DNA from: Thermoleophilia bacterium
Lineage (GTDB): Bacteria > Actinomycetota > Thermoleophilia > Gaiellales > JAICJC01
Length of the DNA: 64,000 nucleotides
Reading direction: 5' to 3'
Assembly (NCBI GenBank): GCA_025934255.1
Contig: JAICYJ010000005.1
Coordinates: forward strand, 3,876 to 67,875
The notes under the pieces are model-generated. The model did not search any database and had not been told where the DNA came from. It saw nothing but the letters and a program-made list of their open reading frames with translations. The position numbers and the translations under genes were made by a program. Shown here one piece after another: positions 1 to 64,000 of the stretch; within the stretch, counting starts at the first letter, position 1, and each line of letters opens with the position of its first letter.

Positions 1-67
1 CGCCAGCCGCGAATGGGCTTCCGAACCCGGCGGCCTCGCCGCCAGCAGCCCTCAGAAAGGGGTCACG

Positions 68-856
68 ATGACAGACATGATGGATCGGACGCTGACACGG
101 GCGTCCCTCATCCGAGGCGGCGCCGCCGCGGGTGTCGGGCTCGCGGTGGGTGGCCTGATGGGTGTGGCGCCGTCGTTTGCGTCCGGAGCCACCCAGGGCG
201 ACGTCGACATCCTGATCGCCGCCGAGATCGCCGAGGCGCTGGCGGTCACGACGTACTCCAACATCATCTTCAACGCGCCGTTCTTCACGCGCCTCGCGGA
301 CGACGATCAGGGGTACCTGCGGGCGGCACGCCAGGAGGAGATGTCGCACTACCTGCTGGAGAAGTCGGCAACCGGCAAGGACTCGCCGTACACGGCGTTC
401 TTCTACCCGCACCACATGTTCCACAACGCCCGCGTGACGCTCAACACGCTGGTCTCGCTGGAGGACGCGTTCATCGCCGCCTACCTGGTCGGCGTCCGTG
501 ACTTCTCGAGTGCCGACCTGCGCGTCACGGCCGCTCGCATCATGGGCATCGAGAGCGACCACCGCACGCTGGCGCGTGTCGTCGCACCCGGCGTCGCGGC
601 CAGGGACGGCGGCCCGATCGAGCGTGTGAAGGGCATCCAGGGCGTCCGCGAGTCGGTCGACCCGCCCAACAACAACGGCTACGAGCGCACGCTCGGCCTC
701 ACCAACATCAGCCAGGCCGTCGACGCGCTGCTCCCGTTCGTCGATGCCTCGGCCGCGGCCAAGGCCGGGTTCAACACCCGCAGGGCGTTCAAGTTCCATC
801 CGTTCACGCCCCACCTGCCCACCGAGCTGGGCGCGTTCCACAGCTTCGCCGGTTGA
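68..856 (+). CDS. Ferritin-like (di-iron four-helix bundle) domain protein with Tat-like N-terminal leader
   Basis: Carboxylate/His pattern AAEIAE...EEMSH...LEDAF...IESDH; leader TLTRASLIRGGAAAGVGLAVGG...APSFA. Confidence 0.78.
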   Translation: MTDMMDRTLTRASLIRGGAAAGVGLAVGGLMGVAPSFASGATQGDVDILIAAEIAEALAVTTYSNIIFNAPFFTRLADDDQGYLRAARQEEMSHYLLEKSATGKDSPYTAFFYPHHMFHNARVTLNTLVSLEDAFIAAYLVGVRDFSSADLRVTAARIMGIESDHRTLARVVAPGVAARDGGPIERVKGIQGVRESVDPPNNNGYERTLGLTNISQAVDALLPFVDASAAAKAGFNTRRAFKFHPFTPHLPTELGAFHSFAG

Positions 857-861
857 CCCCA

Positions 862-910
862 GACGGCGCCGCGGCACGGAGCCTGACACCGCTCCCTGCC
901 GCGGCCCGTC
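862..910. terminator. GC-rich hairpin between convergent genes (probable bidirectional terminator)
   Basis: GACGG-C-GCCGCGGCA-C-GGAGC / loop CTGACACC / GCTCC-C-TGCCGCGGC-CCGTC. Confidence 0.6.
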
Positions 911-917
911 GCTCGGG

Positions 918-2171
918 TCAGGGCATCGGCACCCGGTAGTTCGTCCGGCCCCAGGCGCGGGCGACGGTCTTGGGATCGGTCACGCGCACGCCTGACGGGA
1001 TCGCGTTCAGGATCCGCCGGTAGTCGTTCCAGCAGTACCGCTCCGCATCGTCCGTCCAGTGGTCCTGCCAGTGACGCGCGTTGCAGCGCCAGTGGCCCTT
1101 GCGGTCGCCGGTCACGAACACGTAGCTCTGCAGCGTGAGCCACTGGTTCGGCGCCAGCCGTTGCAGCGTCTGGATCAGCGCGACCGGCGAGTGGTAGGTG
1201 GTCGCGGTCGCCAGCTTCGAGCACGGCAGAGCCGGGTCGTTGCAGCGGCCGCCGCCGATCCCGGTGGTACGTTGCCAGTGGGGAAATGTCATCGCCTCTG
1301 CGCGGGTGGTGGGGCCGCCCGCGTAGCGCCTGCCGAACGCGAAGCACTTGGAGACGACGGCGGTCTCGACCTCCGAGCTCCACTTGTTGTCCGGGTAGGC
1401 GAATAGCCCGTCCCCGCTCCAGTGGCCGTGGCGCTCGAGATCGAGCAGGCTGCCGCAGGTTTCCGACCACTGCTGCTTCGGTGTCATCGACGCGAGGTTG
1501 GTCGCGAAGGTGCGGCCGTGCGACACGAACTTCCAGCCGTAGCGGTCGCGCAGCCGTGCCAGATCGGCCCACGACGCGGTCAGCGACCGTTTGTAGTGCA
1601 CGCAGGCGCGGGTCGCGGCCCGGGTGATGCCGGTCTCGACCGACCCGGTGGCGGCGATGCCGCGGCGTGCCAGCTCAGGTGCCACCTGGGTGATCAGGTT
1701 GACGGAGCCGGTGCGGTCGGGTCGGCAGTCCGCGGCGTTCATGATCTCCGACCGTGAGAACAGCAGGGTCAGGAACGGCGTCGCGGGCGACGGACGCTGG
1801 ACGGCGTCGGCGTCGAACACTAGGCGAAACCGTGAGTGCCCGCTGGCCGCGCGCACCCGCAACCGGTAGCGGCCGGGACGGGCCGAGCGCAGCACCAGGT
1901 GCTTGGGGTGGGCACGGCTGACGGCCGCCGCCACCGGCAGCCACCTGCCGCTGCGGGTGTGCCTGGCCAGGTACAGCCGCAGGTTGGCGTCTGCGTTCAG
2001 CCAGTGCAGCGTGGCCGTGATGTCTCGCGTGCGCTGGGTATGGAACACGGTGTCGGCCCGGCGTGGTGCCAGCACGGCGGTCGAGTCCACGCGGCCCGTT
2101 GTCGTCTGGGCCTGGGCGATGCCGGTCCACGCACAGAACAGAACGAGCGCCGCGGCCAACGTGCGTCTCAT
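918..2171 (-). CDS. Secreted protein: beta-sandwich (PPC-like) region plus degenerate polysaccharide-deacetylase (NodB)-like domain
   Basis: Signal peptide MRRTLAAALVLFCAWTGIAQA after GGAGAAGG RBS; FVSHG and FAYP segments resemble NodB motifs; several Cys. Confidence 0.55.
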   Translation of the reverse strand: MRRTLAAALVLFCAWTGIAQAQTTTGRVDSTAVLAPRRADTVFHTQRTRDITATLHWLNADANLRLYLARHTRSGRWLPVAAAVSRAHPKHLVLRSARPGRYRLRVRAASGHSRFRLVFDADAVQRPSPATPFLTLLFSRSEIMNAADCRPDRTGSVNLITQVAPELARRGIAATGSVETGITRAATRACVHYKRSLTASWADLARLRDRYGWKFVSHGRTFATNLASMTPKQQWSETCGSLLDLERHGHWSGDGLFAYPDNKWSSEVETAVVSKCFAFGRRYAGGPTTRAEAMTFPHWQRTTGIGGGRCNDPALPCSKLATATTYHSPVALIQTLQRLAPNQWLTLQSYVFVTGDRKGHWRCNARHWQDHWTDDAERYCWNDYRRILNAIPSGVRVTDPKTVARAWGRTNYRVPMP

Positions 2172-2276
2172 GCCTTCTCCTGGGTTCAGCTGTTCGAGCG
2201 GGGACACGGAGCGGCCCGCCACGGGTATCCCCACGACGCTAGCAAGACCGCGCGCGCCGGTAAACGGTAAAGATCG

Positions 2277-3008
2277 CTATTTCCGGGAATCTCGTTCGCC
2301 GGCCATCAGCTGCTCGAGCCGCCGGGCCATCCGCGGCCCCGCGGCCGAGTCCTCGTGCTTGAAGTAGCAGTAGACGTCGCTGCCGGCGTCCAGCGCCGCC
2401 TGGATCCGCCCAGCCCACCCGCCCAGCTCGGTGTCGCTGTAGGCCGTGCGTCGCAGTCGCAGGTACCCGAACGGCTGCCACACCAGCTCGTCGGTGCCGG
2501 CTGCGGCTTCGTCTGTGTCGGCGACACAGCGTGCGATCTGCCGCTCCGCCAGGAACGGCCAGGCTGCACGCCAGCTGGGGTGGCGGAACTCCATCACCGC
2601 CGCGATCCCCGGCGGCAGCCCGTCGGCGAACGCCGCCAGCAGCAGCTCGTCGTACTCCACGGTCGGCGGGCACTGGAACAGCACCGGTCCCATCCGGTCT
2701 CCGAGCACGGCGGCCTCGTTCATGAACGCGCGCACCTCGCCGGCGACGTCGCGAAGCCGTCGCACGTGCGTGATCCGCTGATTGGCCTTGAGCGTGAACC
2801 GGAACCCCTCCGGCGTCTGCAACAGCCACGAACCGAGCACCTTCTGCGACGGAAACTTGCGGAACGTGTAGTTGATCTCGACCGACCGAAACAGCGTTGC
2901 GTAGTACGACAACATGCGCGAGGCGGGCAGACCCTCCGGATAGAAGACGCCGTGGCGCCACTCGTCGTACCCGAACCCGGAGGTGCCGAGGTAGAGCGTT
3001 CCGGCCAT
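2277..3008 (-). CDS. DUF72 (YecE-like TIM barrel) protein
   Basis: LYLGTSGFGY, SVEINYTF, FTLKANQRITH, LFQCPP, EFRHPSW, YLRLR, YFKHE motifs; start placed at ATG 3008. Confidence 0.85.
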   Translation of the reverse strand: MAGTLYLGTSGFGYDEWRHGVFYPEGLPASRMLSYYATLFRSVEINYTFRKFPSQKVLGSWLLQTPEGFRFTLKANQRITHVRRLRDVAGEVRAFMNEAAVLGDRMGPVLFQCPPTVEYDELLLAAFADGLPPGIAAVMEFRHPSWRAAWPFLAERQIARCVADTDEAAAGTDELVWQPFGYLRLRRTAYSDTELGGWAGRIQAALDAGSDVYCYFKHEDSAAGPRMARRLEQLMAGERDSRK

Positions 3009-3028
3009 GGCTGGCATCATCCCACCCC

Positions 3029-3673
3029 GTGGCCGCCGATCACGATCATGAGCTGACGCTGCACCCGGCCGGAGCGACGGCGATGCTGGTGCTCGGGCAC
3101 GGCGCCGGATCATCGATGACATCGCCGTTCCTGACCGGGTTCAGCGAGCAGATCGCCGAGCTAGGCGTGGCCACGCACCGCTTCGACTTCCCCTACATGC
3201 GTGCCGGTCGCCGGGCGCCCGACCGCGCGCCGGTGCTGATCGCGGCCTACCGGCAGGCGTGGTCGCGGGCGGTCGAGCTGGCGGCGGGACTGCCGGTGTT
3301 CGCCGGTGGGCGCTCGATGGGCGGTCGCATCGCGTCGATGGCGGCAGCCGAGGGCATGTCCGCCGCTGGGCTCGTGTTCCTGGCCTACCCGCTGCATCCG
3401 CCCGGCCGGCCCGAGAAGATCCGCGATCAGCACCTGTACGGCCTGCCGATGCCGATGCTGTTCCTGCAGGGAACCCGCGACAGCTTCGCGCAGCCGGCGT
3501 TGCTGGCGGGCGTGCTTGAGCGCCTCGGTTCGCGTGCCCAGCTCGTCTCGATCGAGGGCGGCGACCACTCGTTCGCCCGGGCCGGGGCCAGCCGCGACGG
3601 GCGCCGCATCGGGGCTTCGCTGGCGCCGCTCGCGGCCGCCTTCGTGGAACGGGTGGTGGCCGGCTTGGGTTGA
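3029..3673 (+). CDS. Alpha/beta hydrolase (KANL3/Tex30-like)
   Basis: LGHGAG, nucleophile GGRSMGG, GTRD, GGDHSF triad; GTG 3029 start inferred. Confidence 0.8.
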   Translation: MAADHDHELTLHPAGATAMLVLGHGAGSSMTSPFLTGFSEQIAELGVATHRFDFPYMRAGRRAPDRAPVLIAAYRQAWSRAVELAAGLPVFAGGRSMGGRIASMAAAEGMSAAGLVFLAYPLHPPGRPEKIRDQHLYGLPMPMLFLQGTRDSFAQPALLAGVLERLGSRAQLVSIEGGDHSFARAGASRDGRRIGASLAPLAAAFVERVVAGLG

Positions 3674-3718
3674 CGGCTACCCGGCGGGCGCTGCTGAGGC
3701 CTGCGGTACAGTCGCCCC

Positions 3719-5164
3719 ATGTTCAGCCTCGACACCGGCCGCGACGTGCTCACTACCGACCAGCTCGATCAGGTGCACGAGCGGGCGATGACGGTGCTCG
3801 AGGAGATCGGCACCGACGTGCGCCACCCGGCGGCGCTGGAGATGCTGGCCGGACTCGGGCAGAAGATCGACGGCGAGCGTGTCCACTGGGATCGCGAGTT
3901 CGTGATGGAGATGCTCGCCAGGGCGCCGCATGCGTTCACGCTGCGGGGTCGCAACCCCGAGCGAGCGGTGCGGCTGGGCGACTCAAAGCCGGTGCTGACG
4001 CCGGTGGGCGGCTCGCCCTTCTGCTCCGACCTCGAGCGCGGACGCCGGGACGGCACCTACGCCGACCACGTCGAGCTGATCAAGATGGCGCAGGCCGCCG
4101 ACCTGATCACGTGCAACCAGAGCGGCACCGTCGAGGCCGGCGATCTCGATGAGAACAGCCGGCACATGGACATGGACTACTCGGTGCTGCGGTACTCCGA
4201 CAAGCCGCACGTCTGTTACGGCACCTCCGGGCCGAAGGCGCGGGACGCCGTCGCCCTGGCGGCGATCGCCTGCGGCGGCCGCGAGGCGATCGAGCAGACA
4301 CCGGCGCTGATGGGGATCGTCAACCCCAACAGCCCGCTGGTCTGGGACTTCCTGATGGTGGACGCGTTGTCGGAATGGGCATCGGCAGGCCAGCCGGTGG
4401 TGATCACGCCGTTCCTGCTGGCCGGGGCGACGGCGCCGATCACGATCGCCTCCGGGCTGGTGTTGAAGGTGGCGGAGGCGCTGTCGGGCGTGGCGCTGGT
4501 GCAGGCGATCCGGCCCGGTACGCCCGCGCTGTTCGGATCGTTCTTCACGGCCGTGGACATGCGCACCGGCGGCCCCGCCTTCGGCACGCCCGAGTCGGTG
4601 CTGGGGACGCTCGCCGGCGGCCAGCTGGCACGGCGCTACGGCCTCCCCTACCGGGGTGGCGGCGGCCTCTGCTCGTCGAACTCGCTGGACATGGCGTCGG
4701 CGGCGGAGACGGCCATGACGCTGTGGGCGACGATGCTGTCCGGCTCGCACCTGGTGATGCACGCCGCGGGCTGGCTGGAGGGCGGCCTGACGGCGTCGTA
4801 CGAGAAGTTCGTGATCGACCTCGAGATGCTGCGGATGTTCGCGATGATCGACGAGGGCATCGACACCAGCGAGGAGCGGTTCGCGATCGATGCGATGCGG
4901 GAGGAGGGGCCGGGCGGGATGTTCCTGGCCGCCGACCACACGCTCGCGCACTTCCGTGAGTGGATGTTCATGAGCCCGCTGTTCCGCTCGCAGGCCTACG
5001 TGACCTGGCAGAAGCAGGGCTCCGCCACCACCGCCACGCTGGCCACGGCCGAGTGGAAGAAGCTGCTGGAAAGCTACGAGGATCCCGGCATCGACCCGGC
5101 CGTCGACGAGGAGCTGCAGGAGTACATGCAGCGGCGCAGGGCCGAGATCGAGGCGGCCCTCTGA
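3719..5164 (+). CDS. mttB: Trimethylamine methyltransferase (MttB) superfamily, non-pyrrolysine, copy 1
   Basis: LEEIG, NPNSPL, ITPFLLAGATAP, GGPAFGTPE, GLPYRGGGG, HAAGWLEGGL, YEKFVID motifs; uninterrupted ORF. Confidence 0.92.
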   Translation: MFSLDTGRDVLTTDQLDQVHERAMTVLEEIGTDVRHPAALEMLAGLGQKIDGERVHWDREFVMEMLARAPHAFTLRGRNPERAVRLGDSKPVLTPVGGSPFCSDLERGRRDGTYADHVELIKMAQAADLITCNQSGTVEAGDLDENSRHMDMDYSVLRYSDKPHVCYGTSGPKARDAVALAAIACGGREAIEQTPALMGIVNPNSPLVWDFLMVDALSEWASAGQPVVITPFLLAGATAPITIASGLVLKVAEALSGVALVQAIRPGTPALFGSFFTAVDMRTGGPAFGTPESVLGTLAGGQLARRYGLPYRGGGGLCSSNSLDMASAAETAMTLWATMLSGSHLVMHAAGWLEGGLTASYEKFVIDLEMLRMFAMIDEGIDTSEERFAIDAMREEGPGGMFLAADHTLAHFREWMFMSPLFRSQAYVTWQKQGSATTATLATAEWKKLLESYEDPGIDPAVDEELQEYMQRRRAEIEAAL

Positions 5165-7260
5165 TGGGCCGGGAGCAGCGTCACGACATCCTGTTCGAGC
5201 CGGTCCGGATCGGGCCGAAGACGCTGCGCAACCGGTTCTACCAGGTACCTCACTGCACCGGCTTCGGGGTCGAGAAGCCGTGGACGCAGGCGGCGTTCCG
5301 CGGGATGAAGGCGGAGGGCGGCTGGGCGGCGGTCTGCACCGAGTACTGCTCGATCAGCCCCGAGTCCGACGAGACGCCCTACGTGTCGGCCCGGCTCTGG
5401 GACGACGAGGACATGCGGGCGCTGCAGATGATGACCGACCGCGCGCACGAGCACGGCGCGCTGGCCGGGGTCGAGCTGTGGCACGGCGGCGTCTACGCCG
5501 AGGGCCGCGAGTCGCGGCTGCCGCAGCTGGCGCCGTCGCAGATCAGCAGCGACCTGGACAGCGTGGTGGTGCCAAAGACGATGGAGCTGGCCGACATCCG
5601 GCGAGCGCAGGGGGAGTGGGTGGCGGCCGCGAAGCGGGCACGCGGCGCCGGCTTCGACATCATCTACGTGTACGGGTCGCACACCTACCTGCCCACGCAG
5701 TTCCTGTCGCCTGTGTACAACCGGCGCAGCGACGCCTACGGCGGCAGCTTCGAGAACCGTGCGCGGTTCTGGCTGGAGGCGATCGAGCTGGTCAAGCAGG
5801 CGGTCGGCGACGATGTCGCGATCGCGGTGCGGATCGCAGCCGACACGCTGGAGCTGTCAGGGGTGCCGATCGAGGAGGGGCTCGAGTTCATCCGCGCGGC
5901 CGACCCGTTGGTCGACCTGTGGGACGTGGTGATCGGCTCGATGTGGGGGCCGGGGCGGCTCGACTCGGGCCCGTCGCGGTTCTTCGACCAGGGCTACCAG
6001 ATGACCTGGTCGGGCCGTGCTCGCGAGGCGACCGAGAAGCCGATCGTGGTGGTGGGCAGGTTCACCGACCCCGACCGGATGGCCAACCTGGTGCGGGGCG
6101 GTACCGTCGACCTGATCGGCGCGGCGCGGCCGTCGATCTCGGACCCGTTCCTGCCGGAGAAGATCGAGCAGGGCCGCTACGAGGAGATCCGGGAGTGCAT
6201 CGGCTGCAATGCCTGCTACTCGCGGTCGATCTGGGGCCGGCATCTGGGCTGCACGCAGAACGCCACCGCGGGCGAGGAGTACCGGCGCGGTTGGCATCCG
6301 GAGCGGTTCGACCGCGCCGCGAACGCCGACCGGGCGGTGCTGGTGGTGGGCGCCGGACCGGCCGGCATGGAGTGCGCCACGGTGCTCGGCAAGCGCGGCA
6401 TGGAGCTGGTGCACCTGGTGGACGAGGCCGACGACATCGGTGGCTGCATGAGCTGGATCACGCGCATGCCCGGCCTCGGGACGTGGGGCCACGTGGTCGA
6501 CTATCGCCGCGCCCAGATGGACCGGCTGGACAACGTCTCGCTGGGGCTCGGCACGCGGCTGTCGGCGGCCGACGTGCTCGACTACGGCGCCCAGATCGTG
6601 GTCGTCGCGACCGGTTCGCACTGGGCCGGCGACGGCATCAGCGGCGTCACGCGGCTGCCGATCCCCGGCGCGGATGCCACGCTGCCGCACGTGCTGACGC
6701 CGGAGCAGGTGATGGTCGACGGCAAGCGGCCGCCCGGCGGCCGGGTGGCGGTCGTCGACTACGAGGGCTACTTCGTCGGCTCGGCGCTGGCCGAGCAGCT
6801 GCGCAGCGAGGGATACGAGGTCGAGTTCGTGACCAGCCACGAGGCGGTCGCGCCCTACTGCGATCAGACGCTCGAGGGTCGGCCGGTGCGGGAGCGGCTG
6901 AACGCGATCCGGGTGCCGGTGCAGCGGGCGGTGGTGGTCGATCGGATCGACGAGGGCGGGATCGACCTGGTGGGCGAGTTCCAGGCGACGTCGCGGCTGG
7001 CGGTGGACGGCGTGGTGCTGGTCACGCAGCGGCTCTCGGACGAGGCCCTGTACGGCGAGCTGGCAGGCGACCCGGCCGCGCTCGAAGCGGCCGGGATCGA
7101 GGCGGTCTACCGGATCGGCGACTGCGTCGCGCCGCGCTTGATCGCGGACGCGATCTTCGACGGCCACCGCCTGGCGCGCGAGATCGACTCGCCCGACCCG
7201 GAGCGTCCGCTGCCCTACCTGCGCGAGCGGCCGCTGATGGCGGCAACGCCGGCCGTCTGA
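5164..7260 (+). CDS. tmd: Trimethylamine/dimethylamine dehydrogenase family iron-sulfur flavoprotein
   Basis: HDILFEPVRIGPKTLRNRFYQVPHC (flavinylated Cys), TEYC, YVYGSHTY, CIGCNAC...CTQNATAGEEYRRGWHPE, GAGPAG; ATG overlaps the upstream TGA. Confidence 0.9.
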   Translation: MGREQRHDILFEPVRIGPKTLRNRFYQVPHCTGFGVEKPWTQAAFRGMKAEGGWAAVCTEYCSISPESDETPYVSARLWDDEDMRALQMMTDRAHEHGALAGVELWHGGVYAEGRESRLPQLAPSQISSDLDSVVVPKTMELADIRRAQGEWVAAAKRARGAGFDIIYVYGSHTYLPTQFLSPVYNRRSDAYGGSFENRARFWLEAIELVKQAVGDDVAIAVRIAADTLELSGVPIEEGLEFIRAADPLVDLWDVVIGSMWGPGRLDSGPSRFFDQGYQMTWSGRAREATEKPIVVVGRFTDPDRMANLVRGGTVDLIGAARPSISDPFLPEKIEQGRYEEIRECIGCNACYSRSIWGRHLGCTQNATAGEEYRRGWHPERFDRAANADRAVLVVGAGPAGMECATVLGKRGMELVHLVDEADDIGGCMSWITRMPGLGTWGHVVDYRRAQMDRLDNVSLGLGTRLSAADVLDYGAQIVVVATGSHWAGDGISGVTRLPIPGADATLPHVLTPEQVMVDGKRPPGGRVAVVDYEGYFVGSALAEQLRSEGYEVEFVTSHEAVAPYCDQTLEGRPVRERLNAIRVPVQRAVVVDRIDEGGIDLVGEFQATSRLAVDGVVLVTQRLSDEALYGELAGDPAALEAAGIEAVYRIGDCVAPRLIADAIFDGHRLAREIDSPDPERPLPYLRERPLMAATPAV

Positions 7261-7503
7261 CCCGTCACGGTCCCGTCACGGTGTCGAAACGCCCCGGCCG
7301 GCCGGGGAGGGCTCAGAGGCCGAAACGGCGGCCGTTGCTGAGGTGGGGGGTTGCCGTGGCGAACGTGACCGGTCTGTGACGGCGCGGCGGTGGGTGTCAC
7401 CGGCGGCGTGACGCGGCCGCGATGGTGGCGTGGTGGTTCCTTTGCCGGCGCGTTGCGAAGCGGGGCATTTTGTGTGCAACGGATCGGTCACGGCGGGGTG
7501 ACG
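7261..7503. repeat. Repeat- and palindrome-rich intergenic spacer between convergent genes
   Basis: Tandem CCCGTCACGGT x2 (7261-7282); eight GTCAC/GTGAC pentamers in four pairs; perfect palindrome CCCCGGCCGGCCGGGG (7292-7307). Confidence 0.6.
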
Positions 7504-8319
7504 TCAGCTGGGCGTGATGCCGAGCCGGATCGTGTAGCCGATCAGCATCGGTCGCGGCTCGGGCAGCCGTTCCCGGGCGATGCGCGTGAGCGCGTCCATC
7601 GTCTCCTCCAGCTCCGGCGCGCGGCCTTCGAAGATCGCGGTCGGGCCTCCCAGCGAGTGGGCGAGGTCGGTCACCGCTTCCGCGTCGGCCGTCGTCTCGG
7701 CGTGGCAGTGCACCTCGCGCGCTAAGGCGAACAGCCCGCTCTCGCGCAGCCTGGCCACGTGCTCGCGCTTCGGCCACTGCGAGGCCCCGGCGTGGATGCC
7801 GAGCCGCTCCCGCGCCGCCCAGCGCACGTCGATCACCGCGGCGAAGGCCGCGTCGACCTGCGGCTCGATCACCGGCACGACGTCGTAGTCGTACGCGCCG
7901 AACACGCCGCCGGGACGGAGCACCCGCGCCACCTCGGGCAGCACCGCGGCCGGATCCATCCAGTGGAACGACTGCGCGCAGGTGACGATGTCGGCCGATC
8001 CGGCCTCGAGGCCGGTCGCATCGGCATAGGCCTCCACGAACGTGACGTTGGCTTCGGCGGTCGTCGCCCGCGCCCGGGCCAGCATCGCCGGATTCGCCTC
8101 GACGCCGACCACCCGCTCGGCGCGGGCCGCCCAGGCACGGCTCGAGAGCCCAGTGCCGCTGCCCAGGTCGACCACCAGCTGCGGCCGGCCGCCCGCGCAG
8201 CGTGTGAGCACGTCCAGCGCGACCGCCGGAGGACTGGGACGGGCACCGTCGTAATGGTCGGCGAACCCCTCGTTCGCGTACCCCGACCGCCCGATCAGAT
8301 CGCGCGAGAACGTGCTCAC
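7504..8319 (-). CDS. Class I SAM-dependent methyltransferase
   Basis: VVDLGSGTG motif I, VGVE, ADIVTCAQSFHW, RVLRPGG; GTG start 6 nt after TAGCAT. Confidence 0.88.
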   Translation of the reverse strand: MSTFSRDLIGRSGYANEGFADHYDGARPSPPAVALDVLTRCAGGRPQLVVDLGSGTGLSSRAWAARAERVVGVEANPAMLARARATTAEANVTFVEAYADATGLEAGSADIVTCAQSFHWMDPAAVLPEVARVLRPGGVFGAYDYDVVPVIEPQVDAAFAAVIDVRWAARERLGIHAGASQWPKREHVARLRESGLFALAREVHCHAETTADAEAVTDLAHSLGGPTAIFEGRAPELEETMDALTRIARERLPEPRPMLIGYTIRLGITPS

Positions 8320-8353
8320 ACCTCAATGCTAGACGGCCACTAGGATCCCGGTG

Positions 8354-8638
8354 ATGGCGGAGTACCGGATCACTTACTGGCGTGAGATCCCCTCGATGGT
8401 GACCGCCCGCGACGGTGCGGCCACGTCCAAGGCGGCGCTGCCCGACCGCTTCCAGGAGGCCATCGACGAGGCCGCCATGCGCCAGGGCATGGCCGGCTCC
8501 GACGCCTACCTGGAGCAGTGGCATCACGGAGCATGGGAGCCGGCGGACGGTACGCCCGACGAGCTGGTCGCCACCCTCTCGGAGCAGCTCGACAACGACT
8601 ACGACGCGGCGCGCCTGGAATCGCTGCTGGAGGTGTGA
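8354..8638 (+). CDS. Small conserved protein of the so-called 'virulence factor' (PF13769-like) family
   Basis: YWREIPSMV...LPDRFQEAIDEAAM...SDAYLEQW pattern; translationally coupled to the Hcy methyltransferase; start 8351 or 8354. Confidence 0.72.
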   Translation: MAEYRITYWREIPSMVTARDGAATSKAALPDRFQEAIDEAAMRQGMAGSDAYLEQWHHGAWEPADGTPDELVATLSEQLDNDYDAARLESLLEV

Positions 8639-9540
8639 TGGAACAGATCGCAACACTGCTGGGAGACACGCGGCCGGCGCTCAGCGACGGTGCCATCGGC
8701 ACCATGCTGCAGGCGGCCGGTCTCATGCCCGGCGCCTCCCCCGAGATCTGGAACGTCGAGCGGGCCGACGCCATGCGCGTGATCCACACCGCCTACGCCG
8801 ACGCCGGCGCGCGCCTGCTCACCACCAACACCTTCGGCGGCACCCGCCCTCGCCTGGCCCTGCACGGCCACGAGGATCGCGTGCACGAGCTGAACGAGGC
8901 CGGAGCCCGCATCGCCCGCGACGTGGCGGACGGCTGCGATGCGCTGGTGCTCGGCAGCATCGGCCCCACCGGCGACCTGATGGAGCCGCTGGGGCTGCTC
9001 AGCCACGACGACGCCGTCGACCTGTTCGCCGAGCAGGCCGGCGGCCTGGCCGCCGGCGGCGCCCACATCCTGCTGTTCGAGACGTTCAGCGACCTGGGCG
9101 AAGTGCGCGCCGGCGTCGAGGGGGCGCACCGCGCCGCACCCGACCTGCCCGTGGCCGTGACCATGACCTTCGACCTGAAGGGCCACACGATGATGGGTGT
9201 CAGCCCGTCCCAGGCGCTGGCCGAGATATCCGCGCTCGACGTCGAGCTGATCGGCGGCAACTGCGGCAGCGGGCCCGACGAGATCGAGGCCGTGATGGTG
9301 ACCATGTCCGCCGAGCGTCCGGACGGCGTGCTGCTGCTCGCTCAGAGCAACGCCGGCCTGCCGCAGCTGGTCGGCGACGAGTTCCGCTACGGCGGCACGC
9401 CGGAGGTGATGGCCGACTACGCCGTGCGCATGCAGGAGCTCGGTGTCGACGTGATCGGTTCATGCTGCGGCAGCACGCCCTCGCACACGGCCGCGATGCG
9501 CGAGGCGCTCGGCCTGCACGTCCAGACCGCGCGTGGATGA
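8638..9540 (+). CDS. Homocysteine S-methyltransferase domain protein (stand-alone MetH N-terminal/Bmt-like)
   Basis: LSDGAIGT, TTNTFG, GSIGP, LFETF, Zn ligands GGNCG and GSCCGS, SNAGLP. Confidence 0.9.
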   Translation: MEQIATLLGDTRPALSDGAIGTMLQAAGLMPGASPEIWNVERADAMRVIHTAYADAGARLLTTNTFGGTRPRLALHGHEDRVHELNEAGARIARDVADGCDALVLGSIGPTGDLMEPLGLLSHDDAVDLFAEQAGGLAAGGAHILLFETFSDLGEVRAGVEGAHRAAPDLPVAVTMTFDLKGHTMMGVSPSQALAEISALDVELIGGNCGSGPDEIEAVMVTMSAERPDGVLLLAQSNAGLPQLVGDEFRYGGTPEVMADYAVRMQELGVDVIGSCCGSTPSHTAAMREALGLHVQTARG

Positions 9541-9546
9541 TTGAAT

Positions 9547-9735
9547 CTAGCCCTCGATCGTGATCGACATGGTCGGGCACGCGTCCGCGGCCGCCTCCAC
9601 CTCGTCGCGCAGCGACTCGTCCACGGCCGCCTGGTAGCGCAGCTCCTGCGGCGACACCAGCTGGAACACCTCCGGGCACTCGATCATGCACTGCCCGTGG
9701 TGCTGGCAGGTCCGCTCGTCCACCACAACCCTCAT
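9547..9735 (-). CDS. P450-associated [3Fe-4S]-type ferredoxin
   Basis: CQHHGQC (CxxHxxC)...ACP; 62 aa; ATGA overlap with the P450 stop. Confidence 0.88.
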   Translation of the reverse strand: MRVVVDERTCQHHGQCMIECPEVFQLVSPQELRYQAAVDESLRDEVEAAADACPTMSITIEG

Positions 9736-10949
9736 CGCACGCGCTCTCGGTCGAACGCGATCGGCAGCTCCACCGGCCCCGTCAGCCCGCTCACGGGCCG
9801 CACCACCGGCTCCGCGGTGTAGCGCGGGTTCGGCATCCGGCGCGCGATCAGCGGTAGCGCCTCGCGCATGTCGATCCGTGCCAGCCAGTGCCCGATGCAG
9901 TGGTGCGCACCGCCGCCGAACCCGAAGTGGGGCGGCCGCTCGGCGGTGATGTCGAACCGCCCGTCCTCGCCCACCGCCAGCGGGTCGGTGTTGGCCGGGT
10001 ACGACAGCAGGTGCAGCGTGGTGCCCTCGGGCAGCGCCAGCCCGCCGAACTCCATGTCCTCGGTGGTGCGCCGCGTCGCCCACATCACCGTCGGGTTCCA
10101 GCGGATCAGCTCCTCGACCGCGTTCGGCGCCAGCTCCGGCCGCTCGGCCAGAAGCGCGCACTGGTCGGGGTGCTCGACGAACAGCTGCATCGCCAGCCCC
10201 AGCTGGTTCTTGGTCGTGTCCATCCCCCCGAACACGATCAGCGACACCATCGCCAGCAGCTCGATGTCCGACAGCGACCCCTGCTCGGCGTCGTGCGCCT
10301 GCACCAGGCTCGAGACGACGTCGTCGCGCGGCCGCACCCGCCGGTCGGCGATCAGCTCCTCCGACACCGCATACAGGTTCTGCAGCGCGTCCTCGATCCG
10401 GCCCTGGTGCTCGCGGATCGTGACGCCGAACGACAGCCCCAGGTCGGTCGACCATCGCGCCAGGTCGTGCCAGCGCGCCTCGTCCATGCCGATCAGCTTG
10501 CACAGCACCCGCGCAGCGTACGGCTCCGCGAACTGCGAGACGAACTCGCAGCTGCCCGCGGCCGCGTAGGCGTCGATCAGCTCGTCGGCCAGCGCCCGGA
10601 ACTCCGGGCCCATCCGCTCGATCAGCGTCCGCGAGAAGGCCGGGTTGGCCAGCTTGCGCAGCCGCCGGTGGTCGTCGCCCTCCTTGCTGAGCATGATCTC
10701 GGCCCACCATTCCGACAGCAGCCCCTGCTCGATGCCGTTCTGGGCCGGCCAGGCAAAGCTGCCCTGCCGCAGCCGCCGGTCCTTCAGAAGCGCGCTCACC
10801 TCGTCGTAGCGCAGCACCGCCAGGCCGAAGTTGGTGCGCGCCCACCAGCTCTGCTCGCGCGCCGCGGCCACGGCCGCGGACGAGGCCGAGAAGAACGGAT
10901 CCGAGATGTCGAACGACGGGACATCGGCGGTGTCGATCGAGAGCGTCAT
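9732..10949 (-). CDS. Cytochrome P450, CYP151 (PipA/MorA)-like
   Basis: FGGMDTT I-helix, EELIR, FGFGGGAHHCIG heme motif; GLAVLRY, LRQGS.AWPA.NG, FAEPYAARV, TERPPHFG-type segments recall CYP151A. Confidence 0.9.
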   Translation of the reverse strand: MTLSIDTADVPSFDISDPFFSASSAAVAAAREQSWWARTNFGLAVLRYDEVSALLKDRRLRQGSFAWPAQNGIEQGLLSEWWAEIMLSKEGDDHRRLRKLANPAFSRTLIERMGPEFRALADELIDAYAAAGSCEFVSQFAEPYAARVLCKLIGMDEARWHDLARWSTDLGLSFGVTIREHQGRIEDALQNLYAVSEELIADRRVRPRDDVVSSLVQAHDAEQGSLSDIELLAMVSLIVFGGMDTTKNQLGLAMQLFVEHPDQCALLAERPELAPNAVEELIRWNPTVMWATRRTTEDMEFGGLALPEGTTLHLLSYPANTDPLAVGEDGRFDITAERPPHFGFGGGAHHCIGHWLARIDMREALPLIARRMPNPRYTAEPVVRPVSGLTGPVELPIAFDRERVR

Positions 10950-10965
10950 GCCCCGGGATTCTGCC

Positions 10966-12405
10966 TCAGTCGCCAAGCTCTTTCCGGCGCCGGGTGACGT
11001 AGTCGGCCAGCTCCTGGCGCAGCTCCGGGTTGATCGCAGGCGGCTCGTACTGCTCCAGCCGCTCGCGCCAGATCTCGCCGGCCCGCGCGGTCGCGTCGTG
11101 CTCGCCCAGCCGCTTCCAGCGCTCGAAGTTCTCCGTCGACGACAGCAGCGGCCGGTAGAAGCAGTCGCGGAACCGCTCCAGCGTGTGCGCCGCGCCCAGG
11201 AAGTGCCCACCCGGGCCGACCTCCTCGTGCGCCCCGAATGCGAGCGAGGCCTCGTCCACCTCGAGCGGGGTGAACTCGACCTTCAGCATCCGCAGCACCT
11301 CGACGTCGACGATGAACTTCTCGTAGCACGAGACCAGGCCCGACTCCAGCCAGCCGGCCGAGTGCATGACCCAGTTGGTGCCGGCCAGGAAGGTCGGGAT
11401 CATGGTCATGCAGGCCTCGTAGGCCGACTGCGCGTCGACCGTCTGGCTGGACGTGAAGCCGCCGCCCGACCGCCACGGCAGCCCGAAGTGACGCGCGATC
11501 TGGCCGGTGCAGAACAGGCCGGTGGCCGACTCCGGCGTGCCGAAGCTGGGCGACCCCGACTGCATGTCGGTGTTCGAGAGGAACGACCCGAAGATCACCG
11601 GCGCGCCCGGCCGCAGCAGCTGCGCCAGCGCGATCCCCGCCAGCGCCTCGGCCATCTGCTGGACGAGCGCCGCCGGGATCGTCACGGGCGACATCGCCCC
11701 CATCAGCAGGAACGGCGTGATCACGACCGGCTGGCCGGCGCGCACGTACTCGAACATGGCCGCCAGCATGCGGTCGTCGTAGCGCAGGGGCGAATTGACG
11801 TTGATCAGCGCGATCACGCCCGGCGTGCGCTCGATCGACTCGCGGCCGCCGAGCAGCATCTCGGTCATGCGCAGCGAGTCGGCCGCATTGGGCCCTGAAG
11901 TGACGGATCCCATGTAGGGCTTGTCGGTCAGGGTCTGCAGCGCGAACACCATGTCCAGGTGGCGGGAGTCGAGCGGCCGGTCGTTGGGCTCGCAGATGGT
12001 GCCGCCGGCCGAGTCGAGCTCGTCGAAGGACTGGGACAGCATGGTGAACCGCTCGAAGTCCTGCATCGTGGCGTCGCGGCGGACGTCGCCCTCGCGCACG
12101 AACGGCGGCCCGTAGACCGACGCGAATGCCATGTGATCGCCGCCGATGTGGATGCTGTGCTCCGGGTTGCGGGCCTGCACGTCGAACTCGTGCGGCGCCT
12201 TCGCCACCTGCTCGAGCACGAAGTCGGGGTCGAGGAAGACCTTGTCGCCGTCGGTCTTCTGGCCGGCCTGGGCGAACACCTCGACCGCCTCCGGCAGGAT
12301 GAACTCGACGCCGATCTCCGAGACGATCCGCCGCCAGCCCGCATCCAGGGTGACGATCGCCTGCTCTGACAGAATCTCGTAGCGCGGCATCCGGTTGACG
12401 AACAT
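10966..12405 (-). CDS. mttB: MttB superfamily methyltransferase, non-pyrrolysine, copy 2
   Basis: NVNSPL, ITPFLLMGAMSP, SGSPSFGTPE, GLPWRSGGG, HSAGWLESGL, YEKF; GAGAGG RBS before ATG 12405. Confidence 0.92.
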   Translation of the reverse strand: MFVNRMPRYEILSEQAIVTLDAGWRRIVSEIGVEFILPEAVEVFAQAGQKTDGDKVFLDPDFVLEQVAKAPHEFDVQARNPEHSIHIGGDHMAFASVYGPPFVREGDVRRDATMQDFERFTMLSQSFDELDSAGGTICEPNDRPLDSRHLDMVFALQTLTDKPYMGSVTSGPNAADSLRMTEMLLGGRESIERTPGVIALINVNSPLRYDDRMLAAMFEYVRAGQPVVITPFLLMGAMSPVTIPAALVQQMAEALAGIALAQLLRPGAPVIFGSFLSNTDMQSGSPSFGTPESATGLFCTGQIARHFGLPWRSGGGFTSSQTVDAQSAYEACMTMIPTFLAGTNWVMHSAGWLESGLVSCYEKFIVDVEVLRMLKVEFTPLEVDEASLAFGAHEEVGPGGHFLGAAHTLERFRDCFYRPLLSSTENFERWKRLGEHDATARAGEIWRERLEQYEPPAINPELRQELADYVTRRRKELGD

Positions 12406-12417
12406 TCGTCCTCTCCC

Positions 12418-12451
12418 TAAGATCTTAATATGTGGAACGATCGTTCCACAT
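12418..12451. promoter_or_regulatory. Divergent promoter with perfect 22-bp palindrome (candidate IclR operator)
   Basis: ATGTGGAACGATCGTTCCACAT (12430-12451) is a perfect palindrome; TAAGATCTTA (12418-12427) gives a TAAGAT -10 on both strands. Confidence 0.7.
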
Positions 12452-13232
12452 GATGAGTCGAAAAGCAATGACCGGAACCCAGGCGATCGATCGTGCCGCC
12501 CAGCTGCTCGTCCTCGTCGTCGAGAACGAGTCGTCGAGCAGCGTCGGCGAGCTGGCCGAGGCGGCCGGACTTCCCAAGAGCACCGTATCGCGCGCAGTGT
12601 CGGCGCTCGAGCGGCAGGGCCTGGTGCAGCGAAGCAGCGCCCGCGGCAGCATCCGTCCGGGGCCGGTGCTGCTGGGCCTGGCCCGGCGCGGCGTCGGCGA
12701 GCAGGACATCGCCGAGCTGTGCCGCGAGGCGCTCGAAAACCTGGCCGACGCCACCGGCGAGACCGTCGACCTGGCGGTCGCCGTGCCCGGCGGCTCCGAG
12801 CAGTACATCGCCCAGGTCGACAGCCGCCACATCCTGGGCACCACCAACTGGGTGGGACGGCGCCTGCCCCACCACTGCACCGCGGTCGGCAAGGTGCTGG
12901 TCGCGTTCGGCGCGGCGCGCCTGCAGCGGGGCGCGCTGGAGCGGCTCACGCCGGACACCATCACCGATCGCGACACGCTGTCGGCAGAACTGGATACGGT
13001 GCGGGCATGCGGATATGCGACCGCCGTGGGCGAGCTGGAGCCGGGCTTGGTGGCCGTTGCGGCGCCGGTGCTTGACGCCGACGGCCGGGCGGTGGCAGCG
13101 ATCAGCATCTCGGGGCCGCAGTTCCGGATACCGAGCGATCGGCTGGACGGGTTTGGCAAACTCCTGACGAAGGAGACGGAAACGCTTTCGGCGCGCCTGG
13201 GATACCGGCCGGCCGGGGAGGGAGCAGCATGA
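12450..13232 (+). CDS. IclR family transcriptional regulator
   Basis: QAIDRAAQLL HTH, GLPKSTVSR, GETVDL, LPHHCTAVGK, ELEPGLVAVAAPV, AISISGP. Confidence 0.9.
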   Translation: MMSRKAMTGTQAIDRAAQLLVLVVENESSSSVGELAEAAGLPKSTVSRAVSALERQGLVQRSSARGSIRPGPVLLGLARRGVGEQDIAELCREALENLADATGETVDLAVAVPGGSEQYIAQVDSRHILGTTNWVGRRLPHHCTAVGKVLVAFGAARLQRGALERLTPDTITDRDTLSAELDTVRACGYATAVGELEPGLVAVAAPVLDADGRAVAAISISGPQFRIPSDRLDGFGKLLTKETETLSARLGYRPAGEGAA

Positions 13233-13897
13233 CCACCGACGAGATCCTGCAAGGCCTGTTCGACAACACGCTGATCGGAAACGCGCCGGCCGTCAAGGAC
13301 CTCACCAACGAGGGCCTGGCCATGGGCATGGACCCCGAGACGCTGCTCTACGACGCCCTGATCCCGTCGCTGGAGGAGGTGGGCGCCCGCTTCGAGCGCG
13401 GCGACTTCTTCGTCCCGGAGATGCTGATTGCCGCGCGGGCAATGCAGGGCGCGCTGGACATCCTGCGCCCACTGCTGGCAGAGACCGGCGCCAAGCCGAT
13501 CGGCACGTTCGTGATGGGCACCGTCAAGGGCGACGTGCACGACATCGGCAAGAACCTGGTCAACATCATGCTCGAGGGCGCCGGCTTCACCGTCTACGAC
13601 CTGGGCGTGAACGTGGCGCCTGAGAAGTTCGTGGAGCAGGTGCAGGAGCACGAGCCGGACATCGTCGGCTTCTCGGCCTTCCTGACCACCACCATGCCGA
13701 TGTTCAAAGCCAACATCAACGCGCTCGAGAAGTCGGGCCTGCGCGACCGCGTGATCGTGATGGTGGGCGGCGCGCCGGTGACCCAGGAGTACGCCGACGC
13801 GGTCGGCGCCGACGGCTACGCCGCCGACGCGTCCACCGCGGTGCGCCTCGCCAAGGCCCTGATCGAGAACCGCCGATCGGCGGCTGCGCCGGCATGA
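13229..13897 (+). CDS. Cobalamin-binding corrinoid protein (MttC/MtgC/MetH cap plus B12 domain)
   Basis: FERGDFFVPEM cap; GTVKGDVHDIGKN (DxHxxG), DLGVNV, SAFLTTTM, VGGAPV. Confidence 0.93.
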   Translation: MTTDEILQGLFDNTLIGNAPAVKDLTNEGLAMGMDPETLLYDALIPSLEEVGARFERGDFFVPEMLIAARAMQGALDILRPLLAETGAKPIGTFVMGTVKGDVHDIGKNLVNIMLEGAGFTVYDLGVNVAPEKFVEQVQEHEPDIVGFSAFLTTTMPMFKANINALEKSGLRDRVIVMVGGAPVTQEYADAVGADGYAADASTAVRLAKALIENRRSAAAPA

Positions 13898-14775
13898 CCC
13901 AGGCCGTCTCCGACCGGTTGCGGTCGCTGGCCGCCACGGCCAGCATCGAGGTGACGCCGCGCCACGCGGCCGCCGTGACCGAGCTCGACGGCGTGTTGCC
14001 CGCCGGGACATCGGTCTACATCACGGCGCTTCCCGGAGCCGACCCGTTCGACCTGGTGACGGCTGCCGCGACCATCCGCGCCGCCGGCCACGTGCCGGTG
14101 CCGCACCTGACGGCGCGCGCCATCGCCGGCGACGAGGCGCTGGATGCGCTGCTCTCGCAGCTCCGCGAGCGCGCCGTGGTCGACGACGTGCTCGTGATCG
14201 CGGGCGGAGGGGCGACCGTCGTCGGCGACTACCACAGCTCCATGGACGTGCTGCGGTCGGGCCTGCTGGAGCGGCACGGCATCATTCGCGCCGGCGTCGC
14301 CGGGCACCCCGAGGGCAGCCCCGACATCTCACCCGAAGCGATCCTCGAGGCCCTGGTCGAGAAGAACGCCTTTGCCGCCGCATCGGCGATCGAGCTTCGC
14401 ATCGTCAGCCAGTTCGCGCTGGCCGCCGAGCCCTACGTGGCGTGGGAGCGCGGGCTGCGCGAGGCGGGAAACCGGCTGCCGGTGGTGGCAGGCATCCCCG
14501 GCGTGACCTCGCCTCCGTCGCTGCTCAAGTTCGCGCTGGCCTGTGGCATCGGCCCCTCCGTGGAGGTGCTCCGCAAGCAGTCGGGCGGGTTGCTGAAGCT
14601 GGCAACGACCCGGCTGTGGCGGCCCGACCAGCTGGCCGAGGGCATCGCCCGGTCGACCGTCGACGATCCCGGCAGCCTGATCCAGGGGCTGCACCTGTTC
14701 CCCTTCGGCGGGGTCGAGCGGTCGGCCCGATGGCTGGCCGAGATGCGCACCGCGCCGGCCGCGGTGTCGGCATGA
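13894..14775 (+). CDS. metF: Methylenetetrahydrofolate reductase family protein
   Basis: SIEVTP, VYITAL, VPHLTAR, VAGHPEG, IVSQF, GLHLFPFGG. Confidence 0.78.
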   Translation: MTQAVSDRLRSLAATASIEVTPRHAAAVTELDGVLPAGTSVYITALPGADPFDLVTAAATIRAAGHVPVPHLTARAIAGDEALDALLSQLRERAVVDDVLVIAGGGATVVGDYHSSMDVLRSGLLERHGIIRAGVAGHPEGSPDISPEAILEALVEKNAFAAASAIELRIVSQFALAAEPYVAWERGLREAGNRLPVVAGIPGVTSPPSLLKFALACGIGPSVEVLRKQSGGLLKLATTRLWRPDQLAEGIARSTVDDPGSLIQGLHLFPFGGVERSARWLAEMRTAPAAVSA

Positions 14776-14793
14776 GAGCCGAAAGGACGCGGA

Positions 14794-15666
14794 ATGCAGA
14801 CCACCATTGAGTCGCGGTCACGCACGGTCGTGATCGGGGACGGCGCGCCGTTCTGCGTGATCGGCGAGCGCATCAACCCCACAGGCCGAAAGGCGTTCCA
14901 GGCGCAGCTGCAGGCCGGCGACCTGTCCCAGCTCGAGATCGACGTGGCCGAGCAGGTGGCCGGCGGCGCCGACGTGCTGGACGTCAACGTGGGCGATCCG
15001 CTGGCCGACGAGATCGAGCTGATGCGGGCGGCCGTGCCGATGGTGCAGGGCCTGACCGACCTGCCGCTGTGCATCGACTCCTCCATCATCGAGGCGCTCG
15101 AGGCCGGCCTGGGAGCCTACGAGGGAAAGGCGCTGGTCAACTCGGTCACCGGCGAGGACGAGCGGCTGAACCTGATCCTGCCGATCGTGGCCCGCCACGG
15201 TGCTGCGGTGATCGGCCTCGCCAACGATGACGAGATCCCGATGGAGCCGGAGCGGCGGCTGGAGGTGGCCCGCAAGATCGTCTCGGTCGCCGGCGACCAC
15301 GGCATCCCGCCGCAGGACGTCGTGATCGATCCGCTGGCGATGCCGGTCGGCGCCGAGCCGCGCGCGGTCACGCTGTTCCTGGAGACGGTGCGGCTGATCC
15401 GCGACAACCTGGGCGTGAACATGACCTGCGGCGCCAGCAACACCTCGTTCGGGCTGCCCGGCCGCCACGCCCTGGGCGCCGCCTTCCTGGCCGTCTCGCA
15501 GAGCCACGGGCTGACCAGCGCCATCATGGACGCGCGCGCCCGCGAGTGCGTCGAGTCGGTGCGAGCCACCGACTTCCTGCTCGGCCAGGACGAGTGGGGC
15601 GCCCGCTGGATCGCCGCGCACCGGGCCAAGCTGGCCGCCCAGGCCGCGCAGGCCGCGACAAGCTAG
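14794..15666 (+). CDS. Pterin-binding methyltetrahydrofolate:corrinoid methyltransferase (MetH pterin domain/AcsE-like)
   Basis: VIGERINPTG, LDVNVG, LCIDSS, LVNSV, IDPL, CGASNTSFGLP. Confidence 0.88.
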   Translation: MQTTIESRSRTVVIGDGAPFCVIGERINPTGRKAFQAQLQAGDLSQLEIDVAEQVAGGADVLDVNVGDPLADEIELMRAAVPMVQGLTDLPLCIDSSIIEALEAGLGAYEGKALVNSVTGEDERLNLILPIVARHGAAVIGLANDDEIPMEPERRLEVARKIVSVAGDHGIPPQDVVIDPLAMPVGAEPRAVTLFLETVRLIRDNLGVNMTCGASNTSFGLPGRHALGAAFLAVSQSHGLTSAIMDARARECVESVRATDFLLGQDEWGARWIAAHRAKLAAQAAQAATS

Positions 15667-15668
15667 CC

Positions 15669-17528
15669 GTGTCGGTGAACGCCGAGACGATCGAGCCAGG
15701 CACCGGCCGCGTCCGGCTGACGTTCGCGCCCGACGGCGGCGAGGTGCGCGTGCCGGCCGGCACCACCGTGTTCGACGGGGCCAGCTGGAACGGCATCGCC
15801 ATCGACTCGACCTGCGGCGGCCACGGCACCTGCAAGAAGTGCAAGGTGCGGATCACCGACGGCGATGTGCCGGTCGACACGCTGGATCCGCGCGCCTTCA
15901 GCCCCGACGAGCTGCGCGGCGGCTGGCGGCTGGCCTGCCGCGCGATCGCCACCCACGACCTCGCCGTCGAGGTGCCGCCGCTGCAGACCCGCCCCAAGGC
16001 GGCGCTGGTCGGCGTCGGCCGCCACGTGATCCTGCGCCCGTCCGTGCAGAAGCGCTACCTGGAGCTGAAGGAGCCGTCGCTGGAGGACCAGGCGTCCGAC
16101 ATGGAGCGCGTGGTCCATGCCGTCGAGGACTTCGAGCTGCGGGTGGAGCTGGGCGCCGCTCGCGGCATCGGCCGCACCCTGCGGTCGTCCGACTTCAAGG
16201 TCACTGCCGTCATCTGCGACGACGTGCTGATCGACGTCGAGCCCGGTGACACCACCGAGCGGCGCCACGCGATCGCCTTCGACCTGGGCACGACCACGGT
16301 GGTGGCGACGCTGCTCGACCTCGCCACCGGCCAGCCGCTGGCCGTGCGCTCGATGCTGAACCGCCAGCAGCCGTTCGGCGCCGACGTGATCTCGCGCGTG
16401 TCGGCCACGATGATGGACCCGGACGCGCTGGAGATGCTGCAGCAGCGGGCGCATGAGACGATGAACGGCCTCGCCGGCGAGGTCTGCGAGGAGGCCGGCC
16501 TGTCACCGGCGGAGGTGTACGAGATCGTGGTCTGCGGCAACGTCACGATGATGCAGCTGGCGCTGGGCATCGACCCCGAGCCGCTGGGCATGTCGCCGTT
16601 CATCATCACCGCCCGGCGGCTGCCGCCGGCGGTTGCCTCCGACTTCGGCGTGCGCGTGCACCCGCGCGCGCCGGCCGCCGTGTTTCCCGCTCTGGGCGCC
16701 TACGTGGGCGGAGACATCGTGGCCGGCATGCTCGCCACCGGCCTCACCCGCGACCGCCGCGTGCGCCTGTTCATCGACGTCGGCACCAACTCCGAGATCG
16801 CACTCGGTTCCAGCGAGCGGGTGGTCGCGACCGCCGCACCGGCCGGCCCCGCCTTCGAGGCCGCCCAGATCCGCTGCGGCATGCGCGCCGCTGAGGGCGC
16901 GATCGAGGGCGTCGCGATCAGCGGCGAGGAGATGACGCTGGAGGTGATCGGCGACGCCGCGCCGGTCGGCATGTGCGGCTCCGGGCTGGTGGATGCGGTC
17001 GCCCAGCTGGTGTCGGCGGGCCTGCTCGACCACTCCGGCCGCTTCATCCCCGACGAGGACGCCGCCGAGCTGCACCCGCAGCTGAGCACGCGGCTGGTGA
17101 AGGTGGGCGAGGAGCGGGTGTTCGTGCTGGCATGGCGCGGAGACGACCCAGCGAACGCGATCTACCTGTCGCAGCGCGACGTGCGCGAGCTGCAGTTCGC
17201 CAAGGCCTCGATCGCGACCGGATGGCGGATATTGATCAAGGAGCTCGGCCTGGACGAGGACGAGATCACCCAGGTGCTGCTGGCCGGCAGCTTCGGCAGC
17301 TACCTCTCGCCGGCCAGCGCCGTGCGCATCGGCCTGGTGCCGAAGCTGGCGCTGCCGCGCATCATCTCGGCCGGGAACGTGGCCGGCGAGGGCGCCAAGA
17401 TGGCGGCGCTGTCGCTGCGGGAGCGGGCGGCAGCCGACGCCATCCTGGATGAGGTCGAGTACGTGGAGCTGTCCGGGCGGGCAGACTTCAACGACATGTT
17501 CATGGACGAGCTGGCGTTCCCGGGATGA
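15669..17528 (+). CDS. ASKHA (DUF4445/RACo/RamA-like) ATP-dependent corrinoid reductive activase with N-terminal 2Fe-2S
   Basis: CGGHGTCKKC...RLAC; FDLGTTT, FGADVISR, DVGTNSE, AGPAFE, GMCGSG, DVRELQFAK, LAGSFG. Confidence 0.9.
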   Translation: MSVNAETIEPGTGRVRLTFAPDGGEVRVPAGTTVFDGASWNGIAIDSTCGGHGTCKKCKVRITDGDVPVDTLDPRAFSPDELRGGWRLACRAIATHDLAVEVPPLQTRPKAALVGVGRHVILRPSVQKRYLELKEPSLEDQASDMERVVHAVEDFELRVELGAARGIGRTLRSSDFKVTAVICDDVLIDVEPGDTTERRHAIAFDLGTTTVVATLLDLATGQPLAVRSMLNRQQPFGADVISRVSATMMDPDALEMLQQRAHETMNGLAGEVCEEAGLSPAEVYEIVVCGNVTMMQLALGIDPEPLGMSPFIITARRLPPAVASDFGVRVHPRAPAAVFPALGAYVGGDIVAGMLATGLTRDRRVRLFIDVGTNSEIALGSSERVVATAAPAGPAFEAAQIRCGMRAAEGAIEGVAISGEEMTLEVIGDAAPVGMCGSGLVDAVAQLVSAGLLDHSGRFIPDEDAAELHPQLSTRLVKVGEERVFVLAWRGDDPANAIYLSQRDVRELQFAKASIATGWRILIKELGLDEDEITQVLLAGSFGSYLSPASAVRIGLVPKLALPRIISAGNVAGEGAKMAALSLRERAAADAILDEVEYVELSGRADFNDMFMDELAFPG

Positions 17529-18103
17529 CGACGGCCGTGATCGCATGCGGCGCGCTCGCCTTGCACGTGAACGCCATCGCCGAGCGGCGCGGCTGGGAGA
17601 TCGACGTGCACCCGCTGCCGCCCGAGCTGCACAACCGCCCGGAGCAGATCGCGCCCGCCGTCGGCCGTCTGCTGGACGAGCTGGCCTGCCGCTACCAGCG
17701 CGTGGCGGTCGCCTACGCCGACTGTGGCAGCTACGGCGCGCTCGACCAGGAGCTCCGCCGGCGCGGCGTCGAGCGGCTGGAGGGCGACCACTGCTACGAC
17801 GTGTTCGCGAAGCCGGAGGTGGCGGAGGCGATGGCCGAGCAGCCCGGCACCTACTTCCTGACCGATTTCCTGGCGCGCACCTTCGACCGCACGGTCTGGC
17901 GGTCGCTCGGCCTCGACCGCCATCCCGAGCTGCGCGACGACTACTTCCACTCCTACACCCGCGTCATCTGGCTGGCGCAGCGGCGCACGCCCGAGCTGCT
18001 GGAGCTGGCCGAGCGGGTGGCGGCCATGCTGGGGCTGCCGCTGGAGGTGCGCGACGTGGGCGAGTCGGGGCTGGAGGCACAGCTGGAGCGGCTGGCGGGA
18101 TGA
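17525..18103 (+). CDS. DUF1638 domain protein
   Basis: VIACGAL, LHNRPE, AYADCGS, DHCY, YFLTDF pattern; coupled to RACo. Confidence 0.78.
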   Translation: MTTAVIACGALALHVNAIAERRGWEIDVHPLPPELHNRPEQIAPAVGRLLDELACRYQRVAVAYADCGSYGALDQELRRRGVERLEGDHCYDVFAKPEVAEAMAEQPGTYFLTDFLARTFDRTVWRSLGLDRHPELRDDYFHSYTRVIWLAQRRTPELLELAERVAAMLGLPLEVRDVGESGLEAQLERLAG

Positions 18104-19230
18104 GCGACGCGACCTCGATGCGCGCGGCGCTGCTGCCCGCTCCGGGCACGCCGCTGCGCGTGGTCGAGCTCGACCTGGCCGCGCCCGGCCCCGGTGAGGT
18201 GCTGGTGCGGCTGCGCTCCAGCGGCGTCTGCCAGGACGACCTGAATCTGCTCGACGGCACGGTCGACGTGCCTGCCCCGGTCGTGCCCGGCCACGAGGGT
18301 GCCGGCGTCGTCGAGGCGCTGGGCGAGGGCGTTCAGGGGCTTGCGCCCGGCGACCACGTGGCGCTGTCCTGGGCCCCCTACTGCGGCAGGTGCGAGGAGT
18401 GCCTGCGCGACCTGCCGCACCTGTGCGGCACGGCCTGGCCGCTGATGCTGGCCGGCGGCCTGCTCGACGGCACCACCCGGCTCCGCTTCGGCGGGGCGGA
18501 GGTGCACCACTACTGCTTCCTGTCCACCTTCGCGGAGCGCGCGGTGGTGCCGGCCCGGTCGTGCGTCCAGATCCCGGCCGACGTGCCGTTCGAGGTGGCG
18601 GCGCTGCTCGGCTGTGCGGTGACCAGCGGCGTCGGCGCCGTCTGGCGCACCGCCGGCGTGCGGCCGGGAGAGCGGGTGGCGGTGATCGGCACCGGCGGCA
18701 CCGGGCTCTCGGCCGTGATGGGCGCGGTCGCCTCGGGTGCGTCGCAGGTGATCGCCGTCGACCGCCGGCACGAGCGCCTCGAGCGCGCCCAGCAGCTCGG
18801 GGCAAGCGCCGTCGTGGTGTGGCAGGGTGAGCCGGAGCAGGTGGCCGAGGCCGTGGTGTCGGCCAGCGGCGGCGGCGTCGACTACGCCATCGACTGCACC
18901 GGGCGGCCCGGTCCGATGCGGGCCGCGTTCCTGTCCACGCGCAAGCGGGGAGCGGCCGTGATGGCCGGCATCCCGCGCGCCGAGGCCGAGCTGACGGTGC
19001 CGGCGCGGTCGATCCCGCGCATGGAGCGACGGGTGCTGGGATCGATCTACGGGTCGGCCCGGCCCGACCGCGACTTCCCGCTGATCCTCGACGCCTACCG
19101 GCGGGGACGGCTGCCGCTCGATCGGCTGATCTCACACCGGCTGAGCCTGGACGAGGTCGGCGTCGGCATCGACGCCGTGCGCTCGGGCGATGCAACGCGG
19201 GTGGTGCTCGACCTGGGAGGCGACGCGTGA
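18100..19230 (+). CDS. Zn-dependent medium-chain alcohol/aldehyde dehydrogenase
   Basis: GVCQDD, GHEGAG, structural Zn CGRCEECLRDLPHLC, LGCAV, GTGGTG. Confidence 0.88.
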   Translation: MSDATSMRAALLPAPGTPLRVVELDLAAPGPGEVLVRLRSSGVCQDDLNLLDGTVDVPAPVVPGHEGAGVVEALGEGVQGLAPGDHVALSWAPYCGRCEECLRDLPHLCGTAWPLMLAGGLLDGTTRLRFGGAEVHHYCFLSTFAERAVVPARSCVQIPADVPFEVAALLGCAVTSGVGAVWRTAGVRPGERVAVIGTGGTGLSAVMGAVASGASQVIAVDRRHERLERAQQLGASAVVVWQGEPEQVAEAVVSASGGGVDYAIDCTGRPGPMRAAFLSTRKRGAAVMAGIPRAEAELTVPARSIPRMERRVLGSIYGSARPDRDFPLILDAYRRGRLPLDRLISHRLSLDEVGVGIDAVRSGDATRVVLDLGGDA

Positions 19231-19655
19231 GCGAGCCCGCAACCGGCGGTTGCCTGTGCGGCGCCGTGCGCTACGAGGTGCGGGGGCCGCTGCGCGACAT
19301 CCTGATCTGCCACTGCGTCGAATGCCGGCGCTGGCACGGAAACGCGGCGGCCAGCACGGCGGCCGCCCGCGCGGATCTGGCCCTGACCGGGCAGCGCGGG
19401 CTGCGCTGGATCGCCAGCCCCGAGAGCGACGCGCATGCGCGCCGTGGCTTCTGCGGCGAGTGCGGCTCCAGCCTGTTCTGGGACGCGCCTGGACGCGACT
19501 ACGTCGCGATCGCGGCCGGCTCGCTGGACGGCGAGACCGGGCTGCGCATCGCCGGCCACTGGTTCACTTCCCAGAAGGGCGACTGGTACGAGCTGCCCGT
19601 CGACGGCCTGCCGCAGCACGAGCGTTCGGCCGCGACCGAGGGCAGTGCCCCCTGA
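19227..19655 (+). CDS. GFA (glutathione-dependent formaldehyde-activating enzyme/CENP-V) family protein
   Basis: GGCLCGAVRY, CHCVECRR, FCGECGS. Confidence 0.85.
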   Translation: MSEPATGGCLCGAVRYEVRGPLRDILICHCVECRRWHGNAAASTAAARADLALTGQRGLRWIASPESDAHARRGFCGECGSSLFWDAPGRDYVAIAAGSLDGETGLRIAGHWFTSQKGDWYELPVDGLPQHERSAATEGSAP

Positions 19656-19663
19656 ACACCGGG

Positions 19664-20104
19664 TCAGGGTGCGGGAGTGAGCCCGTGCTGCCGCATCACC
19701 GCGACCATCGCGGCCGGATCTGGCGGGCCGCCGGCCGAGGCCAGGACGACGGCCTCCAGGTCGCGGAAGTATTGCGGGCCGAGCACGCCCGGCGTAACGA
19801 TCGCGAGCGCCGTTGCGTCGGCGTCGTACCCGTTGGCGAAGTGGTGGACGACGCCCCGCGGGATGCAGAGCACCTCGCCCGGGCCGACCTCTGATGCCTC
19901 ACCCGCGACCGTCCAGCTGAGAGTGCCGGCCAGCCCGTAGACGGTCTCTTCGTACCCGTCGTGGCTGTGTGCGATCGGTACCCGCGCACCTGCCGGCACG
20001 TCGAACTCGAACATCGCAACCGCGCCTCCGGAGGCCTCACCCTCCAGCAGGAAACGGACCCCGATCTGCCCCACGTGGATCTGCTCGTGCATGTCGGTTC
20101 CCAT
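19664..20104 (-). CDS. Cupin domain protein
   Basis: AHSHDGYEE and IPRGVVHHF cupin motifs. Confidence 0.82.
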   Translation of the reverse strand: MGTDMHEQIHVGQIGVRFLLEGEASGGAVAMFEFDVPAGARVPIAHSHDGYEETVYGLAGTLSWTVAGEASEVGPGEVLCIPRGVVHHFANGYDADATALAIVTPGVLGPQYFRDLEAVVLASAGGPPDPAAMVAVMRQHGLTPAP

Positions 20105-20125
20105 GGGTATTCCCCTGTCGTGGAT

Positions 20126-20179
20126 GGTAAAGTGACTTGACGATACATGAACCAGGAGACTTCGTCAAGTCGCTTTACC
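20126..20179. promoter_or_regulatory. Two inverted copies of an 18-bp site (candidate MarR operators)
   Basis: GGTAAAGTGACTTGACGA (20126-20143) and TCGTCAAGTCGCTTTACC (20162-20179) are 17/18 reverse complements; each is itself a GTnAAG-N3-CTTnAC palindrome. Confidence 0.62.
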
Positions 20180-20623
20180 GATGGCGTCGCGGAGCGCGAG
20201 CCGTTGGGCCCGCCTCTGATCGGGGCGCTGCTGCGCATGCCCGTCGACGCGGTGCGGCGGCGAATGATCGAGCGGCTGCACGAGCACGGGTTCGACGACA
20301 TCGACCAGGCCCACCTCACCGTGCTGCGCTATCCCGGCCCGCAGGGCCGGCGCCCGTCCGACCTGGCGGCGGAGTTGGGCATGAGCAAGCAGGCGCTCAA
20401 CTATCAGCTGGGCGAGCTGGAACGGCGCGGCTATCTCGAGCGCCGGCCCGACCCCGAGGATCTCCGCTCCCGGCGGATCGTGCTGACACGGCGCGGCGTC
20501 GCCGCTGCCCACGTGATCCGTGACGCCGTGGCCGAGCTCGAGACGCTGTGGGCGCGGGAGCTGGGAGCGAAGCGGTACGCGCAGCTGCGGGGCCTGCTGG
20601 TCGAGCTCAACCGCGTGATCTAA
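20147..20623 (+). CDS. MarR family transcriptional regulator
   Basis: SDLAAELGMSKQA, LERRGYLERRPDPEDLRSRRIVLT winged helix. Confidence 0.88.
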   Translation: MNQETSSSRFTDGVAEREPLGPPLIGALLRMPVDAVRRRMIERLHEHGFDDIDQAHLTVLRYPGPQGRRPSDLAAELGMSKQALNYQLGELERRGYLERRPDPEDLRSRRIVLTRRGVAAAHVIRDAVAELETLWARELGAKRYAQLRGLLVELNRVI

Positions 20624-22599
20624 GGAGGGTCTCCGACTATCGACTCGGCCAGCAGCGTGGCCACGTCCGCCACCCGCAGCTTGCTGCCGCTGGTGCGTAC
20701 GCCGTCGTCGAGCATCACGGTGCAGAACGGGCAGGCCACCGCCAGCGTCTCGGCGCCGGTCTCGTCGGCCTGCCGCACCCGCTCCTCGTTGATCGCGCCG
20801 CCGCGCTCCTCCATCCACATGTGCGCGCCGCCGGCGCCGCAGCAGAACGTGCGCTTGCCGCTGCGCTCCATCTCGACCGGCGTGCCCACCGCCTCCACCA
20901 GCTGCCGCGGATCGGCCATCACGTCGTTGTGGCGGGCCAGGTAGCAGGAGTCGTGGTAGGTGATCTGCGCGTCGCCTGGCTTCGGCTCGATCCGGCCATC
21001 CCGCACCAGCTCGGCCAGCAGCTCGGTGTGGTGCATCACCTCGTAGCGGCCGCCGAAGTCCGGGTACTCGTTGGCCAGCGTGTTGAAGCAGTGCGGGCAG
21101 CTGGCCACGATCTTCGTCACCCCGGACTCGTTCAGCGTCTCGACGTTCTGCTCGGCGAAGGCCTGGAACACGTACTCGTTGCCCATCCGCCGGGCCGGGT
21201 CGCCGGTGCACGACTCGCGCGGGCCCAGGATCGCGAAGTCGACCCCGGCCGCCTGCAGCAGCTTCGCCGTCGACACGGCGGTCTGCCGTGCCCGCTCGTC
21301 GAACGAGGCGGCGCAGCCGACCCAGTAGAGCACCTCGGGCGCCGGATCGCCGGGCTCGAGCACCTTCACGCCCAGGCCATGCGTCCAGTCGCCGCGCTCC
21401 TGCTGCGCCTTGCCCCAGGGGTTGGACGACCGCTCGACGTCGCGCAGCATCGGCTCGGCCTCGGCCGGGAACCGCGCCTCGGCCATCACCAGGTGGCGGC
21501 GCAGGTCGACGATGTGGTCGATGTGCTCGATCGAGACCGGGCACTCGTGCACGCAGGCGCCGCACGTCACGCAGTCCCAGACGACGTCGTCGGTGACCGC
21601 GTTTGGCACCAGCGGCTGCGGGTCGGCGCCCTCCGCGCCTGATAACAGCTTCGGGCCCACTTCGAGCAGGTGGTCGCGCAGGCCCATGATCAGCAGCTTG
21701 GGCGAGAGCTCCTTGCCGGTCGCGTAGGCGGGGCAGACGTCCTGGCAGCGACCGCATTCGGTGCAGGTTGCGGTGTCCACCATCTGCTTCCAGGTCATGT
21801 CGGTGAGCGTGCCGGAGCCGAGCCTGATCTCGTCTTCCGGCACGTCCGGGTCGTCGAACACGAGCGGCTCAAGCCGGCCGCGTGCGCGCGTGCGCCCGAA
21901 GAACACGTTGACCACGGCGGTGATGATGTGCAGGTGCTTCGAGTAGGGCAGGTAGGCCAGGAAGCTCAGGATCAACAGCACGTGCGCCCACACGAACACG
22001 CGCTCGAGCAGCTTCGTGCCGTTCCCGCCGCCGAACAGGTTGGAGAGCGCGTTTGCGACCGGCGACCACGACGCCGGCCACTCGTTCAGCCCCAGCGCGA
22101 TGCGGGTGGCGTGCCACAGCAGCAGGGTGGTGACGATGCCCGCGATCATGGCCAGGATGAAATCGGCCTCGCCCATGTGGCTGCCCTCGAACCGCGCCGG
22201 CCGCTGCACCTTGCGGATGAAGAAGGCCGCGCACACGCTCAGCAGCACCAGCAGCGCGAACAGGTCGACCAGGAACGCGAACCAGCCCTGGTGCCCGAGC
22301 CAGGGCAGCGTCGCGTCGCGATCGACGGCTCCGATCATGGCCATGATGATGGTCGGGAACAGCACGATGAAGCCCCAGAAGATCAGCGCGTGCATCACCC
22401 CCGGGCCCAGCCGTTGCAGCAGCTTGCGCTGCCCGATCGCGACCACCGCCTCCTGGCGCACGCGCTGCGGCACGTCGTCGAACCTGGGCGCGGGCTTGCC
22501 CAGGCGCATGATCCGGACGAGCAGCCGGGCGCGACGGGCGAAGATGCCGCCGGCCACCGCCAGCGCCACCAGCAGCGCGATCAGGGCGACGGGCTCTAT
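20620..22599 (-). CDS. Membrane-bound Fe-S oxidoreductase (FadF/EtfD/HdrD-like; TM + 2x4Fe-4S + CCG domains); start uncertain
   Basis: About 5 TM helices with His; CTECGRCQDVCP, CVTCGACVHECP, YWVGC, CPHC, YHDSC, CCGAGG, ACPFC; start ATA 22599 or GTG 22569. Confidence 0.85.
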   Translation of the reverse strand: MEPVALIALLVALAVAGGIFARRARLLVRIMRLGKPAPRFDDVPQRVRQEAVVAIGQRKLLQRLGPGVMHALIFWGFIVLFPTIIMAMIGAVDRDATLPWLGHQGWFAFLVDLFALLVLLSVCAAFFIRKVQRPARFEGSHMGEADFILAMIAGIVTTLLLWHATRIALGLNEWPASWSPVANALSNLFGGGNGTKLLERVFVWAHVLLILSFLAYLPYSKHLHIITAVVNVFFGRTRARGRLEPLVFDDPDVPEDEIRLGSGTLTDMTWKQMVDTATCTECGRCQDVCPAYATGKELSPKLLIMGLRDHLLEVGPKLLSGAEGADPQPLVPNAVTDDVVWDCVTCGACVHECPVSIEHIDHIVDLRRHLVMAEARFPAEAEPMLRDVERSSNPWGKAQQERGDWTHGLGVKVLEPGDPAPEVLYWVGCAASFDERARQTAVSTAKLLQAAGVDFAILGPRESCTGDPARRMGNEYVFQAFAEQNVETLNESGVTKIVASCPHCFNTLANEYPDFGGRYEVMHHTELLAELVRDGRIEPKPGDAQITYHDSCYLARHNDVMADPRQLVEAVGTPVEMERSGKRTFCCGAGGAHMWMEERGGAINEERVRQADETGAETLAVACPFCTVMLDDGVRTSGSKLRVADVATLLAESIVGDPP

Positions 22600-23564
22600 C
22601 CGGCGCCCGCCTTCCGCAGCTCGGCCGTGATCGCCGGGATCACCTCGTGCAGGTCGCCGATCACGGCGTAGTCGGCGTTGGCGATGATCGGCGCCTCCGG
22701 GTCGACGTTGACCGCGATGATCCGCTTGGCACCCTTGCAGCCGGCCATGTGCTGGGTGGCGCCGCTGATGCCGCAGGCCAGGTACACCTCCGGCGCGATC
22801 TTGGTGCCGGTCTGACCGACCTGGTCGGTGTGCGACCGCCAGCCGGCGATGGTGACGGCCCGCGAGCACCCGACGGCGCCGCCCAGCAGCGCGGCCAGTT
22901 CCTCGGCCGGCGCGAAGCCCTCCGGAGAGCCGGCACCGCGCCCGCAGCTGACCACGAACCTGGCGTCCGCCAGGTTGACTCCGCCCTCGCTGCTCTGCTC
23001 CACGGTCTCGACCACCCGCACCACCAGGTCGGCATCGGCCAGCGACGGAGTGAAGCGCTCGAGGGTCGCCGGCCCGGCGCCCACCTCGGCCGCCTCGACC
23101 GTGTGCGGCGCCACCGTCAGCAGCTTGACGGGGCCGTGCAGGCGCGCGTCCTCGAGCAGGCTGCCGCCCCAGCGGATGCGGGTCACGGTGAGGGGGTCGC
23201 CCGCCTCTGCGGCGACGCAGTTCGCGGCCAGCGGCAGGTCGCCGAGCGCCGCCGCGTGCGCGAGCACCTCGTTGCCGCGCTCGCTGCCGGCGGCCGCCAC
23301 GGCGGCCGGGGACAGCCGCTCGATCAGCTCGCCGATGCAGCGTGCCAGGGCCACGGGCGCGTGGCTGGCGAGCGCCTCGTGCTCGGCGATGTGCGCCGTC
23401 GCCACCCCGTGGGCGCCCAGCCCGGCGGCCGCGTCCTCGGCGCCCGGGCCGGCCAGCAGCGCGTGCAGCGGTGCGCCGCCGGTGATCTCGCGGACCAGTG
23501 CGATCGCCTGCAGCGAGGCATCGTCGGGCCGGCCGTCCTGATGCTCGACGTAGACCAGCGTCAT
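22596..23564 (-). CDS. etfA: Electron transfer flavoprotein alpha subunit
   Basis: ARFVVSCGRG, GAVGCSR, QVGQTG, GISGATQHMAG, AVNVDPEAPI, YAVIGDL. Confidence 0.92.
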   Translation of the reverse strand: MTLVYVEHQDGRPDDASLQAIALVREITGGAPLHALLAGPGAEDAAAGLGAHGVATAHIAEHEALASHAPVALARCIGELIERLSPAAVAAAGSERGNEVLAHAAALGDLPLAANCVAAEAGDPLTVTRIRWGGSLLEDARLHGPVKLLTVAPHTVEAAEVGAGPATLERFTPSLADADLVVRVVETVEQSSEGGVNLADARFVVSCGRGAGSPEGFAPAEELAALLGGAVGCSRAVTIAGWRSHTDQVGQTGTKIAPEVYLACGISGATQHMAGCKGAKRIIAVNVDPEAPIIANADYAVIGDLHEVIPAITAELRKAGAG

Positions 23565-24325
23565 GTCACCAGCCCCGCCCGGCGCAGCACCTCGACGACG
23601 GCCGGAGCAGCTTCGGGCCCGTGGCCCAGGATCTCCGCCTGCTTGCCCTGTCCGGGCGGCAGCCGCAGCCGCAGCTTCTCGACGCCCGCGTCGCGGCGCT
23701 CCGGAGCGCTCGCGGCCAGGGGCTTGCGCTTGGCCCGCAGGCGGCCCGGCACCGATGGGTAGCGGGGCAGGTTGAGGCCCTCCTTGACGGTGATCACCGC
23801 CGGCAGCGGCACGTCGTAGACGTCGCGGCCGGAGGCCGTCTCCTGCTCGCAGCGGGCGCGGCCGTCCTGCACCGTGATGCCCTTGACGCCGGTCACGCAG
23901 GGCCGCCCCAGGGCGTGGGCGACGCGGATGCCGACCTGGTAGTTGCCCGAGTCGGCGGACTCGTTGCCGAAGAAGATCAGGTCGAACTCGACGCCCGCCG
24001 CCCGCTCGGCCTCGATCGCGGCGACGATCGCCGCGGCCGTGGCCTGGCCGTCGACCTCGTCCGCCGTCTCGAGCAGGATCGCGCGGTCGACGCCCAGCGC
24101 CATCGCGTCGCGCAGCTGCTCCTCGGCCTCGGACGGGCCCAGCGCCAGCACCACCGACTCGCCGCCGTTCGCTTCGATCAGCCGCACCGCCTCCTCGACG
24201 CCGCACTCCTCATGGGGGCTGATGGTGAAGCCGAGGTGGCGCGTCTGGATCGACTGCTCGTCCTCTGTCAGCACGATCGTGCCGCCCGTCATCGGCACCC
24301 GCTTGGCGCAGACGAGGATGTTCAC
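23561..24325 (-). CDS. etfB: Electron transfer flavoprotein beta subunit
   Basis: ILVCAKRVP, VEEAVRL, ALGVDRA, DLIFFGNESADSG, PRYPS. Confidence 0.92.
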   Translation of the reverse strand: MNILVCAKRVPMTGGTIVLTEDEQSIQTRHLGFTISPHEECGVEEAVRLIEANGGESVVLALGPSEAEEQLRDAMALGVDRAILLETADEVDGQATAAAIVAAIEAERAAGVEFDLIFFGNESADSGNYQVGIRVAHALGRPCVTGVKGITVQDGRARCEQETASGRDVYDVPLPAVITVKEGLNLPRYPSVPGRLRAKRKPLAASAPERRDAGVEKLRLRLPPGQGKQAEILGHGPEAAPAVVEVLRRAGLVT

Positions 24326-26841
24326 GACCGGATCCGTTCGTTGTCGGGATCGAAGATCGGCGTCGAGCCTGCCACCGCCACCGTCACCGGGTAGCGCTCG
24401 TTCAGGTACTCAACGGCCAGCTCGGCGCCGACCTGCGCCTGCTCGGGCGGCAGATAGGCCATCAGCAGGTGCTTGCCGACCGACGGCCCGGCGCCGGCGC
24501 TGGTCACGTACGACCGCCGGCCCCTGCTGTCGGTGAGGGGCTGTCCGTCGCGGGTCTGGATCGGCTCGCGGCCCAGCATGTACCGCTTCACGCCGGAGGC
24601 GGAGGTGTGGTCGTCGACGGTCAGCGTGCACATGATCGCGGCCGGCTGCTCGTCGCGGTGCCGCAGGTGGGCCTGCTTGCCGACGAAGTCCTCGTCCTTC
24701 ACCTTCGGCCCGGCCATGCCCGCCTCGCACACGTTGTACTCGCTCTCCAGCTCGAAGCCGTAGGCGCGGTAGCACTTCTCGAGCCGGCCGGTGGTGCCGT
24801 AGACGCCGATCCCGACCGGCGCGAGGCCGTGCGGCCGGCCGGCCTCCGCGATCACGTCCCACAGCTTCTGGCCCTGCTCGATCGGCACGTACAGCTCCCA
24901 GCCGAGGTCGCCCACGTAGGAGATGCGGGAGGCCAGCACCCGCAGCGTGTCGATCTCGATCGTCCGGCAGCTGCCGAAGCGGAAGCCCTCGTGGGAGACG
25001 TCGTCGCGGGTCACCGAGCCCAGGATGTCACGCGCGCGCGGGCCCCAGAGGCCGAGCGTCGTCCAGGCCGAGGTCAGGTCGGCGATCTGGGCGGAGCCGT
25101 CCTGCGGCAGGCGGTCGGCGAACCACTTGCGGTCGGCGGGCCCGTGGGCGCCGCCGGTGACGACCCGGAACAGCTCGTCGTCCAGCCGCATGATCGTGAG
25201 ATCGGCCTTGAAGCCGCCGCCCGGCGTCAGCACCGGCGTGTAGACGACGCGGCCGACCGGCACGTCCATCTGCCGCACCGCCACGCCCTGCACGGCCTCG
25301 AGCGCGCCGGGGCCGGCGACGTCGAAGATGGTGAACGCGGACAGGTCGACCATGCCGGCGCGGTCGCGCATGGCCAGGTGCTCGGCGTTGATGATCGGCG
25401 ACCACCAGCGCGCGTCCCACTCGGCCTCGCGCTGGTTGATGCGGTCGGCGTACTCCTCCAGCAGCGGCGCGTTCGACTCGTACCAGTGCGGCCGTTCCCA
25501 GCCCGCGGCCTCGAAGAAGACGGCGTCCAGCTCCCGCTGGCGGGCGTGGAAGGGCGGCAGGCGCACGTCGCGGTTGGAGGCCCACTGCTCGGACGGATGG
25601 ATGATGCCGTAGGTCTTGTTGAAGCCCTCCGAGGTGCGGGCGCGGACGTGGGCGCGGGTCTTCTGGTGGTCCCAGAAGCGGGCGATGTCGGACGAATGCA
25701 GGTCGATCTCCGACTCGCCGTGCGTCATCCACTCGGCCACCGCCTTGGCGATGCCCGGCCCCTCCTTCACCCACACGGCCGCGCACGACCAGAGGCCGCG
25801 CACCTCGTGCGTCTCGCCCAGCAGCGGCATCCCGTCCGGCGTCAGCGACAGCAGGCCGTTGATCGCGTACTTCACGCCCACGCTCTCGTCGCCCACGATC
25901 TCGGGCATCAGCTCCAGCGCATCCTCCATCTGCTTGTCGAAGTCGGCCTGCGTGAAGGGCAGCTCGGTGGGCGACAGGGCCGCCTGCTCGATCGAGGGGA
26001 TCTCCTCCGGATCGTGCAGGATCGGCCGGTGCGCGTAGGAGCCGATCTCGAGGCCGATGCCGTCCTGGCGCTCGTACATGAAGGTGTCCATGTCGCGCAC
26101 GATCGGGTACTCGATGTGTCTTGTGGAGCTGGCGAAGCGCGGCACCGGCCCGATGTCGATCATCTGGTGGACGGCCGGCGTGAGCGGGATCAGGGCGCCG
26201 GCCATCTGCGCGATCGCCGGGCTCCAGACGCCGCAGGCCACGACCACGACCTCGGTCTCGATGTCGCCGCGAGTGGTGCGCACCCGGCGAACGCGGCCGC
26301 GCTCGACGTCGACGCCCAGCACCTCGGTGTTGGCCGAGATCGTGAGCGCACCGGCCGCGACGGCCCGCTCGCGCATGATCGTGCCCGCCCGCAGCGAGTC
26401 GACCACACCCACGCCCGGCGAGGAGAACCCGCCCAGCAGGATCGTCTCGTCGATGAACGGCACCATCTGCTTGATCTCGGCCGGCGTCACCATCGAGACG
26501 CGGTCGATCCCCCAGGCGTGCGCCGACGACATGCGCCGGTGCAGCTCCTGCATGCGCTGCTCGGTGCGGGCCACCTCGATGCCACCGCTCTCGGTGAACA
26601 CGTCCAGGTCCTGGTACTGGCGCATGCTGTCGAGCGTCAGCGCCGTCATCTCCTTGGAGTGGTCGACCGGGAAGATGAAGTTGGATGCGTGGCCGGTGGA
26701 GCCGCCGGGGTTGGGGAACGGGCCCTTGTCGAGCAGCACCAGGTCGCGCCAGCCCAGCTCGGACAGGTGGTAGGAGATGCTGTTTCCGACGATGCCGGCG
26801 CCGATCACGACGGCGCGGGCAGATGTGGGCAGATCGCTCAT
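24322..26841 (-). CDS. Dimethylglycine oxidase/dehydrogenase-like GcvT-family FAD/folate enzyme
   Basis: VVIGAGIVG, GGSTGHA (flavinylated His), GSYAHRP, TPDG.P..G, GWERP, SRISYVGDLGWE, YRAYG; C-terminal GcvT domain. Confidence 0.9.
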   Translation of the reverse strand: MSDLPTSARAVVIGAGIVGNSISYHLSELGWRDLVLLDKGPFPNPGGSTGHASNFIFPVDHSKEMTALTLDSMRQYQDLDVFTESGGIEVARTEQRMQELHRRMSSAHAWGIDRVSMVTPAEIKQMVPFIDETILLGGFSSPGVGVVDSLRAGTIMRERAVAAGALTISANTEVLGVDVERGRVRRVRTTRGDIETEVVVVACGVWSPAIAQMAGALIPLTPAVHQMIDIGPVPRFASSTRHIEYPIVRDMDTFMYERQDGIGLEIGSYAHRPILHDPEEIPSIEQAALSPTELPFTQADFDKQMEDALELMPEIVGDESVGVKYAINGLLSLTPDGMPLLGETHEVRGLWSCAAVWVKEGPGIAKAVAEWMTHGESEIDLHSSDIARFWDHQKTRAHVRARTSEGFNKTYGIIHPSEQWASNRDVRLPPFHARQRELDAVFFEAAGWERPHWYESNAPLLEEYADRINQREAEWDARWWSPIINAEHLAMRDRAGMVDLSAFTIFDVAGPGALEAVQGVAVRQMDVPVGRVVYTPVLTPGGGFKADLTIMRLDDELFRVVTGGAHGPADRKWFADRLPQDGSAQIADLTSAWTTLGLWGPRARDILGSVTRDDVSHEGFRFGSCRTIEIDTLRVLASRISYVGDLGWELYVPIEQGQKLWDVIAEAGRPHGLAPVGIGVYGTTGRLEKCYRAYGFELESEYNVCEAGMAGPKVKDEDFVGKQAHLRHRDEQPAAIMCTLTVDDHTSASGVKRYMLGREPIQTRDGQPLTDSRGRRSYVTSAGAGPSVGKHLLMAYLPPEQAQVGAELAVEYLNERYPVTVAVAGSTPIFDPDNERIRS

Positions 26842-26888
26842 GTGGTCTCTCCCGCGCAGGTGCGCGTGGGGGTTGCCGGGAGGGCTCC

Positions 26889-26917
26889 GGTCTGGTAGAC
26901 AACTCATATATCAGACC
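26889..26917. promoter_or_regulatory. Imperfect inverted repeat in the divergent dmg/gntR promoter (candidate GntR operator)
   Basis: GGTCTGGTAGA-N7-TATATCAGACC; 9 of the outer 11 positions pair. Confidence 0.5.
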
Positions 26918-26918
26918 C

Positions 26919-27563
26919 ATGCAGACCCTGCAACTTCCCACCGAGCTGCTCTCCGACCGCGCCTATGCTGCCCTGCGCGACCGGCTGGTGTCGCTCGAGA
27001 TCCCACCCGGGGCGCCGATCGACGAGGAGGCGCTGACCGGCCAGCTGGGCGTCGGGCGCACGCCCGTGCGTGAGGCGATCCGGCGCCTGGCGCTGGAGCG
27101 GCTGGTGGTCGTCTACCCGCGCCGCGGCACCTTTGCAGCGGCCATCAACATCACCAGCCTGACCGACATCACCGACGTGCGGGTGCAGCTCGAGGCGCGC
27201 GCCGCCGAGCGTGCCGCGACGCTGGCCGACGCCGACGACCGCCGCGAGGCCGGCGAGCTGATCGCGAAGCTCGATGCGGCCGAGTCCGGCCAGCGGCGGC
27301 TGATCGAGCTGGACGCGGAGGTGCACCGGTTCATCTACCGCTGCTCTCGCAACCCGTACCTGGAGCAGGATCTCGATCGCTACCTGAACATGTCGCTGCG
27401 GATCTGGCACCTCACCTGGGACCGGCTGCCGCCGCTGGAGCAGCGGATGCGCGAGCACGGCGAGCTGCTGGAGGCGATCCGGCAGGGCGACCGGGAGCGG
27501 GCGCGCGAGATCGCCGCGGCGCACGTGCTGGCGTTTGCCGAGGAGATGCGGGCGGCGCTGTGA
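26919..27563 (+). CDS. GntR (FadR/FCD) family regulator
   Basis: LSDRAYAALRD, LGVGRTPVREA, PRRGTF, EHGELLEAI. Confidence 0.9.
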   Translation: MQTLQLPTELLSDRAYAALRDRLVSLEIPPGAPIDEEALTGQLGVGRTPVREAIRRLALERLVVVYPRRGTFAAAINITSLTDITDVRVQLEARAAERAATLADADDRREAGELIAKLDAAESGQRRLIELDAEVHRFIYRCSRNPYLEQDLDRYLNMSLRIWHLTWDRLPPLEQRMREHGELLEAIRQGDRERAREIAAAHVLAFAEEMRAAL

Positions 27564-28456
27564 CGCTGCAGGCGGCACCGGGCGATTGGCTCCCCGGCCG
27601 CAGGCTGCTCCTCAAGCGCGAGGACGACCACGAGCTGGGCGCGTTCAAGTGGCGGGGGGCGCTGCCGGCCGTGGAGCAGTACCGCGAGCAGGGCCACGCA
27701 TGCGTGGTCACGGCCTCGACCGGTAACCACGGCGCCGCCACCGCCTGGGCGGCCGCCCGGCACGGCATGACCGCCGTGGTGTTCGTGCCGGAGCGGGCAA
27801 GCGCCGCGAAGCTGGAGCTGCTGCTTGGCCTGGGCGCCGAGCTGGTGGTGGGGGGCGCCGACCTGGACGAGGCCAAGGCGGCGGGGATCGAGCACGCGCG
27901 GGCGCAGGGGCTGCCGTTCTTCCAGGACGGCGCGGAGCCTGCTCAGTACCGGGGCTACGGTGGCATCGCCGACGAGATCCTGGCCGAGGTGACGCCCGAT
28001 GCGGTGCTGGTGCCGGTCGGAAACGGCGCATTGCTGGCCGGGATCGGCCTGCGTCTGGGCTCGCGGTCGCCGGCCACGCGGCGGATCGGCGTGGTCGCCT
28101 CCGGTGCGCCGGTGATGGCGCGCAGCTTCGAAGCAGGCCACGCGGTGGAGTCGTCCCGAAGCGACACGTTTGCAGATGGCATGGCCGTGCGAGTGGCGAT
28201 CCCCGTCGCCGTGGAGGCGCTGGCGACCGCCGCCGACGAGATGGCCGAGGTCACCGATCGCGAGATCGCCGAGGCGGTGGGGGTGTTCGCGGAGGCCGGT
28301 ATGCGGGTCGAGGGCTCCGCGGCGGCCGCGCTGGCGGGCGCGCGCCGGCTGGACGGCCGGCTGGAGGGCGTCGTCGTCCTGATCGTGACCGGGCGCAACA
28401 TCGACGACGACCTGTGGAAGCGCGCCGTCGAGCGGCCCCAGACGTTTCCCGGCTGA
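27560..28456 (+). CDS. PLP-dependent serine/threonine dehydratase (PALP) family enzyme
   Basis: LKRE...GAFKWRG (PLP Lys), ASTGNHG, VPVGNGAL, ADGMAV, EGSAAA, TGRN. Confidence 0.82.
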   Translation: MTLQAAPGDWLPGRRLLLKREDDHELGAFKWRGALPAVEQYREQGHACVVTASTGNHGAATAWAAARHGMTAVVFVPERASAAKLELLLGLGAELVVGGADLDEAKAAGIEHARAQGLPFFQDGAEPAQYRGYGGIADEILAEVTPDAVLVPVGNGALLAGIGLRLGSRSPATRRIGVVASGAPVMARSFEAGHAVESSRSDTFADGMAVRVAIPVAVEALATAADEMAEVTDREIAEAVGVFAEAGMRVEGSAAAALAGARRLDGRLEGVVVLIVTGRNIDDDLWKRAVERPQTFPG

Positions 28457-28485
28457 CCGTCCCCGTGCCCTGCTAGCGTCGCCGC

Positions 28486-29148
28486 ATGAGAGTCGGGTCA
28501 GCCGTCATGGTCGTGGTGCTGCTGGCTCTCGTGAGCGCGTGCGGCGGTGGCTCGTCGGCGAGCGACCGCGTTGCCGCCTGCCAGCAACGCTATCGAGCCG
28601 GCCTGACCGATACCCCGGCCGCCCGCCGGGCGGTATCCCAGCTGTGCACGCAGGCCGAGCAGGCCGGCCTGCTGGACGACCACGGCGGGACGACGGCCGA
28701 CCAGCTGCGCACGCTCTTGAAGACCCACCCCGATGCGCTGTCCCCGCTCTGCCAGCTGAGCCTGCAGAGGAGCCTCGGCGCCGACACGGCGGCGGCTGCG
28801 CGCTACCTGCCGCCGGGCGGCCTCCACGCCCTCACCGCCAGGGCCTGCCAGAACCTCGGCCCGTTCCTGACCGACGACGGGCTCGACCAGCACGCGCTGT
28901 TCCGCGCCCGCGGGCGAGGGGTGCTGGTGCCGGTCTGCGTGGCCGGCTCGCTGGCGTCGCCCCACAACCAGTCGCTGCCCTACAGCAATGCCGACACGCG
29001 CAAGCTGCTGACGCGCATCTGCCAACAGGCCTGGTCGCACGGGCTACTGCACGCCGATGGATCGGTCGACTCGGCCGCGCTGGCCGCGCTGGGCACGAGG
29101 ATCAGCCGCCAGATGCTGGCGTCCGGCCAGATCACGCCTCAGCAGTAG
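28486..29148 (+). CDS. Hypothetical lipoprotein
   Basis: Hydrophobic leader with lipobox LVSAC; six further Cys; TAGCGT 6 nt before ATG. Confidence 0.6.
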   Translation: MRVGSAVMVVVLLALVSACGGGSSASDRVAACQQRYRAGLTDTPAARRAVSQLCTQAEQAGLLDDHGGTTADQLRTLLKTHPDALSPLCQLSLQRSLGADTAAAARYLPPGGLHALTARACQNLGPFLTDDGLDQHALFRARGRGVLVPVCVAGSLASPHNQSLPYSNADTRKLLTRICQQAWSHGLLHADGSVDSAALAALGTRISRQMLASGQITPQQ

Positions 29149-29153
29149 ACCTG

Positions 29154-29411
29154 CTAGCGCACCAGCTCCGGCTGGAACTTGCTGACCTCGACGATCTTGT
29201 CGACCGGCACGTTGGCGCGCTTGGCTGCGGTGATGATCTGATCCGGCGACGGCGCCTCATACAGGCAGTACGACCTGCGGCGGTCGGCGCTCAGAAAGGA
29301 GAACAGCCAGTTCACACCCTCATCGGCGTTGATGTCCTCGATCACGCGCACGTCCTCGCCGGTCAGGTCGAGCTGCTCCGCGAAGCTCCGTTCGATCAAA
29401 AACAGTGCCAT
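29154..29411 (-). CDS. DUF4242 domain protein
   Basis: FLIER, GVNWLFS, YCLYEAPSPDQI, ANVPVDKIVEV. Confidence 0.78.
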   Translation of the reverse strand: MALFLIERSFAEQLDLTGEDVRVIEDINADEGVNWLFSFLSADRRRSYCLYEAPSPDQIITAAKRANVPVDKIVEVSKFQPELVR

Positions 29412-29433
29412 CCGCCCCCGCTTCTGGTTGGAC

Positions 29434-32418
29434 TCACCCGCGCTCCGTCAGGCCGCGCGTGTGCGCATAGCTTGCCGCTTCGGTGCGGTTCGCGCAACCG
29501 GTCTTACGCAGAATGCTGCGTACGTGGTTTGCAGCCGTGTGCTCGCTGATGTGCAGCGCCCGCCCGATCTCCCGGTTCGACCGGCCCTGCGCGACCAGCC
29601 GCAGGATCTCGGCTTCACGCCCGGACAGGCCGTCGGGCAGCCGCGACACCGCCGGCCCGGCCGGCAGCAGCCCGCGGATGCGGCCGAGCAGGGCCGGCAT
29701 CCCGATCCGCTCGGCCAGGTCGGACGCCTCCGCCAGCGCCGCCTGTGCGGCCGGCTCGCCGGCCCGGCCCTGCGCACCCAGCGTGCGCGCGTACTCGTAG
29801 TCCGAGTGCGCCAGCCAGGTGATCGCGCCCATGTCGCGGTTGTAGTCGATCGCCCGCTGCAGGTGCAGCTCCGCCAGCTCCAGCTCACCGTAGGCGGCCG
29901 CCAGTGTGCCCAGGTATCGCTCGGACGAGCCGTAGCAGGCCACGCCGTGGCCGATCATCACGTTCCGCTCCGCGATCGACAGCAGCTCCCGGTACACCTG
30001 CTGCGACAGGTCGGCGTCGCCCACGGCCACGCAGGCGTCGGCGATGTAGGTCAGCGACCCCACCCACAGCGCGTGCCTGTAGACGCCGAGGCCGTCGCTC
30101 TGGATCAGCGCCAGCTGGGCGCGCGCCTCGTCCAGCATCCCCAGCTCGGCCGTGAGCGCCGCCAGCCCGGGGCGCCACGACCCGCCGCGGCGGTCGCCGC
30201 CCGCCAGCACCCGCACCACCGGCGCCAGCTCGGCCAGCCGTCCCTGCTCGCGGCGGATGCTGAACATCTGCACGCCGTAGACCCCGGATGCGTCGCGCCC
30301 CGTCAGCAGCCGGCTCCACTCGCGTGAGCGCTCGGCCGCCTCCTCCGCCTCGGCCAGACGTCCCTCGCAGAGCGCGATCGCCGAGCGGTAGTGCTCGGCC
30401 ACGTGGATGATGAACGGCTGGTGCATGCGCCGCGAGATCTCCAGCACCTCGGCCAGCTCGCGGCCGGCGGTGCGCAGGTCGCCCTTGCCGATCAGCGCCG
30501 TGATCCGCCACTCGGCGGCCTCCGCCTGCGACTCGATGTCGCCCAGCTCCTCGGCGATGGTGCGGGCCTCGGCCAGCATCTCCAGCACCTCGTCGTGGGT
30601 GCTGGAGCCGCGTGCCCAGTAGCTGCGCATCAGCACCACGGACAGGCCGGGGCGGTAGTCGATCCGCCGTGCGATCGCGATCGCCTCGTCCCGCAGCTCG
30701 GCGCTGGGCTCCGACTCCCCCACCAGCGCGCGCGCCCGCGCCAGCCCCGACAGCAGCAGCACGCGCATCGTCGAGTCGCCGGGATCGAGCGCCGCCAGCG
30801 CCTCCTCCAGCAGCTCGATCGCGCCCTCGTCGAGCATCGCCACACGCCAGCAGGCGGTCTCCACCCCGATCGCGGCGCGCGCCAGCAGATCCGGATTGTG
30901 GAGCCGCCGCGCCGTCTCGGCGGCCGCCTGGAACGCCTCCAGGGAGTCGCCGGACTGGCCGGCCCGGTAGTGGGCGGCCCCCAGCTCCAGCTCGATCTCG
31001 GCGTGCGCGGTCTCGTTGTCGACGCCCAGCTCGAGCGCCGTTCGCAGCGGTCCCACAGCCTCGCCGAACGCCAGCGCGGCATTGGCTGCGTCGGCCGCCC
31101 GCAGGTTGTACTCGACCGCCCGCTGGGGACCGTCGATGGGCGCGGCCGCGGCGAAGTGGTGGGCGAGGTCGGCCAGTCCGCGCGCCGTGTCGGCGGCGCC
31201 GGATGCCTCCATCGACTCGGCCACCTGCAGGTGCAGCTCCGCCCGGCGCAGGCCCGCCAGCCGGTCGTACAGGGCGCGGCGCACGAGCTCGTGAGAGAAC
31301 CGGTAGCGCAGCTGCCTGGCCGGGATCTCCTCGATCATGCCGCTGCGCAGCGACTGCTCCAGCGCGGCCGACAGCCTGGCGTCGGTGAACCCGCCGCCGC
31401 GCAGCACGGACAGGTCGAACTCGGGCCCCGTCACCGCGGCCAGCTCCAGCACCAGTGCCGTCTCCGGCTGCAGCCGCGCCAGCCGCTGGTTGACCACCTC
31501 GCGCACGCTCTCGGGTGTGCCCAGCGCGCTCAGCGGCCGGGTCAGGATGGCGACGCCGTCCACGATCTCGAGCGCTCCTGTCTCCACCAGCTCCCGCCAG
31601 AGCTCCGTGACCAGGAACACGTTGCCCTGGGTGAGGCTGGTGATGGCGCCCGCCAGCTCCGGCAGCGCCGGGCCCAGCGGCGCCCCGGCCGCGCGCTCGA
31701 CGAACTCCGAGACCTGCTCGCCCGTGAGCGCGCCGACCCGCACCCGCACCACGCCCTCCGAGCGCCGCATGTCGATCAGCGCCTCCGACAGCTCGGCCGG
31801 CACGTCCGCCTCGGTGTCGCGGAACGTGGCCACCAGCAGCATGCGCGCCTCGCTGGCTCCCGCCGCGAGGTGCCGTAGCAGCAGCAGCGTCGGGGTGTCC
31901 GCCCAGTGGCCGTCCTCGAACACGAGCAGCAGCGGTCGCCGGCGGCCGGCCGCCACCAGCAGGTCGCTGACGGCCGCGTTCAGGCGATGCCGCTCGGTGT
32001 CCTGGTCGGCCACGACCGGCTCCGGCAGGTCGCCGACGTGGCTGCGCAGGTCCGGCAGCAACCGCGTCAGCTCGCCCCCGGCCGGCCCCAGGTCGTCGCG
32101 CAGCTCGGCCGGATCGCTGGCCCGCACCAGCTGGTCGAGCGCCTCCACGAACGGCCGGTAGGGGGTGCGCACCACGGCGTCGCAGGCGCCGTACAGCACC
32201 AGTGCGCCCTCCTTCGCGGCCTGGTGGGCGATCTCGCGCACCAGCCTGCTCTTGCCCGACCCGGGCTCGCCGCCGACCAGGGCGATGCGGCGGCCCTCGC
32301 TCTGCGCGCGCGGCAGCAGCGACCGCAGCGTGGCCATCTCGCGGGGGCGGTCCACGAACGGAAAGGACGGCTGCAGGCGCAGCGGCCCGGGCAGCGCGGA
32401 GTGGGCGATGACGTCCAT
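29434..32418 (-). CDS. Large ATP-binding LuxR-family regulator (AAA ATPase + TPR-like + LuxR HTH)
   Basis: GEPGSGKSRL Walker A, FEDGHWAD Walker B, GNVFL, LSGREAEIL...SNREIG...HVRSILRK. Confidence 0.88.
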   Translation of the reverse strand: MDVIAHSALPGPLRLQPSFPFVDRPREMATLRSLLPRAQSEGRRIALVGGEPGSGKSRLVREIAHQAAKEGALVLYGACDAVVRTPYRPFVEALDQLVRASDPAELRDDLGPAGGELTRLLPDLRSHVGDLPEPVVADQDTERHRLNAAVSDLLVAAGRRRPLLLVFEDGHWADTPTLLLLRHLAAGASEARMLLVATFRDTEADVPAELSEALIDMRRSEGVVRVRVGALTGEQVSEFVERAAGAPLGPALPELAGAITSLTQGNVFLVTELWRELVETGALEIVDGVAILTRPLSALGTPESVREVVNQRLARLQPETALVLELAAVTGPEFDLSVLRGGGFTDARLSAALEQSLRSGMIEEIPARQLRYRFSHELVRRALYDRLAGLRRAELHLQVAESMEASGAADTARGLADLAHHFAAAAPIDGPQRAVEYNLRAADAANAALAFGEAVGPLRTALELGVDNETAHAEIELELGAAHYRAGQSGDSLEAFQAAAETARRLHNPDLLARAAIGVETACWRVAMLDEGAIELLEEALAALDPGDSTMRVLLLSGLARARALVGESEPSAELRDEAIAIARRIDYRPGLSVVLMRSYWARGSSTHDEVLEMLAEARTIAEELGDIESQAEAAEWRITALIGKGDLRTAGRELAEVLEISRRMHQPFIIHVAEHYRSAIALCEGRLAEAEEAAERSREWSRLLTGRDASGVYGVQMFSIRREQGRLAELAPVVRVLAGGDRRGGSWRPGLAALTAELGMLDEARAQLALIQSDGLGVYRHALWVGSLTYIADACVAVGDADLSQQVYRELLSIAERNVMIGHGVACYGSSERYLGTLAAAYGELELAELHLQRAIDYNRDMGAITWLAHSDYEYARTLGAQGRAGEPAAQAALAEASDLAERIGMPALLGRIRGLLPAGPAVSRLPDGLSGREAEILRLVAQGRSNREIGRALHISEHTAANHVRSILRKTGCANRTEAASYAHTRGLTERG

Positions 32419-32549
32419 AGTCAGGATTGATCATCGTACTCGGCGAATACATGCGCACGAAGTGGATCAATCCCGGTCATGCGATCCCCTACCACCTTCG
32501 GTACCGTCGGCCTCCATAGGCACAAGCGATACAGACCATCGGAGGTCAC

Positions 32550-33944
32550 ATGAGCACGATCGCAACACTTGCCGCGGAGGCTCGCTCGGCACTGGCCGGC
32601 AGCTTCAACGGCACCCTGACGGGGCCGGACGACGCCGGATACGACGAGGCGCGCTCGGTCTACAACGCGATGATCGACCGGCGGCCGGCCCTCGTGGCCC
32701 GCTGCACCTCGGCCGCCGACGTGGCGGCCGTGATCGGCTTCGCCCGCTCGCAGAACGCGCTGATCGCGGTCCGCGGCGGCGGCCACAACGGCGGCGGCCT
32801 GGGCGTCTGTGATGACGGCGTGGTCATCGACCTGGCCGGGATCAACAACACCGACGTCGATGCCGCAGCCCGCACGGTGCGGGTCGGCGGCGGCTGCGTC
32901 TGGAAGGACGTCGACGCCGCCACGCACGAGGCCGGCGGCACCGTGCCTTGCGGCATCATCGGCACCACCGGCGTCGGCGGCCTGACCCTGGGCGGCGGGA
33001 TCGGGCACATCGCCCGCTCCGGCGGCCTCACCATCGACAACCTGCTCGAGGCCGAGGTCGTTCTCGCCGACGGCTCGATCGTGCGCGCATCGGCCGACGA
33101 GAACCCGGAGCTGTTCTGGGCGCTCCGCGGCGGCGGCGGCAACTTCGGCGTGGTCACGGCGTTCACGTTCAGGATGCAGCCGGTGAGTATGGTCGTGGCT
33201 GGTCCCACCTTCTGGTCGCTGGACGACGCGGCGGCCGTGATGCGGGCCTACCGGGAGTTCCTCCCGGCGGCGCCGCGCGAGCTGAACGGTTGGTTCGCGT
33301 TCGTGACCGTGCCGCCCGTGCCGGTGTTCCCCGAGGAGCTGCACGGCCGCAAGATGGCGGCCATCGTGTGGTGCCACACGGGCAGCGAGCAGGAGGCCGC
33401 GGCGGCGATGGCGCCGATGCTGGACGCGGTCGAGCCTGTGCTGCACGCGGCCGGCCCGATGCCGTTCCCGGTGCTGAACGGGTTCTTCGACGCGCTCTAT
33501 CCGAAGGGCGACCAGTGGTACTGGCGGGCCGACTTCGTGCGCGAGCTGCCTGACGCCGCCATCGAGCAGCACGTCAGGTTCGCGAACGAGATGCGCCCCG
33601 GCCAGTCGACCATGCACATGTATCCGATCGACGGAGCCGTGCATGACGTCGGCTCGGGTGACACGGCCTTCAGCTACCGCGACGTCACCTGGGCGCAGGT
33701 GATCGTGGGCGTCGACCCCGATCCCGCCAACGCCGAGGCGATCAAGCAGTGGACGATCGACTACTGGGATGCCACGCACCCCTACTCGGCCGGCGGCGCC
33801 TACGTCAACTTCATGATGGACGAAGGCCAGGAGCGGGTGAGGGCCACGTACCGGGACAACTACGACCGGCTGGCCCGCGCCAAGGCGCAGTACGACCCGG
33901 ACAACGTGTTCCGGGTCAACCAGAACATCAAGCCCGCAAGCTGA
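32550..33944 (+). CDS. FAD-binding oxidoreductase, berberine-bridge/6-hydroxy-D-nicotine oxidase-like
   Basis: RGGGHN (covalent-FAD His), GLTLGGG, WALRGGGGNFGVVT, YVNF...YDPDNVFR; GGAGG RBS. Confidence 0.9.
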   Translation: MSTIATLAAEARSALAGSFNGTLTGPDDAGYDEARSVYNAMIDRRPALVARCTSAADVAAVIGFARSQNALIAVRGGGHNGGGLGVCDDGVVIDLAGINNTDVDAAARTVRVGGGCVWKDVDAATHEAGGTVPCGIIGTTGVGGLTLGGGIGHIARSGGLTIDNLLEAEVVLADGSIVRASADENPELFWALRGGGGNFGVVTAFTFRMQPVSMVVAGPTFWSLDDAAAVMRAYREFLPAAPRELNGWFAFVTVPPVPVFPEELHGRKMAAIVWCHTGSEQEAAAAMAPMLDAVEPVLHAAGPMPFPVLNGFFDALYPKGDQWYWRADFVRELPDAAIEQHVRFANEMRPGQSTMHMYPIDGAVHDVGSGDTAFSYRDVTWAQVIVGVDPDPANAEAIKQWTIDYWDATHPYSAGGAYVNFMMDEGQERVRATYRDNYDRLARAKAQYDPDNVFRVNQNIKPAS

Positions 33945-33955
33945 GGGCAGGCCGT

Positions 33956-33986
33956 GGCCGGGGGGTGCGTCGGGCACCTTCCGGCC
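33956..33986 (+). terminator. Stem-loop after the FAD oxidase gene
   Basis: GGCCGGGGGGTGC-GTCGG-GCACCTTCCGGCC (two G-U pairs). Confidence 0.45.
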
Positions 33987-34003
33987 CTCGGTACCCTCCA
34001 ACC

Positions 34004-35068
34004 ATGGATCCCCAGCCAGCCGGCATCAGCCGCGAGGAGCTGCAGCTCGCCGCCCGCAACCACGGCATGCCGCTGGAGGCGCTGCGGCATGAGATCACTC
34101 CGGTGGGCCTGCACTACCTGCTGGTGCACTACGACATCCCGGCGGTGGGCGAGGAGTGGAGGCTGCGGGTGGACGGCCGCGTGCGGCGTCCGCTGGAGCT
34201 GGGTCTGGACGCCGTCCGCGCCCTCCCGTCAGTGACCCAGCCGGTCACGATGGAGTGCGCCGGCAACGGCCGCGCGGCCATGGAGCCGCACGTGACCAGC
34301 CAGCCGTGGATCCTGGAGGCGGTGGGCACCGGTGAGTGGACGGGCACGCCGCTGGCGCCGCTGCTGGAGCAGGCCGGCCTGCTGGACGACGCCGTCGAGA
34401 TCGTGTTCGAGGGCCTCGATCGCGGCCTGGAGGGCGGCGATGAGCAGACCTACGGGCGCAGCCTCACCATCGAGCAGGCGGTCGAGGACGGCGCGATCCT
34501 CGCCTACGAGCTGAACGGCGCGCCGCTGCCGTCGCAGCACGGCTACCCGCTGCGGCTGGTGGTGCCGGGCTGGTACGGCATGACCAACGTCAAGTGGCTG
34601 TCATCGATCACGGCCGTCAGCGAGCCGTTCGCGGGCTACCAGCAGGCGCAGTCCTACCGCTGGCGCCGGGAGGAGCACGAGGCCGGCCGGCCGGTCACGC
34701 GCATGATGCCGCGGGCGCTGATGGCGCCGCCCGGTATCCCCGAGTTTCTGAGCCGCGAGCGCACCGTTTCCGCCGGCCAGCCGGTTGCGGTGCAGGGGCG
34801 GGCCTGGTCGGGGTGGGGGCCGATCGAGCTGGTCGAGTTCTCGGCCGACGGAGGCGACAGCTGGCGGGCGGCGGAGCTGGGCGAGCAGGCCGGCCCGCAC
34901 GTCTGGCGCGGCTGGTCGGTCAACTGGCAGCCGGCCGGGGCAGGTCGCTACGAGCTGTGCTGCCGCGCCACCGACGCGACCGGCGCCTCCCAGCCGCTGC
35001 ACCCGGAGTGGAACCTGGGCGGCTACGAGAACAACGCCGTTCAGCGCGTCCCCGTGACTGCTAGATAG
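34004..35068 (+). CDS. Sulfite oxidase family molybdopterin enzyme
   Basis: HYLLVH, MECAGNGR (Mo-Cys), HGYPLRLVVPGWYG, VKWL, C-terminal dimerisation domain. Confidence 0.88.
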   Translation: MDPQPAGISREELQLAARNHGMPLEALRHEITPVGLHYLLVHYDIPAVGEEWRLRVDGRVRRPLELGLDAVRALPSVTQPVTMECAGNGRAAMEPHVTSQPWILEAVGTGEWTGTPLAPLLEQAGLLDDAVEIVFEGLDRGLEGGDEQTYGRSLTIEQAVEDGAILAYELNGAPLPSQHGYPLRLVVPGWYGMTNVKWLSSITAVSEPFAGYQQAQSYRWRREEHEAGRPVTRMMPRALMAPPGIPEFLSRERTVSAGQPVAVQGRAWSGWGPIELVEFSADGGDSWRAAELGEQAGPHVWRGWSVNWQPAGAGRYELCCRATDATGASQPLHPEWNLGGYENNAVQRVPVTAR

Positions 35069-36248
35069 CCTCGCCGGTGTCCCGGTCGAAGAAGTGCAGC
35101 CGGCGGTTGTCCACCTGCAGCGTGATCGGCTGTCCCCGCTGAGCTGACGTGCGCGGGTTCAGCCGCGCCACGAACGAGGTCTGCGCGCCGCCGTCGACCT
35201 CGGGCAGCAGCTCGGCGTCCGCAGCGAGGTCGATCGTATCGTCGGTGATCACCGGCGGGGCTTCCACGCCGAAGTGCACGTAGACCTCCGAGCCCATCGC
35301 CTCGCGAATGTCGACGACCACCCGGATGTCAGACCCCTCCAGGCGGTCGTTGATGAACTGCGGATCCTCGATGTCCTCCGGCCGGATGCCCAGCACCACC
35401 CTGCTGCCGTCCCGGGCGGCCAGCGCCGGCCGCTGCTGGAAGGTCTCCTCGGGCACGCGCAGGCTGGTGCCGGCGAACTCGACCGAGCCGCCGCCCTCGG
35501 AGCGGCGCAGCACCACGTCGACCATGTTCATGGCGGGCGAGCCGATGAACCCGGCCACGAACAGGTTGGCGGGGCGGTCGTACATGTCCTGCGGAGCATC
35601 CACCTGCTGCAGCACGCCGCGGTTCATCACGGCCACCCTGTCGCCCATGGTCATGGCCTCGGTCTGGTCGTGGGTGACGTAGATCATGGTCGTGCCCAGG
35701 TCGCGCTGGATCCGCGAGATCTCGGTGCGCATCTGCACGCGCAGCTTGGCATCCAGGTTCGACAGCGGCTCGTCCATCAGGAACGCCTGCGGCTCGCGCA
35801 CGATCGCGCGGCCCATCGCCACCCGCTGCCGCTGGCCACCCGACAGCGCCCGCGGCTTCTTCGTGAGCTGATCCTCCAGCCCCAGCGTCCTCGCCGTCTC
35901 GCGCACGCGGCGGTCGATCTCCTTGCGCGGCACCTTGCGCAGCTTCAGTCCGAAGGCCATGTTGTCGTAGCAGGTCATGTGCGGGTAGAGGGCGTAGTTC
36001 TGGAACACCATCGCCAGGTCGCGGTTCTTGGCCTCCACGTCGTTGATGACGGCGTCTCCCAGGCGGATGCTGCCGCCGGTGATCTCCTCCAGCCCCGCCA
36101 CCATCCGCAGCAGCGTGGTCTTGCCGCAGCCGGAGGGGCCGACCAGCACCATCAGCGTGCCGTCGTCGATCGTGAGATCGACGGCGCGCACGGCCTCCGT
36201 GCCGTCCTCGTAGACCTTGGTCACCTCGTCGAAGCCGATCTGCGCCAT
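35061..36248 (-). CDS. Sugar ABC transporter ATP-binding protein (MsiK/MsmK/UgpC-like), orphan
   Basis: GPSGCGKT, VFQNYALYPHM, LSGGQRQR, MDEPLSNLDAKLR, TOBE-like C-terminus. Confidence 0.9.
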   Translation of the reverse strand: MAQIGFDEVTKVYEDGTEAVRAVDLTIDDGTLMVLVGPSGCGKTTLLRMVAGLEEITGGSIRLGDAVINDVEAKNRDLAMVFQNYALYPHMTCYDNMAFGLKLRKVPRKEIDRRVRETARTLGLEDQLTKKPRALSGGQRQRVAMGRAIVREPQAFLMDEPLSNLDAKLRVQMRTEISRIQRDLGTTMIYVTHDQTEAMTMGDRVAVMNRGVLQQVDAPQDMYDRPANLFVAGFIGSPAMNMVDVVLRRSEGGGSVEFAGTSLRVPEETFQQRPALAARDGSRVVLGIRPEDIEDPQFINDRLEGSDIRVVVDIREAMGSEVYVHFGVEAPPVITDDTIDLAADAELLPEVDGGAQTSFVARLNPRTSAQRGQPITLQVDNRRLHFFDRDTGEAI

Positions 36249-36295
36249 TGAGCCCCCATAATACGGTCGCACCGAGTCCACCAGGAGGAGCAGCG

Positions 36296-37462
36296 ATGAG
36301 CGCAGAGCCGGCCGCCGACGTGGCCGTTGTCGGATTGGGCGGCCTGGGCAGCGCCGCGGCCTGCTGGGCGGCGCGGATGGGCGCGCGCGTGGTCGGCCTG
36401 GAGCAGTTCCCGCTCGGCCACGATCGGGGCGGGTCGCACGACCATTCGCGGTTGATCCGGCTGGCCTACCACCACCCGGACTACGTGCGGCTCGCGGCCA
36501 CCGCGTACGACGTATGGGGCGAGGTCGAGCGCGCTGCCGGCGAGCAGCTGGTGCACCTGACGGGCGGCATCGACATGTTCGGCCCGGACGCGCCGCTCGG
36601 CCGCGACGTGTACGCGGCCGGCATGATCGAGGGCGGCGCCGAGGTGGAGCTGCTGACCGGCGCCGACGTGTCGTCCCGCTGGCCGCAGCTGGCGCCGCCC
36701 GGCGACGTGCCCGCGCTGGCCCACGCACGGGCCGGGTTCATCGCCAGCGAGCGCGCCACCGCCGCCCACCAGCGGCTGGCCCGGGAGGCCGGCGCGCAGC
36801 TGCAGGACGGGTGTGCCGTCACCGCCGTGCGACCCTCCGGCCGCGACCTGCTGGTGGAGGCGGGCGGGCGCACGATCCGCTGCCGGTCGGTGATCCTCTC
36901 GGCGGGAGCGTGGCTGAACGAGCTGTTGGAGCCGCTGGGCGCGAGCCTGCCGCTCACGGTCAGCCGGGAGCAGATCTCCTACCTGGCCGCCGACGACCTC
37001 GATCGCTTCCGTCCCGACCGGTTCCCGGTCTGGATCTGGCACGGCGCCCGCACCTACTACGGGTTCCCGGCCTTCGGCGAGCGGGCGGTGAAGGCGGCGG
37101 AGGACCAGGGCGGCCCCGAGGTGACCGCGCGCACGCGCAGCTTCGACCCCGACCCGGAGGCGACCGCGCGCCTGCACCGCTTCGTCTCGGAACTGGTTCC
37201 CGGGCTGGGGCCGCCGGTGCTGACCAAGACCTGCCTGTACACGATGACCCCCGACCGCGACTTCGTGATCTCGGCGCTGCCCCGGCACCCCGGCATCGTG
37301 GCGGCGGTGGCCGATGGCCACGGCTTCAAGTTCGCCTCGCTGCTGGGCCGGATGCTGGCCGAGATCTCCCTGGGCCGCACTCCCTCGCCGGACCTGGAGC
37401 GGTTCCGTGCCGACCGGCCGGCGCTGGCGCCCGGCCGCGACCCCAGTCCCGCCCGCGTCTAG
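36296..37462 (+). CDS. solA: Monomeric sarcosine oxidase / N-methyltryptophan oxidase family
   Basis: VVGLGGLG, GGSHDHSRLIR, KTCLYTMTPD (flavinylated Cys), GHGFKF; AGGAGG RBS. Confidence 0.83.
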   Translation: MSAEPAADVAVVGLGGLGSAAACWAARMGARVVGLEQFPLGHDRGGSHDHSRLIRLAYHHPDYVRLAATAYDVWGEVERAAGEQLVHLTGGIDMFGPDAPLGRDVYAAGMIEGGAEVELLTGADVSSRWPQLAPPGDVPALAHARAGFIASERATAAHQRLAREAGAQLQDGCAVTAVRPSGRDLLVEAGGRTIRCRSVILSAGAWLNELLEPLGASLPLTVSREQISYLAADDLDRFRPDRFPVWIWHGARTYYGFPAFGERAVKAAEDQGGPEVTARTRSFDPDPEATARLHRFVSELVPGLGPPVLTKTCLYTMTPDRDFVISALPRHPGIVAAVADGHGFKFASLLGRMLAEISLGRTPSPDLERFRADRPALAPGRDPSPARV

Positions 37463-37471
37463 GAGGTTGAC

Positions 37472-37882
37472 GTGCCGTCCCTCTTCCTGTCGCTCGACTT
37501 CCTGTACGTCCCCACCGCCGACGTGGACGACGCCGCCCGCCGCTACCTCGACGAGCTCGGTGCCGAACTGGTCTGGAAGGTGCGCGGCATGGGCACCGTC
37601 GTCGCCTGCCTGCGCGTCTCGGAGTCGGGTCCGGCGATCCTGCTCAGCGGCCATCTCGAGGGATCGGCTCCGATCCTCGTCTACCGGGTCGAGAGCTACG
37701 ACCAGGCGGTGGGCGAGCTCGAGCGGCGCGGTGTCGGTGCGCTGCACCGGCTCGAGATCCCGCACGGCCCCTGCGCCAGCTTCACGGCCGCGGGCGGCCA
37801 GCGGATCGCGGTCTACGAGCTGGTTCGCCCGGGTGCGGCCGCGCACTTCGACGGCCGTTTCGACGAGCCATCAAGTTCCTAG
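37472..37882 (+). CDS. VOC/glyoxalase-like protein
   Basis: FLYVPTADVD...YRVESYD...EIPHGPCASF...IAVYE; GGAGG RBS. Confidence 0.6.
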   Translation: MPSLFLSLDFLYVPTADVDDAARRYLDELGAELVWKVRGMGTVVACLRVSESGPAILLSGHLEGSAPILVYRVESYDQAVGELERRGVGALHRLEIPHGPCASFTAAGGQRIAVYELVRPGAAAHFDGRFDEPSSS

Positions 37883-39936
37883 CGCCGCCGCGCGAACGCC
37901 GCCCAGTCGCCGTACCGGAACACCTCGCGCAGGCCGGGATCGGCGGACAGCGCCGCAACCGCCCGCGGCGTCGTCTTCGTGTTCACCAGCAGGTAGCGGA
38001 CGTGGAACCGGTCGAGGATGGCGGCGCGGGCGGCCGGCGACGTGCCCGGCTCAAGCGCGATGTTGACCGCCCGCTTGCGCGCCGCCGGCATGTTGCGCGG
38101 CTCGCCCCGTGCCCGCTCCAGCGGCAGCGCCATCGGGTAGACGGTGGCCTCGCCCGCCAGTTGGTAGCCGATGTACGACTCGGCCAGCACCACCGGGAAC
38201 GGCGCCCCGTCGTGCTGGCGGAAGAACCCGATCACCGGTTCCGGCAGCCGCGGCTGCGCCTGGCTGACGCCCGGCCCGTGCCGCAGGTCGGAGACCACCT
38301 CGCTCCGCTGCGCCCGCACCGACCCCGCGATCAGGGCGGCCGCGAGCAGGACGACCGCGCCCAGCGCGGCAGGTGCGGCGGCGTTCATCCGGGCGTTGCG
38401 CCCGCGCATCGCCGGCCATGCCGACACCGCGACCCCGGCCACGGTCAGCGCGGCGATCGCGAACGTGAGCGGATCGCCCTCGGGCACGTACGCCTGGTAG
38501 CCCAGTGAGGCTACCGCCACGGCCAGCGCGGCGGGGACGGCCATCCTGCCGCCCGCCACCGCGGCCACCTCCACCACCACGATGGCGGCGGTCAGCGCCC
38601 ACGGCAGCCCGCTGCGAGGGAACCGCTTGACCTGGCCATAGCCGAGCACCGACGTGAGCAGCGCCGGCACCCAGGGGAACGAGCAGAGCACCAGCGCGGC
38701 GCCCATGATCGCGGCCGGCACCGCGTGGCGGCGCCGGAACAGCAGCATCAGAGGCACGACGGCCAGCACCCCCACCGCGATCTCGGGCCGGCCGTCGAGC
38801 ATCCAGCCGGCCCGGGCGATGACCGGATTCCCGTGGACGACCACGTAGACGGTGTCCAGCACCGGTGGCCGCGGCAGCCTCGTCCCGCCCCGCAGCGCCA
38901 CCGCCCAGATCACACCGTAGATGACGCCGGTCAGCGCGACCGACGCGGCCAGCAGGCGCCAGCCACGCAGCATCACGATCACGACTCCCGCGACGCAGGC
39001 CAGCACCAGCACCGTGTAGCTGGCGTGGATCAGGGTGACGGCAAGCACGCCGAGCAGCACCGCCCGGCTCAGCCGCCGGTCGAACCCGCCGCGAGCAGTG
39101 GCGGCGAGCAGGGCCAGGAGGGCGGGGATGAGGACGTAGAACGTGAACTCGGGCGGCTGCTGCACTACCTCCAGCGACCCCCGTGCGAGCGCGTCCCAGC
39201 ATGCCAGAAACGCGGCCGCGGCTCCGACCGGGCGGCCCGCTGCGGCCGAGCCCAGGGCGTAGGCGGCCAACGGCAGCAGCAGCGCGCAGCCGGGCGCCAG
39301 GCTGGAGTAGGCGGCCGATGGCTCCGAGCCGGTGATCCGGATCGCGACCGCCTCGATCGCGTGCAGCACCGGCACCACGTAGCCGGCGTGGGGTGAGCCG
39401 TGCCATACCGAGGACAGGCCGCTGAGCGTCAGGTGCGGCAGGTCGAGCAGCTTGCGCACGCGCCCGGCATGGAACAGCGCGTCGCCGTGCAGGACGGTCT
39501 CGTAGCGCGATGCCAGCACCGCCATCAGCGCACCGGACGCGGCCACGCCGGCCAGCTGTGCGCCGCTGCCGGACGTGTGGATGCGCGGCGTAGACGCGGC
39601 CAGCGCGACGGCGCAGGCCAGCCCCACCAGCACCGCCAGCGCGGTCAGCGGCAGGCCCACGATCAGCGCCGCCATCAGCGCCAAGCACCAGACGGCGCAG
39701 CCCAGCGGGATCGCCGCCGCCAGCAGCACCGGAGCCTCCAGCTGCTCGTCCACGCCCAGCACGCGCGCGCAGGCCAGGCCGGGTACCAGCAGCACACCCA
39801 GCAGGGCGACGGCCAGCGGCAGGCCCAGCGGCAGCACCTGTGCGGCGCCCCGAAGCAGCAGGACGGCGGCCGCCAGCGCCGCCACCAGCAGGGCCGCTCG
39901 GATCGCGAACCCCCTGTCGGGCAGCGCCGGCCTCAT
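37879..39936 (-). CDS. Large polytopic membrane protein of unknown function (possibly GT-C-like)
   Basis: More than 12 hydrophobic segments; GDALFH loop; soluble C-terminal domain ending RFHVRYLLVN. Confidence 0.62.
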   Translation of the reverse strand: MRPALPDRGFAIRAALLVAALAAAVLLLRGAAQVLPLGLPLAVALLGVLLVPGLACARVLGVDEQLEAPVLLAAAIPLGCAVWCLALMAALIVGLPLTALAVLVGLACAVALAASTPRIHTSGSGAQLAGVAASGALMAVLASRYETVLHGDALFHAGRVRKLLDLPHLTLSGLSSVWHGSPHAGYVVPVLHAIEAVAIRITGSEPSAAYSSLAPGCALLLPLAAYALGSAAAGRPVGAAAAFLACWDALARGSLEVVQQPPEFTFYVLIPALLALLAATARGGFDRRLSRAVLLGVLAVTLIHASYTVLVLACVAGVVIVMLRGWRLLAASVALTGVIYGVIWAVALRGGTRLPRPPVLDTVYVVVHGNPVIARAGWMLDGRPEIAVGVLAVVPLMLLFRRRHAVPAAIMGAALVLCSFPWVPALLTSVLGYGQVKRFPRSGLPWALTAAIVVVEVAAVAGGRMAVPAALAVAVASLGYQAYVPEGDPLTFAIAALTVAGVAVSAWPAMRGRNARMNAAAPAALGAVVLLAAALIAGSVRAQRSEVVSDLRHGPGVSQAQPRLPEPVIGFFRQHDGAPFPVVLAESYIGYQLAGEATVYPMALPLERARGEPRNMPAARKRAVNIALEPGTSPAARAAILDRFHVRYLLVNTKTTPRAVAALSADPGLREVFRYGDWAAFARRR

Positions 39937-40159
39937 GCCCGCACCAGCGCCGCGCCCGGCAGGCAGATCAGCGCGGGGAGCCAGAGCGGATCGAGGGCCA
40001 CGGCGGGTGACGATACAGGCACTTCCGCCCACCCGCGATTGACCTTGCCGCCAACATCTGGTGGGGTGGGGGCGTCACAACCTTCAAGACGGTCCGGCCT
40101 CGCAGCCGGACACCTGGGGACGTCGTCCCGCGCTGGCGGGACCGAGAGGAGGACATATC

Positions 40160-41770
40160 GTGCGGACACGCACTTCACGTGGCTTGCGCCTGTTCGTGTT
40201 GGCGGCTGCGGTGGTCGCGCTGGCGGCCGGTTGCGGCAGCTCGAGCGGCTCGTCGAGCGGCGGCAGCGGAGGCGGCGGTGGAAACAGCGACGCCACCATC
40301 ATCATGGGCACCACCGACACCGCGATCCACTTCGATCCGGCCAACGCCTATGACCTGCACTCGTGGAACATCATCTACAACGTGTACGACGAGTTGATGA
40401 CCATTCCGGCGGGAGGGAACAAGCCGGTGCCGTCGCTGGCCACGTCCTGCGGGTGGGACGACCCGAAGACGTACACCTGTCACCTGCGGTCGGGTGTCAA
40501 GTTCCAGAACGGCGATCCGCTGACGTCGAAGGACGTCGAGTTCTCATTCCAGCGCAGCATCGTCATCAACGGCGATCAGGGCGCGTGCTACTTGTTCTCA
40601 TCGCTGGCAACATGCGGCAAGTGGAAGGGGGACGAGATCTCCACTCCCGACCCGCAGACGGTCACCTTCCATCTGACCCAGCCTGATGCAACCTGGCCGT
40701 TCATCCTGGCCACCGGCGCGGCGGCGATCGTGCCCTCGGGCGTGTACCCGGCGACGAAGCTTCAGCCGGACGACCAGCCGATCGGCACCGGCCCGTACAA
40801 GCTGGTCAAGTATCAGCCGGGCGTTCAGACCGTGCTCGAGCGCAACGACGCCTACTGGGGAACGCCCGCCAAGAACGCTCGCGTTCTGGTCCAGTACTAC
40901 AAGGACACGCCGTCGCTGAAGCTGGCCATCCAGGGTGGCGACGTCGACATCGCGTTCCGCAACCTGACGCCAACCGACATCTCGTCGCTGCGGGGGCAGA
41001 GCGGTTTGCAGGTGGTCGAAGGCCAGGGCATCGAGATCCGCTACCTGGTGTTCAACGTGAAGCTGCCGCCCTCCGACCAGCTGGCCGTGAGGCGGTCGAT
41101 CGCCTATCTGATCGACCGGCAGTCGATCGCGCACAACGTCTACAACGACACGGTGCAGCCGCTCTACTCGATGGTCCCGGCCGGGCTGTTCGGCCACATC
41201 GACTCGTACAAGACCGAGTACGGTGCCACGCCGAACCCCGATCTGGCCAAGAAGGAGCTGACCGATGCCGGCATCGCCACGCCGGTGCCGATCACGATCT
41301 GGTGGACGCCCACCCACTACGGCGGCGGCTCGGCCGACGAGTACACCGAGATCAAGCGCGAGCTGGAGGGCAGCGGCCTGTTCAAGGTGACGCTCAAGTC
41401 GGAGGAGTGGGACCAGTACGCCGTCGACCGCGGCAAGGACATCTTCCCGGCCTTCCAGCTGGGATGGTTCCCCGATTACCCGGACGCCGACGACTACTCG
41501 GCCTACTTCTATCCCAACGGCGGGTTCTGGAACGGGCACTACGACAACCCGCAGATCGACAAGGCGATCGACCAGGAGAAGGCATCGACCGACCCCTCGG
41601 TGCGTGAAGCCGCCTTCGCGAAGATCCAGCAGCTGGCCGCCAAGGACGCTCCCACCATCCCGATCTGGCAGGGCAAGCAGATCGCGGTGGTGCGCGACGG
41701 GGTGTCCGGCGTCCAGGAGACGTTCGATCCCGCGTATATCTTCCGGTTCTGGCTGATCAGCAAGACCTAG
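40160..41770 (+). CDS. dppA: Peptide/nickel ABC transporter substrate-binding lipoprotein (family 5)
   Basis: Lipobox LAAGC, FDPA, LRSGVKFQNG..LTSKDVEFS, IGTGPYKL, VRRSIAYLIDR; AGGAGG RBS. Confidence 0.88.
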   Translation: MRTRTSRGLRLFVLAAAVVALAAGCGSSSGSSSGGSGGGGGNSDATIIMGTTDTAIHFDPANAYDLHSWNIIYNVYDELMTIPAGGNKPVPSLATSCGWDDPKTYTCHLRSGVKFQNGDPLTSKDVEFSFQRSIVINGDQGACYLFSSLATCGKWKGDEISTPDPQTVTFHLTQPDATWPFILATGAAAIVPSGVYPATKLQPDDQPIGTGPYKLVKYQPGVQTVLERNDAYWGTPAKNARVLVQYYKDTPSLKLAIQGGDVDIAFRNLTPTDISSLRGQSGLQVVEGQGIEIRYLVFNVKLPPSDQLAVRRSIAYLIDRQSIAHNVYNDTVQPLYSMVPAGLFGHIDSYKTEYGATPNPDLAKKELTDAGIATPVPITIWWTPTHYGGGSADEYTEIKRELEGSGLFKVTLKSEEWDQYAVDRGKDIFPAFQLGWFPDYPDADDYSAYFYPNGGFWNGHYDNPQIDKAIDQEKASTDPSVREAAFAKIQQLAAKDAPTIPIWQGKQIAVVRDGVSGVQETFDPAYIFRFWLISKT

Positions 41771-41782
41771 ACGACACGCGCA

Positions 41783-41816
41783 GGCCGGGGAGTCCGCGGC
41801 GGCGGGCTCCCCGGCC
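41783..41816 (+). terminator. Intercistronic stem-loop after the binding-protein gene (mRNA stabiliser/partial terminator)
   Basis: GGCCGGGGAGTCCGC-GGCG-GCGGGCTCCCCGGCC. Confidence 0.6.
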
Positions 41817-41821
41817 CGACC

Positions 41822-42850
41822 ATGGCCAAACCGACCACCTCACTTCGCACCTATGCGCTGACCCGGCTGGCGCTGGTGCTGCCGATGTTGTGGATCCTCT
41901 TGACCCTGGTGTTCTTCATGATGCGGGTCGCACCGGGCGATCCGGTCACGGCCGCGCTGGGCGGCCGGCTTCCCGAGAAGGAGCTGCAGGAGCGACGCCA
42001 CGCGGCTGGCTACGACAAGCCTCTGATCGTGCAGTACGTCGACTACCTGGGCGATGTGGCACGGCTCAACTTCGGCACCACCATCACCGACGATCGGCCG
42101 GTGACCGATGTGATCATCGAGAACGGCAGCGCAACGCTTGAGCTGACCTTCTGGGCGATGGTGGTCGCCCTGTCGGTCGGCATCGGGCTGGGCCTGGTGG
42201 CGGGCCGGCTGCGCGACTCCGGCGCCGACGTCAGCATCCGCATGTTCGGCATCGTCGTCTACGCGATGCCCGCCTTCTTCCTGGGCTTCCTCGCACAGCT
42301 GCTGTTCGGAGAACGGCTGGGCTGGCTGCCGACCTCCGGCCGGGCCAGCCCAGAGGTGCAGTTCCTGTTGCCCACGCACACGCATCTCTACCTGATCGAT
42401 GCGATCATCTACGGCGACTGGGCCACCTTCAAGGACGTCGTGCTGCACCTGATCCTGCCCGCGGCCACGCTGGGCCTGATCATCGCCGGCGTCCTGATTC
42501 GGCTGGTACGAGTGAACGTGCTGCAGACGATGAAGGGCGACTACATCGAGGCCGCCCGCGCGCGCGGCATCGACGAGAAGTCGGTCGTCTACCGGCACGC
42601 GTTCAAGAACGCCCTGGTGCCGGTGGTGACGGTGCTGGGCCTGCAGGTGGCGCTCTTGATGTCGGGCGCCGTCCTCACCGAGACGACGTTCAACTGGCCC
42701 GGCATCGGCTTCGAGCTGGTGCGCTACCTGAACAACCGCGACTACATCGCGGTGCAGGGGATCATCACGTTCTTCGCCCTGATCGTGATCTTCGTCAGCG
42801 TGCTGATCGACTTCGTGAACGCCTGGATCGACCCGAGGGTGCGGTACTGA
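41822..42850 (+). CDS. dppB: Peptide ABC permease
   Basis: APGDP, GYDKPL..QY, LILPA.TL, DYIEAARARG, HAFKN, WPGIG, DPRVR. Confidence 0.92.
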   Translation: MAKPTTSLRTYALTRLALVLPMLWILLTLVFFMMRVAPGDPVTAALGGRLPEKELQERRHAAGYDKPLIVQYVDYLGDVARLNFGTTITDDRPVTDVIIENGSATLELTFWAMVVALSVGIGLGLVAGRLRDSGADVSIRMFGIVVYAMPAFFLGFLAQLLFGERLGWLPTSGRASPEVQFLLPTHTHLYLIDAIIYGDWATFKDVVLHLILPAATLGLIIAGVLIRLVRVNVLQTMKGDYIEAARARGIDEKSVVYRHAFKNALVPVVTVLGLQVALLMSGAVLTETTFNWPGIGFELVRYLNNRDYIAVQGIITFFALIVIFVSVLIDFVNAWIDPRVRY

Positions 42851-43806
42851 TGGCGTCGCAGTTGATCGCCAGAGCCGGCCGCGCGTTCGGCCCCGTGCGC
42901 GAGGCGCGCGGCGTGCCGCGCTGGATCGTGTGGGCGGGGATCGTGCTGACGCTGCTGTTCGTGGTGATGGCGCTGACTGCGCCCTGGATCTCGCCCTACG
43001 CCTTCGACCAGTACAAGGACGCCTCCGGACAACGCTTCGTGAAGCAGCAGGCACCATCCTCGGCACACCCGTTCGGTACCAACGTCCAGTCCACCGACGT
43101 CATGTCGAGGGTGATCTGGGGGGCGCGGACGGAATTGAAGGTGGTGCTGTTCGCCGTGGTGGTGTCGCTGCTGGTGGGCCTGCCGCTGGGGCTGCTCTCG
43201 GGCTACTTCGGCGGGCCGGTGGACCGCGTGCTGGTGCTGATCATGGACGCGTTGTTCGCGTTTCCCTACCTGCTGCTCGCGATCGTGATCGCGTTCCTCC
43301 TGTCCGACAAGTTCGGAAGCGGTGTCGCCACCGCGGCCTTCGCCATATCGGCCGTCTACATCCCGCAGTACTTTCGGGTGGTCAGAAACCACGTTGTCAG
43401 CCTCCGTGAGGAGTCCTACGTCGAGGCCGCGCGTGCGCTGGGAGCGCGCCCGCGCACCGTGATCGGCCGCTACGTGTTCCAGAACGTGGTGCAGAGCGTG
43501 CCTGTGATCGCCACGCTCAATGCCGCCGATGCGATCCTGACCCTGGCCGCACTCGGGTTCCTCGGCTACGGCATCCAGCCCACCGACGCCGCCGAGTGGG
43601 GCTACGACAGCTCCCGCGCGCTGTCCGACGCGGGCGCCGGTATCTGGTGGACGGGCCTGTTCCCGGGCATGGCGATCGTCTTGCTGGTGACCGGCCTGAC
43701 GCTGCTGGGAGAGGGCCTGAACGACGTTCTCAACCCGGTGCTGCGGCGCCGCAAGATGGAGCCCGTGACGCTGCCGCCGAGGGCACCGCAGGAGGACCGG
43801 GCATGA
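42850..43806 (+). CDS. dppC: Peptide ABC permease
   Basis: [39 protein letters not shown]. Confidence 0.92.
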
Positions 43807-44834
43807 GCGCCAACGGGCCGGTGCTGGACGTCCGCGACCTGCGGGTCTGGTACGGCAGCACGCGCGGCGCCGTGCGGGCCGTCGACGGCGTCAGCATCCA
43901 GATCCGGGCCGGCGAGGTGCTGGGCCTGGTGGGCGAGTCGGGCTGCGGGAAGTCGACGCTGGGGCGCGGCGTGATGGGTCTGCTGCCCGATGGGTCCGCG
44001 GTCGACGGTCAGGTGCTGTTCCAGGACACCGACCTGCTGAAGGTCAGTGACAGGCAGCTGCGGCGCATGCGGGGGCCGGACATCGCGCTGATCTTCCAGG
44101 AGCCGATGACCCGCCTGAACCCGCTGATGCGGATCGAGGACCACTTCAGCGAGACGATCACGGCGCACGAGCCGAAGCTCAGCAAGGCGGAGGTGCGGCG
44201 CCGCTCGCTCGAGGCGCTGGGCGGCATGGGCATCCCGCCCACCCGGTTTCGCAACTACCCGCACGAATTCTCCGGCGGCATGCGCCAGCGGATCATGATC
44301 GCCCTGGCGCTGGTGCTGCGGCCCAAGCTCGTGATCGCCGACGAACCGACCACGGCCCTGGACGTGCTGGTCGAGGCCCAGATCCTGTCGATCCTGGCCG
44401 ACCTGAAGCGCAACTTCGACACGGCCCTGCTGCTGATCACCCACAACCTCGGCATCGTGGCCGAGGCGTGCGATCGGGTGGCCGTGATGTACGCCGGGCG
44501 GATCGCCGAGGAGGGGGACGCGCGCACGGTGTTCTCACAGCCCGCCCACCCGTACACGCGCGAACTGCTGCGGTCGGTGATCTCGTTGAACACCACAGGC
44601 CTGCACTACATCCCGGGCGCCCCGCCCAGCCTGATCGACCCGCCGGCCGCCTGCAAATTCCATCCCCGCTGCCCGGACGCGATGCGGGTCTGCGCGCAGC
44701 TGGCGCCGGTGGAGCAGCGGCTGTCAGCCGGGCAGCGCGTGGAGTGCTGGCTGCACGGGCCGGGCGACCGGATCCCCGAGGGCGGGCGGGAACCACTCGA
44801 GCAGGAGCGGATCGCCGTGGCGGAGGAGGCGTAG
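43803..44834 (+). CDS. dppD: Peptide ABC ATP-binding protein
   Basis: [42 protein letters not shown]...C...C. Confidence 0.92.
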
Positions 44835-44836
44835 AC

Positions 44837-46138
44837 GTGGCCGACGCCGGCGCGCTGCTCGAGGTCGAGGACCTGCAGGTGCACTTCCCGCTACGCGGTT
44901 CGTTCGGTGCGCGCCTGGTCGGCAAGGACGTGGGCGCGGTGCAGGCGGTGGACGGCATCTCGTTCTCGGTGGCACGCGGTGAGGTGCTGGGCATCGTCGG
45001 CGAGTCGGGCAGCGGCAAGACCACGCTCGGCCGCGCCCTGCTGCGCCTCGTCGACCCGACCGGCGGCTCGATCAGGCTCGAGGGCGAGGACGTGTTGGGG
45101 CTGCGCGAACGCGAGGTGCGCGCGATGCGGCGCAAGGTGCAGATGGTCTTCCAGGACCCGCACGCCTCGCTGAACCCGGCCATGACGATCGAGACGGCGG
45201 TCGGTCATCCGCTGCGCATCCACGGCGTCACCCGCGATCGCGCCGACATCCGCAATCGCGTCTCCGCGGTGCTGGAGCGAGTCGGGCTGTCGCCCCCGGA
45301 CCAGTACCTGGGCAAGTACCCGAGCGACCTGTCCGGCGGTCAGAAACAGCGGGCGGTGCTGGCGCGTGCGGTGATCCTGAGCCCCAGCCTGCTGGTCGCC
45401 GACGAGCCGGTGTCGATGCTGGACATGAGCGTGCGGGCCAAGATCCTGGAGCTGATGCTGGGCCTGAAGAACGACCTCGACCTGACCTACGTCTACATCA
45501 CCCACGACCTGGCCACGGCGAAGTTCTTCTGCGACCGGGTGGCGATCATGTACCTGGGCCGGATCGTCGAGATCGGCGCCACCGAGGAGATCTTCGCGAA
45601 CCCGCGTCACCCGTACACGCAGTCGCTGCTGCGGGCGATCCCCGACCCCGACCCGTCGCGCAGCATCCCTCGCGATCTGCCTCGCGGCGAGGTGCCCGAT
45701 GCCGCGGAGCCGCCGCTCGGTTGCCGGTTCCACCCCCGCTGCCCGAAGGCGTTTGCACCGTGCGGGTGGGAGGCGCGTGACCTGCACGACATGCTCGAGC
45801 AGCGGTGGGCGGTGGGCGGCCAGGAGCTGTTCGAAGCCGAGCGGCTGCAGCTGGGCGACCTGGCCGGGCTCGACCAGCCCGGCTCGCGCGCGACGGTGCC
45901 CTCCGCGACCGGCACCGGCGACGATGTCGCGACGCTGCTCGACCGCATCCGCGAGGACGACTCCCGCGAGCGAATCTGGCACGGCATCGAGTCGATCACA
46001 CCGCGGCCGGGCGGAGCCGTGATCGAGTTCCATCCCGGCCACGATCCCGTCCTGCGGCCCGTGGGCGGTGCCGAGGTGGCCTGTCATCTGTACGACCCCG
46101 AGCTGGCGGAGGTGCCGGAGCAGGCGCCGCCTGCCTGA
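44837..46138 (+). CDS. dppF: Peptide ABC ATP-binding protein with C-terminal insertion
   Basis: GESGSGKT, VFQDP, LSGGQKQR, ADEPVSMLD, CRFHPRC...C...(long insert)...CHLY. Confidence 0.9.
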   Translation: MADAGALLEVEDLQVHFPLRGSFGARLVGKDVGAVQAVDGISFSVARGEVLGIVGESGSGKTTLGRALLRLVDPTGGSIRLEGEDVLGLREREVRAMRRKVQMVFQDPHASLNPAMTIETAVGHPLRIHGVTRDRADIRNRVSAVLERVGLSPPDQYLGKYPSDLSGGQKQRAVLARAVILSPSLLVADEPVSMLDMSVRAKILELMLGLKNDLDLTYVYITHDLATAKFFCDRVAIMYLGRIVEIGATEEIFANPRHPYTQSLLRAIPDPDPSRSIPRDLPRGEVPDAAEPPLGCRFHPRCPKAFAPCGWEARDLHDMLEQRWAVGGQELFEAERLQLGDLAGLDQPGSRATVPSATGTGDDVATLLDRIREDDSRERIWHGIESITPRPGGAVIEFHPGHDPVLRPVGGAEVACHLYDPELAEVPEQAPPA

Positions 46139-46239
46139 TCAACGCCGGCAACCCTGGCGTTCCGCTCGTTACCCTCGCACGCCGCCGGGCCCGGCAGCGG
46201 CGCGGCCACGAGGGCACGCCACCGCCGAGCCCGGCCTGC

Positions 46240-46623
46240 TCAGGATTCGCTTCCGATCGTGAGCCCGTAGATCACGAGACCATTGATGATCACAGCGATC
46301 ATGGCTCCCAGGGGAGCGGTGAAGAGGAAAAAGAACCACATGAACATGGCGAACGATGCGACCAGCACGCCGAGCATGTAGCCGCTCGGGTTCCCGCTGA
46401 ACACCATGAATCCGGCGAACAGCTGCACGATCGCAACGATCAGCAGCACCCAGCCCCAGAACTTGAGGTTCTGGAACAGGAATGCGGAGCTGATGTTGTT
46501 GGCCTGGTGGATGGACGTGAGCCCCTCGACCAGGTTGAAGGCACCGGCAACGACCAGCCAGATCGCGGAGAACATCGACCAGCCGGTAAGTCCGTTGGAT
46601 CGGTCATAGGTGCTTGACGACAC
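46240..46623 (-). CDS. Small 4-TM membrane protein (DUF7144-like)
   Basis: GW..F....L...G.FN..EGL, WGW..LI motifs; AGGAAGGAG RBS before GTG. Confidence 0.62.
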   Translation of the reverse strand: MSSSTYDRSNGLTGWSMFSAIWLVVAGAFNLVEGLTSIHQANNISSAFLFQNLKFWGWVLLIVAIVQLFAGFMVFSGNPSGYMLGVLVASFAMFMWFFFLFTAPLGAMIAVIINGLVIYGLTIGSES

Positions 46624-46739
46624 GTGACACCTCCTTCCTGTCGACGTCAGCTAGGGGCCGGTTCTTCGGGCGCTGGTGAATTCCTGCGGCGCCGGACATG
46701 CGATGTCACCAGGGATCAGCCGTGTGGCAGAGTGTGGCG

Positions 46740-47147
46740 GTGGCGACGATGGCCGACCTCGACCAGCTGGCACTGGCGATGCCGCAGACCGTCAGGGAGG
46801 AGGCCGGCGGCCGGCCCCGGTACCTGGTGCACGGCAAGCTCTACTGCTGCCACCGCGGCCGCCGCCCCGACGCGGTCGACCCGGACACCGGCGAGCGCAT
46901 GGACGACGTGCTGATGTTCCGCGTCGCCGACGTCGGCGTGAAGGAGCTGCTGCTGGCCGACGATCGCGGCGTGTTCTTCACCACGCCCCACTTCGACGGC
47001 TACCCGGCGGTGCTGATGCGGATCGGAGACCTCGCCCGCATCGACCGCGAGGAGCTGGCCGACACGATCGCCGAGGCCTGGCTGACGCGGGCGCAGAAGC
47101 GTGTGGCCCGGGCCTGGCTGGAGCAGCAGGCGCCCGCAGAGGAGTAG
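46740..47147 (+). CDS. MmcQ/YjbR family protein
   Basis: ALAMP, HGKLY, FFTTPHFDGYPAVL, EAWL; CAGAGT 6 nt before GTG. Confidence 0.8.
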   Translation: MATMADLDQLALAMPQTVREEAGGRPRYLVHGKLYCCHRGRRPDAVDPDTGERMDDVLMFRVADVGVKELLLADDRGVFFTTPHFDGYPAVLMRIGDLARIDREELADTIAEAWLTRAQKRVARAWLEQQAPAEE

Positions 47148-47228
47148 ATGGGTGTTTCCAGCCCAGCGATGATTTCGCTCGTCCCGGCGGATCTCTGGTG
47201 GTGACGAGGATCAACAGGAGGTGCTGAT

Positions 47229-47549
47229 ATGCGACGCGTGATGGTTCGCTACACGGTCAGGCCCGACCAGGCCGAGGCCAACGAGGCGCGGGTGCGCGAG
47301 GTCTACGACGAGCTGGATCGCACCCGCCCCGACGGGCTGCGCTACGCGACCTTCCGGCTGGACGACGGCGTCAGCTTCGTGCATGTCGCGTCGGTCGAGA
47401 CGCAGGACGGCCACAATCCGCTGTCGGGCGTGCAGGCGTTTCAGCGGTTCACGGAGACGATCGGCGAGCGCAGCGACGAGCGGCCGGTGACCGTCGTGCT
47501 GCACGAGGTCGGCTCCTACCGCTTCCTGGACGGAGCGGGTGTCGCCTGA
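47229..47549 (+). CDS. Hypothetical dimeric alpha-beta barrel (ABM-like) protein
   Basis: VMVRYTV, PDGLRYATF, SFVH, FQRF; AGGAGG RBS. Confidence 0.62.
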   Translation: MRRVMVRYTVRPDQAEANEARVREVYDELDRTRPDGLRYATFRLDDGVSFVHVASVETQDGHNPLSGVQAFQRFTETIGERSDERPVTVVLHEVGSYRFLDGAGVA

Positions 47550-47550
47550 G

Positions 47551-47916
47551 ATGGGACCGCAGCGCCATCCGGTCGTGCATCTGGAGCTCCACACCGGCGA
47601 CCTCGCGGGTGCGGCCGGGTTCTACTCGCAGCTCCTGCGCTGGCGCCCGACCACGATCCAGGCCGGCTCCGCCTGCTACACGGCCATGGAGCTGGGCGGG
47701 CGGCTGGGCGGAGGCATCGTCCAGTGCGGCAGCGAGCGCCCGATGTGGCTGCCCTACGTCCAGGTCGAGAGCGTCGAGCGGGTGACCGCCTGCGCCTGGG
47801 GGATGGGGGCGACCGTGCTGCTCGAGCCGCGCGAGGGGCCGGCCGGCTGGCGCAGCGTGGTGTCGGTGCCCGGCGGCGCGGAGCTGGCGCTGTGGCAGCC
47901 GAAGGGGGCGACGTGA
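47551..47916 (+). CDS. VOC family protein
   Basis: VVHLELHT.D..AA..FY..L, WLPYVQVESV, GAELALWQ. Confidence 0.8.
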   Translation: MGPQRHPVVHLELHTGDLAGAAGFYSQLLRWRPTTIQAGSACYTAMELGGRLGGGIVQCGSERPMWLPYVQVESVERVTACAWGMGATVLLEPREGPAGWRSVVSVPGGAELALWQPKGAT

Positions 47917-48944
47917 GCCTCGCGGACGCCGAGCTGGAGCTGCTGGAGGCCGCCCGCCGCGGCGACGAGGATGCCTACGCCCGGCTGATCGGCTCCCACC
48001 GAGCCCAGCTGCACGCGCACTGCTATCGGATGCTGGCGTCGGCGCCGGATGCCGAGGACGCCCTGCAGGAGGCGCTGCTGGGGGCGTGGCGGGGGCTGCC
48101 CCGGTTCGAGGGGCGAAGCTCGCTGCGATCGTGGCTCTACACGATCGCCACCAACGCCTGTCTGAAGGCGATCGAACGGCGGCCCAAGCGGGTGCTGCCG
48201 GTCGATTACGGGCCGGCTGCCGATCCTCACGACGGCCCGGGCACGCCGCTGGTCGAGTCGGTCTGGGTCACTCCCTATCCCGACCGTGAGGTCGTGTCCG
48301 CCGATCCCGGGGTCGCGCCCGAGGCGCGCTACGAGCAGCGCGAGAGCATCGAGCTGGCGTTCATCGCGGCGCTGCAGCAGCTGCCGCCGCGCCAGCGCGC
48401 GACGCTGATCCTGCGCGACGTGCTGGGCTTCTCGGCCCGCGAGGTGGCCGCGGTGCTCAACACCACGACCGCTTCGGTCAACAGCGCGCTGCAGCGCGCC
48501 CACCGGCTGGTCGACGAGCGGCTGCCCGAGCAGAGCCAGCAGGCGGCGCTGCGGGCGCTGGGCGATGATGGGCTGAGCGAGATCGTCAACGGCTACGTCG
48601 ACGCCTGGGAGCGGGGCGACCTGGACGCGGTGGTGGCGATGCTGGCCGAGGACGTGACTCTTACGATGCCGCCGATGCCGACCTGGTTTGCGGGACGGGC
48701 GGCGGTCGCGGGCTTCTTCGGACGCCTGCCGCTGCGGGCCGGCCGCCGCTGGCGCCTGCTGCCCGTGGGCGCCAACGGCCAGGTCGCGCTCGCCCACTAC
48801 GGCTGGAACGAGCGCGCCGGCTGCTTCCTGCCGCACGGCGTGAACGTCCTGGCCCTGAGCGGAGCGCGGGTCAGCGAGATCGACGCGTTCCTGTACCCGG
48901 AGGACTTCGCGCGGTTCGGCCTGCTCGATCGCCTGCCGGCCTAG
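47913..48944 (+). CDS. sigG: ECF sigma factor with C-terminal SnoaL-like domain (SigG/ECF56 type)
   Basis: HCYRML...DAEDALQE, WLYTIATN, WVTPYPD, LPPRQRA, SVNSALQRA, FGLLDRL. Confidence 0.85.
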   Translation: MSLADAELELLEAARRGDEDAYARLIGSHRAQLHAHCYRMLASAPDAEDALQEALLGAWRGLPRFEGRSSLRSWLYTIATNACLKAIERRPKRVLPVDYGPAADPHDGPGTPLVESVWVTPYPDREVVSADPGVAPEARYEQRESIELAFIAALQQLPPRQRATLILRDVLGFSAREVAAVLNTTTASVNSALQRAHRLVDERLPEQSQQAALRALGDDGLSEIVNGYVDAWERGDLDAVVAMLAEDVTLTMPPMPTWFAGRAAVAGFFGRLPLRAGRRWRLLPVGANGQVALAHYGWNERAGCFLPHGVNVLALSGARVSEIDAFLYPEDFARFGLLDRLPA

Positions 48945-48945
48945 G

Positions 48946-49389
48946 CTAGGACAGCTTGTCGTATGTGCGCCCGCTGCGGACGCTCGCGGGCTGCTCGGCG
49001 GTGATGTCGGAGCCGGGCCGGGCCTGCTCGTCTCGGGCCTTGACCAGGATCCACCGCCGCTCACCGGTGCGGGTCAGTGCGAACCCGCCCGCGAGCTTGT
49101 GGCCGTGCACAACGAACGAAAGGTGCTCGGGCTCGTTTCGCACCAGGTCGACGGTGCCCTCGTCCCAGATGATCACGGCGCCGCTGCCGCGGGAGCTCCC
49201 CTCGTGCACGCCTTCGAACTCGCCAGCGGCCATCGAGTGGTCCTCCACCGGCACCGCCAGCCGGCGCACCGCCGGGTCCATCGATGGCCCCTTCGGCACG
49301 GCCCACGAGCGCAGCACGCCACCGTCTTCGATCCGCAGGTCGAAGTGCAGCGTTGTGGCGTCATGTTGTTGGACGACGAACCGTGGCAC
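48946..49389 (-). CDS. Stand-alone LigD 3'-phosphoesterase (PE) domain protein
   Basis: FVVQQHDATTLHFDLRIE, SWAVPKGPS, VEDH, IWDEG; start 49389 or 49395. Confidence 0.82.
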   Translation of the reverse strand: MPRFVVQQHDATTLHFDLRIEDGGVLRSWAVPKGPSMDPAVRRLAVPVEDHSMAAGEFEGVHEGSSRGSGAVIIWDEGTVDLVRNEPEHLSFVVHGHKLAGGFALTRTGERRWILVKARDEQARPGSDITAEQPASVRSGRTYDKLS

Positions 49390-49444
49390 CGGCACGGCAT
49401 ATCATCGCAATCGTGGTTGCCGGCGCCCGCACTCAAGCGTCCCA

Positions 49445-50021
49445 GTGGCCGTGGGCCGGCAGCGGGTTCGGCCCGCTGCCGCCGCTGCTGGTGGTGATGA
49501 CGGTGGTCACCGGGATCGTCGACGCGGTCAGCTACCTCGCGCTCGGGCACGTGTACGTCGCCAATATGACCGGCAACGTGGTGTTTCTCGGGTTCGCGCT
49601 GGCGGGAGCGGGCGGGCTCTCGGTGCCCGCCTCGCTGGTGGCTGGCGGCGTTTCTGTGCGGAGCGGCCGCCGGCGGCAGGATCGGCGCCCGCTTCGGCGA
49701 CCGGCGGATCGCGCACCTGCCGGCGGCGTACTCGGTCACCGCCACGCTGCTGGTCGCGGCGGCGATCGCCGGGCTGCCCGTGTCGTCGTGGCAACGCTAC
49801 GCGCTGCGGCGTTGCGGCCGACTCGACCGGCGGAACCGGGTCGGGCGGCCACATCGGCCGGCGTCTGATCTCGGTCGGCGCGATGTTCGGTGGGGCGCTG
49901 GTCGGTGCGCTGCTCGTGATCCACGTCGACATCGCGCTGCCGCTGGCGATCGCGGCCGCCCCTGCTGGTGGCGACCCGTGTGCTCGCGCAGGTGCTGAGG
50001 CCCGACCTGACCGGCCGGCAT
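49445..50021 (+). pseudogene. Frameshifted, internally deleted DUF1275 (YoaK) membrane protein
   Basis: GIVDAVSYL..GHVYVANMTGNVVFLG in one frame; ARFGDRR..., then ADST...RRLISVGAMFGGALVGALL in other frames; the MGLQN/TTTVLT segment is missing. Confidence 0.7.
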
Positions 50022-50825
50022 CTAGGGGCTGAGCGGCACCGCGGCCTCCGGCGTCACCACGCGGAAGCTGAAACTCTCTTCCAGGTAGAGCTGGACGGCG
50101 TCCGCGTCGTGCGCCAGGTAGCCGATCGAGATGTCCTCGCCCGAGTCGAACAGGAAGTCGCCGCCGCGCAGGCTGACGACCACCGCCCCCTCGACGCCGG
50201 GCGCCCACACCAGCGGCCCGCCCGCGATCTCGCGCAGGTGCTCCAGCAGCGGATAGCCGCCGTGCTCGCTGGTCTCCAGCACGCGCGTGTAGGCGACGGG
50301 GCCCAGCGCGATCCCGTAGGGGCAGTCGATGCCCGCCGACAGCAGCGCCTCGACCGCCTTCGCCACGTGCAGCGGATACCGCTCGCAGTCCTCGCCCAGC
50401 GCGATCGCCCGGTGGGTCGACGCCTGCGCGATCCCGGTGATCCCCGCCCCCTTCCAGCCGTGGAAGACCGCCGTGTTCTCGCCGACGGCCAGCGCACGCG
50501 CCGCCGCGTCCAGTGCGGCGAAGTCGATGTCCTCGGCGCCGCGGTCGGCGTCCGCGAGCTCGACGCGTGACACCGCAAACGGCGCGCGCAGCTCGGCCAG
50601 CGGCAGCACCTCACGCTGGACGGCGGTCAGTCCCTCGGCCGGCGGCTTGGTCACTCGCTGGGTGCGCCCCAGGTTCGTGGCCGAATGCTGCCAGCCGTGC
50701 GGCCCCGCGAAGTCGATCAGCTTGCGCGCCGCCAGCGCCGGGGTCAGCCGCTCGCGCGCCTCCTCGTCGATCCGATCCCATCCGGTGGCGGTGATCGGCG
50801 CGTGCTCGCGCAGCAGATGGCTCAC
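50022..50825 (-). CDS. Family 1 encapsulin shell protein (Linocin M18/Cfp29-like)
   Basis: LLREHAPIT..GW..I..EA, AARKLIDFAGPHGW, ELRAPF, ENTAVFHG, GEDISIGY, LYLEESFSF. Confidence 0.92.
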   Translation of the reverse strand: MSHLLREHAPITATGWDRIDEEARERLTPALAARKLIDFAGPHGWQHSATNLGRTQRVTKPPAEGLTAVQREVLPLAELRAPFAVSRVELADADRGAEDIDFAALDAAARALAVGENTAVFHGWKGAGITGIAQASTHRAIALGEDCERYPLHVAKAVEALLSAGIDCPYGIALGPVAYTRVLETSEHGGYPLLEHLREIAGGPLVWAPGVEGAVVVSLRGGDFLFDSGEDISIGYLAHDADAVQLYLEESFSFRVVTPEAAVPLSP

Positions 50826-51214
50826 GACGCCACCGCCCTCACGCTGCCGATGCCGAGCGACTCGGAGCCGGCCAGCGGCTCACCGCGGTCGGCCGCACCC
50901 TCGACCGCCGACTCCTCGGCCGCCTCGCCGTGGGCGACGATGTCGCCGCCCTGGAACAGGATGCCCTGCGCGATCTCGCGCCAGAGCGGGGTGCGCCGGA
51001 GCAGGAACTCGAGGTCCATCGAGAAGTGCTTGAACTCCTCGCCCTGGGCATCGCGCATGATCGCCGCAGCCTCGGCGTCGGACTCGACCGCCAGGCGCTG
51101 CTCGTACCAGCCGATCGCCTCCGCCTCCTCGGTCAGCGAGGCGCACAGGCGGGCGAACGTTCGTGTCGCGGCCGGCAGCTCGTCGGGTGGTTCGTGGTAC
51201 TGATCGAATCCCAT
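50822..51214 (-). CDS. Encapsulated ferritin-like protein (Flp/EncFtn) with cargo-loading peptide
   Basis: YHEP, EEAEAIGWYEQR, EEFKHF ferroxidase motifs; C-terminal SLGIGSVR; 4-bp overlap with the encapsulin start. Confidence 0.9.
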   Translation of the reverse strand: MGFDQYHEPPDELPAATRTFARLCASLTEEAEAIGWYEQRLAVESDAEAAAIMRDAQGEEFKHFSMDLEFLLRRTPLWREIAQGILFQGGDIVAHGEAAEESAVEGAADRGEPLAGSESLGIGSVRAVAS

Positions 51215-51271
51215 GGGTGCGCTCCTTCGGGTTGCCGCCTGCAGCCTACCCAGACGTGACAGAGTTGGCGC

Positions 51272-52090
51272 ATGCCATATATCAACGGATCCGAGGCGAC
51301 CATCGCCTACGAGCAGTCGGGGCAGGGCCCCGACCTGGTGTGGGTGGCCGGCGGCGGGTCGCGCGGGGGCGACTGGCGTCTGTTCCAGACGCCGTTCTTC
51401 GACGACCGCTACCGGTCGACCACCTTCGACGGGCGCGGCATCGGCGACACCACGTGCGACGTGCCGCAGCCGTGGCCGATCGAGGCATTCGCCCGCGACA
51501 CGGCCGAACTGATCGAGGCGGTCTGCGAGCCGCCGGTGGCGATCGTGGGCAGCTCGCTGGGATCGGCGATCGTCCAGCAGGTCGCGATCGACCGGCCCGA
51601 CCTGCTGCGCTGTGCGGTGGTCATGGGCACCGGCGCCTGGAGCACCGGCTGGGGCTGGGACTACCAGGAGGCGGAGATCGAGTTCCGCCGCGCGGGAGGC
51701 AGCCTCGACGGCATGATGGGCGTCACGCACTACGCGTCGATGTGCTACCCGGCGCGGGCGCTGGGCGACCGCGAGCTGTGGCCGAAGCTGCGCGAGCTGC
51801 TGCTTGCGTGGATGGACTCCGGGGAGAACGAGCGGTCGCTGATCCCGCAGTGGGAGGCGTCGCTGGGCTACGACCAGCGTGTCCTGCTGCCCTCGGTGCG
51901 GGTGCCCATGCACGTGATCGCCTTCGCGGAGGACGTGCAGGCGCCGCCGCAGGACGGCCGGGAGATGGCCGAGATGATCCCGGGCGCGGAGTTTCACCTG
52001 CTCGCGGACATGGGCCACGCCTCCTGGTACGGCCACGCCCACGACACCATCAACCCCTACATCCTGGACCTGCTCGAGCGACACTGCTGA
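51272..52090 (+). CDS. Alpha/beta hydrolase
   Basis: FDGRGIG, VGSSLG nucleophile, EDVQAPP, MGHASW. Confidence 0.85.
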   Translation: MPYINGSEATIAYEQSGQGPDLVWVAGGGSRGGDWRLFQTPFFDDRYRSTTFDGRGIGDTTCDVPQPWPIEAFARDTAELIEAVCEPPVAIVGSSLGSAIVQQVAIDRPDLLRCAVVMGTGAWSTGWGWDYQEAEIEFRRAGGSLDGMMGVTHYASMCYPARALGDRELWPKLRELLLAWMDSGENERSLIPQWEASLGYDQRVLLPSVRVPMHVIAFAEDVQAPPQDGREMAEMIPGAEFHLLADMGHASWYGHAHDTINPYILDLLERHC

Positions 52091-52107
52091 GCACGGCCAC
52101 CGCCGGT

Positions 52108-52683
52108 CTAGAGCTCGACGCCGGGCGGCTGCACCAGCCCGGGGTGGGCGGCCTCGAACTCGCGCGAGCGGCTGACCGTGCGCATCCACTCGTAGTGGAG
52201 CTGCTTGGTGACCACCGCGATCGCGCCGGCTCGCCGCATCCGCTCGATGCCCGCCGCGTGCGCGCTGCCGGGTGAGGCAACGGCGTCCTCGACGACCACC
52301 ACCCACAGCCCTTCGTCGAGCAGCCCCAGCGCCGACTGCGCGACGCAGACGTCGGTCTCGAGGCCGGCCAGGACGGCCGTGCCGCGCCCGGTGTCGCGCA
52401 CCGCCGGGCCGGCCAGCGGATCGCCGGCCAGGCCAAAGACGGTCTTGTCGATCACCGGCGCGTCGCCCACCGCCTCCAGCAGGCCGGGGTGCAGGCCGCC
52501 CCAGTCCCGCGGCGACTCGACCGTCGCGACCACGGGGATGTCGCAGAACCGTGCGCTCAGCGTCAGGAACGCGATCCGCTCGACCAGGCCGGCCTTCGCC
52601 TCGGGCTCCACGCGCTCCAGGAACCCCTCCTGGACATCGACCAGGATCAGGACGCAGTCGTCGGCATCGATCAGGCGCCCCAT
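52108..52683 (-). CDS. Isochorismatase (cysteine hydrolase) family protein
   Basis: LVDVQE, IDKT.F, GLETDVCV (D-K-C triad). Confidence 0.85.
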   Translation of the reverse strand: MGRLIDADDCVLILVDVQEGFLERVEPEAKAGLVERIAFLTLSARFCDIPVVATVESPRDWGGLHPGLLEAVGDAPVIDKTVFGLAGDPLAGPAVRDTGRGTAVLAGLETDVCVAQSALGLLDEGLWVVVVEDAVASPGSAHAAGIERMRRAGAIAVVTKQLHYEWMRTVSRSREFEAAHPGLVQPPGVEL

Positions 52684-52685
52684 GG

Positions 52686-54044
52686 CTAGCGGCCGCCCGC
52701 GGCGGCGGCCTGAGCATCGGGTGGAGCGGAGCGCGGCGCGTCCGGCAGCGGTGTCAGGCGTGCCGACGCAACGTAGGCGACCACCACGGCGACGATTACG
52801 AGCGGGGTCAGGGCGAGGCCGTCGGCGCTCAAGAAGAGCGCGGGGAGCAGCACCGAGGTCATCGGCAGTCTCAGCATAACGACGGTCATCGCACCGATGC
52901 CCATCGCGGCGCCGGCGATCATGGGCAGGCCCGGCAGGTGTGATAGCGCTATCCCGCCGGCGGCGCCGATGAACATCGAGGGGAAGACCGGGCCGCCGCG
53001 AAAACAGCTGAGCGCGAGGCTGTAGGCGACGCCCTTGCAGATCACGAGCAGCACCAGCGCGCCGACCGTCCAGCCGGCCGCGCCCTCGATCAGCGAGGGC
53101 AGGGCATCCTGGCCCGAGAACAGCACCTGCGAGGAGCCATGGGTGGTGAGCTCGCCGAAGACGACCGCGGCCGCTCCGATCCCGAGTCCGACGACCGGCG
53201 TCAGCATCACCATCTGCCGCTCAACGATCGGCTGCAGCCGAAGCGCCGGTCGCCCGATCACCGTGCCGATCACAGCGGCGGTCAGGCCGATCCCAACCGC
53301 CCACATGAACTCGGCGAGCGTGGGCGTCGTGAACGGCGGGATGTTGGGGATCGACAGGGAGAACGTGCCATAGCCGGTCCAGTTGTCGAGCCCGACGAAG
53401 ATCAGGGTTCCCACTCCCGCGGCGAGCATCCCCGGGATCAGGATCACTCCCATCATGCCGCCACCGATCCCCGACGCCTCCATCAGCAGGAACGCCCCGG
53501 CCAGCGGCGAGCCCAAGAGCGTGCTGACGGCTGCGAAGCTTCCGGCGGCGCCGATCACGACCACCGCGGTCTGGGGGGCGTCCCGCTTGAGCAGGTGCAC
53601 CGCGAGCACCCCCAGCCCGCTGCCGATCGCGATCAGGGGCGCTTCGGGACCGAGCACCACCCCCAGGCTGAGCGTGGCGAACGACGCGATCATGATGCCC
53701 GGCAGCTCGATCGGAGGCACAGGCCCGGACGCCTTGAACCCCTCGGCCGGCTTGTGCCCGCCGGTTCCAGGCAGATAGCGAAGCGTGAGCCCGACCAGCA
53801 GGCCGCTCACCGTCAGGGGCAGCAGGGGCCACAGGGCCGGCTCCCCGCTGAACCCGAGATCGCCGGGCAGCGTCGTGAACACCCAGGTCTGCGCCTCGGC
53901 CACGCCCTTCAGGAAGAAGTAGGCGACGGCCGCCACGGGCACCCCGATGATGGCACCGAGCAGCAGCACCAGCACGTAGGCGCGGCTTCGCAGCAGCTGG
54001 GCCGGATCGGGCGGGGATGCGCCGCCGGGGGTGGGGTTGCTCAC
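52686..54044 (-). CDS. ClC (voltage-gated chloride channel) family protein
   Basis: GPEAP (GREGP equivalent), FRGGPVFP, FSGQ; many TM helices. Confidence 0.8.
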   Translation of the reverse strand: MSNPTPGGASPPDPAQLLRSRAYVLVLLLGAIIGVPVAAVAYFFLKGVAEAQTWVFTTLPGDLGFSGEPALWPLLPLTVSGLLVGLTLRYLPGTGGHKPAEGFKASGPVPPIELPGIMIASFATLSLGVVLGPEAPLIAIGSGLGVLAVHLLKRDAPQTAVVVIGAAGSFAAVSTLLGSPLAGAFLLMEASGIGGGMMGVILIPGMLAAGVGTLIFVGLDNWTGYGTFSLSIPNIPPFTTPTLAEFMWAVGIGLTAAVIGTVIGRPALRLQPIVERQMVMLTPVVGLGIGAAAVVFGELTTHGSSQVLFSGQDALPSLIEGAAGWTVGALVLLVICKGVAYSLALSCFRGGPVFPSMFIGAAGGIALSHLPGLPMIAGAAMGIGAMTVVMLRLPMTSVLLPALFLSADGLALTPLVIVAVVVAYVASARLTPLPDAPRSAPPDAQAAAAGGR

Positions 54045-54059
54045 GTGGACGCGGCCCGC

Positions 54060-55175
54060 CTACCCGCCCTCATCGGCTTCATCCAGGCGCACCGTCGTGC
54101 CCGCGAGCATGTCCTGAATGGCACGGCGACGGCGATCGAACAAGATCGGCAGGAACCCGGCGAAGAACGGCACGATCGCGATCACGAGCCCCACCACCCG
54201 CAACAGGGCGCGGCCGGCGCCCGGGCGCTGGTTCCCGTCCCGGCTCACGACCAGGCGCAGGCCCATGGCGCGCATGCCCGGCGTCTGGCCGGCGACCGTC
54301 CAGAACACCACCAGGTAGGTGACGGCGCCGACCGTCGCGCCGACGGACGCGATCGCCGCTTCCAGCCACGACGGCCGCAGGCCGCCGACCAGGTTGGACA
54401 CCACGTCGACCATCGCGGCGCCGCCCAGGAAGACGACTGACATCAGCGCCAGGTCGAGGGCGCCGGCGATGAACCGTCCCAGCAGGCCGGCGTAGGGCGA
54501 CGGCACTTCGGACGTCGTGCCCTTGGTCACGGTGATGCGGTCGTCGATCCGCTGCGTGCGGTGCCGCACCTCGCCTGCCACCTCGGAACCGAACGACGCC
54601 GACTGGCGGGCGAGCGCCGTTCGCACGGCGTCGCTCGCGATCACCTCCTCGATCAGCCGCTGCAGCTCCGGGCTCGAGACGACGCGTTGCGCGATCTCCT
54701 CGGCCGCCGGGCTTCTGGCGGCCTCGCCCACGATCTGTTCGAGCCGCCCCTCGGCATGCTCGCGCTCGAGAGCGGCCGTGATGGCTGCCTCCATGTCGAC
54801 GTTCGCCAGCACCTCGGCGACCACCCGCTGCACAACCCGCTGCTCGACGGCGGCGTTGGCCACGTGCTCGGGCAGCGGCCCGGCGAATGCCCGCCCCACC
54901 GCCCGCTCGACCCCACGCGATCCCAGCACCTCGCCGGCGGCTTCCTCCAGCCGGGCCTCGCCGTAGGCGCGCGTGGCGCGGGCGCCGCCGGCCACCCGTG
55001 CGCTTCCCCGCGCCACCACCCATGCCATGCCGGGTGCTCTGCGGGCGACCCGCAGCGGCAGCAGCAGGGTGACGCGGGTTGCGCTCGCGCCCGCCTGGCG
55101 GATCGCGATCGTCAGGCCCGGGGTGGAGCGGCGGCGCGCGCCGGGCGGTCGATCCTGGTCGGTCGGCTCGCTCAT
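54060..55175 (-). CDS. RDD family membrane protein with long helical N-terminal extension
   Basis: YAGLLGRFIAGALD, GQTPGMRAMGLR, RRAIQDMLAGT; TACGAT 6 nt before ATG. Confidence 0.72.
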   Translation of the reverse strand: MSEPTDQDRPPGARRRSTPGLTIAIRQAGASATRVTLLLPLRVARRAPGMAWVVARGSARVAGGARATRAYGEARLEEAAGEVLGSRGVERAVGRAFAGPLPEHVANAAVEQRVVQRVVAEVLANVDMEAAITAALEREHAEGRLEQIVGEAARSPAAEEIAQRVVSSPELQRLIEEVIASDAVRTALARQSASFGSEVAGEVRHRTQRIDDRITVTKGTTSEVPSPYAGLLGRFIAGALDLALMSVVFLGGAAMVDVVSNLVGGLRPSWLEAAIASVGATVGAVTYLVVFWTVAGQTPGMRAMGLRLVVSRDGNQRPGAGRALLRVVGLVIAIVPFFAGFLPILFDRRRRAIQDMLAGTTVRLDEADEGG

Positions 55176-55215
55176 GACGCGATCGTATCGGGCGGGCGCG
55201 GTCCGGGCTGACCGG

Positions 55216-56796
55216 TCAGCCGGCCGCGACCTGAGCGGCGCCGGCCACGCCCAGCCGCTCCAGCAGGTGGTCGCCCACGCGCAGCGCGTTGGCCATCGCC
55301 GTCAGCGCCGGGTTGACCGCGCTGATGCTCGGGAAGAAGCTGGTGTCGACCACGTACAGGTTGTCCAGCTCGTGGGCGCGGCAGTTGGGGTCGAGCGCCG
55401 AGCTGTCCGGGTCGTCGCCGAAGCGGCAGGTGCCGGCCTGGTGGGCGACTCCCGCAACCGGGATCGCCGTCTTCAGGTACGCGTGGCGTGGCACCAGGTG
55501 GTGCGGGTGCATGCCGAGGTCGCCCAGCATCGACTTCAGCTGGTGGTACAGCCGGTCGCGCGCCCCCTCGTTGGCAGGGGTGTATGCCAGGTGGATCCGG
55601 CCCTGGTCGTCGACCGTGACCCGGTTGTCGGCCGACGGCAGATCCTCGGTCGAGAGCCAGAAGTCGACGGCGTGCTCGGCGATGTTGCGGAGCGTCCGCT
55701 CCGGTGCCAGCGTCGTCTCCAGCGGCTTCTCGCCGCGGTACATCTCGGCCGTGGACTTGCCCACCATCTGGATGTTGCCCATCGGGAAGTCGAAGCCGTC
55801 GCTGCCGAAGTAGAAGTCGTTCAGCCCCAGCGTCTTCTGGAACACCGTCGGGTTCGGCTCTTCCGAGAGCGCCAGCACGGCCTGGCTGTTGTGGAACATG
55901 TAGTTGCGGCCGACCTGGTCGGAGCCGTTGGCGAGGCCGCGCGGGTGCTTGTCGCCGGCCGAGGCCAGCAGCAGGGCGGCGGTGTTGGCCGCGCCGCACG
56001 ACACGACCACGATGTCGGCCGAGTACTCCTCGCGCTGCTCCCCGCGCATCGCCACGACGCGGGTGACCTGGCGGCCGCCCGCGTCGGTCTCGAGCTTGAC
56101 GGCGCGGGCGTTCGTCAGCATCGTCACGTTCGGGTGCTCGAGCGCAGGCCGCACCGCCATCACCTCGGCGTCCGACTTCGCGTGCACCAGGCAGGGGAAG
56201 CCGTCGCAGGTGCCACAGCGCACGCAGCGGCTGTAGGGCATGTCGGCCTCGTTCAGCAGCACGCCGCAGGGGGCGTGGAACGGGTGCAGCCCGATCCGCT
56301 CGAGATCGTCGGAGAGCTGCTGGATGCGCGGCTCGTGGCTGAGCGCGGGGAACGGGTAGGGGGCGCTCGAGGGCCCCTCGGTGGGATCCTCACCGCGCGC
56401 CCCGTGCACGCCGTAGAGCTGCTCGGCCTGGGTGTAGTAGGGCTCCATCTGGTCGTAGGAGATCGGCCACGCCGGCGACGTGCCGCCGTGGTGCTGCAGC
56501 TCGCCGAAGTCCTCCGGCCTGAACCGGTAGAGGGCCGCCCCGTACAGCTTGGTCGCGCCGCCCACGAAGTAGTGCACCTGCGGTTGGAACTGCTTGCCGT
56601 CGCGATCGATCCAGGTGTCCGGCGAGATGTAGCGGCTGTCCACGAACACGGCGTGGTCCGACCAGTTCGGCGGCTCCCGTGCCAGCCAGTCGCCGCGCTC
56701 GAGCAGCAGGATGCGCTTGCCGGACGGGGCGAGGCGGTGCGCGAGCGTGCCGCCGCCGGCGCCGCTGCCGATGATGATGACGTCGTAGGCATCCAC
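55216..56796 (-). CDS. GMC family oxidoreductase
   Basis: IIGSGAGG, VGGATKLYG, CVRCGTCDGFPC, HQAGT, YVVDTSFFP, NPALT. Confidence 0.9.
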   Translation of the reverse strand: MDAYDVIIIGSGAGGGTLAHRLAPSGKRILLLERGDWLAREPPNWSDHAVFVDSRYISPDTWIDRDGKQFQPQVHYFVGGATKLYGAALYRFRPEDFGELQHHGGTSPAWPISYDQMEPYYTQAEQLYGVHGARGEDPTEGPSSAPYPFPALSHEPRIQQLSDDLERIGLHPFHAPCGVLLNEADMPYSRCVRCGTCDGFPCLVHAKSDAEVMAVRPALEHPNVTMLTNARAVKLETDAGGRQVTRVVAMRGEQREEYSADIVVVSCGAANTAALLLASAGDKHPRGLANGSDQVGRNYMFHNSQAVLALSEEPNPTVFQKTLGLNDFYFGSDGFDFPMGNIQMVGKSTAEMYRGEKPLETTLAPERTLRNIAEHAVDFWLSTEDLPSADNRVTVDDQGRIHLAYTPANEGARDRLYHQLKSMLGDLGMHPHHLVPRHAYLKTAIPVAGVAHQAGTCRFGDDPDSSALDPNCRAHELDNLYVVDTSFFPSISAVNPALTAMANALRVGDHLLERLGVAGAAQVAAG

Positions 56797-56798
56797 CG

Positions 56799-58690
<1,892 letters not shown>

Positions 58691-58694
<4 letters not shown>

Positions 58695-60121
58695 GTCGCC
58701 ACCCACGGGTCGTGCCAGCGGCCGTGTCCGGCGATCAGGTCGTCGGCCGCCTTCGGGCCCCACGATCCCGGCGTGTAGGGATGCACCGGCGGCGGGTCAT
58801 CCAGCAGCGGCTGCATCACCCGCCACGTCTCCTCGACGCAGTCCTGCCTGGTGAAGCGCATGCTGTCACCCTGCATGGCCGCGTGCAGCAGCACCTCGTA
58901 CGGCGTCGGGCCCTCGCCGCCCTCCGCACCGAACTCCATGTCCAGCGTGATCGGCGCGATCCGCGTGGCGTCGGCGCGGTGCGCGTCCAGCACGATTCGC
59001 ACGCCGGTGGACGGGTCGAGCTTCATCACCAGCTGGTTGGGCTCCGGGCCGGGATTGCCGCGCTCCGCGTAGCCGAGCTTCGGCGGCCTGCGGAACACCA
59101 GCCGCATCTCGGTCTGGGTAACGGGCAGCAGCTTGCCGGTGCGGATGTAGAACGGCACGCCCGCCCACCGCCAGTTGTCGATGTCGAGGCGCAGCGCCGC
59201 GTAGGTCTCGGTCGACGAGTCCTCGGCCACGCCGTCGATCGAGCGGTAGCCGTCGTGCTGCCCGCGCACGTAGTGCGAGGGCGACGCCGGGGCGATCGCC
59301 CGGAACAGGGTCAGCTTGGCGTCCTTCAGCGTCTTTGCGTCGGTCCCGGCCAGCGGCTCCATGGCGGTGGCAGCCACCAGCTGCATCAGGTGGTTCACCA
59401 CCACGTCGCGCAGGGCCCCCACCGGATCGTAGAAGTGCCCGCGATCCGCGACGCCGAACGACTCCGCCATGGTGATCTGCACGGATGCGATCTGCTGCCG
59501 GTTCCACAGCGGCTCCAGCATCGAGTTGCGGAAGCGCAGGATCAGCAGCTCCTCGATGCCCATCTTGCCGAGGAAGTGGTCGATCCGGTAGAGCTGCGAC
59601 TCGTCAAGGTACTGGTGCAGCTCGGCCGCGAGCGCGCGCGCCGACGCCAGGTCGTGGCCGAACGGCTTCTCGACGACCACCCGGGCGCCGTCAAGCAGCC
59701 CCGCCTGGGACAGGCCGCCCACCACACGGCCGAACAGGAACGGCGGGATCTCGAGGTAGAAGACGGGCGTCTCGATGCCGGACAGGGCCTGTCCCACCTG
59801 CTCGTAGATGGCGGCGTCGTTGAAGTCGCCCTGGTGGTAGGAGAGCCGTGCGGCAAACCGGTCGAACACGGCCTCGTCGACGGTCTGTTCGATCGCCGCG
59901 ATGCATTCGTGGGCGTGCTTGCGGAGGCGGTCGATGGTCCAGTCGTCGGCCGCGACGCCGATGATCGGGCAGTCCAGCAGGCCCCGTGCCTCGAGACGGT
60001 AGAGCGAGTCCAGCGTCATCACCCGGGCCAGGTCGCCGGTGATGCCGAACACCACGAGTGCCCCGGCCTGTGCCGTGCTGTCGTGGGCTGTGCGTGTGCT
60101 GAGTGTCTGTGTAGTGGTCAC
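58691..60121 (-). CDS. zwf: Glucose-6-phosphate 1-dehydrogenase
   Basis: FGITGDL, VEKPFG, YRIDHFLGK, RDVVVNH, RWAGVPFYIRTGK; GTG 60121 start inferred. Confidence 0.92.
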
Positions 60122-60206
60122 GCGGGCACCGTGCCACCCGGCCGATCGGGCCGCGTCATCCAACCGGGATGAAGCGGTATGACCCAACTCGGTTCACCAT
60201 CACCGC

Positions 60207-61511
60207 ATCGCCGCCAACGCACCACAACGCTCGCGAGTCGTCATCGTCGGAGCCGGCTTCGGCGGGCTGTTCGCGGCTCGCTTCCTGCGGCGGGCTCCGG
60301 TCGACGTGACGGTGGTCGACAAGACCAACCACCATCTGTTCCAGCCCCTGCTCTATCAGGTCGCAACCGGCATCCTGTCGGAGGGGGCGATCGCGCCCGC
60401 CACCCGTGACGTGCTGCGCCGCCACCGCAACGTCTCGGTGCTGATGGCCGAGGTGACCGGGTTCGACCTGGAGGCGCGGGTGGTTCGCTGCCGGCAACCG
60501 GACGGACGCCCGCTGACGCTGCCGTACGACAGCCTGGTGGTCGCGGCCGGCGCCGGCGGTTCGTACTTCGGGCACGACGAGTTCGCGGAGTGGGCGCCCG
60601 GCATGAAGACGCTGGATGATGCGGTCCGGCACCGCACACGGATCCTGGGCGCGCTGGAGATGGCCGAGCTGGAGGAGGATGACGACGTCCGCGCCGCCTG
60701 GCTGACGTTCGTGATCGTCGGCGGGGGCCCCACCGGGGTCGAGATCGCCGGGCAGATAGCGGAGCTGGGTCGCCGGGCGATCGGCCACAGCTTCACCCGG
60801 TTCGGGCCGAACGACGTGCGGGTGATCCTGTGCGACGGCGGCAAGGAGATCCTGGCCACCTTCGGCGACCGCCTGTCGCAGCACGCAACCCAGGGCCTGG
60901 AGCGCACGGGCGTCGAGATCCGCACCGAGGCGATCGTCCAGAACGTCGACGCGACGGGCGTCGAGGTCCGCTCCGCCGACGGGTCGACCACGAAGATCGC
61001 TTCCAGGACGGTTATCTGGGCTGCGGGCGTCGCGGCCTCGCCGCTGGCCCGGATGCTGGCCGACGCGTCCGGTGCGCAGTGCGACCGGGCCGGCCGCATC
61101 GCGGTGCAGCCGGACTGCTCGCTGCCCGGGCACCCGGAGGTGTTTGCGATCGGCGACATGATGTCGCTGAACGGCCTGCCGGGGGTGGCCGAGGTGGCCA
61201 TGCAGACGGGCATCCACGCCGCCCGCACCATCAGCGGACGCCTCAAGGGCCAGGAGGCAAAGCCGTTCAAGTACCGCGACCTGGGCAGCATGGCGACCAT
61301 CTCACGCCGGCGGGCGATCGTCAGCTTCCGCGGCATCCGGCTGCATGGCTACCTGGGCTGGCTGGCCTGGCTGACGGTGCACATCACGTTCATGACCGGC
61401 TTCAAGAACCGGTTCGCGGCGCTCGTGTCCTGGAGCTTCGCGTTCCTTGGTCACAGCCGCCCGCAGCAGGTGATCGACGAGCAGCGGATGCCCGGGCGGA
61501 CGCCTAGATAG
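60207..61511 (+). CDS. ndh: Type II NADH dehydrogenase; no canonical start upstream of the first Rossmann motif (ATC at 60207 proposed)
   Basis: RVVIVGAGFGG, HLFQPLLYQVA, IVGGGPTGVE, AIGD, AMQTG, YRDLGSMATI; in-frame TGA at 60180. Confidence 0.82.
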   Translation: MAANAPQRSRVVIVGAGFGGLFAARFLRRAPVDVTVVDKTNHHLFQPLLYQVATGILSEGAIAPATRDVLRRHRNVSVLMAEVTGFDLEARVVRCRQPDGRPLTLPYDSLVVAAGAGGSYFGHDEFAEWAPGMKTLDDAVRHRTRILGALEMAELEEDDDVRAAWLTFVIVGGGPTGVEIAGQIAELGRRAIGHSFTRFGPNDVRVILCDGGKEILATFGDRLSQHATQGLERTGVEIRTEAIVQNVDATGVEVRSADGSTTKIASRTVIWAAGVAASPLARMLADASGAQCDRAGRIAVQPDCSLPGHPEVFAIGDMMSLNGLPGVAEVAMQTGIHAARTISGRLKGQEAKPFKYRDLGSMATISRRRAIVSFRGIRLHGYLGWLAWLTVHITFMTGFKNRFAALVSWSFAFLGHSRPQQVIDEQRMPGRTPR

Positions 61512-63165
61512 CCGCGGCCGACGTCACCCGGCCGGCATCCAGCGCGACCACCTGGTCGACGGCGTTCAGGCCCTCGCTGCGATGCGTGATCAAGAGCACC
61601 GCGGCGTCCCCGGCGGCTGCGAACACGTCGGCCATCAACGCCTCGGCGGTGGCGGCGTCCAGATGCGCGGTCGGCTCGTCCAGCACCAGCACGGGAGCGT
61701 CCCGGAGCAGCGCTCTCGCCAGCACCAGCCGCTGGCGCTGGCCGCCCGAGAGCCGGCGCCCCTCCTCGCCGACAAGGGTGTCGATCCCGTCCGGCAGCCC
61801 GTCCACCCAGGCCGCCAGCCGCGTCCGTGCCAGGACGGCCCGCAGCTGATCCTCGGTGGCGTCCGGCCGGGCGAGCAGCAGGTTGTGGCGGATCGTCGAG
61901 TTGAACAGGTGGGCGCCCTGGCCGACCAGCGAGAACATCGCGCGCACGTCCGACTGGCGGTGGTCGCGCGCGTCGTTGCCGTCGAACAGGAGGGCGCCCG
62001 CCTCTGGATCGAGGAACCGCAGCAGCACGTTGGTGACGGTCGTCTTACCGGATCCGCTGGTGCCGACCAGCGCCACGCGGCCACCAGGCTCCAGCCGCAG
62101 ATCGACCTGCTCCAGCACCGGCCGTGGTGATCCGGGGTAGCGGGCGGTGACGCCGGCCAGCTCGATCGTCGCGTCGCGGGGCGGCGACGGCAGCTGTGCG
62201 CCGGGGTCGGTGATCACGGGCCGCCGGGAGGTGAGGTCGAGCACGCGCCGCCCGGCCGCGGTGATGACGGCCAGCTCACGTGCGGCCCGAGGGACCGGCG
62301 CGACCGCCTCGAACGCCGCCAGGGCGAGCAGCGTGACGGTCGCGACCAGCACCGGGTCGAGCGACCCGCTCGCCCGTGCCCCCACCGCTGCGGCCAGCAC
62401 GGCTGCGGTCGTGAGGCCGGCGGCCAGCATCACCAGCGCATCTGCCAGGCCGGCCCTGACGGCATCGCGCCGGGTCAGCGCCGCCAGCTCCCGGTCGAGC
62501 TCCGCGACCGCCTCGGCGCGTGACCCGGCCGCGCCGAAGGCGACGATCTCCGGTGCGGCACGCAGCAGCTCGACCAGCTGGGAGGACAGCTGCGCCCGAG
62601 CGGCCGCCAGGCGGGCGGACGGCTCGCGGCTCCAGCGTGCTGCCAGCGCGGGCACCGCCAGGCCGGCGACCGCCAGTCCGGCCGCCAGGATCGCGCCGGC
62701 GGCCGGCAGCATCACGGCCGCTGCGACGACGCACAGCGCGGCCACGGCGAGGCCGCTCAGCGGCGGGCACAGCCCGCGCACGTAGAGCCCGTCCAGCCGG
62801 TCGACGTCGCCGACCATGCGAGCGACCAGGTCGCCCCGGCGGAAGCCGTCCAGCTGGCCGGGGGCGAGCGGCTCGATCCGCGCGAAGAAGCGCGACCTGA
62901 TCGTGCCCAGCGACCGCAGCGCCAGATCGTGTGACACCAGCCGGTCGATGTAGCGCGCCAGCGGACGGGTCAGGCCCAGGAACCGCACGATCACGATCGT
63001 CACGGTCAGCGCCAGCACCGGCGGCCGCTCCGCCGCGCGCGAGATCAGGTAGCCGGAGGTTGCGATCAGCGCGACGCCGAGGGAGGTGGCCACCGCACCC
63101 AGGGCGACCACCACGCCCAGCCGTGGCCGCGACACGCCCGACAGGTCAACCAGCCGGCCGATCAT
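61504..63165 (-). CDS. cydC: Thiol-reductant ABC exporter subunit CydC
   Basis: SGYLISRAA, RYIDRLVSHD, GTSGSGKT, LSGGQRQR, LDEPT; ATGA overlap with cydD. Confidence 0.88.
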   Translation of the reverse strand: MIGRLVDLSGVSRPRLGVVVALGAVATSLGVALIATSGYLISRAAERPPVLALTVTIVIVRFLGLTRPLARYIDRLVSHDLALRSLGTIRSRFFARIEPLAPGQLDGFRRGDLVARMVGDVDRLDGLYVRGLCPPLSGLAVAALCVVAAAVMLPAAGAILAAGLAVAGLAVPALAARWSREPSARLAAARAQLSSQLVELLRAAPEIVAFGAAGSRAEAVAELDRELAALTRRDAVRAGLADALVMLAAGLTTAAVLAAAVGARASGSLDPVLVATVTLLALAAFEAVAPVPRAARELAVITAAGRRVLDLTSRRPVITDPGAQLPSPPRDATIELAGVTARYPGSPRPVLEQVDLRLEPGGRVALVGTSGSGKTTVTNVLLRFLDPEAGALLFDGNDARDHRQSDVRAMFSLVGQGAHLFNSTIRHNLLLARPDATEDQLRAVLARTRLAAWVDGLPDGIDTLVGEEGRRLSGGQRQRLVLARALLRDAPVLVLDEPTAHLDAATAEALMADVFAAAGDAAVLLITHRSEGLNAVDQVVALDAGRVTSAAAI

Positions 63166-64000
63166 GACGCCGCCGCCCCCAGCCGCACGATGCGGTCGGC
63201 TCGGGACGCGAGCTCGTCGTCGTGTGCGATCACCAGTACCGTCCGGCCCTGCCGGCAGCGGTCGACGGCCGCGCGCACGAGCTCGGCGCTGGCCGGATCG
63301 AGGTTGGCGGTCGGCTCGTCCAGGATCAGCAGCGGCGCGTCGCGCAGCAGCGCCCGGGCCAGGGCGATCCGCTGCGTCTCCCCGGCCGACAGCGGGCGGC
63401 CGCCGTCTCCGACCGTCGTCTCGTATCCGGCCGGCAGCTCCGAGATGAACTCGGCGGCACCGGCCGCCTCGGCGGCGTCGCGCACGAGCTCGTCCCCGGC
63501 GTCCGGGGCACCCAGCCGGATGTTGTCGGCGATCGAGCCGTGCAGCAGCGTCGGATGCTGCGGCAGCCACGCGATCCCTCGCCGCCATTGATCCGGGTCG
63601 CAGGCGGCGATGTCGGTGCCGCCGGCCAGGATCCGCCCCTCGCTGGGCTCCGCCAGGCGCAGCAACAGGCGCGCGACCGTGCTCTTGCCGCTGCCGCTGG
63701 AGCCGACCAGCGCAACCGTCTCTCCCGGCGCCAGCTCGAGCCCGACCTGCTCGAGCGCCGCCCGGCCGGCCCGCGGATAGCGGAAGCTGACCCGGTCGAA
63801 ACGGACGGTGGCCGCGGCCGGGATCGGCGACGATGCCGCCACGGGTGCGGGCAGCGCGGCGGCGTCCAGCAGCCGCCCGGCCACCGCCGTCCCGTCGGCC
63901 CCGGCATGGAACTGGGACGCCAGGTTGCGCAGCGGCAGGTACAGCTCGGGCGCCAGCAGCAGCACCGTCAGCGCCGCCTCGAATTCGATGTCGCCCTCCA
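63162..64000 (-). CDS. cydD: Thiol-reductant ABC exporter subunit CydD (5' part outside window)
   Basis: LLLAPELYLPLR, GSSGSGKS, LSAGETQR, LDEPTANLD; frame open to the window edge. Confidence 0.85.
   Translation of the reverse strand, partial: EGDIEFEAALTVLLLAPELYLPLRNLASQFHAGADGTAVAGRLLDAAALPAPVAASSPIPAAATVRFDRVSFRYPRAGRAALEQVGLELAPGETVALVGSSGSGKSTVARLLLRLAEPSEGRILAGGTDIAACDPDQWRRGIAWLPQHPTLLHGSIADNIRLGAPDAGDELVRDAAEAAGAAEFISELPAGYETTVGDGGRPLSAGETQRIALARALLRDAPLLILDEPTANLDPASAELVRAAVDRCRQGRTVLVIAHDDELASRADRIVRLGAAAS

Follow-up and report, generated by a model that had tools for sequence, protein, structure and literature searches.

Genes and composition of the block

The window analysed is a stretch of 64,000 nucleotides from a Thermoleophilia bacterium (GCA_025934255.1), and the genes considered here (Table 1) occupy its positions 3719-28456, with one further gene just upstream. 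Pfam, NCBIfam and PDB sequence searches reproduced all the families that the first-pass annotation had assigned to this block, each gene class being recovered where it had been placed or very near, and added one gene that the inventory had overlooked, a 62-aa ferredoxin. The guess that the DNA is actinobacterial was also right: the nearest matching loci come from Gaiellales/Thermoleophilia soil MAGs, and the host is a soil bacterium of the Gaiellales (Thermoleophilia). Since it encodes a P450 and ETF-linked dehydrogenases, it is probably aerobic.

Table 1. Predicted genes in and immediately upstream of the block, with window coordinates
Feature	Position	Strand	Basis and remarks
Abhydrolase_11 alpha/beta hydrolase	3029-3673	+	PF20408, E 3.7e-50; start 3029 or 3083
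MttB1, non-pyrrolysine MttB-superfamily methyltransferase, 481 aa	3719-5164	+	PF06253, E 6e-168
TMADH-family FMN/4Fe-4S/ADP-binding amine dehydrogenase, 698 aa	5164-7260	+	PDB 1djn/2tmd, E 2e-219
Class I SAM-dependent methyltransferase	7504-8319	-	Methyltransf_11/25 (Pfam)
PF13769 small protein, 95 aa	8351-8638	+	PF13769, E 2e-19
Homocysteine-binding methyltransferase module (HcyMT), MtgE-like, 'Bhmt'-annotated type	8638-9540	+	PF02574, E 9e-62
Ferredoxin, Fer4_13/15-type, 62 aa	9550-9735	-	tblastn; start overlaps P450 stop by 4 nt
Cytochrome P450, 405 aa	9732-10949	-	PF00067; heme motif FGGGAHHCIG
MttB2, non-pyrrolysine MttB-superfamily methyltransferase, 479 aa	10966-12405	-	PF06253, E 3.5e-184
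IclR-family regulator	12432-13232	+	IclR_C, HTH_IclR; opens corrinoid operon
Corrinoid protein, MtgC-like	13229-13897	+	PF02607, PF02310 (B12 cap, B12-binding domain)
Non-canonical methylenetetrahydrofolate reductase (MTHFR)	13894-14775	+	Weak Pfam MTHFR match; orthologue profile
Pterin-binding methyl-corrinoid:THF methyltransferase, MtgD/MtgA-like	14794-15666	+	PF00809
RACo/RamA-type ATP-dependent reductive activase	15669-17528	+	Fer2 (2Fe-2S ferredoxin domain), RACo_linker, Raco_middle, RACo_C_ter
DUF1638 protein	17525-18103	+	PF07796, E 2e-24
Zn-dependent class-III-like alcohol/formaldehyde dehydrogenase (ADH)	18100-19230	+	ADH_N, ADH_zinc_N
GFA-domain protein	19227-19655	+	PF04828, E 1e-20; with ADH, ends corrinoid operon
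Cupin	19664-20104	-	Pfam; filler between two large operons
MarR regulator	20147-20623	+	Pfam; filler between two large operons
Membrane FeS oxidoreductase (FeS/CCG protein)	20620-22569	-	Two CCG, Fer4 (4Fe-4S dicluster); four hydrophobic segments
EtfA	22596-23564	-	ETF, ETF_alpha domains (Pfam)
EtfB	23561-24325	-	ETF, ETF_alpha domains (Pfam)
DMGO/DMGDH-family protein	24322-26907	-	DAO, FAO_M, GCV_T (Pfam); first gene of DMGDH-etfBA-FeS operon
GntR/FCD regulator	26919-27563	+	Pfam; divergent from DMGDH operon
PLP-dependent Ser/Thr dehydratase	27560-28456	+	Pfam; divergent from DMGDH operon

The genes form at least nine transcription units, and three regulators (IclR, MarR and GntR) are encoded locally. 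Within the main operons, 11 gene junctions overlap, nine by 4 nt and two by 1 nt. GC content is uniform throughout the block (69-75%), a tRNA scan and an Rfam search of the block returned zero tRNAs and zero Rfam matches, and there are no integrase or transposase domains among its Pfam-scanned ORFs. Because of this uniform composition and the absence of tRNA, Rfam matches and mobility domains, the block, which had been called an island, is a gene neighbourhood and not an island acquired by horizontal transfer. Pfam scans gave no match to a betaine or amine transporter among its genes, which tells against the demethylation role proposed below.

Comparisons were made with a set of 80 loci, one per Thermoleophilia species, collected with MttB2 as the search anchor and with flanks of ±10 kb (51 of them fully flanked). 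No cupin orthologue was found in any of the 80, and the MarR gene turned up in just three of them, the closest relatives L003-L005. The SAM-dependent methyltransferase, which has a weak, sub-threshold NCBIfam match to the corrinoid protein-associated methyltransferase CpaM, likewise holds its place in none but the nearest relatives; L082 has a GMC oxidoreductase there. Orthologues of the GntR gene adjoin MttB2 in many Solirubrobacterales loci.

The corrinoid core and the genes that adjoin it

MttB2 is divergent from a run of genes in the order IclR, corrinoid protein, (MTHFR), pterin methyltransferase, RACo, DUF1638. MttB2 orthologues (74-98% identity) occur in 80 Thermoleophilia species; in the 51 fully flanked loci, each from a different species, the corrinoid protein is present in all, and the IclR regulator, pterin methyltransferase, RACo activase and DUF1638 protein are each present in 50. 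The core gene order recurs in 50 of the 51, a degree of clustering far beyond chance. The MTHFR is found at the equivalent position in only 12 of the 80. A search for synteny across Thermoleophilia, proposed as a check on the first reading of the locus, shows that the parts differ greatly in range: the core is found in essentially all 80 loci, the MttB1/TMADH-like genes in six and the P450-ferredoxin genes in five.

MttB1 and MttB2 are uninterrupted non-Pyl ORFs, 41% identical to each other. Both match PDB entries 4yyc, 2qne and 9yce (E 1e-119 to 1e-124 for MttB2, 1e-102 to 1e-114 for MttB1). The glycine betaine site of DhMtgB has been defined experimentally as Y97/R312/H348/F356; R312 is conserved in every characterised family member, H348 less so, and both bind the substrate carboxylate in MtgB (PMC13080624). 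In full-length alignment, MttB2 has Y/R/H/G at these positions, as does the S. meliloti protein 4YYC, which likewise has Gly at 356 and a Trp in an AGW motif, while MttB1 has G/R/H/G. We infer that MttB2 is MtgB, the glycine betaine:corrinoid methyltransferase that anchors the core, and that MttB1 is a quaternary-amine:corrinoid methyltransferase not specific for glycine betaine. The three site residues that MttB2 keeps, together with the recurrent adjacency of DMGDH described below, point indirectly to glycine betaine as its substrate, whereas the lack of F356 in MttB2, and of Y97 as well in MttB1, counts against these assignments.

NCBIfam cut-offs give a similar measure of caution. None of MttB1, MttB2, the corrinoid protein, HcyMT, ADH and the TMADH-like protein passes an equivalog cut-off: the corrinoid protein, which carries DVHDIG (the DxHxxG motif) at residue 102, best matches MtgC_2 at 209 bits (cut-off 370), HcyMT scores 299 bits, where 338 are needed, with its best model, PRK07534 (the 'betaine-homocysteine S-methyltransferase' of S. 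meliloti type), and ADH falls below the cut-offs of TIGR03989, TIGR02818 and TIGR03451. The Ser/Thr dehydratase is also below those of the threonine/serine dehydratase models. The pterin methyltransferase passes, matching PRK07535 at 294 bits (cut-off 259). The MTHFR is a reductase, as had been annotated, but not of the classical MetF type: a profile of eight orthologues matches the '5,10-methylenetetrahydrofolate reductase' of PDB 7xg9 (E 8e-58), placing it in a non-canonical actinobacterial type. By analogy, it may be the functional counterpart of Ruegeria MetF2 from a different MTHFR lineage. Where methionine synthase is split, DUF1638 and the RamA-like activase are genetic partners (PMC5764234).

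The homocysteine-binding module and the genes for the DMGDH-family protein, EtfBA and the membrane FeS oxidoreductase often adjoin the core. HcyMT is present in 28 of the 80 loci, in 25 of them together with the PF13769 gene, which here is translationally coupled to it (1-nt overlap). By analogy with published systems (PMC12478193, PMC5764234), HcyMT would be a homocysteine acceptor arm, that is, a module of a split methionine synthase. The DMGDH-family protein matches the N,N-dimethylglycine oxidase of PDB 1pj5 (E 8e-160), and its orthologues (69-74% identity) adjoin the corrinoid operon in two arrangements (L018, L023-25, L031, L073), DMGDH-EtfBA(-FeS) lying next to the core in two different orientations. 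EtfB and EtfA genes overlap their neighbors by 4 nt. The FeS/CCG protein, whose four N-terminal hydrophobic segments lie at residues 54-210, is probably an EtfD-like ETF:quinone oxidoreductase; its gene comes after etfBA in the block as well as in L069, L070, L073, L074, L076 and L079, and in L165 a TMADH homologue directly precedes etfBA-FeS.

One might ask whether the core is mainly biosynthetic: a split cobalamin-dependent methionine synthase (MtgC/MtgD/HcyMT/RACo/DUF1638), with the MttB proteins serving just to bring in methyl groups from alternative donors and the dehydrogenases and P450 as unrelated neighbors. These five components are what P. inhibens relies on as its essential methionine synthase (PMC5764234), mutation of mtgC or mtgD makes R. 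pomeroyi auxotrophic for methionine (PMC12478193), and HcyMT adjoins MttB2 in many Gaiellales. However, most Solirubrobacterales neighborhoods lack HcyMT, while MttB2 is always there (as it must be, being the search anchor), and the repeated adjacency of DMGDH-EtfBA is sensible only for betaine catabolism. Also, the two roles are compatible in the published model. We consider a mainly biosynthetic core unlikely.

ADH is found in 25 of the 80 loci and GFA in 16. Their role could be the detoxification of formaldehyde, a rationale weakened by the many ADH/GFA loci that lack both formaldehyde-releasing enzymes.

Two cassettes of restricted distribution

The ATG of the TMADH-like gene overlaps the stop codon of MttB1 by 1 nt (TGATG). 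Its product is 52% identical over its full length to Methylophilus TMADH, with OYE-type FMN and ADP-binding domains, and keeps Cys30, Y60, S74, W105, Y169, H172, Y174, R222 and D267, as well as the four 4Fe-4S cysteines (Cys-x2-Cys-x2-Cys-x(11-12)-Cys). ETF is the known electron acceptor of TMADH. Of the aromatic bowl (Y60, W264, W355), Y60 is kept, W264 can be aligned only with flanking indels, and the position of W355 is deleted, with a Trp three residues later. Since two of the three bowl positions lie in remodelled loops, the amine oxidised may not resemble trimethylamine.

Perhaps, all the same, MttB1 makes trimethylamine (TMA) from tetramethylammonium for a true TMADH, or the two enzymes offer alternative routes for TMA. 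Besides the overall identity, the enzyme retains Y60, S74 and W105, which we take to be the residues that separate TMA from DMA specificity, and the best of its plasmid-borne homologues come from bacteria that use methylamines, Paracoccus aminovorans and Aminobacter aminovorans among them. But the loop at W355 is shorter and that at W264 remodelled, MttB1 retains R312 and H348, the carboxylate-binding residues (of which R312 is shared by all characterised members and H348 less so; PMC13080624), and TMA use is not known for non-Pyl members of the MttB family (PMC10805028). In methanogens, the known tetramethylammonium route employs an MtmB homologue (PMC13044021). Action on TMA or tetramethylammonium thus seems very improbable.

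Whatever its substrate, the pair is lineage-specific and moves as one piece. In all 22 metagenome loci where the TMADH-like protein reaches at least 69% identity and the upstream region can be read, an MttB1 orthologue lies immediately upstream, compared with none of 56 at 65% or below (the sister clade, 52-65%). The pair recurs at 79, 76, 73 and 67% MttB1 identity, three times distant from any corrinoid gene and once (L084) in a MAG that carries its core at another locus (L033). The hydrolase gene, which ends 45 nt 5' of MttB1, is upstream of it in L082 as well as in the closest relatives, but not in L083-L085; in this lineage the MttB1 operon may begin with the hydrolase. No description of an obligate MttB1-TMADH-like pair was found in the literature searched.

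The second cassette, starting 16 nt downstream of MttB2, consists of the P450 and the ferredoxin. Small ferredoxin genes also follow the P450 in the mor/pip operons of mycobacteria, which encode the CYP151 secondary-amine monooxygenases PipA/MorA. The P450 had been called CYP151-like, and its closest solved relative is indeed AurH (PDB 3p3l, E 6e-78; 266 bits, as against 180 or fewer for all others), a CYP151A enzyme (PMC7369989). At 38.4% identity over 391 aligned residues, however, it falls just under the rule of more than 40% identity to a family member, a borderline value with AurH the only CYP151 member compared. The ferredoxin is 64-67% identical (tblastn, E 3e-25) to those that follow the P450 orthologues in L090/L091, from whose Pfam assignment its Fer4_13/15 type is taken. 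Elsewhere the P450-ferredoxin genes occur in unrelated contexts, without the core. Because of this, and of their presence beside MttB2 in just five species, the tie of the P450 to amine catabolism may be accidental. This add-on to MttB2, too, was not found described in the literature searched.

These distributions bear on the first-pass view of the block as one integrated unit: an island, co-regulated and evolved as a whole, offering three parallel chemistries for quaternary, tertiary and cyclic amines. Its parts are contiguous over 25 kb with hardly any unrelated genes among them, the whole order from DUF72 to ADH persists in four relatives at the species level, as it does in metagenome contigs L096 and L154, and the P450-ferredoxin genes adjoin MttB2 only where MttB1/TMADH-like are also present. 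Against this stand the number of transcription units, the very unequal spread of the parts (80, 6 and 5 of 80 loci), the occurrence of both cassettes elsewhere without the core, and the lack of mobility genes or a compositional signal. The three separate regulators argue against common induction of the sub-operons. Integration of this kind is therefore improbable, and the block is a neighbourhood rather than a single unit.

Proposed pathway and known systems

The first-pass annotation also proposed a general role, the catabolism of methylated amines with transfer of methyl groups to THF and homocysteine, and this fits the evidence. The explanation we favor, as somewhat more probable than not, treats these genes as a neighbourhood of modules for quaternary-amine demethylation in an aerobic soil member of the Gaiellales. 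In this explanation the core is ancient and kept across Thermoleophilia, and the two cassettes were added in this lineage. Each MttB most likely converts a quaternary to a tertiary amine, which then passes to a paired oxidative demethylase.

What the analysis establishes is the identity of the genes, their cofactor motifs, the overlaps within operons and the statistics of synteny; the substrates, the flow of methyl groups and of electrons, and the roles of the P450, ADH/GFA and the dehydratase are predictions, as follows. MttB2 would demethylate glycine betaine once, loading the methyl group onto the Co(I) corrinoid protein, the pterin-binding methyltransferase would pass it to tetrahydrofolate, and the non-canonical MTHFR would oxidise methyl-THF to methylene-THF. 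Alternatively, the PF13769/Hcy module could deliver the methyl group to homocysteine, completing a split methionine synthase. RACo and DUF1638 would re-reduce oxidised corrinoid. The dimethylglycine product would be demethylated by the DMGDH-family enzyme, with electrons passing through EtfBA and the membrane FeS/CCG oxidoreductase to the respiratory chain. Glycine and methylene-THF may then yield serine, which the PLP dehydratase would convert to pyruvate and ammonia. MttB1, using the shared corrinoid machinery in trans, would produce a tertiary amine from a different quaternary amine, and the translationally coupled TMADH-like enzyme would demethylate it oxidatively, giving electrons to ETF and formaldehyde to ADH/GFA. 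The P450 and ferredoxin following MttB2 probably carry out a further oxidative N-dealkylation.

The combination of genes had been thought undescribed. Its central part, however, belongs to a type already known, here in a phylum new for it, because it matches the aerobic MtgBCDE glycine-betaine demethylase/split methionine synthase of Ruegeria pomeroyi; within the literature searched, the two cassettes (the P450-ferredoxin add-on and the obligate pair of MttB1 and the TMADH-like gene) are what is still undescribed. Genetics in R. pomeroyi gave an MtgBCDE list that includes a MetF paralogue, RamA, DUF1638 and a 'Bhmt'-like MtgE, with DMG/sarcosine genes nearby and a serine ammonia-lyase induced, and the system was also mapped in S. 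meliloti and marine Proteobacteria (PNAS 2025; PMC12478193). Split MetH was demonstrated in P. inhibens (PMC5764234). The block shares with these systems (Ruegeria pomeroyi DSS-3, Phaeobacter inhibens, Sinorhizobium meliloti) non-Pyl pfam06253 methyltransferases, a separate corrinoid protein, a PF00809 module, a methyl-THF-oxidising MTHFR, a RamA-like activase, DUF1638, a PF02574 'Bhmt'-like Hcy module, co-located genes for DMG demethylation, an associated serine-deaminating enzyme, and one corrinoid core serving several MttB paralogues. It differs in belonging to Actinomycetota (Thermoleophilia), with its parts in tight operons, in its mycobacterial-type MTHFR in place of a MetF paralogue, in a PLP-dependent dehydratase in place of SdaA, in the ADH and GFA pair that closes the operon, in the extra MttB paralogue in one operon with a TMADH-family enzyme, and in the P450-ferredoxin after the MtgB-like gene.

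The anaerobic MtgABC and Mtp, Mtc, Mty and Mth systems (Desulfitobacterium hafniense, Eubacterium limosum, Methanolobus vulcani) have the same combination of corrinoid protein, THF methyltransferase and RamA, and MttB2 and MttB1 are 38-41% identical to DhMtgB, with R312 and H348 kept. Unlike these systems, the block has Gly and a nearby Trp in place of F356, as in S. meliloti 4YYC, and a P450 and ETF-linked dehydrogenases in a probably aerobic host. The methyl group would be oxidised or used for methionine instead of serving acetogenesis or methanogenesis, and the tertiary amine would be processed onward instead of excreted.

The TMADH-like protein shares with the enzyme of Methylophilus methylotrophus W3A1 (2tmd/1djn) Cys30 for 6-S-cysteinyl-FMN, the Y169-H172-D267 triad, R222, the 4Fe-4S cysteines and the ADP-binding domain, and ETF is encoded nearby. 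The indels in its W264 and W355 loops set it apart from the TMADH/DMADH/histamine dehydrogenase family, as does the constant translational coupling of its gene to an MttB-superfamily gene (0/56 in the sister clade). Like the CYP151 genes of the mor/pip operons, the P450 gene has a small ferredoxin gene after it; the protein departs from AurH (Streptomyces thioluteus) in identity, and no reductase gene is adjacent. Finally, the FeS/CCG protein has the architecture of mycobacterial EtfD (Rv0338c-type): membrane segments at the N-terminus, then a 4Fe-4S dicluster and a pair of CCG domains, encoded directly after etfBA. In contrast to EtfD, it would be devoted to an amine dehydrogenase operon.

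Gene content of the block

Because the window is about 71% GC, genes were called with a third-position GC filter, and each gene was checked by Pfam, NCBIfam, and PDB sequence searches. The mechanical ORFs were too long for TMADH, P450, EtfA, the FeS protein, ADH, RACo, HcyMT, and GntR and were trimmed by alignments and start codons. Every item in the gene list of the first-pass annotation was found by these searches. Both MttB-superfamily ORFs are uninterrupted and therefore encode non-pyrrolysine members. The other corrinoid genes encode a corrinoid protein (MtgC) that has cap and B12 domains and carries a DVHDIG motif, a pterin-binding methyltransferase (MtgD), a RACo/RamA activase with a 2Fe-2S domain, and DUF1638. 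A small PF13769 protein lies just before the PF02574 homocysteine module (HcyMT). The flavin set consists of a TMADH-family protein and a DMGO/DMGDH-family protein, and the electron-transfer set of EtfB/EtfA together with an FeS/CCG protein whose N-terminal part has four hydrophobic segments. Also present are the P450, a Zn-ADH with a GFA-domain protein, a PLP Ser/Thr dehydratase, and a ferredoxin that the earlier list lacked. The ORF weakly resembling MTHFR is a genuine reductase of a non-canonical type, as a profile of eight orthologues matches PDB 7xg9 (E 8e-58). An ORF at 19190-19894 was rejected as a gene, since it has no family match; the actual gene there is the GFA ORF, in another frame.

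Features of the window with assigned coordinates
Feature	Position	Strand	Remark
DUF72 gene	2277-3122	-	divergent
Abhydrolase_11 gene	~3029-3673	+	45 nt upstream of MttB1
MttB1	3719-5164	+	MttB superfamily
TMADH-like	5164-7260	+	
Ferredoxin (Fdx)	9550-9735	-	62 aa; overlaps P450 stop
P450	9732-10949	-	
MttB2	10966-12405	-	MttB superfamily
ADH	18100-19230		
GFA ORF	19227-19655		
FeS/CCG protein	20620-22569	-	EtfD-like
EtfA/EtfB	22596-24325		
717-aa ORF	37879-40032	-	strong coding signal; no Pfam match
Encapsulin shell protein gene	50022-50825	-	Linocin_M18, E 3e-79

By start-codon analysis and intergenic distances, the genes fall into nine or more transcription units: (abhydrolase)-MttB1-TMADH-like, the last two overlapping by 1 nt (TGATG); a SAM methyltransferase alone; PF13769-HcyMT, likewise overlapping by 1 nt; MttB2-P450-Fdx, where a gap of 16 nt is followed by an overlap of 4 nt; IclR-MtgC-MTHFR-MtgD-RACo-DUF1638-ADH-GFA, whose genes mostly overlap by 4 nt; a cupin; MarR; DMGDH-EtfB-EtfA-FeS; and GntR-dehydratase. 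Base composition is uniform across the block, and no mobility domain was found among the Pfam-scanned ORFs. Neither RNA-level regulation nor a pyl tRNA is evident: an Rfam scan for cobalamin, THF, SAM, and glycine riboswitches gave no match, and ARAGORN found no tRNA. The best NCBIfam models for the TMADH-like protein, ADH, and EtfA/EtfB, all below threshold, are labeled "mycofactocin-associated"; no mycofactocin biosynthesis (mft) genes were seen in the window. Elsewhere, the segment at 38-40 kb has an unusual AT skew (+0.30) and a GC fraction of 0.75, the highest in that part of the window.

A conserved corrinoid core in Thermoleophilia

A scan with MttB2, taking one genome per GTDB species, yielded 537 relatives, of which the best 80 were used for synteny by tblastn of every block protein against their loci. 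All 80 come from Thermoleophilia MAGs (Gaiellales, Gaiellaceae, Solirubrobacterales), four of them with proteins 97-98% identical to MttB2. In the 51 loci flanked on both sides by 9 kb or more, the core is universal: MtgC is present in 51, and IclR, MtgD, RACo, and DUF1638 in 50 each. HcyMT/PF13769, ADH, and GFA are common neighbors in Gaiellales. Orthologues of DMGDH-EtfBA(-FeS) adjoin the corrinoid operon in two distinct arrangements: in Gaiellaceae they come directly after DUF1638, and in Solirubrobacterales they are convergent. This supports a functional link well. The counts for these genes are minimum values, because the ±10 kb flank stops short of them in arrangements of the type found in the window.

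The first-pass annotation had taken the block as a single integrated corrinoid, flavin, and P450 island. That reading is supported in part. The order of the core does recur (50/51 loci), but just 6 of the 80 loci carry MttB1/TMADH-like and just 5 carry P450-Fdx, and all of these are the closest relatives. These counts, along with the separate transcription units, argue instead for a conserved core joined by two lineage-specific modules.

On the best-supported reading, MttB2 serves as MtgB in a betaine pathway. In MtgB of D. hafniense, the site for glycine betaine comprises Y97, R312, H348, and F356 (PMC13080624). At these positions MttB2 has Y/R/H/G, the same as S. meliloti 4YYC, and MttB1, which is 41% identical to MttB2, has G/R/H/G. 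Glycine betaine would pass to dimethylglycine, sarcosine/glycine, serine, and pyruvate, with methyl groups going to THF or homocysteine and electrons to ETF and then the membrane FeS protein. Gene identities, motifs, operon structure, and synteny are what the analysis shows; substrates and fluxes, here and for the other modules, are inferred.

The MttB1-TMADH-like pair and the P450-ferredoxin cassette

The TMADH-like protein shares 52% identity with W3A1 TMADH. It keeps Cys30, Y60, S74, W105, Y169, H172, Y174, R222, D267, and the four cluster cysteines, and indels flank the substrate-bowl residues W264 and W355. An overlapping gene of the OYE/TMADH type follows MttB1 homologues of 79, 76, 73, and 67% identity, and homologues of 66 and 65% identity lack such pairing. 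For the converse test, the TMADH-like protein was run against metagenome contigs. Loci L003-L005 and L093-L154 were obtained from the Microflora Danica and JGI soils. At 69% identity or more, wherever the upstream region could be read, an MttB1 orthologue (61-99% identity) lies directly upstream in 22/22 loci; at 52-65% identity, an MttB gene is nearby in 0/56. The neighbors scanned in three of those 56 sister-clade loci are heterogeneous. A search for a common partner around sister-clade homologues of 60-65% identity met varied contexts, with DAO, GATase, aldehyde dehydrogenase, and others, but no MttB. The pairing statistics therefore mark MttB1-TMADH-like as a discrete two-gene unit that moves independently. 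Of the four pairs with MttB1 homologues of 79-67% identity, three have no corrinoid gene nearby, and one pair (L084) has its core on a separate contig of the same MAG (L033). The pair would have to use MtgC, MtgD, and RACo in trans.

The strict pairing offers a hypothesis by which one MttB clade and one TMADH-family clade may be deorphanized together: the product of MttB1 should serve as the substrate of the TMADH-like enzyme. MttB1 would demethylate a quaternary amine other than that of MttB2, and its partner would take the next methyl from the tertiary-amine product.

The surroundings of the pair vary. Abhydrolase_11, which might release a quaternary amine from an ester, and DUF72 are kept with it in the closest relatives and in the contig L082 but not in more distant copies. 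In L082 (MttB1 79% identical), a GMC oxidoreductase resembling choline dehydrogenase (L082:13572-15272) stands between the TMADH-like gene and PF13769-HcyMT, where the window has its SAM methyltransferase. The most distant copy (67% identity; L085:1-8000) is divergent from etfBA and adjoins a proline-racemase-family gene, a creatinase/M24 peptidase, and a set like heterotetrameric sarcosine oxidase. A gene of the same racemase family lies near P450-Fdx in another contig (L090), and the two may hint at N-methylated, proline-type substrates. The S. meliloti pSymA homologue (45% identity), examined to test the proline betaine hypothesis via StcD (N-methylproline demethylase), lies among ABC/TRAP transporter and dehydrogenase genes, a context that is not stc-like.

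Two other contigs carry TMADH homologues in settings of their own. One (L119:2963-9540, on a 250-kb metagenome contig) has two paralogues, 64-65% identical to the window protein and about 2.4 kb apart, with no MttB gene nearby. In the other (L165:1212-8284), a homologue of 55% identity precedes EtfB, EtfA, an FeS/CCG protein, and a DMGDH-like gene, an independent link of TMADH-family enzymes to an ETF/EtfD-like module.

The P450 had been called CYP151-like. Its closest solved match is indeed AurH, listed as CYP151A (PMC7369989), but at only 38.4% identity. Orthologues of 79, 69, and 61% identity have the same small ferredoxin next to them or near, in different contexts: a GntR regulator with a Pro_racemase-family gene; a SAM-cycle cluster; and a cluster suggestive of amine catabolism, with ferredoxin reductase, aminotransferases, aldehyde dehydrogenase, and a Peptidase_C26 hydrolase. 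The P450-ferredoxin pair recurs in other actinobacterial contigs (L090, L091), and its placement behind MttB2 arose by recent insertion in a single small clade. In L091 it adjoins SAM synthetase, AdoHcy hydrolase, and a 580-aa fusion (L091:4843-6585) of a PF02574 Hcy S-methyltransferase domain with a class I SAM methyltransferase domain.

The P450 may take off a further alkyl group. Perhaps the lineage even has a complete demethylation line that switches chemistry at each step and is devoted to a single non-betaine quaternary amine, with proline betaine or a choline-like compound as candidates, though we think this improbable. The B12 enzyme MttB1 would remove the first methyl (quaternary to tertiary amine), the obligately coupled TMADH-like flavoprotein the second (tertiary to secondary), and the P450-ferredoxin the third, or a ring C-N bond (secondary to primary), all three drawing on shared corrinoid, ETF, and formaldehyde modules. 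If so, the MttB1 and TMADH-like clades would form a new unit of two enzymes that evolve together.

Relation to known demethylation systems

Quaternary amines such as betaines, choline, and their relatives are major osmolytes in soil, and major exudates of plants or microbes there; Gaiellales and Solirubrobacterales are abundant in soil and very rarely cultured. Until now the B12-dependent MtgBCDE route had been demonstrated in marine Proteobacteria alone. In Thermoleophilia it appears to be near-universal, which would extend it to a major soil group and mean a large added demand for cobalamin in soil. Pipeline labels such as "trimethylamine methyltransferase" and "FAD-dependent oxidoreductase" mask the pathway. 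Among marine mtgC reads, 5% were assigned to Actinomycetota (PMC12478193), and a peatland study, without cluster analysis, found Actinobacteriota expressing mtxB methyltransferase genes for methylated amines (PMC10805028). In the literature searched, largely papers outside subscription journals, we found no account of the core system in Thermoleophilia or of coupling between MttB and TMADH-family genes. What is new here is the obligate MttB-TMADH-like pair.

The combination had been thought undescribed, but the core is of a described type. R. pomeroyi demethylates glycine betaine with MtgB (pfam06253), MtgC, and MtgD (Mausz et al., PMC12478193), along with a strongly induced MetF paralogue, RamA, DUF1638, and MtgE, a "Bhmt"-like PF02574 protein (PMC12478193) whose addition makes a split methionine synthase complete (Price et al., PMC5764234). 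Genes for DMG/sarcosine demethylation are often co-located, serine ammonia-lyase is induced, and a single core may serve as many as seven MttB paralogues (PMC12478193). The core in the window matches the R. pomeroyi system feature for feature, while differing in phylum, operon compaction, MTHFR lineage, type of dehydratase, and the ADH/GFA tail.

Follow-up and report, generated by a model that had tools for sequence, protein, structure and literature searches.

What does a flavoprotein related to trimethylamine dehydrogenase (TMADH) do when its gene lies directly behind that of a methyltransferase of the MttB superfamily? The question is raised by a stretch of 64,000 nucleotides from a Thermoleophilia bacterium (GCA_025934255.1 JAICYJ010000005.1:3876-67875; hereafter the window), for which an earlier note had proposed a true TMADH-clade enzyme outside the methylotrophic Proteobacteria, coupled to an MttB gene. 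The host does lie outside the Proteobacteria: it is an actinobacterium, whose closest matches are metagenome-assembled genomes (MAGs) of the Gaiellales. The relevant features of the window are collected in Table 1.

Table 1. Features of the window discussed in the text, in order of position.
Feature	Position	Strand	Basis
mttB1, non-pyrrolysine (non-Pyl) MttB-superfamily methyltransferase, 481 aa; proposed step 1	3719..5164	+	PF06253
TGATG stop/start overlap of mttB1 and the TMADH-like gene	5162..5166	+	direct sequence reading
TMADH-like amine dehydrogenase (FMN/[4Fe-4S]/ADP-type, three-domain), 698 aa	5164..7260	+	Pfam, phmmer, fold match, trees
260s substrate loop GSMWGPGRLDSGPSRF (residues 258-273), with the hallmark Arg265 before Asp267	5935..5982	+	alignment
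4Fe-4S motif and 350s loop, C345-IG-C348-NA-C351-YSRSIWGRHLG-C363	6196..6252	+	alignment
mttB2, second non-Pyl MttB paralogue	10966..12468	-	PF06253, E 3.5e-184
Corrinoid protein (MtgC-like)	13229..13897	+	Pfam B12-binding, B12-binding_2
Methyl-corrinoid:tetrahydrofolate methyltransferase (MtgD-like)	14794..15666	+	Pfam Pterin_bind; NCBIfam PRK07535, 294 bits, over cut-off
RACo/RamA-type reductive activator of corrinoid protein	15546..17528	+	Pfam RACo_C_ter, Raco_middle, RACo_linker, Fer2
Class-III-type Zn alcohol dehydrogenase	18106..19230	+	Pfam ADH_N, ADH_zinc_N
Fe-S (CCG-domain) oxidoreductase	20632..22548	-	Pfam CCG, Fer4
Electron-transfer flavoprotein (ETF): beta 24331-23699, alpha 23561-22629	22629..24331	-	tblastn with the ETF subunits of loci L002 and L004; Pfam ETF
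DAO + GCV_T dehydrogenase (dimethylglycine/sarcosine dehydrogenase type)	24322..26910	-	Pfam DAO, FAO_M, GCV_T, GCV_T_C

Gene pair and transcription

The open reading frame on which the earlier note rested is real. A GAGG precedes its start by about 11 nt, and the gene overlaps mttB1 by one base, just as had been read: the A that ends the TGA stop of mttB1 (5162-5164) is also the first base of the ATG start of the dehydrogenase gene (5164-5166). This coupling is conserved, with an overlap or a gap of at most 3 nt at the junction in all seven linked loci examined, and it is bridged by RNA-derived contigs. Both genes are transcribed in soil: contigs ~95-97% identical across mttB1 and the TMADH-like gene occur in soil metatranscriptomes (n=4), and the junction is crossed by three metatranscriptome contigs (4769-5198, 4759-5234 and 4966-5246); contigs from such RNA runs may include DNA contamination, and their depth gauges expression poorly.

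Family, fold and catalytic residues

Over its full length the protein has the three-domain architecture of the TMADH family sensu lato, with Pfam matches to Oxidored_FMN (residues 10-340), Pyr_redox_2 and OYE-like_second_a-b. The resemblance to Methylophilus TMADH over histamine dehydrogenase (HADH) that had been noticed at the outset is borne out quantitatively: phmmer returns 734 bits for TMADH (1djn) vs 540, 515 and 512 bits for 6de6, 3k30 and 6l6j, and identity is 51.5% to Methylophilus TMADH vs 42% to the histamine dehydrogenases. Residues 3-689 align with TMADH residues 2-710, and the top Foldseek match of the predicted model is 2tmd (TM 0.87). With the enzyme of Methylophilus methylotrophus W3A1 (EC 1.5.8.2; 2tmd/1djn), the window protein has in common the three domains, the FMN-Cys, the CxxCxxC...C motif and the GxGxxG of the third domain. 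The histamine dehydrogenases of N. simplex (3k30) and Rhizobium (6de6) and the 6-hydroxypseudooxynicotine amine oxidase (6l6j) show the same fold and cofactor motifs, at ~42% identity and TM 0.84-0.85, but a 100% split sets them on the outgroup side, and the Y, S and W of the window protein are Q/E60, E/D74 and A105 in them; on these two counts we rejected an assignment as a histamine dehydrogenase.

The motifs quoted in the earlier note, HDILFEPVRIGPKTLRNRFYQVPHC (residues 7-31), TQNATAGEEYRRGWHPE, TEYC (59-62), YVYGSH (168-173), SMWG (259-262) and SRSIWG (353-358), are all found in the protein as strings. C31 corresponds to Cys30 of TMADH, the 6-S-cysteinyl FMN site, and is conserved throughout the clade together with the Y170/H173/D267 triad. 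Equivalents of TMADH Cys30, Tyr60, Ser74, Trp105, Tyr169, His172, Tyr174, Arg222 and Asp267 are all kept (C31, Y61, S75, W106, Y170, H173, Y175, R223 and D267 in the window numbering), as are the four [4Fe-4S] cysteines (C345, C348, C351 and C363; C345, C348, C351 and C364 in TMADH). Judged from these residues, the apparatus for oxidising amines is complete.

Phylogeny and substrate loops

Neighbour-joining (NJ) trees run with both TMADH and HADH (100 and 200 bootstraps) place the protein on the TMADH side of the family and not on the HADH side, within a superclade supported at 100%. The stronger claim of a true TMADH-clade enzyme fails, since the protein has a clade of its own (99%) and lacks the TMADH loops and V344/Y442. 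In these trees it does not branch with W3A1 TMADH; the MttB-linked sequences form a monophyletic Gaiellales/Thermoleophilia clade (99-100% bootstrap), separate from, and on the sister side of, the clade of TMADH-signature sequences (96-98%), and the two are joined only at the superclade level (100%).

Tyr60, Trp264 and Trp355 of TMADH form the aromatic bowl for the trimethylammonium head group. The TMADH-signature sequences all retain GDIAEWGEDAGPSR and CISRWEIGGPPMIC, and the strict TMADH loops GDIAEW264GEDAGPSR and CISRW355EIGGPPMIC are missing from the MttB-linked clade. In the window protein the bowl is incomplete: Y61 is kept, and indels have removed the positions of W264 and W355, the 260s loop being one residue longer than in TMADH, with Arg for Trp264, and the 350s loop one residue shorter. 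SMWG, which had been read as the Trp264 equivalent, is not one: W261 is offset by 2-3 positions from W264, and orthologues have Q, G, A, S or V at its position, Trp occurring only in the closest subclade (at least 79% identity). The view that the Trp355 region is altered was correct. A W, F or Y follows two positions later than W355, class C sequences are without any aromatic residue there, and W357, which lies close to the W355 position, varies among orthologues. The suggestion of a substrate bulkier than trimethylamine (TMA) agrees with the present analysis; since the closest subclade, the window included, keeps a Trp in each loop, cation-π binding of a small amine could still occur.

All MttB-linked sequences have Arg265, the hallmark of the 260s loop, as do the class C sequences in the alignment, and relatives without MttB linkage lack it; as a regular expression the pattern occurs in 91 of the 120 best matches. 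We infer that this residue may pair with a substrate carboxylate; in the AlphaFold model it lies in one of two active-site loops of low pLDDT (~52 at residues 261-270, <50 at 345-374). Val344 and Tyr442 of TMADH, surface residues for ETF docking (TMADH-ETF complex 1o94), are replaced by E344 and H443 in the window protein and by E and H/R clade-wide.

The exact TMADH loops do occur in other Actinomycetota proteins, Gaiellales included (L022-L025, L029, L049 and L073). These uncharacterised proteins belong to the phylum, and in some cases to the order (Gaiellales), of the window protein, yet keep both loops where the window protein does not; they are 54-57% identical to it and 58-60% to W3A1 TMADH. 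Genes for ETF and an Fe-S oxidoreductase lie downstream of theirs, as they do directly downstream of TMADH in Azoarcus, Paracoccus, Methylophaga and Methylotenera loci, whereas the window gene is preceded by MttB. It is these actinobacterial proteins, and not that of the window, that are the candidates for a true TMADH outside the Proteobacteria.

The methyltransferase partner

An MttB gene stands immediately upstream, on the same strand, in 10 of 10 clade members with known context (the window, L001, L002, L007, L008, L016, L090, L091, L092 and L093) and is absent from that place in more than 50 other superclade members examined. Another 13 contigs, paired by size between the TMADH-like and MttB match lists, agree with this linkage. 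The linkage is strict and the two genes co-evolve: MttB identities of 75, 66, 74, 77 and 56% parallel partner identities of 75, 66, 74, 75 and 64%. Around the pair, the neighbourhoods are heterogeneous and indicate no single betaine. In L007 it is flanked by rpsA and uvrB/uvrA, without further metabolic genes nearby, which argues for an autonomous module. ETF alpha and beta genes are directly beside the pair in L002, the sole linked locus with an adjacent ETF; DAO or Sox genes are near it in L002, L090 and L091; and no corrinoid gene adjoins it in the loci other than the window. Because neither is adjacent in most loci, the corrinoid protein and ETF are assumed to act in trans.

MttB1 matches PF06253 over its full length (E 6e-168), its gene has no in-frame stop or UAG, and its PDB matches are the S. 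meliloti protein 4yyc (385 bits), D. hafniense MtgB (347) and Pyl-MttB 7xcl (123). The glycine-betaine motif of MtgB consists of Y97, R312, H348 and F356, of which R312 and H348 bind the acid group; R312 is kept in all characterised members, all of which act on acidic quaternary amines, and non-Pyl MttB proteins with the acid-binding Arg/His use quaternary amines, not TMA (PMC13080624). MttB1 has the fold of D. hafniense MtgB (9yce/2qne; PMC13080624) and retains R312 and H348, but both the Y97 and the F356 positions are Gly, as they are in 20 of 20 orthologues checked. With this cation-π pair lost, we rejected MttB1 as an MtgB glycine betaine methyltransferase. MttB2, 43% identical to MttB1, retains Y97, R312 and H348, as does 4yyc, and is the better MtgB candidate.

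Accessory genes

The window holds the whole set of the aerobic MtgBCD(E)/split-MetH glycine betaine system (Mausz et al. 2025, PMC12478193), namely MttB2, MtgC, a MetF2-like protein, MtgD, RamA/RACo, DUF1638 and a BHMT-like MtgE. The TMADH-family gene to which mttB1 is coupled has no counterpart in the described system (PMC12478193). The MtgC-like protein, at 209 bits against the NCBIfam MtgC model and under its cut-off, is likely the methyl acceptor common to MttB1 and MttB2.

The ETF and the Fe-S oxidoreductase are encoded 13-16 kb from the TMADH-like gene. The former is a candidate electron acceptor for the TMADH-like protein. The latter, of a type that follows TMADH genes in Proteobacteria and 31% identical over 692 aa to the (Fe-S)-binding protein adjoining the Azoarcus TMADH gene, would likely re-oxidise ETF. 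The DAO/GCV_T dehydrogenase is a candidate for the next demethylation, that of the secondary amine. A possible formaldehyde sink is the Zn alcohol dehydrogenase, related to formaldehyde/mycothiol-dependent dehydrogenases, with NCBIfam scores that are all below cut-offs (301 bits for NDMA-dependent ADH, 258 for class III ADH and 257 for mycothiol-dependent FDH).

Proposed mechanism

We propose, as the reading favoured on balance, that the mttB1/TMADH-like pair (3719-7260) is an autonomous coupled module that strips two methyls successively from an acidic betaine. Given its constant operon coupling to a betaine-type methyltransferase, the TMADH-like enzyme most likely takes the second methyl of the betaine and not a methyl of TMA. 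In the order of steps that we infer, MttB1 would first move an N-methyl of the betaine onto the Co(I) corrinoid protein, here MtgC at 13229, from which MtgD would hand the methyl to tetrahydrofolate, the cobalt being held reduced by RACo. The product would be a tertiary amine that retains its acid group; N-methylproline, N-methylhydroxyproline, dimethylglycine, N,N-dimethylhistidine and 4-dimethylaminobutyrate are candidates. This amine would then be bound by the TMADH-like flavoprotein, in which the Trp264/Trp355 walls would give way to Arg265 and the remodelled 260s and 350s loops, and these would pair with the carboxylate. Oxidation of the N-methyl at the 6-S-cysteinyl-FMN would yield formaldehyde and a secondary amine, and the electrons would travel via the [4Fe-4S] cluster and ETF to the membrane Fe-S oxidoreductase. 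Lastly, the remaining methyl could be removed by the DAO/GCV_T or Sox-type enzyme encoded nearby.

The earlier note had deduced from the gene overlap that oxidative and methyl-transfer routes are co-expressed. The coupling supports this, but not two parallel routes for one substrate, which are unlikely because MttB1 is non-Pyl and keeps the acid-binding Arg312/His348, and such enzymes use quaternary amines, not TMA; consecutive steps are the better account.

The closest functional analogy to the proposed second step is the N-methyl-L-proline demethylase HpbA/StcD (annotated hpbA on pPAN2 of Paracoccus pantotrophus), a TMADH-family flavoprotein with adjacent ETF genes that acts on the carboxylated tertiary amine left by a first betaine demethylation. 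By this precedent, the TMADH family already handles carboxylated tertiary amines after betaine demethylation. In the Hpb/Stc pathways an oxygenase, and not an MttB/corrinoid system, performs the first demethylation. HpbA is 28% identical to the window protein, and their active-site loops are not confidently alignable; we rejected orthology at this identity, the likeness being functional only.

Alternative functions

The enzyme might instead act on a C-N bond other than that to a methyl group, deaminating or dealkylating its substrate oxidatively as histamine or 6-hydroxypseudooxynicotine dehydrogenase does, and that substrate would not be the product of MttB1; the two genes would then be linked through a common pathway or regulon and not through consecutive steps. 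The family does hold such enzymes (3k30, 6de6 and 6l6j, at 512-540 bits), E344 and R/H442 resemble HADH-type proteins, and sister actinobacterial clades vary in context, an aminotransferase lying beside L003, for example. We nevertheless regard this as improbable: the HADH-type Q/E60, E74 and A105 are absent and the TMADH-type Y60/S74/W105 present, and the 10/10 linkage, translational coupling and co-evolution exceed a regulon-level association.

Slightly less probable still is a genuine trimethylamine/dimethylamine dehydrogenase, with MttB1 either supplying TMA (e.g. from tetramethylammonium) or functionally unrelated. TMADH is the best-scoring characterised relative, the window protein still has Y60, S74, W105 and the catalytic triad, each loop has a Trp within the window's own subclade, and homologues carry the JGI label 'dimethylamine/trimethylamine dehydrogenase'. 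Against this, the bowl loops are identical from Methylophilus to the actinobacterial TMADH-signature proteins and differ here in length and sequence, the Trp of the window protein is not conserved in MttB-linked orthologues, V344 has become E and Y442 H/R, and the clade is a separate one. The TMADH-signature genes, moreover, have ETF and Fe-S oxidoreductase genes downstream and never MttB, and MttB1 keeps the acid-binding R312/H348. As for tetramethylammonium, the methyltransferase described so far is homologous to MtmB (non-Pyl) and not to MttB (PMC13044021).

That the flavoprotein is a non-catabolic redox partner of MttB1, for example one keeping the corrinoid at Co(I) under oxic conditions, would fit its flavin and Fe-S cofactors, its constant pairing with a corrinoid-dependent methyltransferase and the lack of a corrinoid activator adjoining the pair in most loci, but is very improbable given the full amine-oxidation site (the Cys for covalent FMN, the Y/H/D triad and Y60/W105) and the dedicated RACo activator encoded in the window. 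No TMADH-family member is known to serve as redox partner of a corrinoid methyltransferase.

Returning to the successive demethylation of an acidic betaine, we advance more tentatively that the pair is an undescribed hybrid cobalamin/flavin module for a betaine other than glycine betaine, which may be proline betaine, hydroxyproline betaine or hercynine, and that the two enzymes perhaps form a complex for direct transfer of the tertiary amine. If true, betaines of plant and microbial origin would be consumed by this route with no trimethylamine being formed, and the route would be widespread, since Gaiellales are abundant in soil.

Sequence family and phylogeny

The window protein, encoded in DNA of about 71% GC, has an N-terminus (MGREQRHDILFEP...) that agrees with those of its homologues and is built from an OYE-type FMN barrel and, after it, two domains of nucleotide-binding type. 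In phmmer searches of the PDB, its residues 3-689 match Methylophilus TMADH with 734 bits, as compared with 512-540 bits for the histamine dehydrogenases (HADHs) and 6l6j, which the Foldseek search names 6-hydroxypseudooxynicotine (6-HPON) amine oxidase; the window protein is 51.5% identical to TMADH and about 42% identical to the HADHs. Among its conserved positions are the equivalents of Cys30, Tyr60, Ser74, Trp105, Tyr169, His172, Tyr174, Arg222 and Asp267, together with all four cysteines of the cluster. In the Foldseek search with the AlphaFold model (pLDDT 78.6, with the poorest confidence in the cofactor and substrate loops), TMADH ranks first (TM 0.87), which re-confirms the family and adds nothing further. 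Because scores, identity, fold match and conserved residues agree, the earlier note was correct in calling the protein TMADH-like rather than HADH-like, and every motif it quoted is found in the protein. An exact-sequence look-up with the protein returned no record, and no NCBIfam equivalog could be assigned, the best model (mycofactocin OYE_2) scoring 411 bits vs a 793-bit cut-off. In three independent homologues (L016, at about 10001-12076, L014 and P0091), serine takes the place of the second 4Fe-4S cysteine (CIGSNAC or CTGSNVC), a substitution that may entail a different cluster ligation.

Bootstrapped neighbor-joining trees were built from 80 species-representative loci, plasmid-borne proteobacterial homologues and PDB sequences; several 50%-cluster representatives, seemingly chimeric or frameshifted, were left out of the conclusions. 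The window protein does not branch with HADH: a superclade (100%) unites it with TMADH, and the HADH and 6-HPON enzymes fall outside. Within this superclade, Methylophilus methylotrophus W3A1 TMADH, its proteobacterial homologues and the actinobacterial loci L022-L025, L029, L049 and L073 group at 96%, whereas the window protein belongs to a different clade (99%), referred to below as the linked clade.

W3A1 TMADH carries the loops GDIAEW264GEDAGPSR and CISRW355EIGGPPMIC, both of which the window protein lacks; we take Trp264 and Trp355 to be the walls of the TMADH substrate site. Relative to these, the 260s loop of the linked clade has an extra residue (G[SA]xxGxxR-[LVI]-D[SA]G[PA]SR) and its 350s loop lacks one (CYSR[SA][IV][WFY]GxH[LV]GC, or CYA[LT]ANRG[RG]HLGC in a subgroup). 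The tryptophan of the SMWG motif, previously read as the Trp264 equivalent, is W261, which does not align with Trp264 and gives way to Q, G, A, S or V in orthologues of 64-76% identity. Arg265, immediately ahead of Leu266-Asp267, is invariant in the linked clade, and the positions of Val344 and Tyr442, the ETF-docking residues of TMADH, are occupied by Glu and His/Arg. With its separate clade, two remodeled substrate loops and another gene context, the window protein is not a canonical TMADH.

The actinobacterial loci that group with W3A1 TMADH come from Solirubrobacteraceae, Acidimicrobiales and Gaiellales. They are 58-60% identical to the W3A1 enzyme and keep both of its loops essentially letter for letter, with Asn in place of Asp267 in L022-L024 and L049. 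The proteobacterial members of this TMADH-signature clade retain the two loops as well, and the clade has ETF and CCG-type Fe-S oxidoreductase genes downstream. The actinobacterial loci likely encode genuine TMADH orthologues outside Proteobacteria.

Linkage to MttB and transcription

The overlap with mttB noted earlier is confirmed, the TGA of mttB1 (5162-5164) and the ATG of the TMADH-like gene having one A in common (TGATG). MttB lies directly upstream, on the same strand, in all ten linked-clade members with readable context (window, L001, L002, L007, L008, L016, L090, L091, L092 and L093), through junctions of TGATG, TAGATG, GTGA or TAGTG, a 14-nt overlap or a 3-nt gap; for the other superclade members examined, no MttB gene was found within 10 kb. 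Thirteen further contigs of equal size in the match lists of MttB1 and the flavoprotein suggest additional linked pairs, and the divergence of the MttB partners parallels that of the flavoproteins. At L007, the pair is flanked by rpsA and uvrB/uvrA and therefore acts as a self-contained module. In Pseudomonadota and delta-proteobacterial MAGs, MttB genes are also neighbors of other TMADH-family clades, which are distantly related (L074, L065).

In four soil metatranscriptomes, contigs span both genes, with the junction crossed by three, and coverage falls off outside about 3650-7250. This supports a bicistronic transcript of mttB1 and the TMADH-like gene, with the proviso that RNA libraries may contain DNA. 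A promoter/terminator scan of the window gave no informative signal in this high-GC DNA. The nearest proteins, at 94-64% identity, belong to soil metagenomes and to MAGs of Gaiellales and other Thermoleophilia, many under the automatic JGI name 'dimethylamine/trimethylamine dehydrogenase'. Nearly identical DNA was seen in 20 or more soil metagenome runs, spread over at least 11 studies.

Features of the window and of the compared loci
Feature	Position	Strand	Remarks
mttB1	3719-5164	+	full-length MttB family, 481 aa, PF06253 E 6e-168
TMADH-like gene	5164-7260	+	uninterrupted ORF from ATG, 698 aa
MtgB/C/D/E-type set	8333-18103		PF13769 protein, BHMT-like MtgE, MttB2, IclR, corrinoid protein MtgC (13229-13897), MetF2-like, pterin-binding MtgD, RACo/RamA, DUF1638
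Cytochrome P450	9732-10965	-	directly downstream of mttB2
mttB2	10966-12468	-	second paralogue, keeps Tyr97
Class-III-type Zn alcohol dehydrogenase	18106-19230	+	after corrinoid-system genes; below all NCBIfam cut-offs
Fe-S oxidoreductase	22548-20632	-	putative electron route with window ETF
ETF alpha	23561-22629	-	candidate acceptor
ETF beta	24331-23699	-	candidate acceptor
N-methyl-L-tryptophan oxidase/monomeric sarcosine oxidase type	36176-37462	+	NCBIfam PRK11259, 310 bits, above cut-off; another secondary-amine demethylase
L016, short MetE-like gene	1728-2792		near pair; L091 copy (Meth_synt_2) 40% identical
L074, MttB	4563-5999		one gene, directly downstream; Gly at Tyr97 position
L065, MttB	12140-18734		three paralogues downstream
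Actinobacterial TMADH-signature match	about 10001-12130		in most of L022-L025, L029, L049, L073

The partner methyltransferase

Against the PDB, MttB1 is much closer to non-pyrrolysine members (385 bits with S. meliloti 4yyc, 347 bits with D. hafniense MtgB) than to the pyrrolysine enzyme (Pyl-MttB, 7xcl; 123 bits). MtgB holds the carboxylate of glycine betaine through Arg312 and His348 and the cation through Tyr97 and Phe356; TMA is not a substrate, and Arg312 is kept in every characterized member, the substrates of these members all being acidic quaternary amines (PMC13080624). Arg312 and His348 are retained in MttB1 and in all 20 orthologues checked, and these proteins have Gly at the positions of both Tyr97 and Phe356 (P-x-GG-[SA]-PF; HAAGWLE-x-GL). 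Given this combination, the methyltransferase MttB1 most likely acts on an acidic betaine, one that is not, or not only, glycine betaine.

MttB2 adjoins a complete MtgC/MetF2/MtgD/RACo/DUF1638/MtgE set, and MttB1 probably borrows this shared corrinoid machinery. This MtgBCDE set is the aerobic glycine-betaine/split-methionine-synthase (split-MetH) system that was reported in 2025 from marine Proteobacteria (PMC12478193), and the window holds it complete in a soil Gaiellales genome. The start of the P450 gene is uncertain because its stop-to-stop ORF overlaps that of mttB2.

Proposed two-step demethylation

The product of a quaternary-amine methyltransferase is a tertiary amine, and TMADH-family enzymes oxidize tertiary amines, so the pair is better read as consecutive steps than as the parallel or alternative oxidative and methyl-transfer routes of the earlier note. 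On balance, and by a modest degree, we favor two consecutive demethylations, the flavoprotein performing the second. MttB1 would convert a quaternary into a tertiary amine, which the TMADH-like flavoprotein would then oxidize. Arg265, confined to the MttB-linked proteins, could plausibly pair with a carboxylate on the MttB1 substrate, and the loss of both Trp walls would make space for a group bigger than methyl. Electrons would pass from the flavoprotein to ETF, whose genes adjoin the pair at L002. The third methyl could be removed by a DAO-GCV_T dehydrogenase (24322-26910) or, at L002, L090 and L091, by Sox/DAO genes near the pair. The alcohol dehydrogenase of the window is kin to mycothiol/glutathione-dependent formaldehyde dehydrogenases and NDMA-dependent alcohol dehydrogenases. 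A precedent for the proposed role is the TMADH-family enzyme HpbA, which demethylates N-methyl-L-proline and has an ETF next to it; HpbA is only 28% identical to the window protein, an alignment too remote for loop comparison. Plasmid matches (S. meliloti pSymA, Ralstonia, Leisingera) proved HADH-like or of no known function, and are neither StcD nor DgcA.

Other assignments fare less well. That the flavoprotein is an amine dehydrogenase of the same pathway that does not demethylate seems unlikely to us. A true TMA/DMA dehydrogenase, for which the Trp residues retained in the window's own subclade could be invoked, is improbable, since the loops, the clade and the gene context speak otherwise. 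A redox helper of the corrinoid system is a very remote prospect.

For the two-step scheme, no single betaine can be singled out because the locus contexts disagree, hinting at proline or hydroxyproline betaine, glycine betaine/sarcosine or histidine betaine. L002 has Pro_racemase, SoxABD-like and creatinase genes. Downstream of the pair at L091 (7656-12301) lie DAO, a SAM methyltransferase, an aromatic ammonia-lyase and a short MetE-like gene (Meth_synt_2). In L092, an 82%-identity relative, a second MttB (54% identical to MttB2), an MR_MLE enolase, a GMC oxidoreductase and an amino-acid permease are found just upstream (2090-8409); the enolase may be an HpbD-type betaine epimerase. No accessory gene is common to the ten linked loci, the sole shared item being the short MetE-like gene of L016 and L091, and an aminotransferase beside the sister-clade locus L003 is not conserved.

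Elsewhere in the window, an Opp/Dpp-type ABC transporter (SBP_bac_5, permease, ATPase; 40043-44834) occupies the sole lower-GC part (0.66-0.68); an SBP_bac_5 transporter also lies upstream of the pair at L091. A 731-aa ORF (37879-40074, minus strand), very hydrophobic and rich in Ala, Leu and Val, has no Pfam match and an unusually high local AT skew (0.30); it probably encodes a multi-pass membrane protein.

Discussion

The earlier note was largely right; what lacks support is its 'true TMADH' label and its parallel routes. The family, its chemistry and the MtgBCDE neighborhood were already known, and our literature search found no paper joining MttB to a TMADH-family partner. The novelty lies in a distinct subfamily that is strictly coupled to MttB, bears a diagnostic Arg loop and is both abundant and transcribed in soils.

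Non-pyrrolysine MttB is among the commonest 'methylamine' annotations of soil and sediment genomes, and mttB was annotated in 17% of the MAGs of one survey (PMC11264602). Few of its substrates, or fates of its tertiary-amine products in aerobes, are known. The automatic names 'trimethylamine methyltransferase' and 'dimethylamine/trimethylamine dehydrogenase' are probably no sign of TMA turnover here, and the signatures described (Arg265 with the CYSR/CYA loops; P-x-GG-S/A-PF in MttB) would let metagenome surveys tell the subfamily from genuine TMADH. A conserved, transcribed module of MttB and a TMADH-like flavoprotein in Gaiellales would offer a concrete route for the second demethylation.

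Follow-up and report, generated by a model that had tools for sequence, protein, structure and literature searches.

An uncultured soil actinobacterium of the order Gaiellales holds all parts of a B12 methyl shuttle within one gene island. We consider it quite likely that this locus is an MtgBCDE-type cobalamin methyl-transfer hub for betaine catabolism and methionine synthesis, with glycine betaine as a probable source of the methyl groups. From gene content, motifs, synteny, distribution and homology to characterized proteins we infer each step of catalysis, the substrates and the double function. Experiments on marine bacteria established this design in 2025 (PMC12478193), and the methyl-switchboard model is already in the literature (Mausz et al., 2025, PMC12478193; Price et al., 2018, PMC5764234).

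Gene island and candidate operator

The window is the whole 64,000-nucleotide stretch of DNA analysed. A sequence-only reading of it had dealt with positions 8354–17528. The genes it named were all found where it had placed them and have GC3 of the coding type. The functional island is far wider, at approximately 3.7–27.5 kb, and adds a second MttB, a TMADH homologue and DUF1638, Zn-ADH, ETF, Fe-S and DMGDH-type genes. The features are as follows.

3719..5164, + strand: MttB-1, non-pyrrolysine MttB-family methyltransferase (PF06253, E 5e-168)
5164..7260, + strand: TMADH homologue, FMN and 4Fe-4S amine dehydrogenase (PDB 1DJN, E 1e-219)
7504..8319, - strand: class I SAM-dependent methyltransferase (PF08241, E 6e-22), divergent from PF13769-mtgE
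8354..8638, + strand: PF13769 ('Virulence_fact') protein of 94 aa (E 3e-19)
8638..9540, + strand: MtgE-like homocysteine-binding methyltransferase, a stand-alone counterpart of the MetH Hcy module (PF02574, E 9e-62)
9732..10949, - strand: cytochrome P450 (PF00067), 16 nt downstream of mttB-2
10966..12405, - strand: MttB-2, MtgB-like (PF06253, E 3.5e-184)
12430..12451, no strand: 22-bp perfect palindrome ATGTGGAACGATCGTTCCACAT in the mttB-2/iclR divergent promoter
12432..13232, + strand: IclR-family regulator, first gene of the operon (PF09339 and PF01614)
13229..13897, + strand: MtgC-like corrinoid protein with B12 cap and B12-binding domain (PF02607 and PF02310)
13894..14775, + strand: type-4 (S6MTHFR-like) MTHFR (PDB 7XG9, E 6.5e-44)
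14794..15666, + strand: MtgD-like pterin-binding methyltransferase (PF00809, E 6e-25)
15669..17528, + strand: RACo/RamA-like reductive activase, 2Fe-2S ferredoxin plus ASKHA ATPase (Fer2, RACo_linker, Raco_middle, RACo_C_ter)
17525..18103, + strand: DUF1638 protein (PF07796, E 2.5e-24)
18100..19230, + strand: Zn-dependent alcohol/formaldehyde-dehydrogenase-like enzyme (ADH_N and ADH_zinc_N), last gene of the coupled operon
20620..22869, - strand: Fe-S oxidoreductase with two CCG domains and 4Fe-4S (PF02754 and Fer4)
23561..24409, - strand: electron-transfer flavoprotein subunit (PF01012, E 9e-29)
24322..26910, - strand: dimethylglycine/sarcosine dehydrogenase-type enzyme (DAO, FAO_M and GCV_T)

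Overlaps of stop and start codons are the links that hold the operon together; the iclR stop and the mtgC start, for instance, overlap as ATGA. The iclR gene is upstream of mtgC in every relative examined, and mttB-2 is the divergent neighbor of iclR-mtgC throughout the order. The palindrome occurs once in the window against an expectation of 0, and its arms, TGGAAC-N4-GTTCCA, are kept at the same place in six relatives (G011, G007, G017, G022, G085 and G185). It is a likely IclR operator, from which IclR would control the divergent mttB-2 and iclR-mtgC-metF-mtgD-raco-DUF1638-adh units, and the true start of iclR may be an ATG at about 12448–12468. No SAM or B12 riboswitch that would mark the locus as biosynthetic was found at the locus.

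The DMGDH, ETF and Fe-S genes are linked to the mtg core in several genera; the link to the DMGDH-type gene recurs in G085, G185 and G034, and in relatives the Fe-S oxidoreductase gene keeps synteny with those for ETF and the DMGDH-type enzyme. These genes would complete betaine catabolism, with the Fe-S oxidoreductase as the probable electron outlet for ETF. The Zn-ADH, kept 3' of DUF1638 in family f1, scores highest with the NCBIfam models for NDMA-dependent ADH, class III ADH and mycothiol-dependent FDH but reaches none of their cut-offs. The SAM-methyltransferase gene has the same position in the closest relatives and its product matches CpaM ('corrinoid protein-associated methyltransferase') weakly (45 bits, cut-off 180). 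The P450 has an intact heme motif, FGGGAHHCIG, and its gene is confined to the same genus and the nearest relatives.

Candidate methyl-donor enzymes and predicted oxidation of CH3-THF

MttB-2, which most likely starts at ATG 12405, has no in-frame stop and thus no pyrrolysine. Its PDB matches are 4YYC of Sinorhizobium meliloti (E 1e-124) and MtgB (2QNE/9YCE; E 1e-119), part of the MtgB/MtgC/MtgA glycine betaine:THF system of Desulfitobacterium hafniense (PMC13080624). Of the four MtgB residues that bind glycine betaine (PMC13080624), three are kept: Tyr119, Arg333 and His369 are equivalent to Tyr97, Arg312 and His348. At Phe356, MttB-2 has Gly and a Trp occurs four residues upstream, the same pattern as in the S. 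meliloti protein. MttB-2 is a probable MtgB-like glycine betaine:corrinoid methyltransferase, which would pass the methyl group to the Co(I) form of MtgC. The two systems also share the logic of a corrinoid protein combined with a pterin methyltransferase. By contrast, the Gaiellales host is aerobic with high G+C and its system has a homocysteine exit.

MttB-1 is a paralogue of MttB-2 (approximately 43% identity) that keeps the equivalents of MtgB Arg312 and His348, with Tyr97 replaced by Gly. Its stop codon and the start codon of the TMADH homologue overlap, giving translational coupling. The homologue aligns over its full length with TMADH of Methylophilus methylotrophus W3A1 (PDB 1DJN/2TMD) and keeps Cys30 (the FMN link), Tyr60, Ser74, Trp105 and the cysteines of the CxxCxxC Fe-S cluster motif; ETF genes are nearby in this case too. 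It differs from that enzyme in that the alignment is shifted around the aromatic-bowl residues Trp264 and Trp355, and in that it is always operonic with a non-pyrrolysine MttB paralogue; in some 39 genomes of Gaiellales/Thermoleophilia its neighbor is an MttB-1 orthologue. This conserved gene pair probably acts on a second betaine. Two further MttB paralogues are encoded elsewhere in the genome and they, like MttB-1, would probably load MtgC from other betaines.

From MtgC, MtgD would transfer the methyl group to tetrahydrofolate, and the MTHFR would then oxidize CH3-THF to CH2-THF for energy and C1 supply. The sequence-only reading had proposed that this MTHFR runs oxidatively, and the motifs speak for it. 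The protein resembles type 4 MTHFRs, namely S6MTHFR of Sphingobium lignivorans SYK-6 and the CmuAB-associated MTHFR of Methylorubrum extorquens CM4 (PMC11868366), and keeps their TxLPG, F..C and PFGG motifs, which block NADH and favor CH3-THF oxidation (PMC11868366), although the equivalents of S6MTHFR Arg78 and Asp107 are missing. We predict that it is of this CH3-THF-oxidizing kind. As with the known type 4 enzymes it is paired with a demethylase that yields CH3-THF, but the partner here is an MttB/corrinoid system rather than LigM, DesA or Dmt; the main text of the type 4 paper (PMC11868366) mentions neither Actinomycetota nor MttB. In relatives a different MTHFR occupies the same operon slot, from which we argue that the slot needs MTHFR activity.

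Split methionine synthase modules and a probable homocysteine exit

The Hcy, cobalamin and pterin modules of MetH had been read as separate genes serving one corrinoid hub. Families, motifs, synteny and homology agree with the separation and support the predicted hub, in which MttB, the folate module and the Hcy module would all meet at MtgC. As in canonical MetH (Escherichia coli, Thermotoga maritima), there are Hcy, folate, cap and B12 domains, each of which matches its corresponding stretch of the metH model TIGR02082, and both the Zn Cys triad and DxHxxG have been retained. MtgC, with DVHDIG at residues 102–107, is the only such corrinoid protein in the genome, against four MttB paralogues. 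MtgD scores 294 bits with NF005719, over the cut-off of 259, and is 46% identical to S. meliloti MtgD. MtgE has Cys209 and Cys276/277 as zinc ligands and is 44% identical to S. meliloti Bmt/MtgE. Unlike canonical MetH, the domains here are on four separate proteins, and the corrinoid protein resembles methylamine-type corrinoid proteins more closely than it does the B12 domain of MetH.

Reactivation also appears to differ from that of MetH. Repair of oxidized Co(II) would fall to the ATP-dependent RACo/RamA-like activase, together with DUF1638, and would not involve a SAM-dependent activation domain. This fits the earlier proposal that an ASKHA protein replaces the SAM domain, since the RACo/RamA-type domains are present and PF02965 is absent from the genome. 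The activase most likely starts at GTG 15669, rather than at 15546 or 15663, and has cysteines Cys51, Cys57, Cys60 and Cys92. The DUF1638 protein is 41% identical to that of S. meliloti, and DUF1638 is genetically linked to split MetH in Phaeobacter inhibens (PMC5764234).

For the homocysteine exit, MtgD in reverse would load MtgC from CH3-THF, and MtgE with its PF13769 partner would give the methyl group of methyl-MtgC to homocysteine, forming methionine. A rival explanation is that the corrinoid operon is catabolic only and takes betaines to CH3-THF, with the PF02574 protein a co-located B12-independent Hcy methyltransferase of the BHMT or SMM/SAM type. Methionine would then come from that enzyme, a core-MetE-like protein or a YitJ-like fusion. 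The best curated match of MtgE is indeed the NCBIfam BHMT equivalog NF005718, but it scores 299 bits where the cut-off is 338, the MmuM-type model gives only 68 bits (cut-off 215), and the S. meliloti 'Bmt' behind the BHMT name has since been reinterpreted as MtgE, a module of a corrinoid system (PMC12478193). The mtgE gene also lies outside the mtgC operon in its own small transcription unit. However, the PF13769 stop overlaps its start (TGATG, translational coupling), and PF13769 forms a fusion with MtgE in some other bacteria and, in another, with RACo, the corrinoid activase, which ties MtgE to the corrinoid machinery. We propose that the PF13769 protein is an accessory or docking subunit; a PDB fold search with its AF2 model (pLDDT 90) gave no match.

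The genome content bears on the same choice. The sequence-only reading had asked for a check for full-length MetH and MetE; as expected from it, neither is present in the 95%-complete genome. The genome does encode a core-MetE-like protein, with PF01717 only, and an Hcy-MT/MTHFR fusion like YitJ, as the catabolic-only explanation would have it, and both could also make methionine. Across the order, 15 of 21 high-quality genomes lack MetH and all 15 have the split modules; canonical MetE was found in 0 of 41 genomes searched. Against a purely catabolic operon, 7 high-quality relatives have the split modules and no MetH, MetE or core-MetE-like gene. Together, these data make that explanation unlikely, and we favor a hub that also makes methionine. 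Searches for the cobalamin synthesis genes CobS, CobN, CbiB and CobQ found none of them in the genome, and the system would therefore rely on B12 from outside the cell.

Origin and relation to known systems

The sequence-only reading had noted a counterpart in Rhodobacterales/Rhizobiales, which corresponds to MtgBCDE/MetF2/RamA/DUF1638 of Ruegeria pomeroyi, P. inhibens and S. meliloti (PMC12478193, PMC5764234). These share with the Gaiellales locus an MttB donor, separate corrinoid, pterin and Hcy proteins, an in-cluster MTHFR, a ferredoxin-ASKHA activase and DUF1638; both also have several MttB paralogues per corrinoid protein, and PF13769 is present in S. meliloti and Azoarcus. Mutation of mtgC or mtgD in R. 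pomeroyi leads to methionine auxotrophy and also to loss of glycine betaine use (PMC12478193), and fitness data from P. inhibens cover the three MetH pieces, a RamA-like protein and DUF1638 (PMC5764234). About 70% of marine MtgBCD carriers lack MetH and MetE, as does the Gaiellales genome. By contrast with the Ruegeria-type system, the host is a soil actinobacterium (Actinomycetota), the MTHFR is S6MTHFR-like type 4 instead of MetF2 or MetV/MetF type, PF13769 is coupled to mtgE and not to metVF-mtgD genes, and the whole set including mtgE forms one island with an IclR regulator. The MttB-TMADH, P450, SAM-MTase and Zn-ADH genes are extra here, and the cobalamin synthesis genes are missing from what was found.

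Two origins had been suggested, cross-phylum transfer or an unrecognized actinobacterial pathway. The first would mean that the cluster came recently, by horizontal transfer, from Alphaproteobacteria of the Rhizobiales or Rhodobacterales. Gene content is close to that of the S. meliloti, Paracoccus and Azoarcus loci, but the eight core proteins share only 32–46% identity with their counterparts in S. meliloti, which are co-located there (bmt, MttB, corrinoid, DUF1638, PF13769, MtgD, ASKHA), and MtgC is 45% identical to characterized alphaproteobacterial MtgC and in a different clade. Within the phylum, MtgC-like proteins occur in 123 of 401 sampled Actinomycetota genomes. A second MtgC lineage (Gaiellales G026 and G034 and many other Actinomycetota) nests beside proteobacterial sequences, whereas the window MtgC is in a well-supported clade (SH-aLRT 99) apart from the proteobacterial one and made up of Actinomycetota only among labeled rows, in an unrooted tree with just six labeled non-actinobacterial sequences. 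The window MtgC is 78–100% identical across four families of the order and 79–81% in another order of the class, core synteny is kept across genera, and G+C content equals that of the flanks. Recent transfer is thus very improbable. Vertical conservation of the core within order and class fits better with an actinobacterial pathway that still awaits experimental description.

The locus is a new example of an already published methyl-shuttle design, to which it adds some details: the type-4 MTHFR, the PF13769 fusions, the MttB and TMADH-like pair, and a conserved palindrome that is a candidate IclR operator.

Gene content and layout of the island

Because the window is about 70% G+C, gene calling relied first on third-position G+C and next on family matches. 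This gave the following features, with small corrections to the starts of the activase and MttB-2 relative to the sequence-only reading, and an island that reaches beyond 8354-17528 on both sides.

3719-5164, MttB-1, a second, non-pyrrolysine MttB paralogue, upstream of the split-MetH genes
5164-7260, full-length homologue of trimethylamine dehydrogenase (TMADH; PDB 1DJN, E 1e-219)
7504-8319, minus strand, class I SAM methyltransferase
8354-8638, 94-aa protein, family match to PF13769
8638-9540, MtgE-like homocysteine methyltransferase (PF02574)
9732-10949, minus strand, cytochrome P450
10966-12405, minus strand, MttB-2, non-pyrrolysine MttB family (E 3.5e-184, ORF without interruption)
about 12432-13232, IclR regulator
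13229-13897, MtgC-like corrinoid protein (PF02607 and PF02310)
13894-14775, MTHFR homologue (metF)
14794-15666, MtgD-like pterin-binding methyltransferase (PF00809; NF005719, 294 bits against a cut-off of 259)
15669-17528, Fer2-RACo activase (raco)
18100-19230, Zn-ADH (adh)

The sequence-only reading had proposed that the homocysteine, cobalamin and pterin modules of MetH are separate genes here. This observation is confirmed: all three genes lie where expected, and the catalytic motifs of MtgE, MtgC and the activase are intact. MtgE contains the zinc Cys triad (Cys209 with Cys276/277) and is 44% identical to S. meliloti Bmt/MtgE; its score against the BHMT equivalog NF005718, 299 bits, is short of the curated cut-off of 338. 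The DxHxxG motif of MtgC is present as DVHDIG at residues 102-107, and the four-Cys 2Fe-2S motif of the activase is intact. Profiles for canonical single-chain MetH gave separate and partial matches, none over cut-off. The idea that an ATP-dependent ASKHA protein replaces the SAM domain of MetH in reactivation also agrees with the gene content: the cluster contains both a RamA/RACo-like activase and DUF1638, and the PF02965 activation domain was not found in the window's genome.

Of the six junctions from iclR to the Zn-ADH gene, five show either a 4-nt overlap of stop and start codons or a spacing of a few bases; at the sixth, metF and mtgD are 18 nt apart. Because their junctions overlap or nearly abut, iclR, mtgC, metF, mtgD, raco, DUF1638 and adh form a single seven-gene operon. 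The PF13769 gene and mtgE are coupled likewise by a stop/start overlap (TGATG), and the stop of mttB-1 overlaps the start of the TMADH-homologue gene. The mttB-2 gene adjoins the corrinoid operon divergently and this adjacency is conserved in relatives. Downstream are genes for an Fe-S/CCG oxidoreductase, an ETF subunit, a DAO plus GCV_T enzyme of the dimethylglycine/sarcosine-dehydrogenase type and a GntR regulator, a set that usually carries glycine betaine catabolism further. The stretch at 22870-23560, which separates the Fe-S oxidoreductase and ETF genes, was assigned no credible reading frame and the starts of the flanking genes are uncertain; it probably encodes a second ETF subunit.

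Two minus-strand genes are interspersed among these. The P450 gene is intact, lies 16 nt downstream of mttB-2 and is confined to the window's genus and nearest relatives, with no gene for a ferredoxin partner evident next to it. In the nearest relatives too, the SAM methyltransferase gene lies between those for the TMADH homologue and PF13769-mtgE. Its product only weakly matches the NCBIfam 'corrinoid protein-associated methyltransferase CpaM'; an action on the corrinoid, such as SAM-dependent re-methylation, is conceivable.

The proposal that these proteins act as a methyl 'switchboard' matches the MtgBCDE/MetF2/RamA/DUF1638 system that is already in print (PMC12478193, PMC5764234). In R. 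pomeroyi, MtgB (MttB family), the corrinoid protein MtgC, the bidirectional pterin protein MtgD and the homocysteine module MtgE work together with MetF2, RamA and DUF1638 as a single system, and mutation of mtgC or mtgD causes both methionine auxotrophy and an inability to use glycine betaine (Mausz et al. 2025, PMC12478193). Fitness data from Phaeobacter inhibens tie a three-part MetH to a RamA-like protein and DUF1638 (Price et al. 2018, PMC5764234). A layout like that of Rhizobiales and Rhodobacterales had been noted from the sequence, and the gene sets of S. meliloti and Paracoccus are indeed alike. The S. meliloti locus contains bmt, MttB, a cobalamin-binding protein, DUF1638, a PF13769 'virulence factor', MTHFR_C, MTHFR, MtgD and ASKHA; the window proteins are 32-46% identical to their counterparts there, nearly full length in each case. 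Gene sets similar to that of S. meliloti occur on one replicon each of Azoarcus and Paracoccus. A haloarchaeon has a reduced set of corrinoid protein, ASKHA activase and DUF1638. On the Halomicrococcus plasmid NZ_CP100467.1 (L073), genes for these three proteins and an MtrH-like methyltransferase adjoin those for DMGDH-like oxidoreductases, which suggests that the scheme is the same but that the pterin-side module differs. The switchboard interpretation is supported for the Gaiellales locus, which is a further case of the published design with lineage-specific parts.

Probable substrates of the MttB paralogues and the in-operon MTHFR

Four residues of D. hafniense MtgB bind glycine betaine: Tyr97, Arg312, His348 and Phe356 (PMC13080624). 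We compared MttB-2 with this solved protein and that of S. meliloti (E 1e-119 to 1e-124). The cation-pi residue Tyr97 corresponds to Tyr119 in MttB-2 and to Gly in MttB-1. The carboxylate-binding Arg312 and His348 correspond to Arg333 and His369 in MttB-2, and both are kept in MttB-1 too. The other cation-pi residue, Phe356, is not kept, being Gly377 in MttB-2 and also Gly in MttB-1 and the S. meliloti 4YYC-type protein; all three proteins have a Trp four residues upstream of this Gly. MttB-2 thus retains three of the four residues, and its conserved association with genes for DMGDH, ETF and Fe-S proteins likewise points to glycine betaine as its substrate. Since Gly replaces Tyr97 and the carboxylate-binding residues are kept, MttB-1 probably acts on another betaine.

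The TMADH homologue that is encoded next to MttB-1 keeps Cys30 (FMN link), the specificity residues Tyr60, Ser74 and Trp105, and the 4Fe-4S cysteines. For Trp264 and Trp355 of the aromatic bowl, there are Trp residues 2-3 positions off the aligned columns, beside gaps. An MttB-1 orthologue adjoins the TMADH homologue wherever the latter is at least 74% identical, in about 39 species-level Gaiellales/Thermoleophilia genomes and mostly with gaps of 2-26 nt. TMADH homologues of 61-65% identity have no MttB-1 beside them, with one exception (L135). The pair usually stands alone and its flanks in other genomes are housekeeping genes that give no clue to the substrate. At one of the 39 loci (L108) the two proteins appear fused, but junk sequence where they join suggests an artefact of a frameshift. 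The pair may be a two-step demethylation module, in which MttB-1 may remove the first methyl from a carboxylated quaternary amine in a B12-dependent reaction and the TMADH-like enzyme may then remove the next methyl by flavin-dependent oxidation.

We also considered the direction of the MTHFR reaction. S6MTHFR is the founding type 4 MTHFR and oxidizes CH3-THF; type 4 enzymes pair with demethylases that produce CH3-THF, the corrinoid CmuAB among them, and are marked by Leu-Pro in loop beta2-alpha3, Phe..Cys in helix alpha8 and Pro-Phe-Gly-Gly in loop beta8-alpha11 (PMC11868366). The window MTHFR matches this protein (PDB 7XG9) with E 6.5e-44 and keeps all three motifs as L46-P47, F213/C217 and P270-F271-G-G. 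Arg78, which buttresses Leu48, and the pterin-binding Asp107 are not kept and align with Ala76 and Gly105, but the local alignment may be off; an Arg lies one residue earlier than the aligned position in the Arg78/Asp107 region. The motifs are consistent with the suggestion of the sequence-only reading that this enzyme would oxidize CH3-THF, although the Arg78 and Asp107 equivalents are missing. In four relatives (G030, G017, G085 and G185) this position in the operon is taken by another MTHFR, of about 310 aa, the G030 copy of which matches PF02219. This replacement by a non-orthologous MTHFR argues that the slot needs MTHFR activity.

PF13769 and a putative IclR operator

PF13769 occurs in three forms: free, as in the window (8354-8638); fused to the homocysteine module, in natural MtgE proteins of about 440 aa from several sources (P0276-P0290); and fused to Fer2-RACo, on a Terrarubrum plasmid (L069:10251-12533). 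Both fusions are N-terminal. In S. meliloti and Azoarcus, PF13769 is a separate gene upstream of metVF-mtgD. A SAM-methyltransferase-PF13769 fusion (P0274) looks frameshifted. The AF2 models of PF13769 and of a natural PF13769-MtgE fusion have pLDDT values of 90 and 86, respectively. No usable match to a solved structure came from a PDB sequence search, Foldseek (best E 0.37) or a wide VIA-align search (best Z 3.2), and we found no mention of the family in the literature. Because PF13769 is fused to either partner, is coupled to mtgE and has a confident fold with no solved match, it may be a docking or adaptor module that recruits both MtgE and the activase to MtgC. Alternatively, it may hold the split homocysteine and folate modules together.

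In the divergent region between mttB-2 and iclR there is a perfect 22-bp palindrome at 12430-12451 that overlaps the annotated GTG start of iclR. Its arms, TGGAAC-N4-GTTCCA, are conserved across the family and class and the spacers vary. This palindrome is probably the IclR operator.

The recurrence of PF13769, the MttB-1/TMADH pair and the 22-bp palindrome are absent from the cited papers. That the docking role of PF13769 and the two-step demethylation by MttB-1/TMADH are both real and undescribed is a tentative proposal to which we give somewhat less than even chances.

Distribution, origin and methionine supply

The closest homologues, and the 80 loci retrieved by a TMADH query, were from Gaiellales/Thermoleophilia MAGs. 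Within the order, MtgC from four families shares 78-100% identity with that of the window, and MtgC from a further order of the class shares 79-81%; the core synteny of mttB-2 divergent from iclR-mtgC-(MTHFR)-mtgD-raco-DUF1638 is kept across genera. An MtgC-like protein (E <= 1e-35) was found in 123 of 401 sampled Actinomycetota genomes. We then compared MtgC proteins in a tree that is unrooted and built from a single short protein with few labelled outgroups, in which S. meliloti, Paracoccus and Terrarubrum stand in for R. pomeroyi. The window MtgC falls in a clade (SH-aLRT 99) with labelled members that are all Actinomycetota, separate from characterized alphaproteobacterial MtgC, to which it is 45% identical. 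The other clade contains Sinorhizobium, Paracoccus, Terrarubrum and Azoarcus as well as another lineage of Actinomycetota, two Gaiellales among them. Cross-phylum transfer had been raised from the sequence; given the MtgC identities, synteny, distribution and separate clade, a recent transfer from Alphaproteobacteria is not supported.

The two Gaiellales, G034 (L065, G034:C1:2115000-2134999) and G026 (L040), carry a second mtg cluster of proteobacterial type, with MtgC 50% identical and the order mtgC-DUF1638-PF13769-mtgD-raco-mttB-MTHFR. Thus, two Mtg lineages coexist in the order. Both genomes also have full-length MetH.

The window's genome, which is 95% complete, has no full-length MetH, split modules only, and no MetE; it encodes one MtgC-type corrinoid protein and four MttB paralogues. 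The absence of MetH and MetE lends indirect support to the idea that mtgC and mtgD would be needed here, as in R. pomeroyi, for methionine prototrophy as well as for growth on glycine betaine. Across the order, full-length MetH is present in about 10 of 41 genomes, canonical MetE in none of the 41 and a core-MetE-like protein (PF01717 only) in 14. Among 21 high-quality genomes, the 15 that are without MetH carry the split modules in every case, and in seven of the 15 (G009, G015, G025, G027, G030, G031 and G033) the core-MetE-like gene is missing as well. As a comparison, about 70% of marine MtgBCD carriers have no MetH (PMC12478193). Because the pattern in the order mirrors this, it supports a biosynthetic role of the split modules. 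A caveat is that the window's genome also contains a core-MetE-like gene and a YitJ-like homocysteine methyltransferase/MTHFR fusion.

Two half-size, PF01717-only MetE-like genes were observed in this genome, at C52:20600-21649 (L007) and C50:125043-126167 (L008). The L007 gene adjoins a sulfotransferase gene and is present in 14 of 41 relatives; its product may be a methionine synthase that needs no folate or that spares B12.

A further caveat to a biosynthetic role is that an Rfam scan gave no riboswitches in the window. CobS, CobN and CbiB were not found in the window's genome and CobQ gave at most a weak match, so B12 is probably imported and the organism is probably a B12 auxotroph.

In 2025, marine Proteobacteria were found to use a single B12 protein for both betaine demethylation and methionine synthesis; these data extend that result to Gaiellales, which are abundant, uncultured soil Actinomycetota. 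Three testable additions to the published model are an unstudied subunit in the form of PF13769, a second substrate served by an MttB-TMADH pair and a candidate type 4, CH3-THF-oxidizing MTHFR as the folate outlet, and the compact single-island layout is a handy gene set for reconstitution. Most genomes of the order appear to have the split system as their main or sole recognizable methionine synthase and, with B12 import, it would connect the turnover of osmolytes in soil with methionine supply and the cross-feeding of B12.
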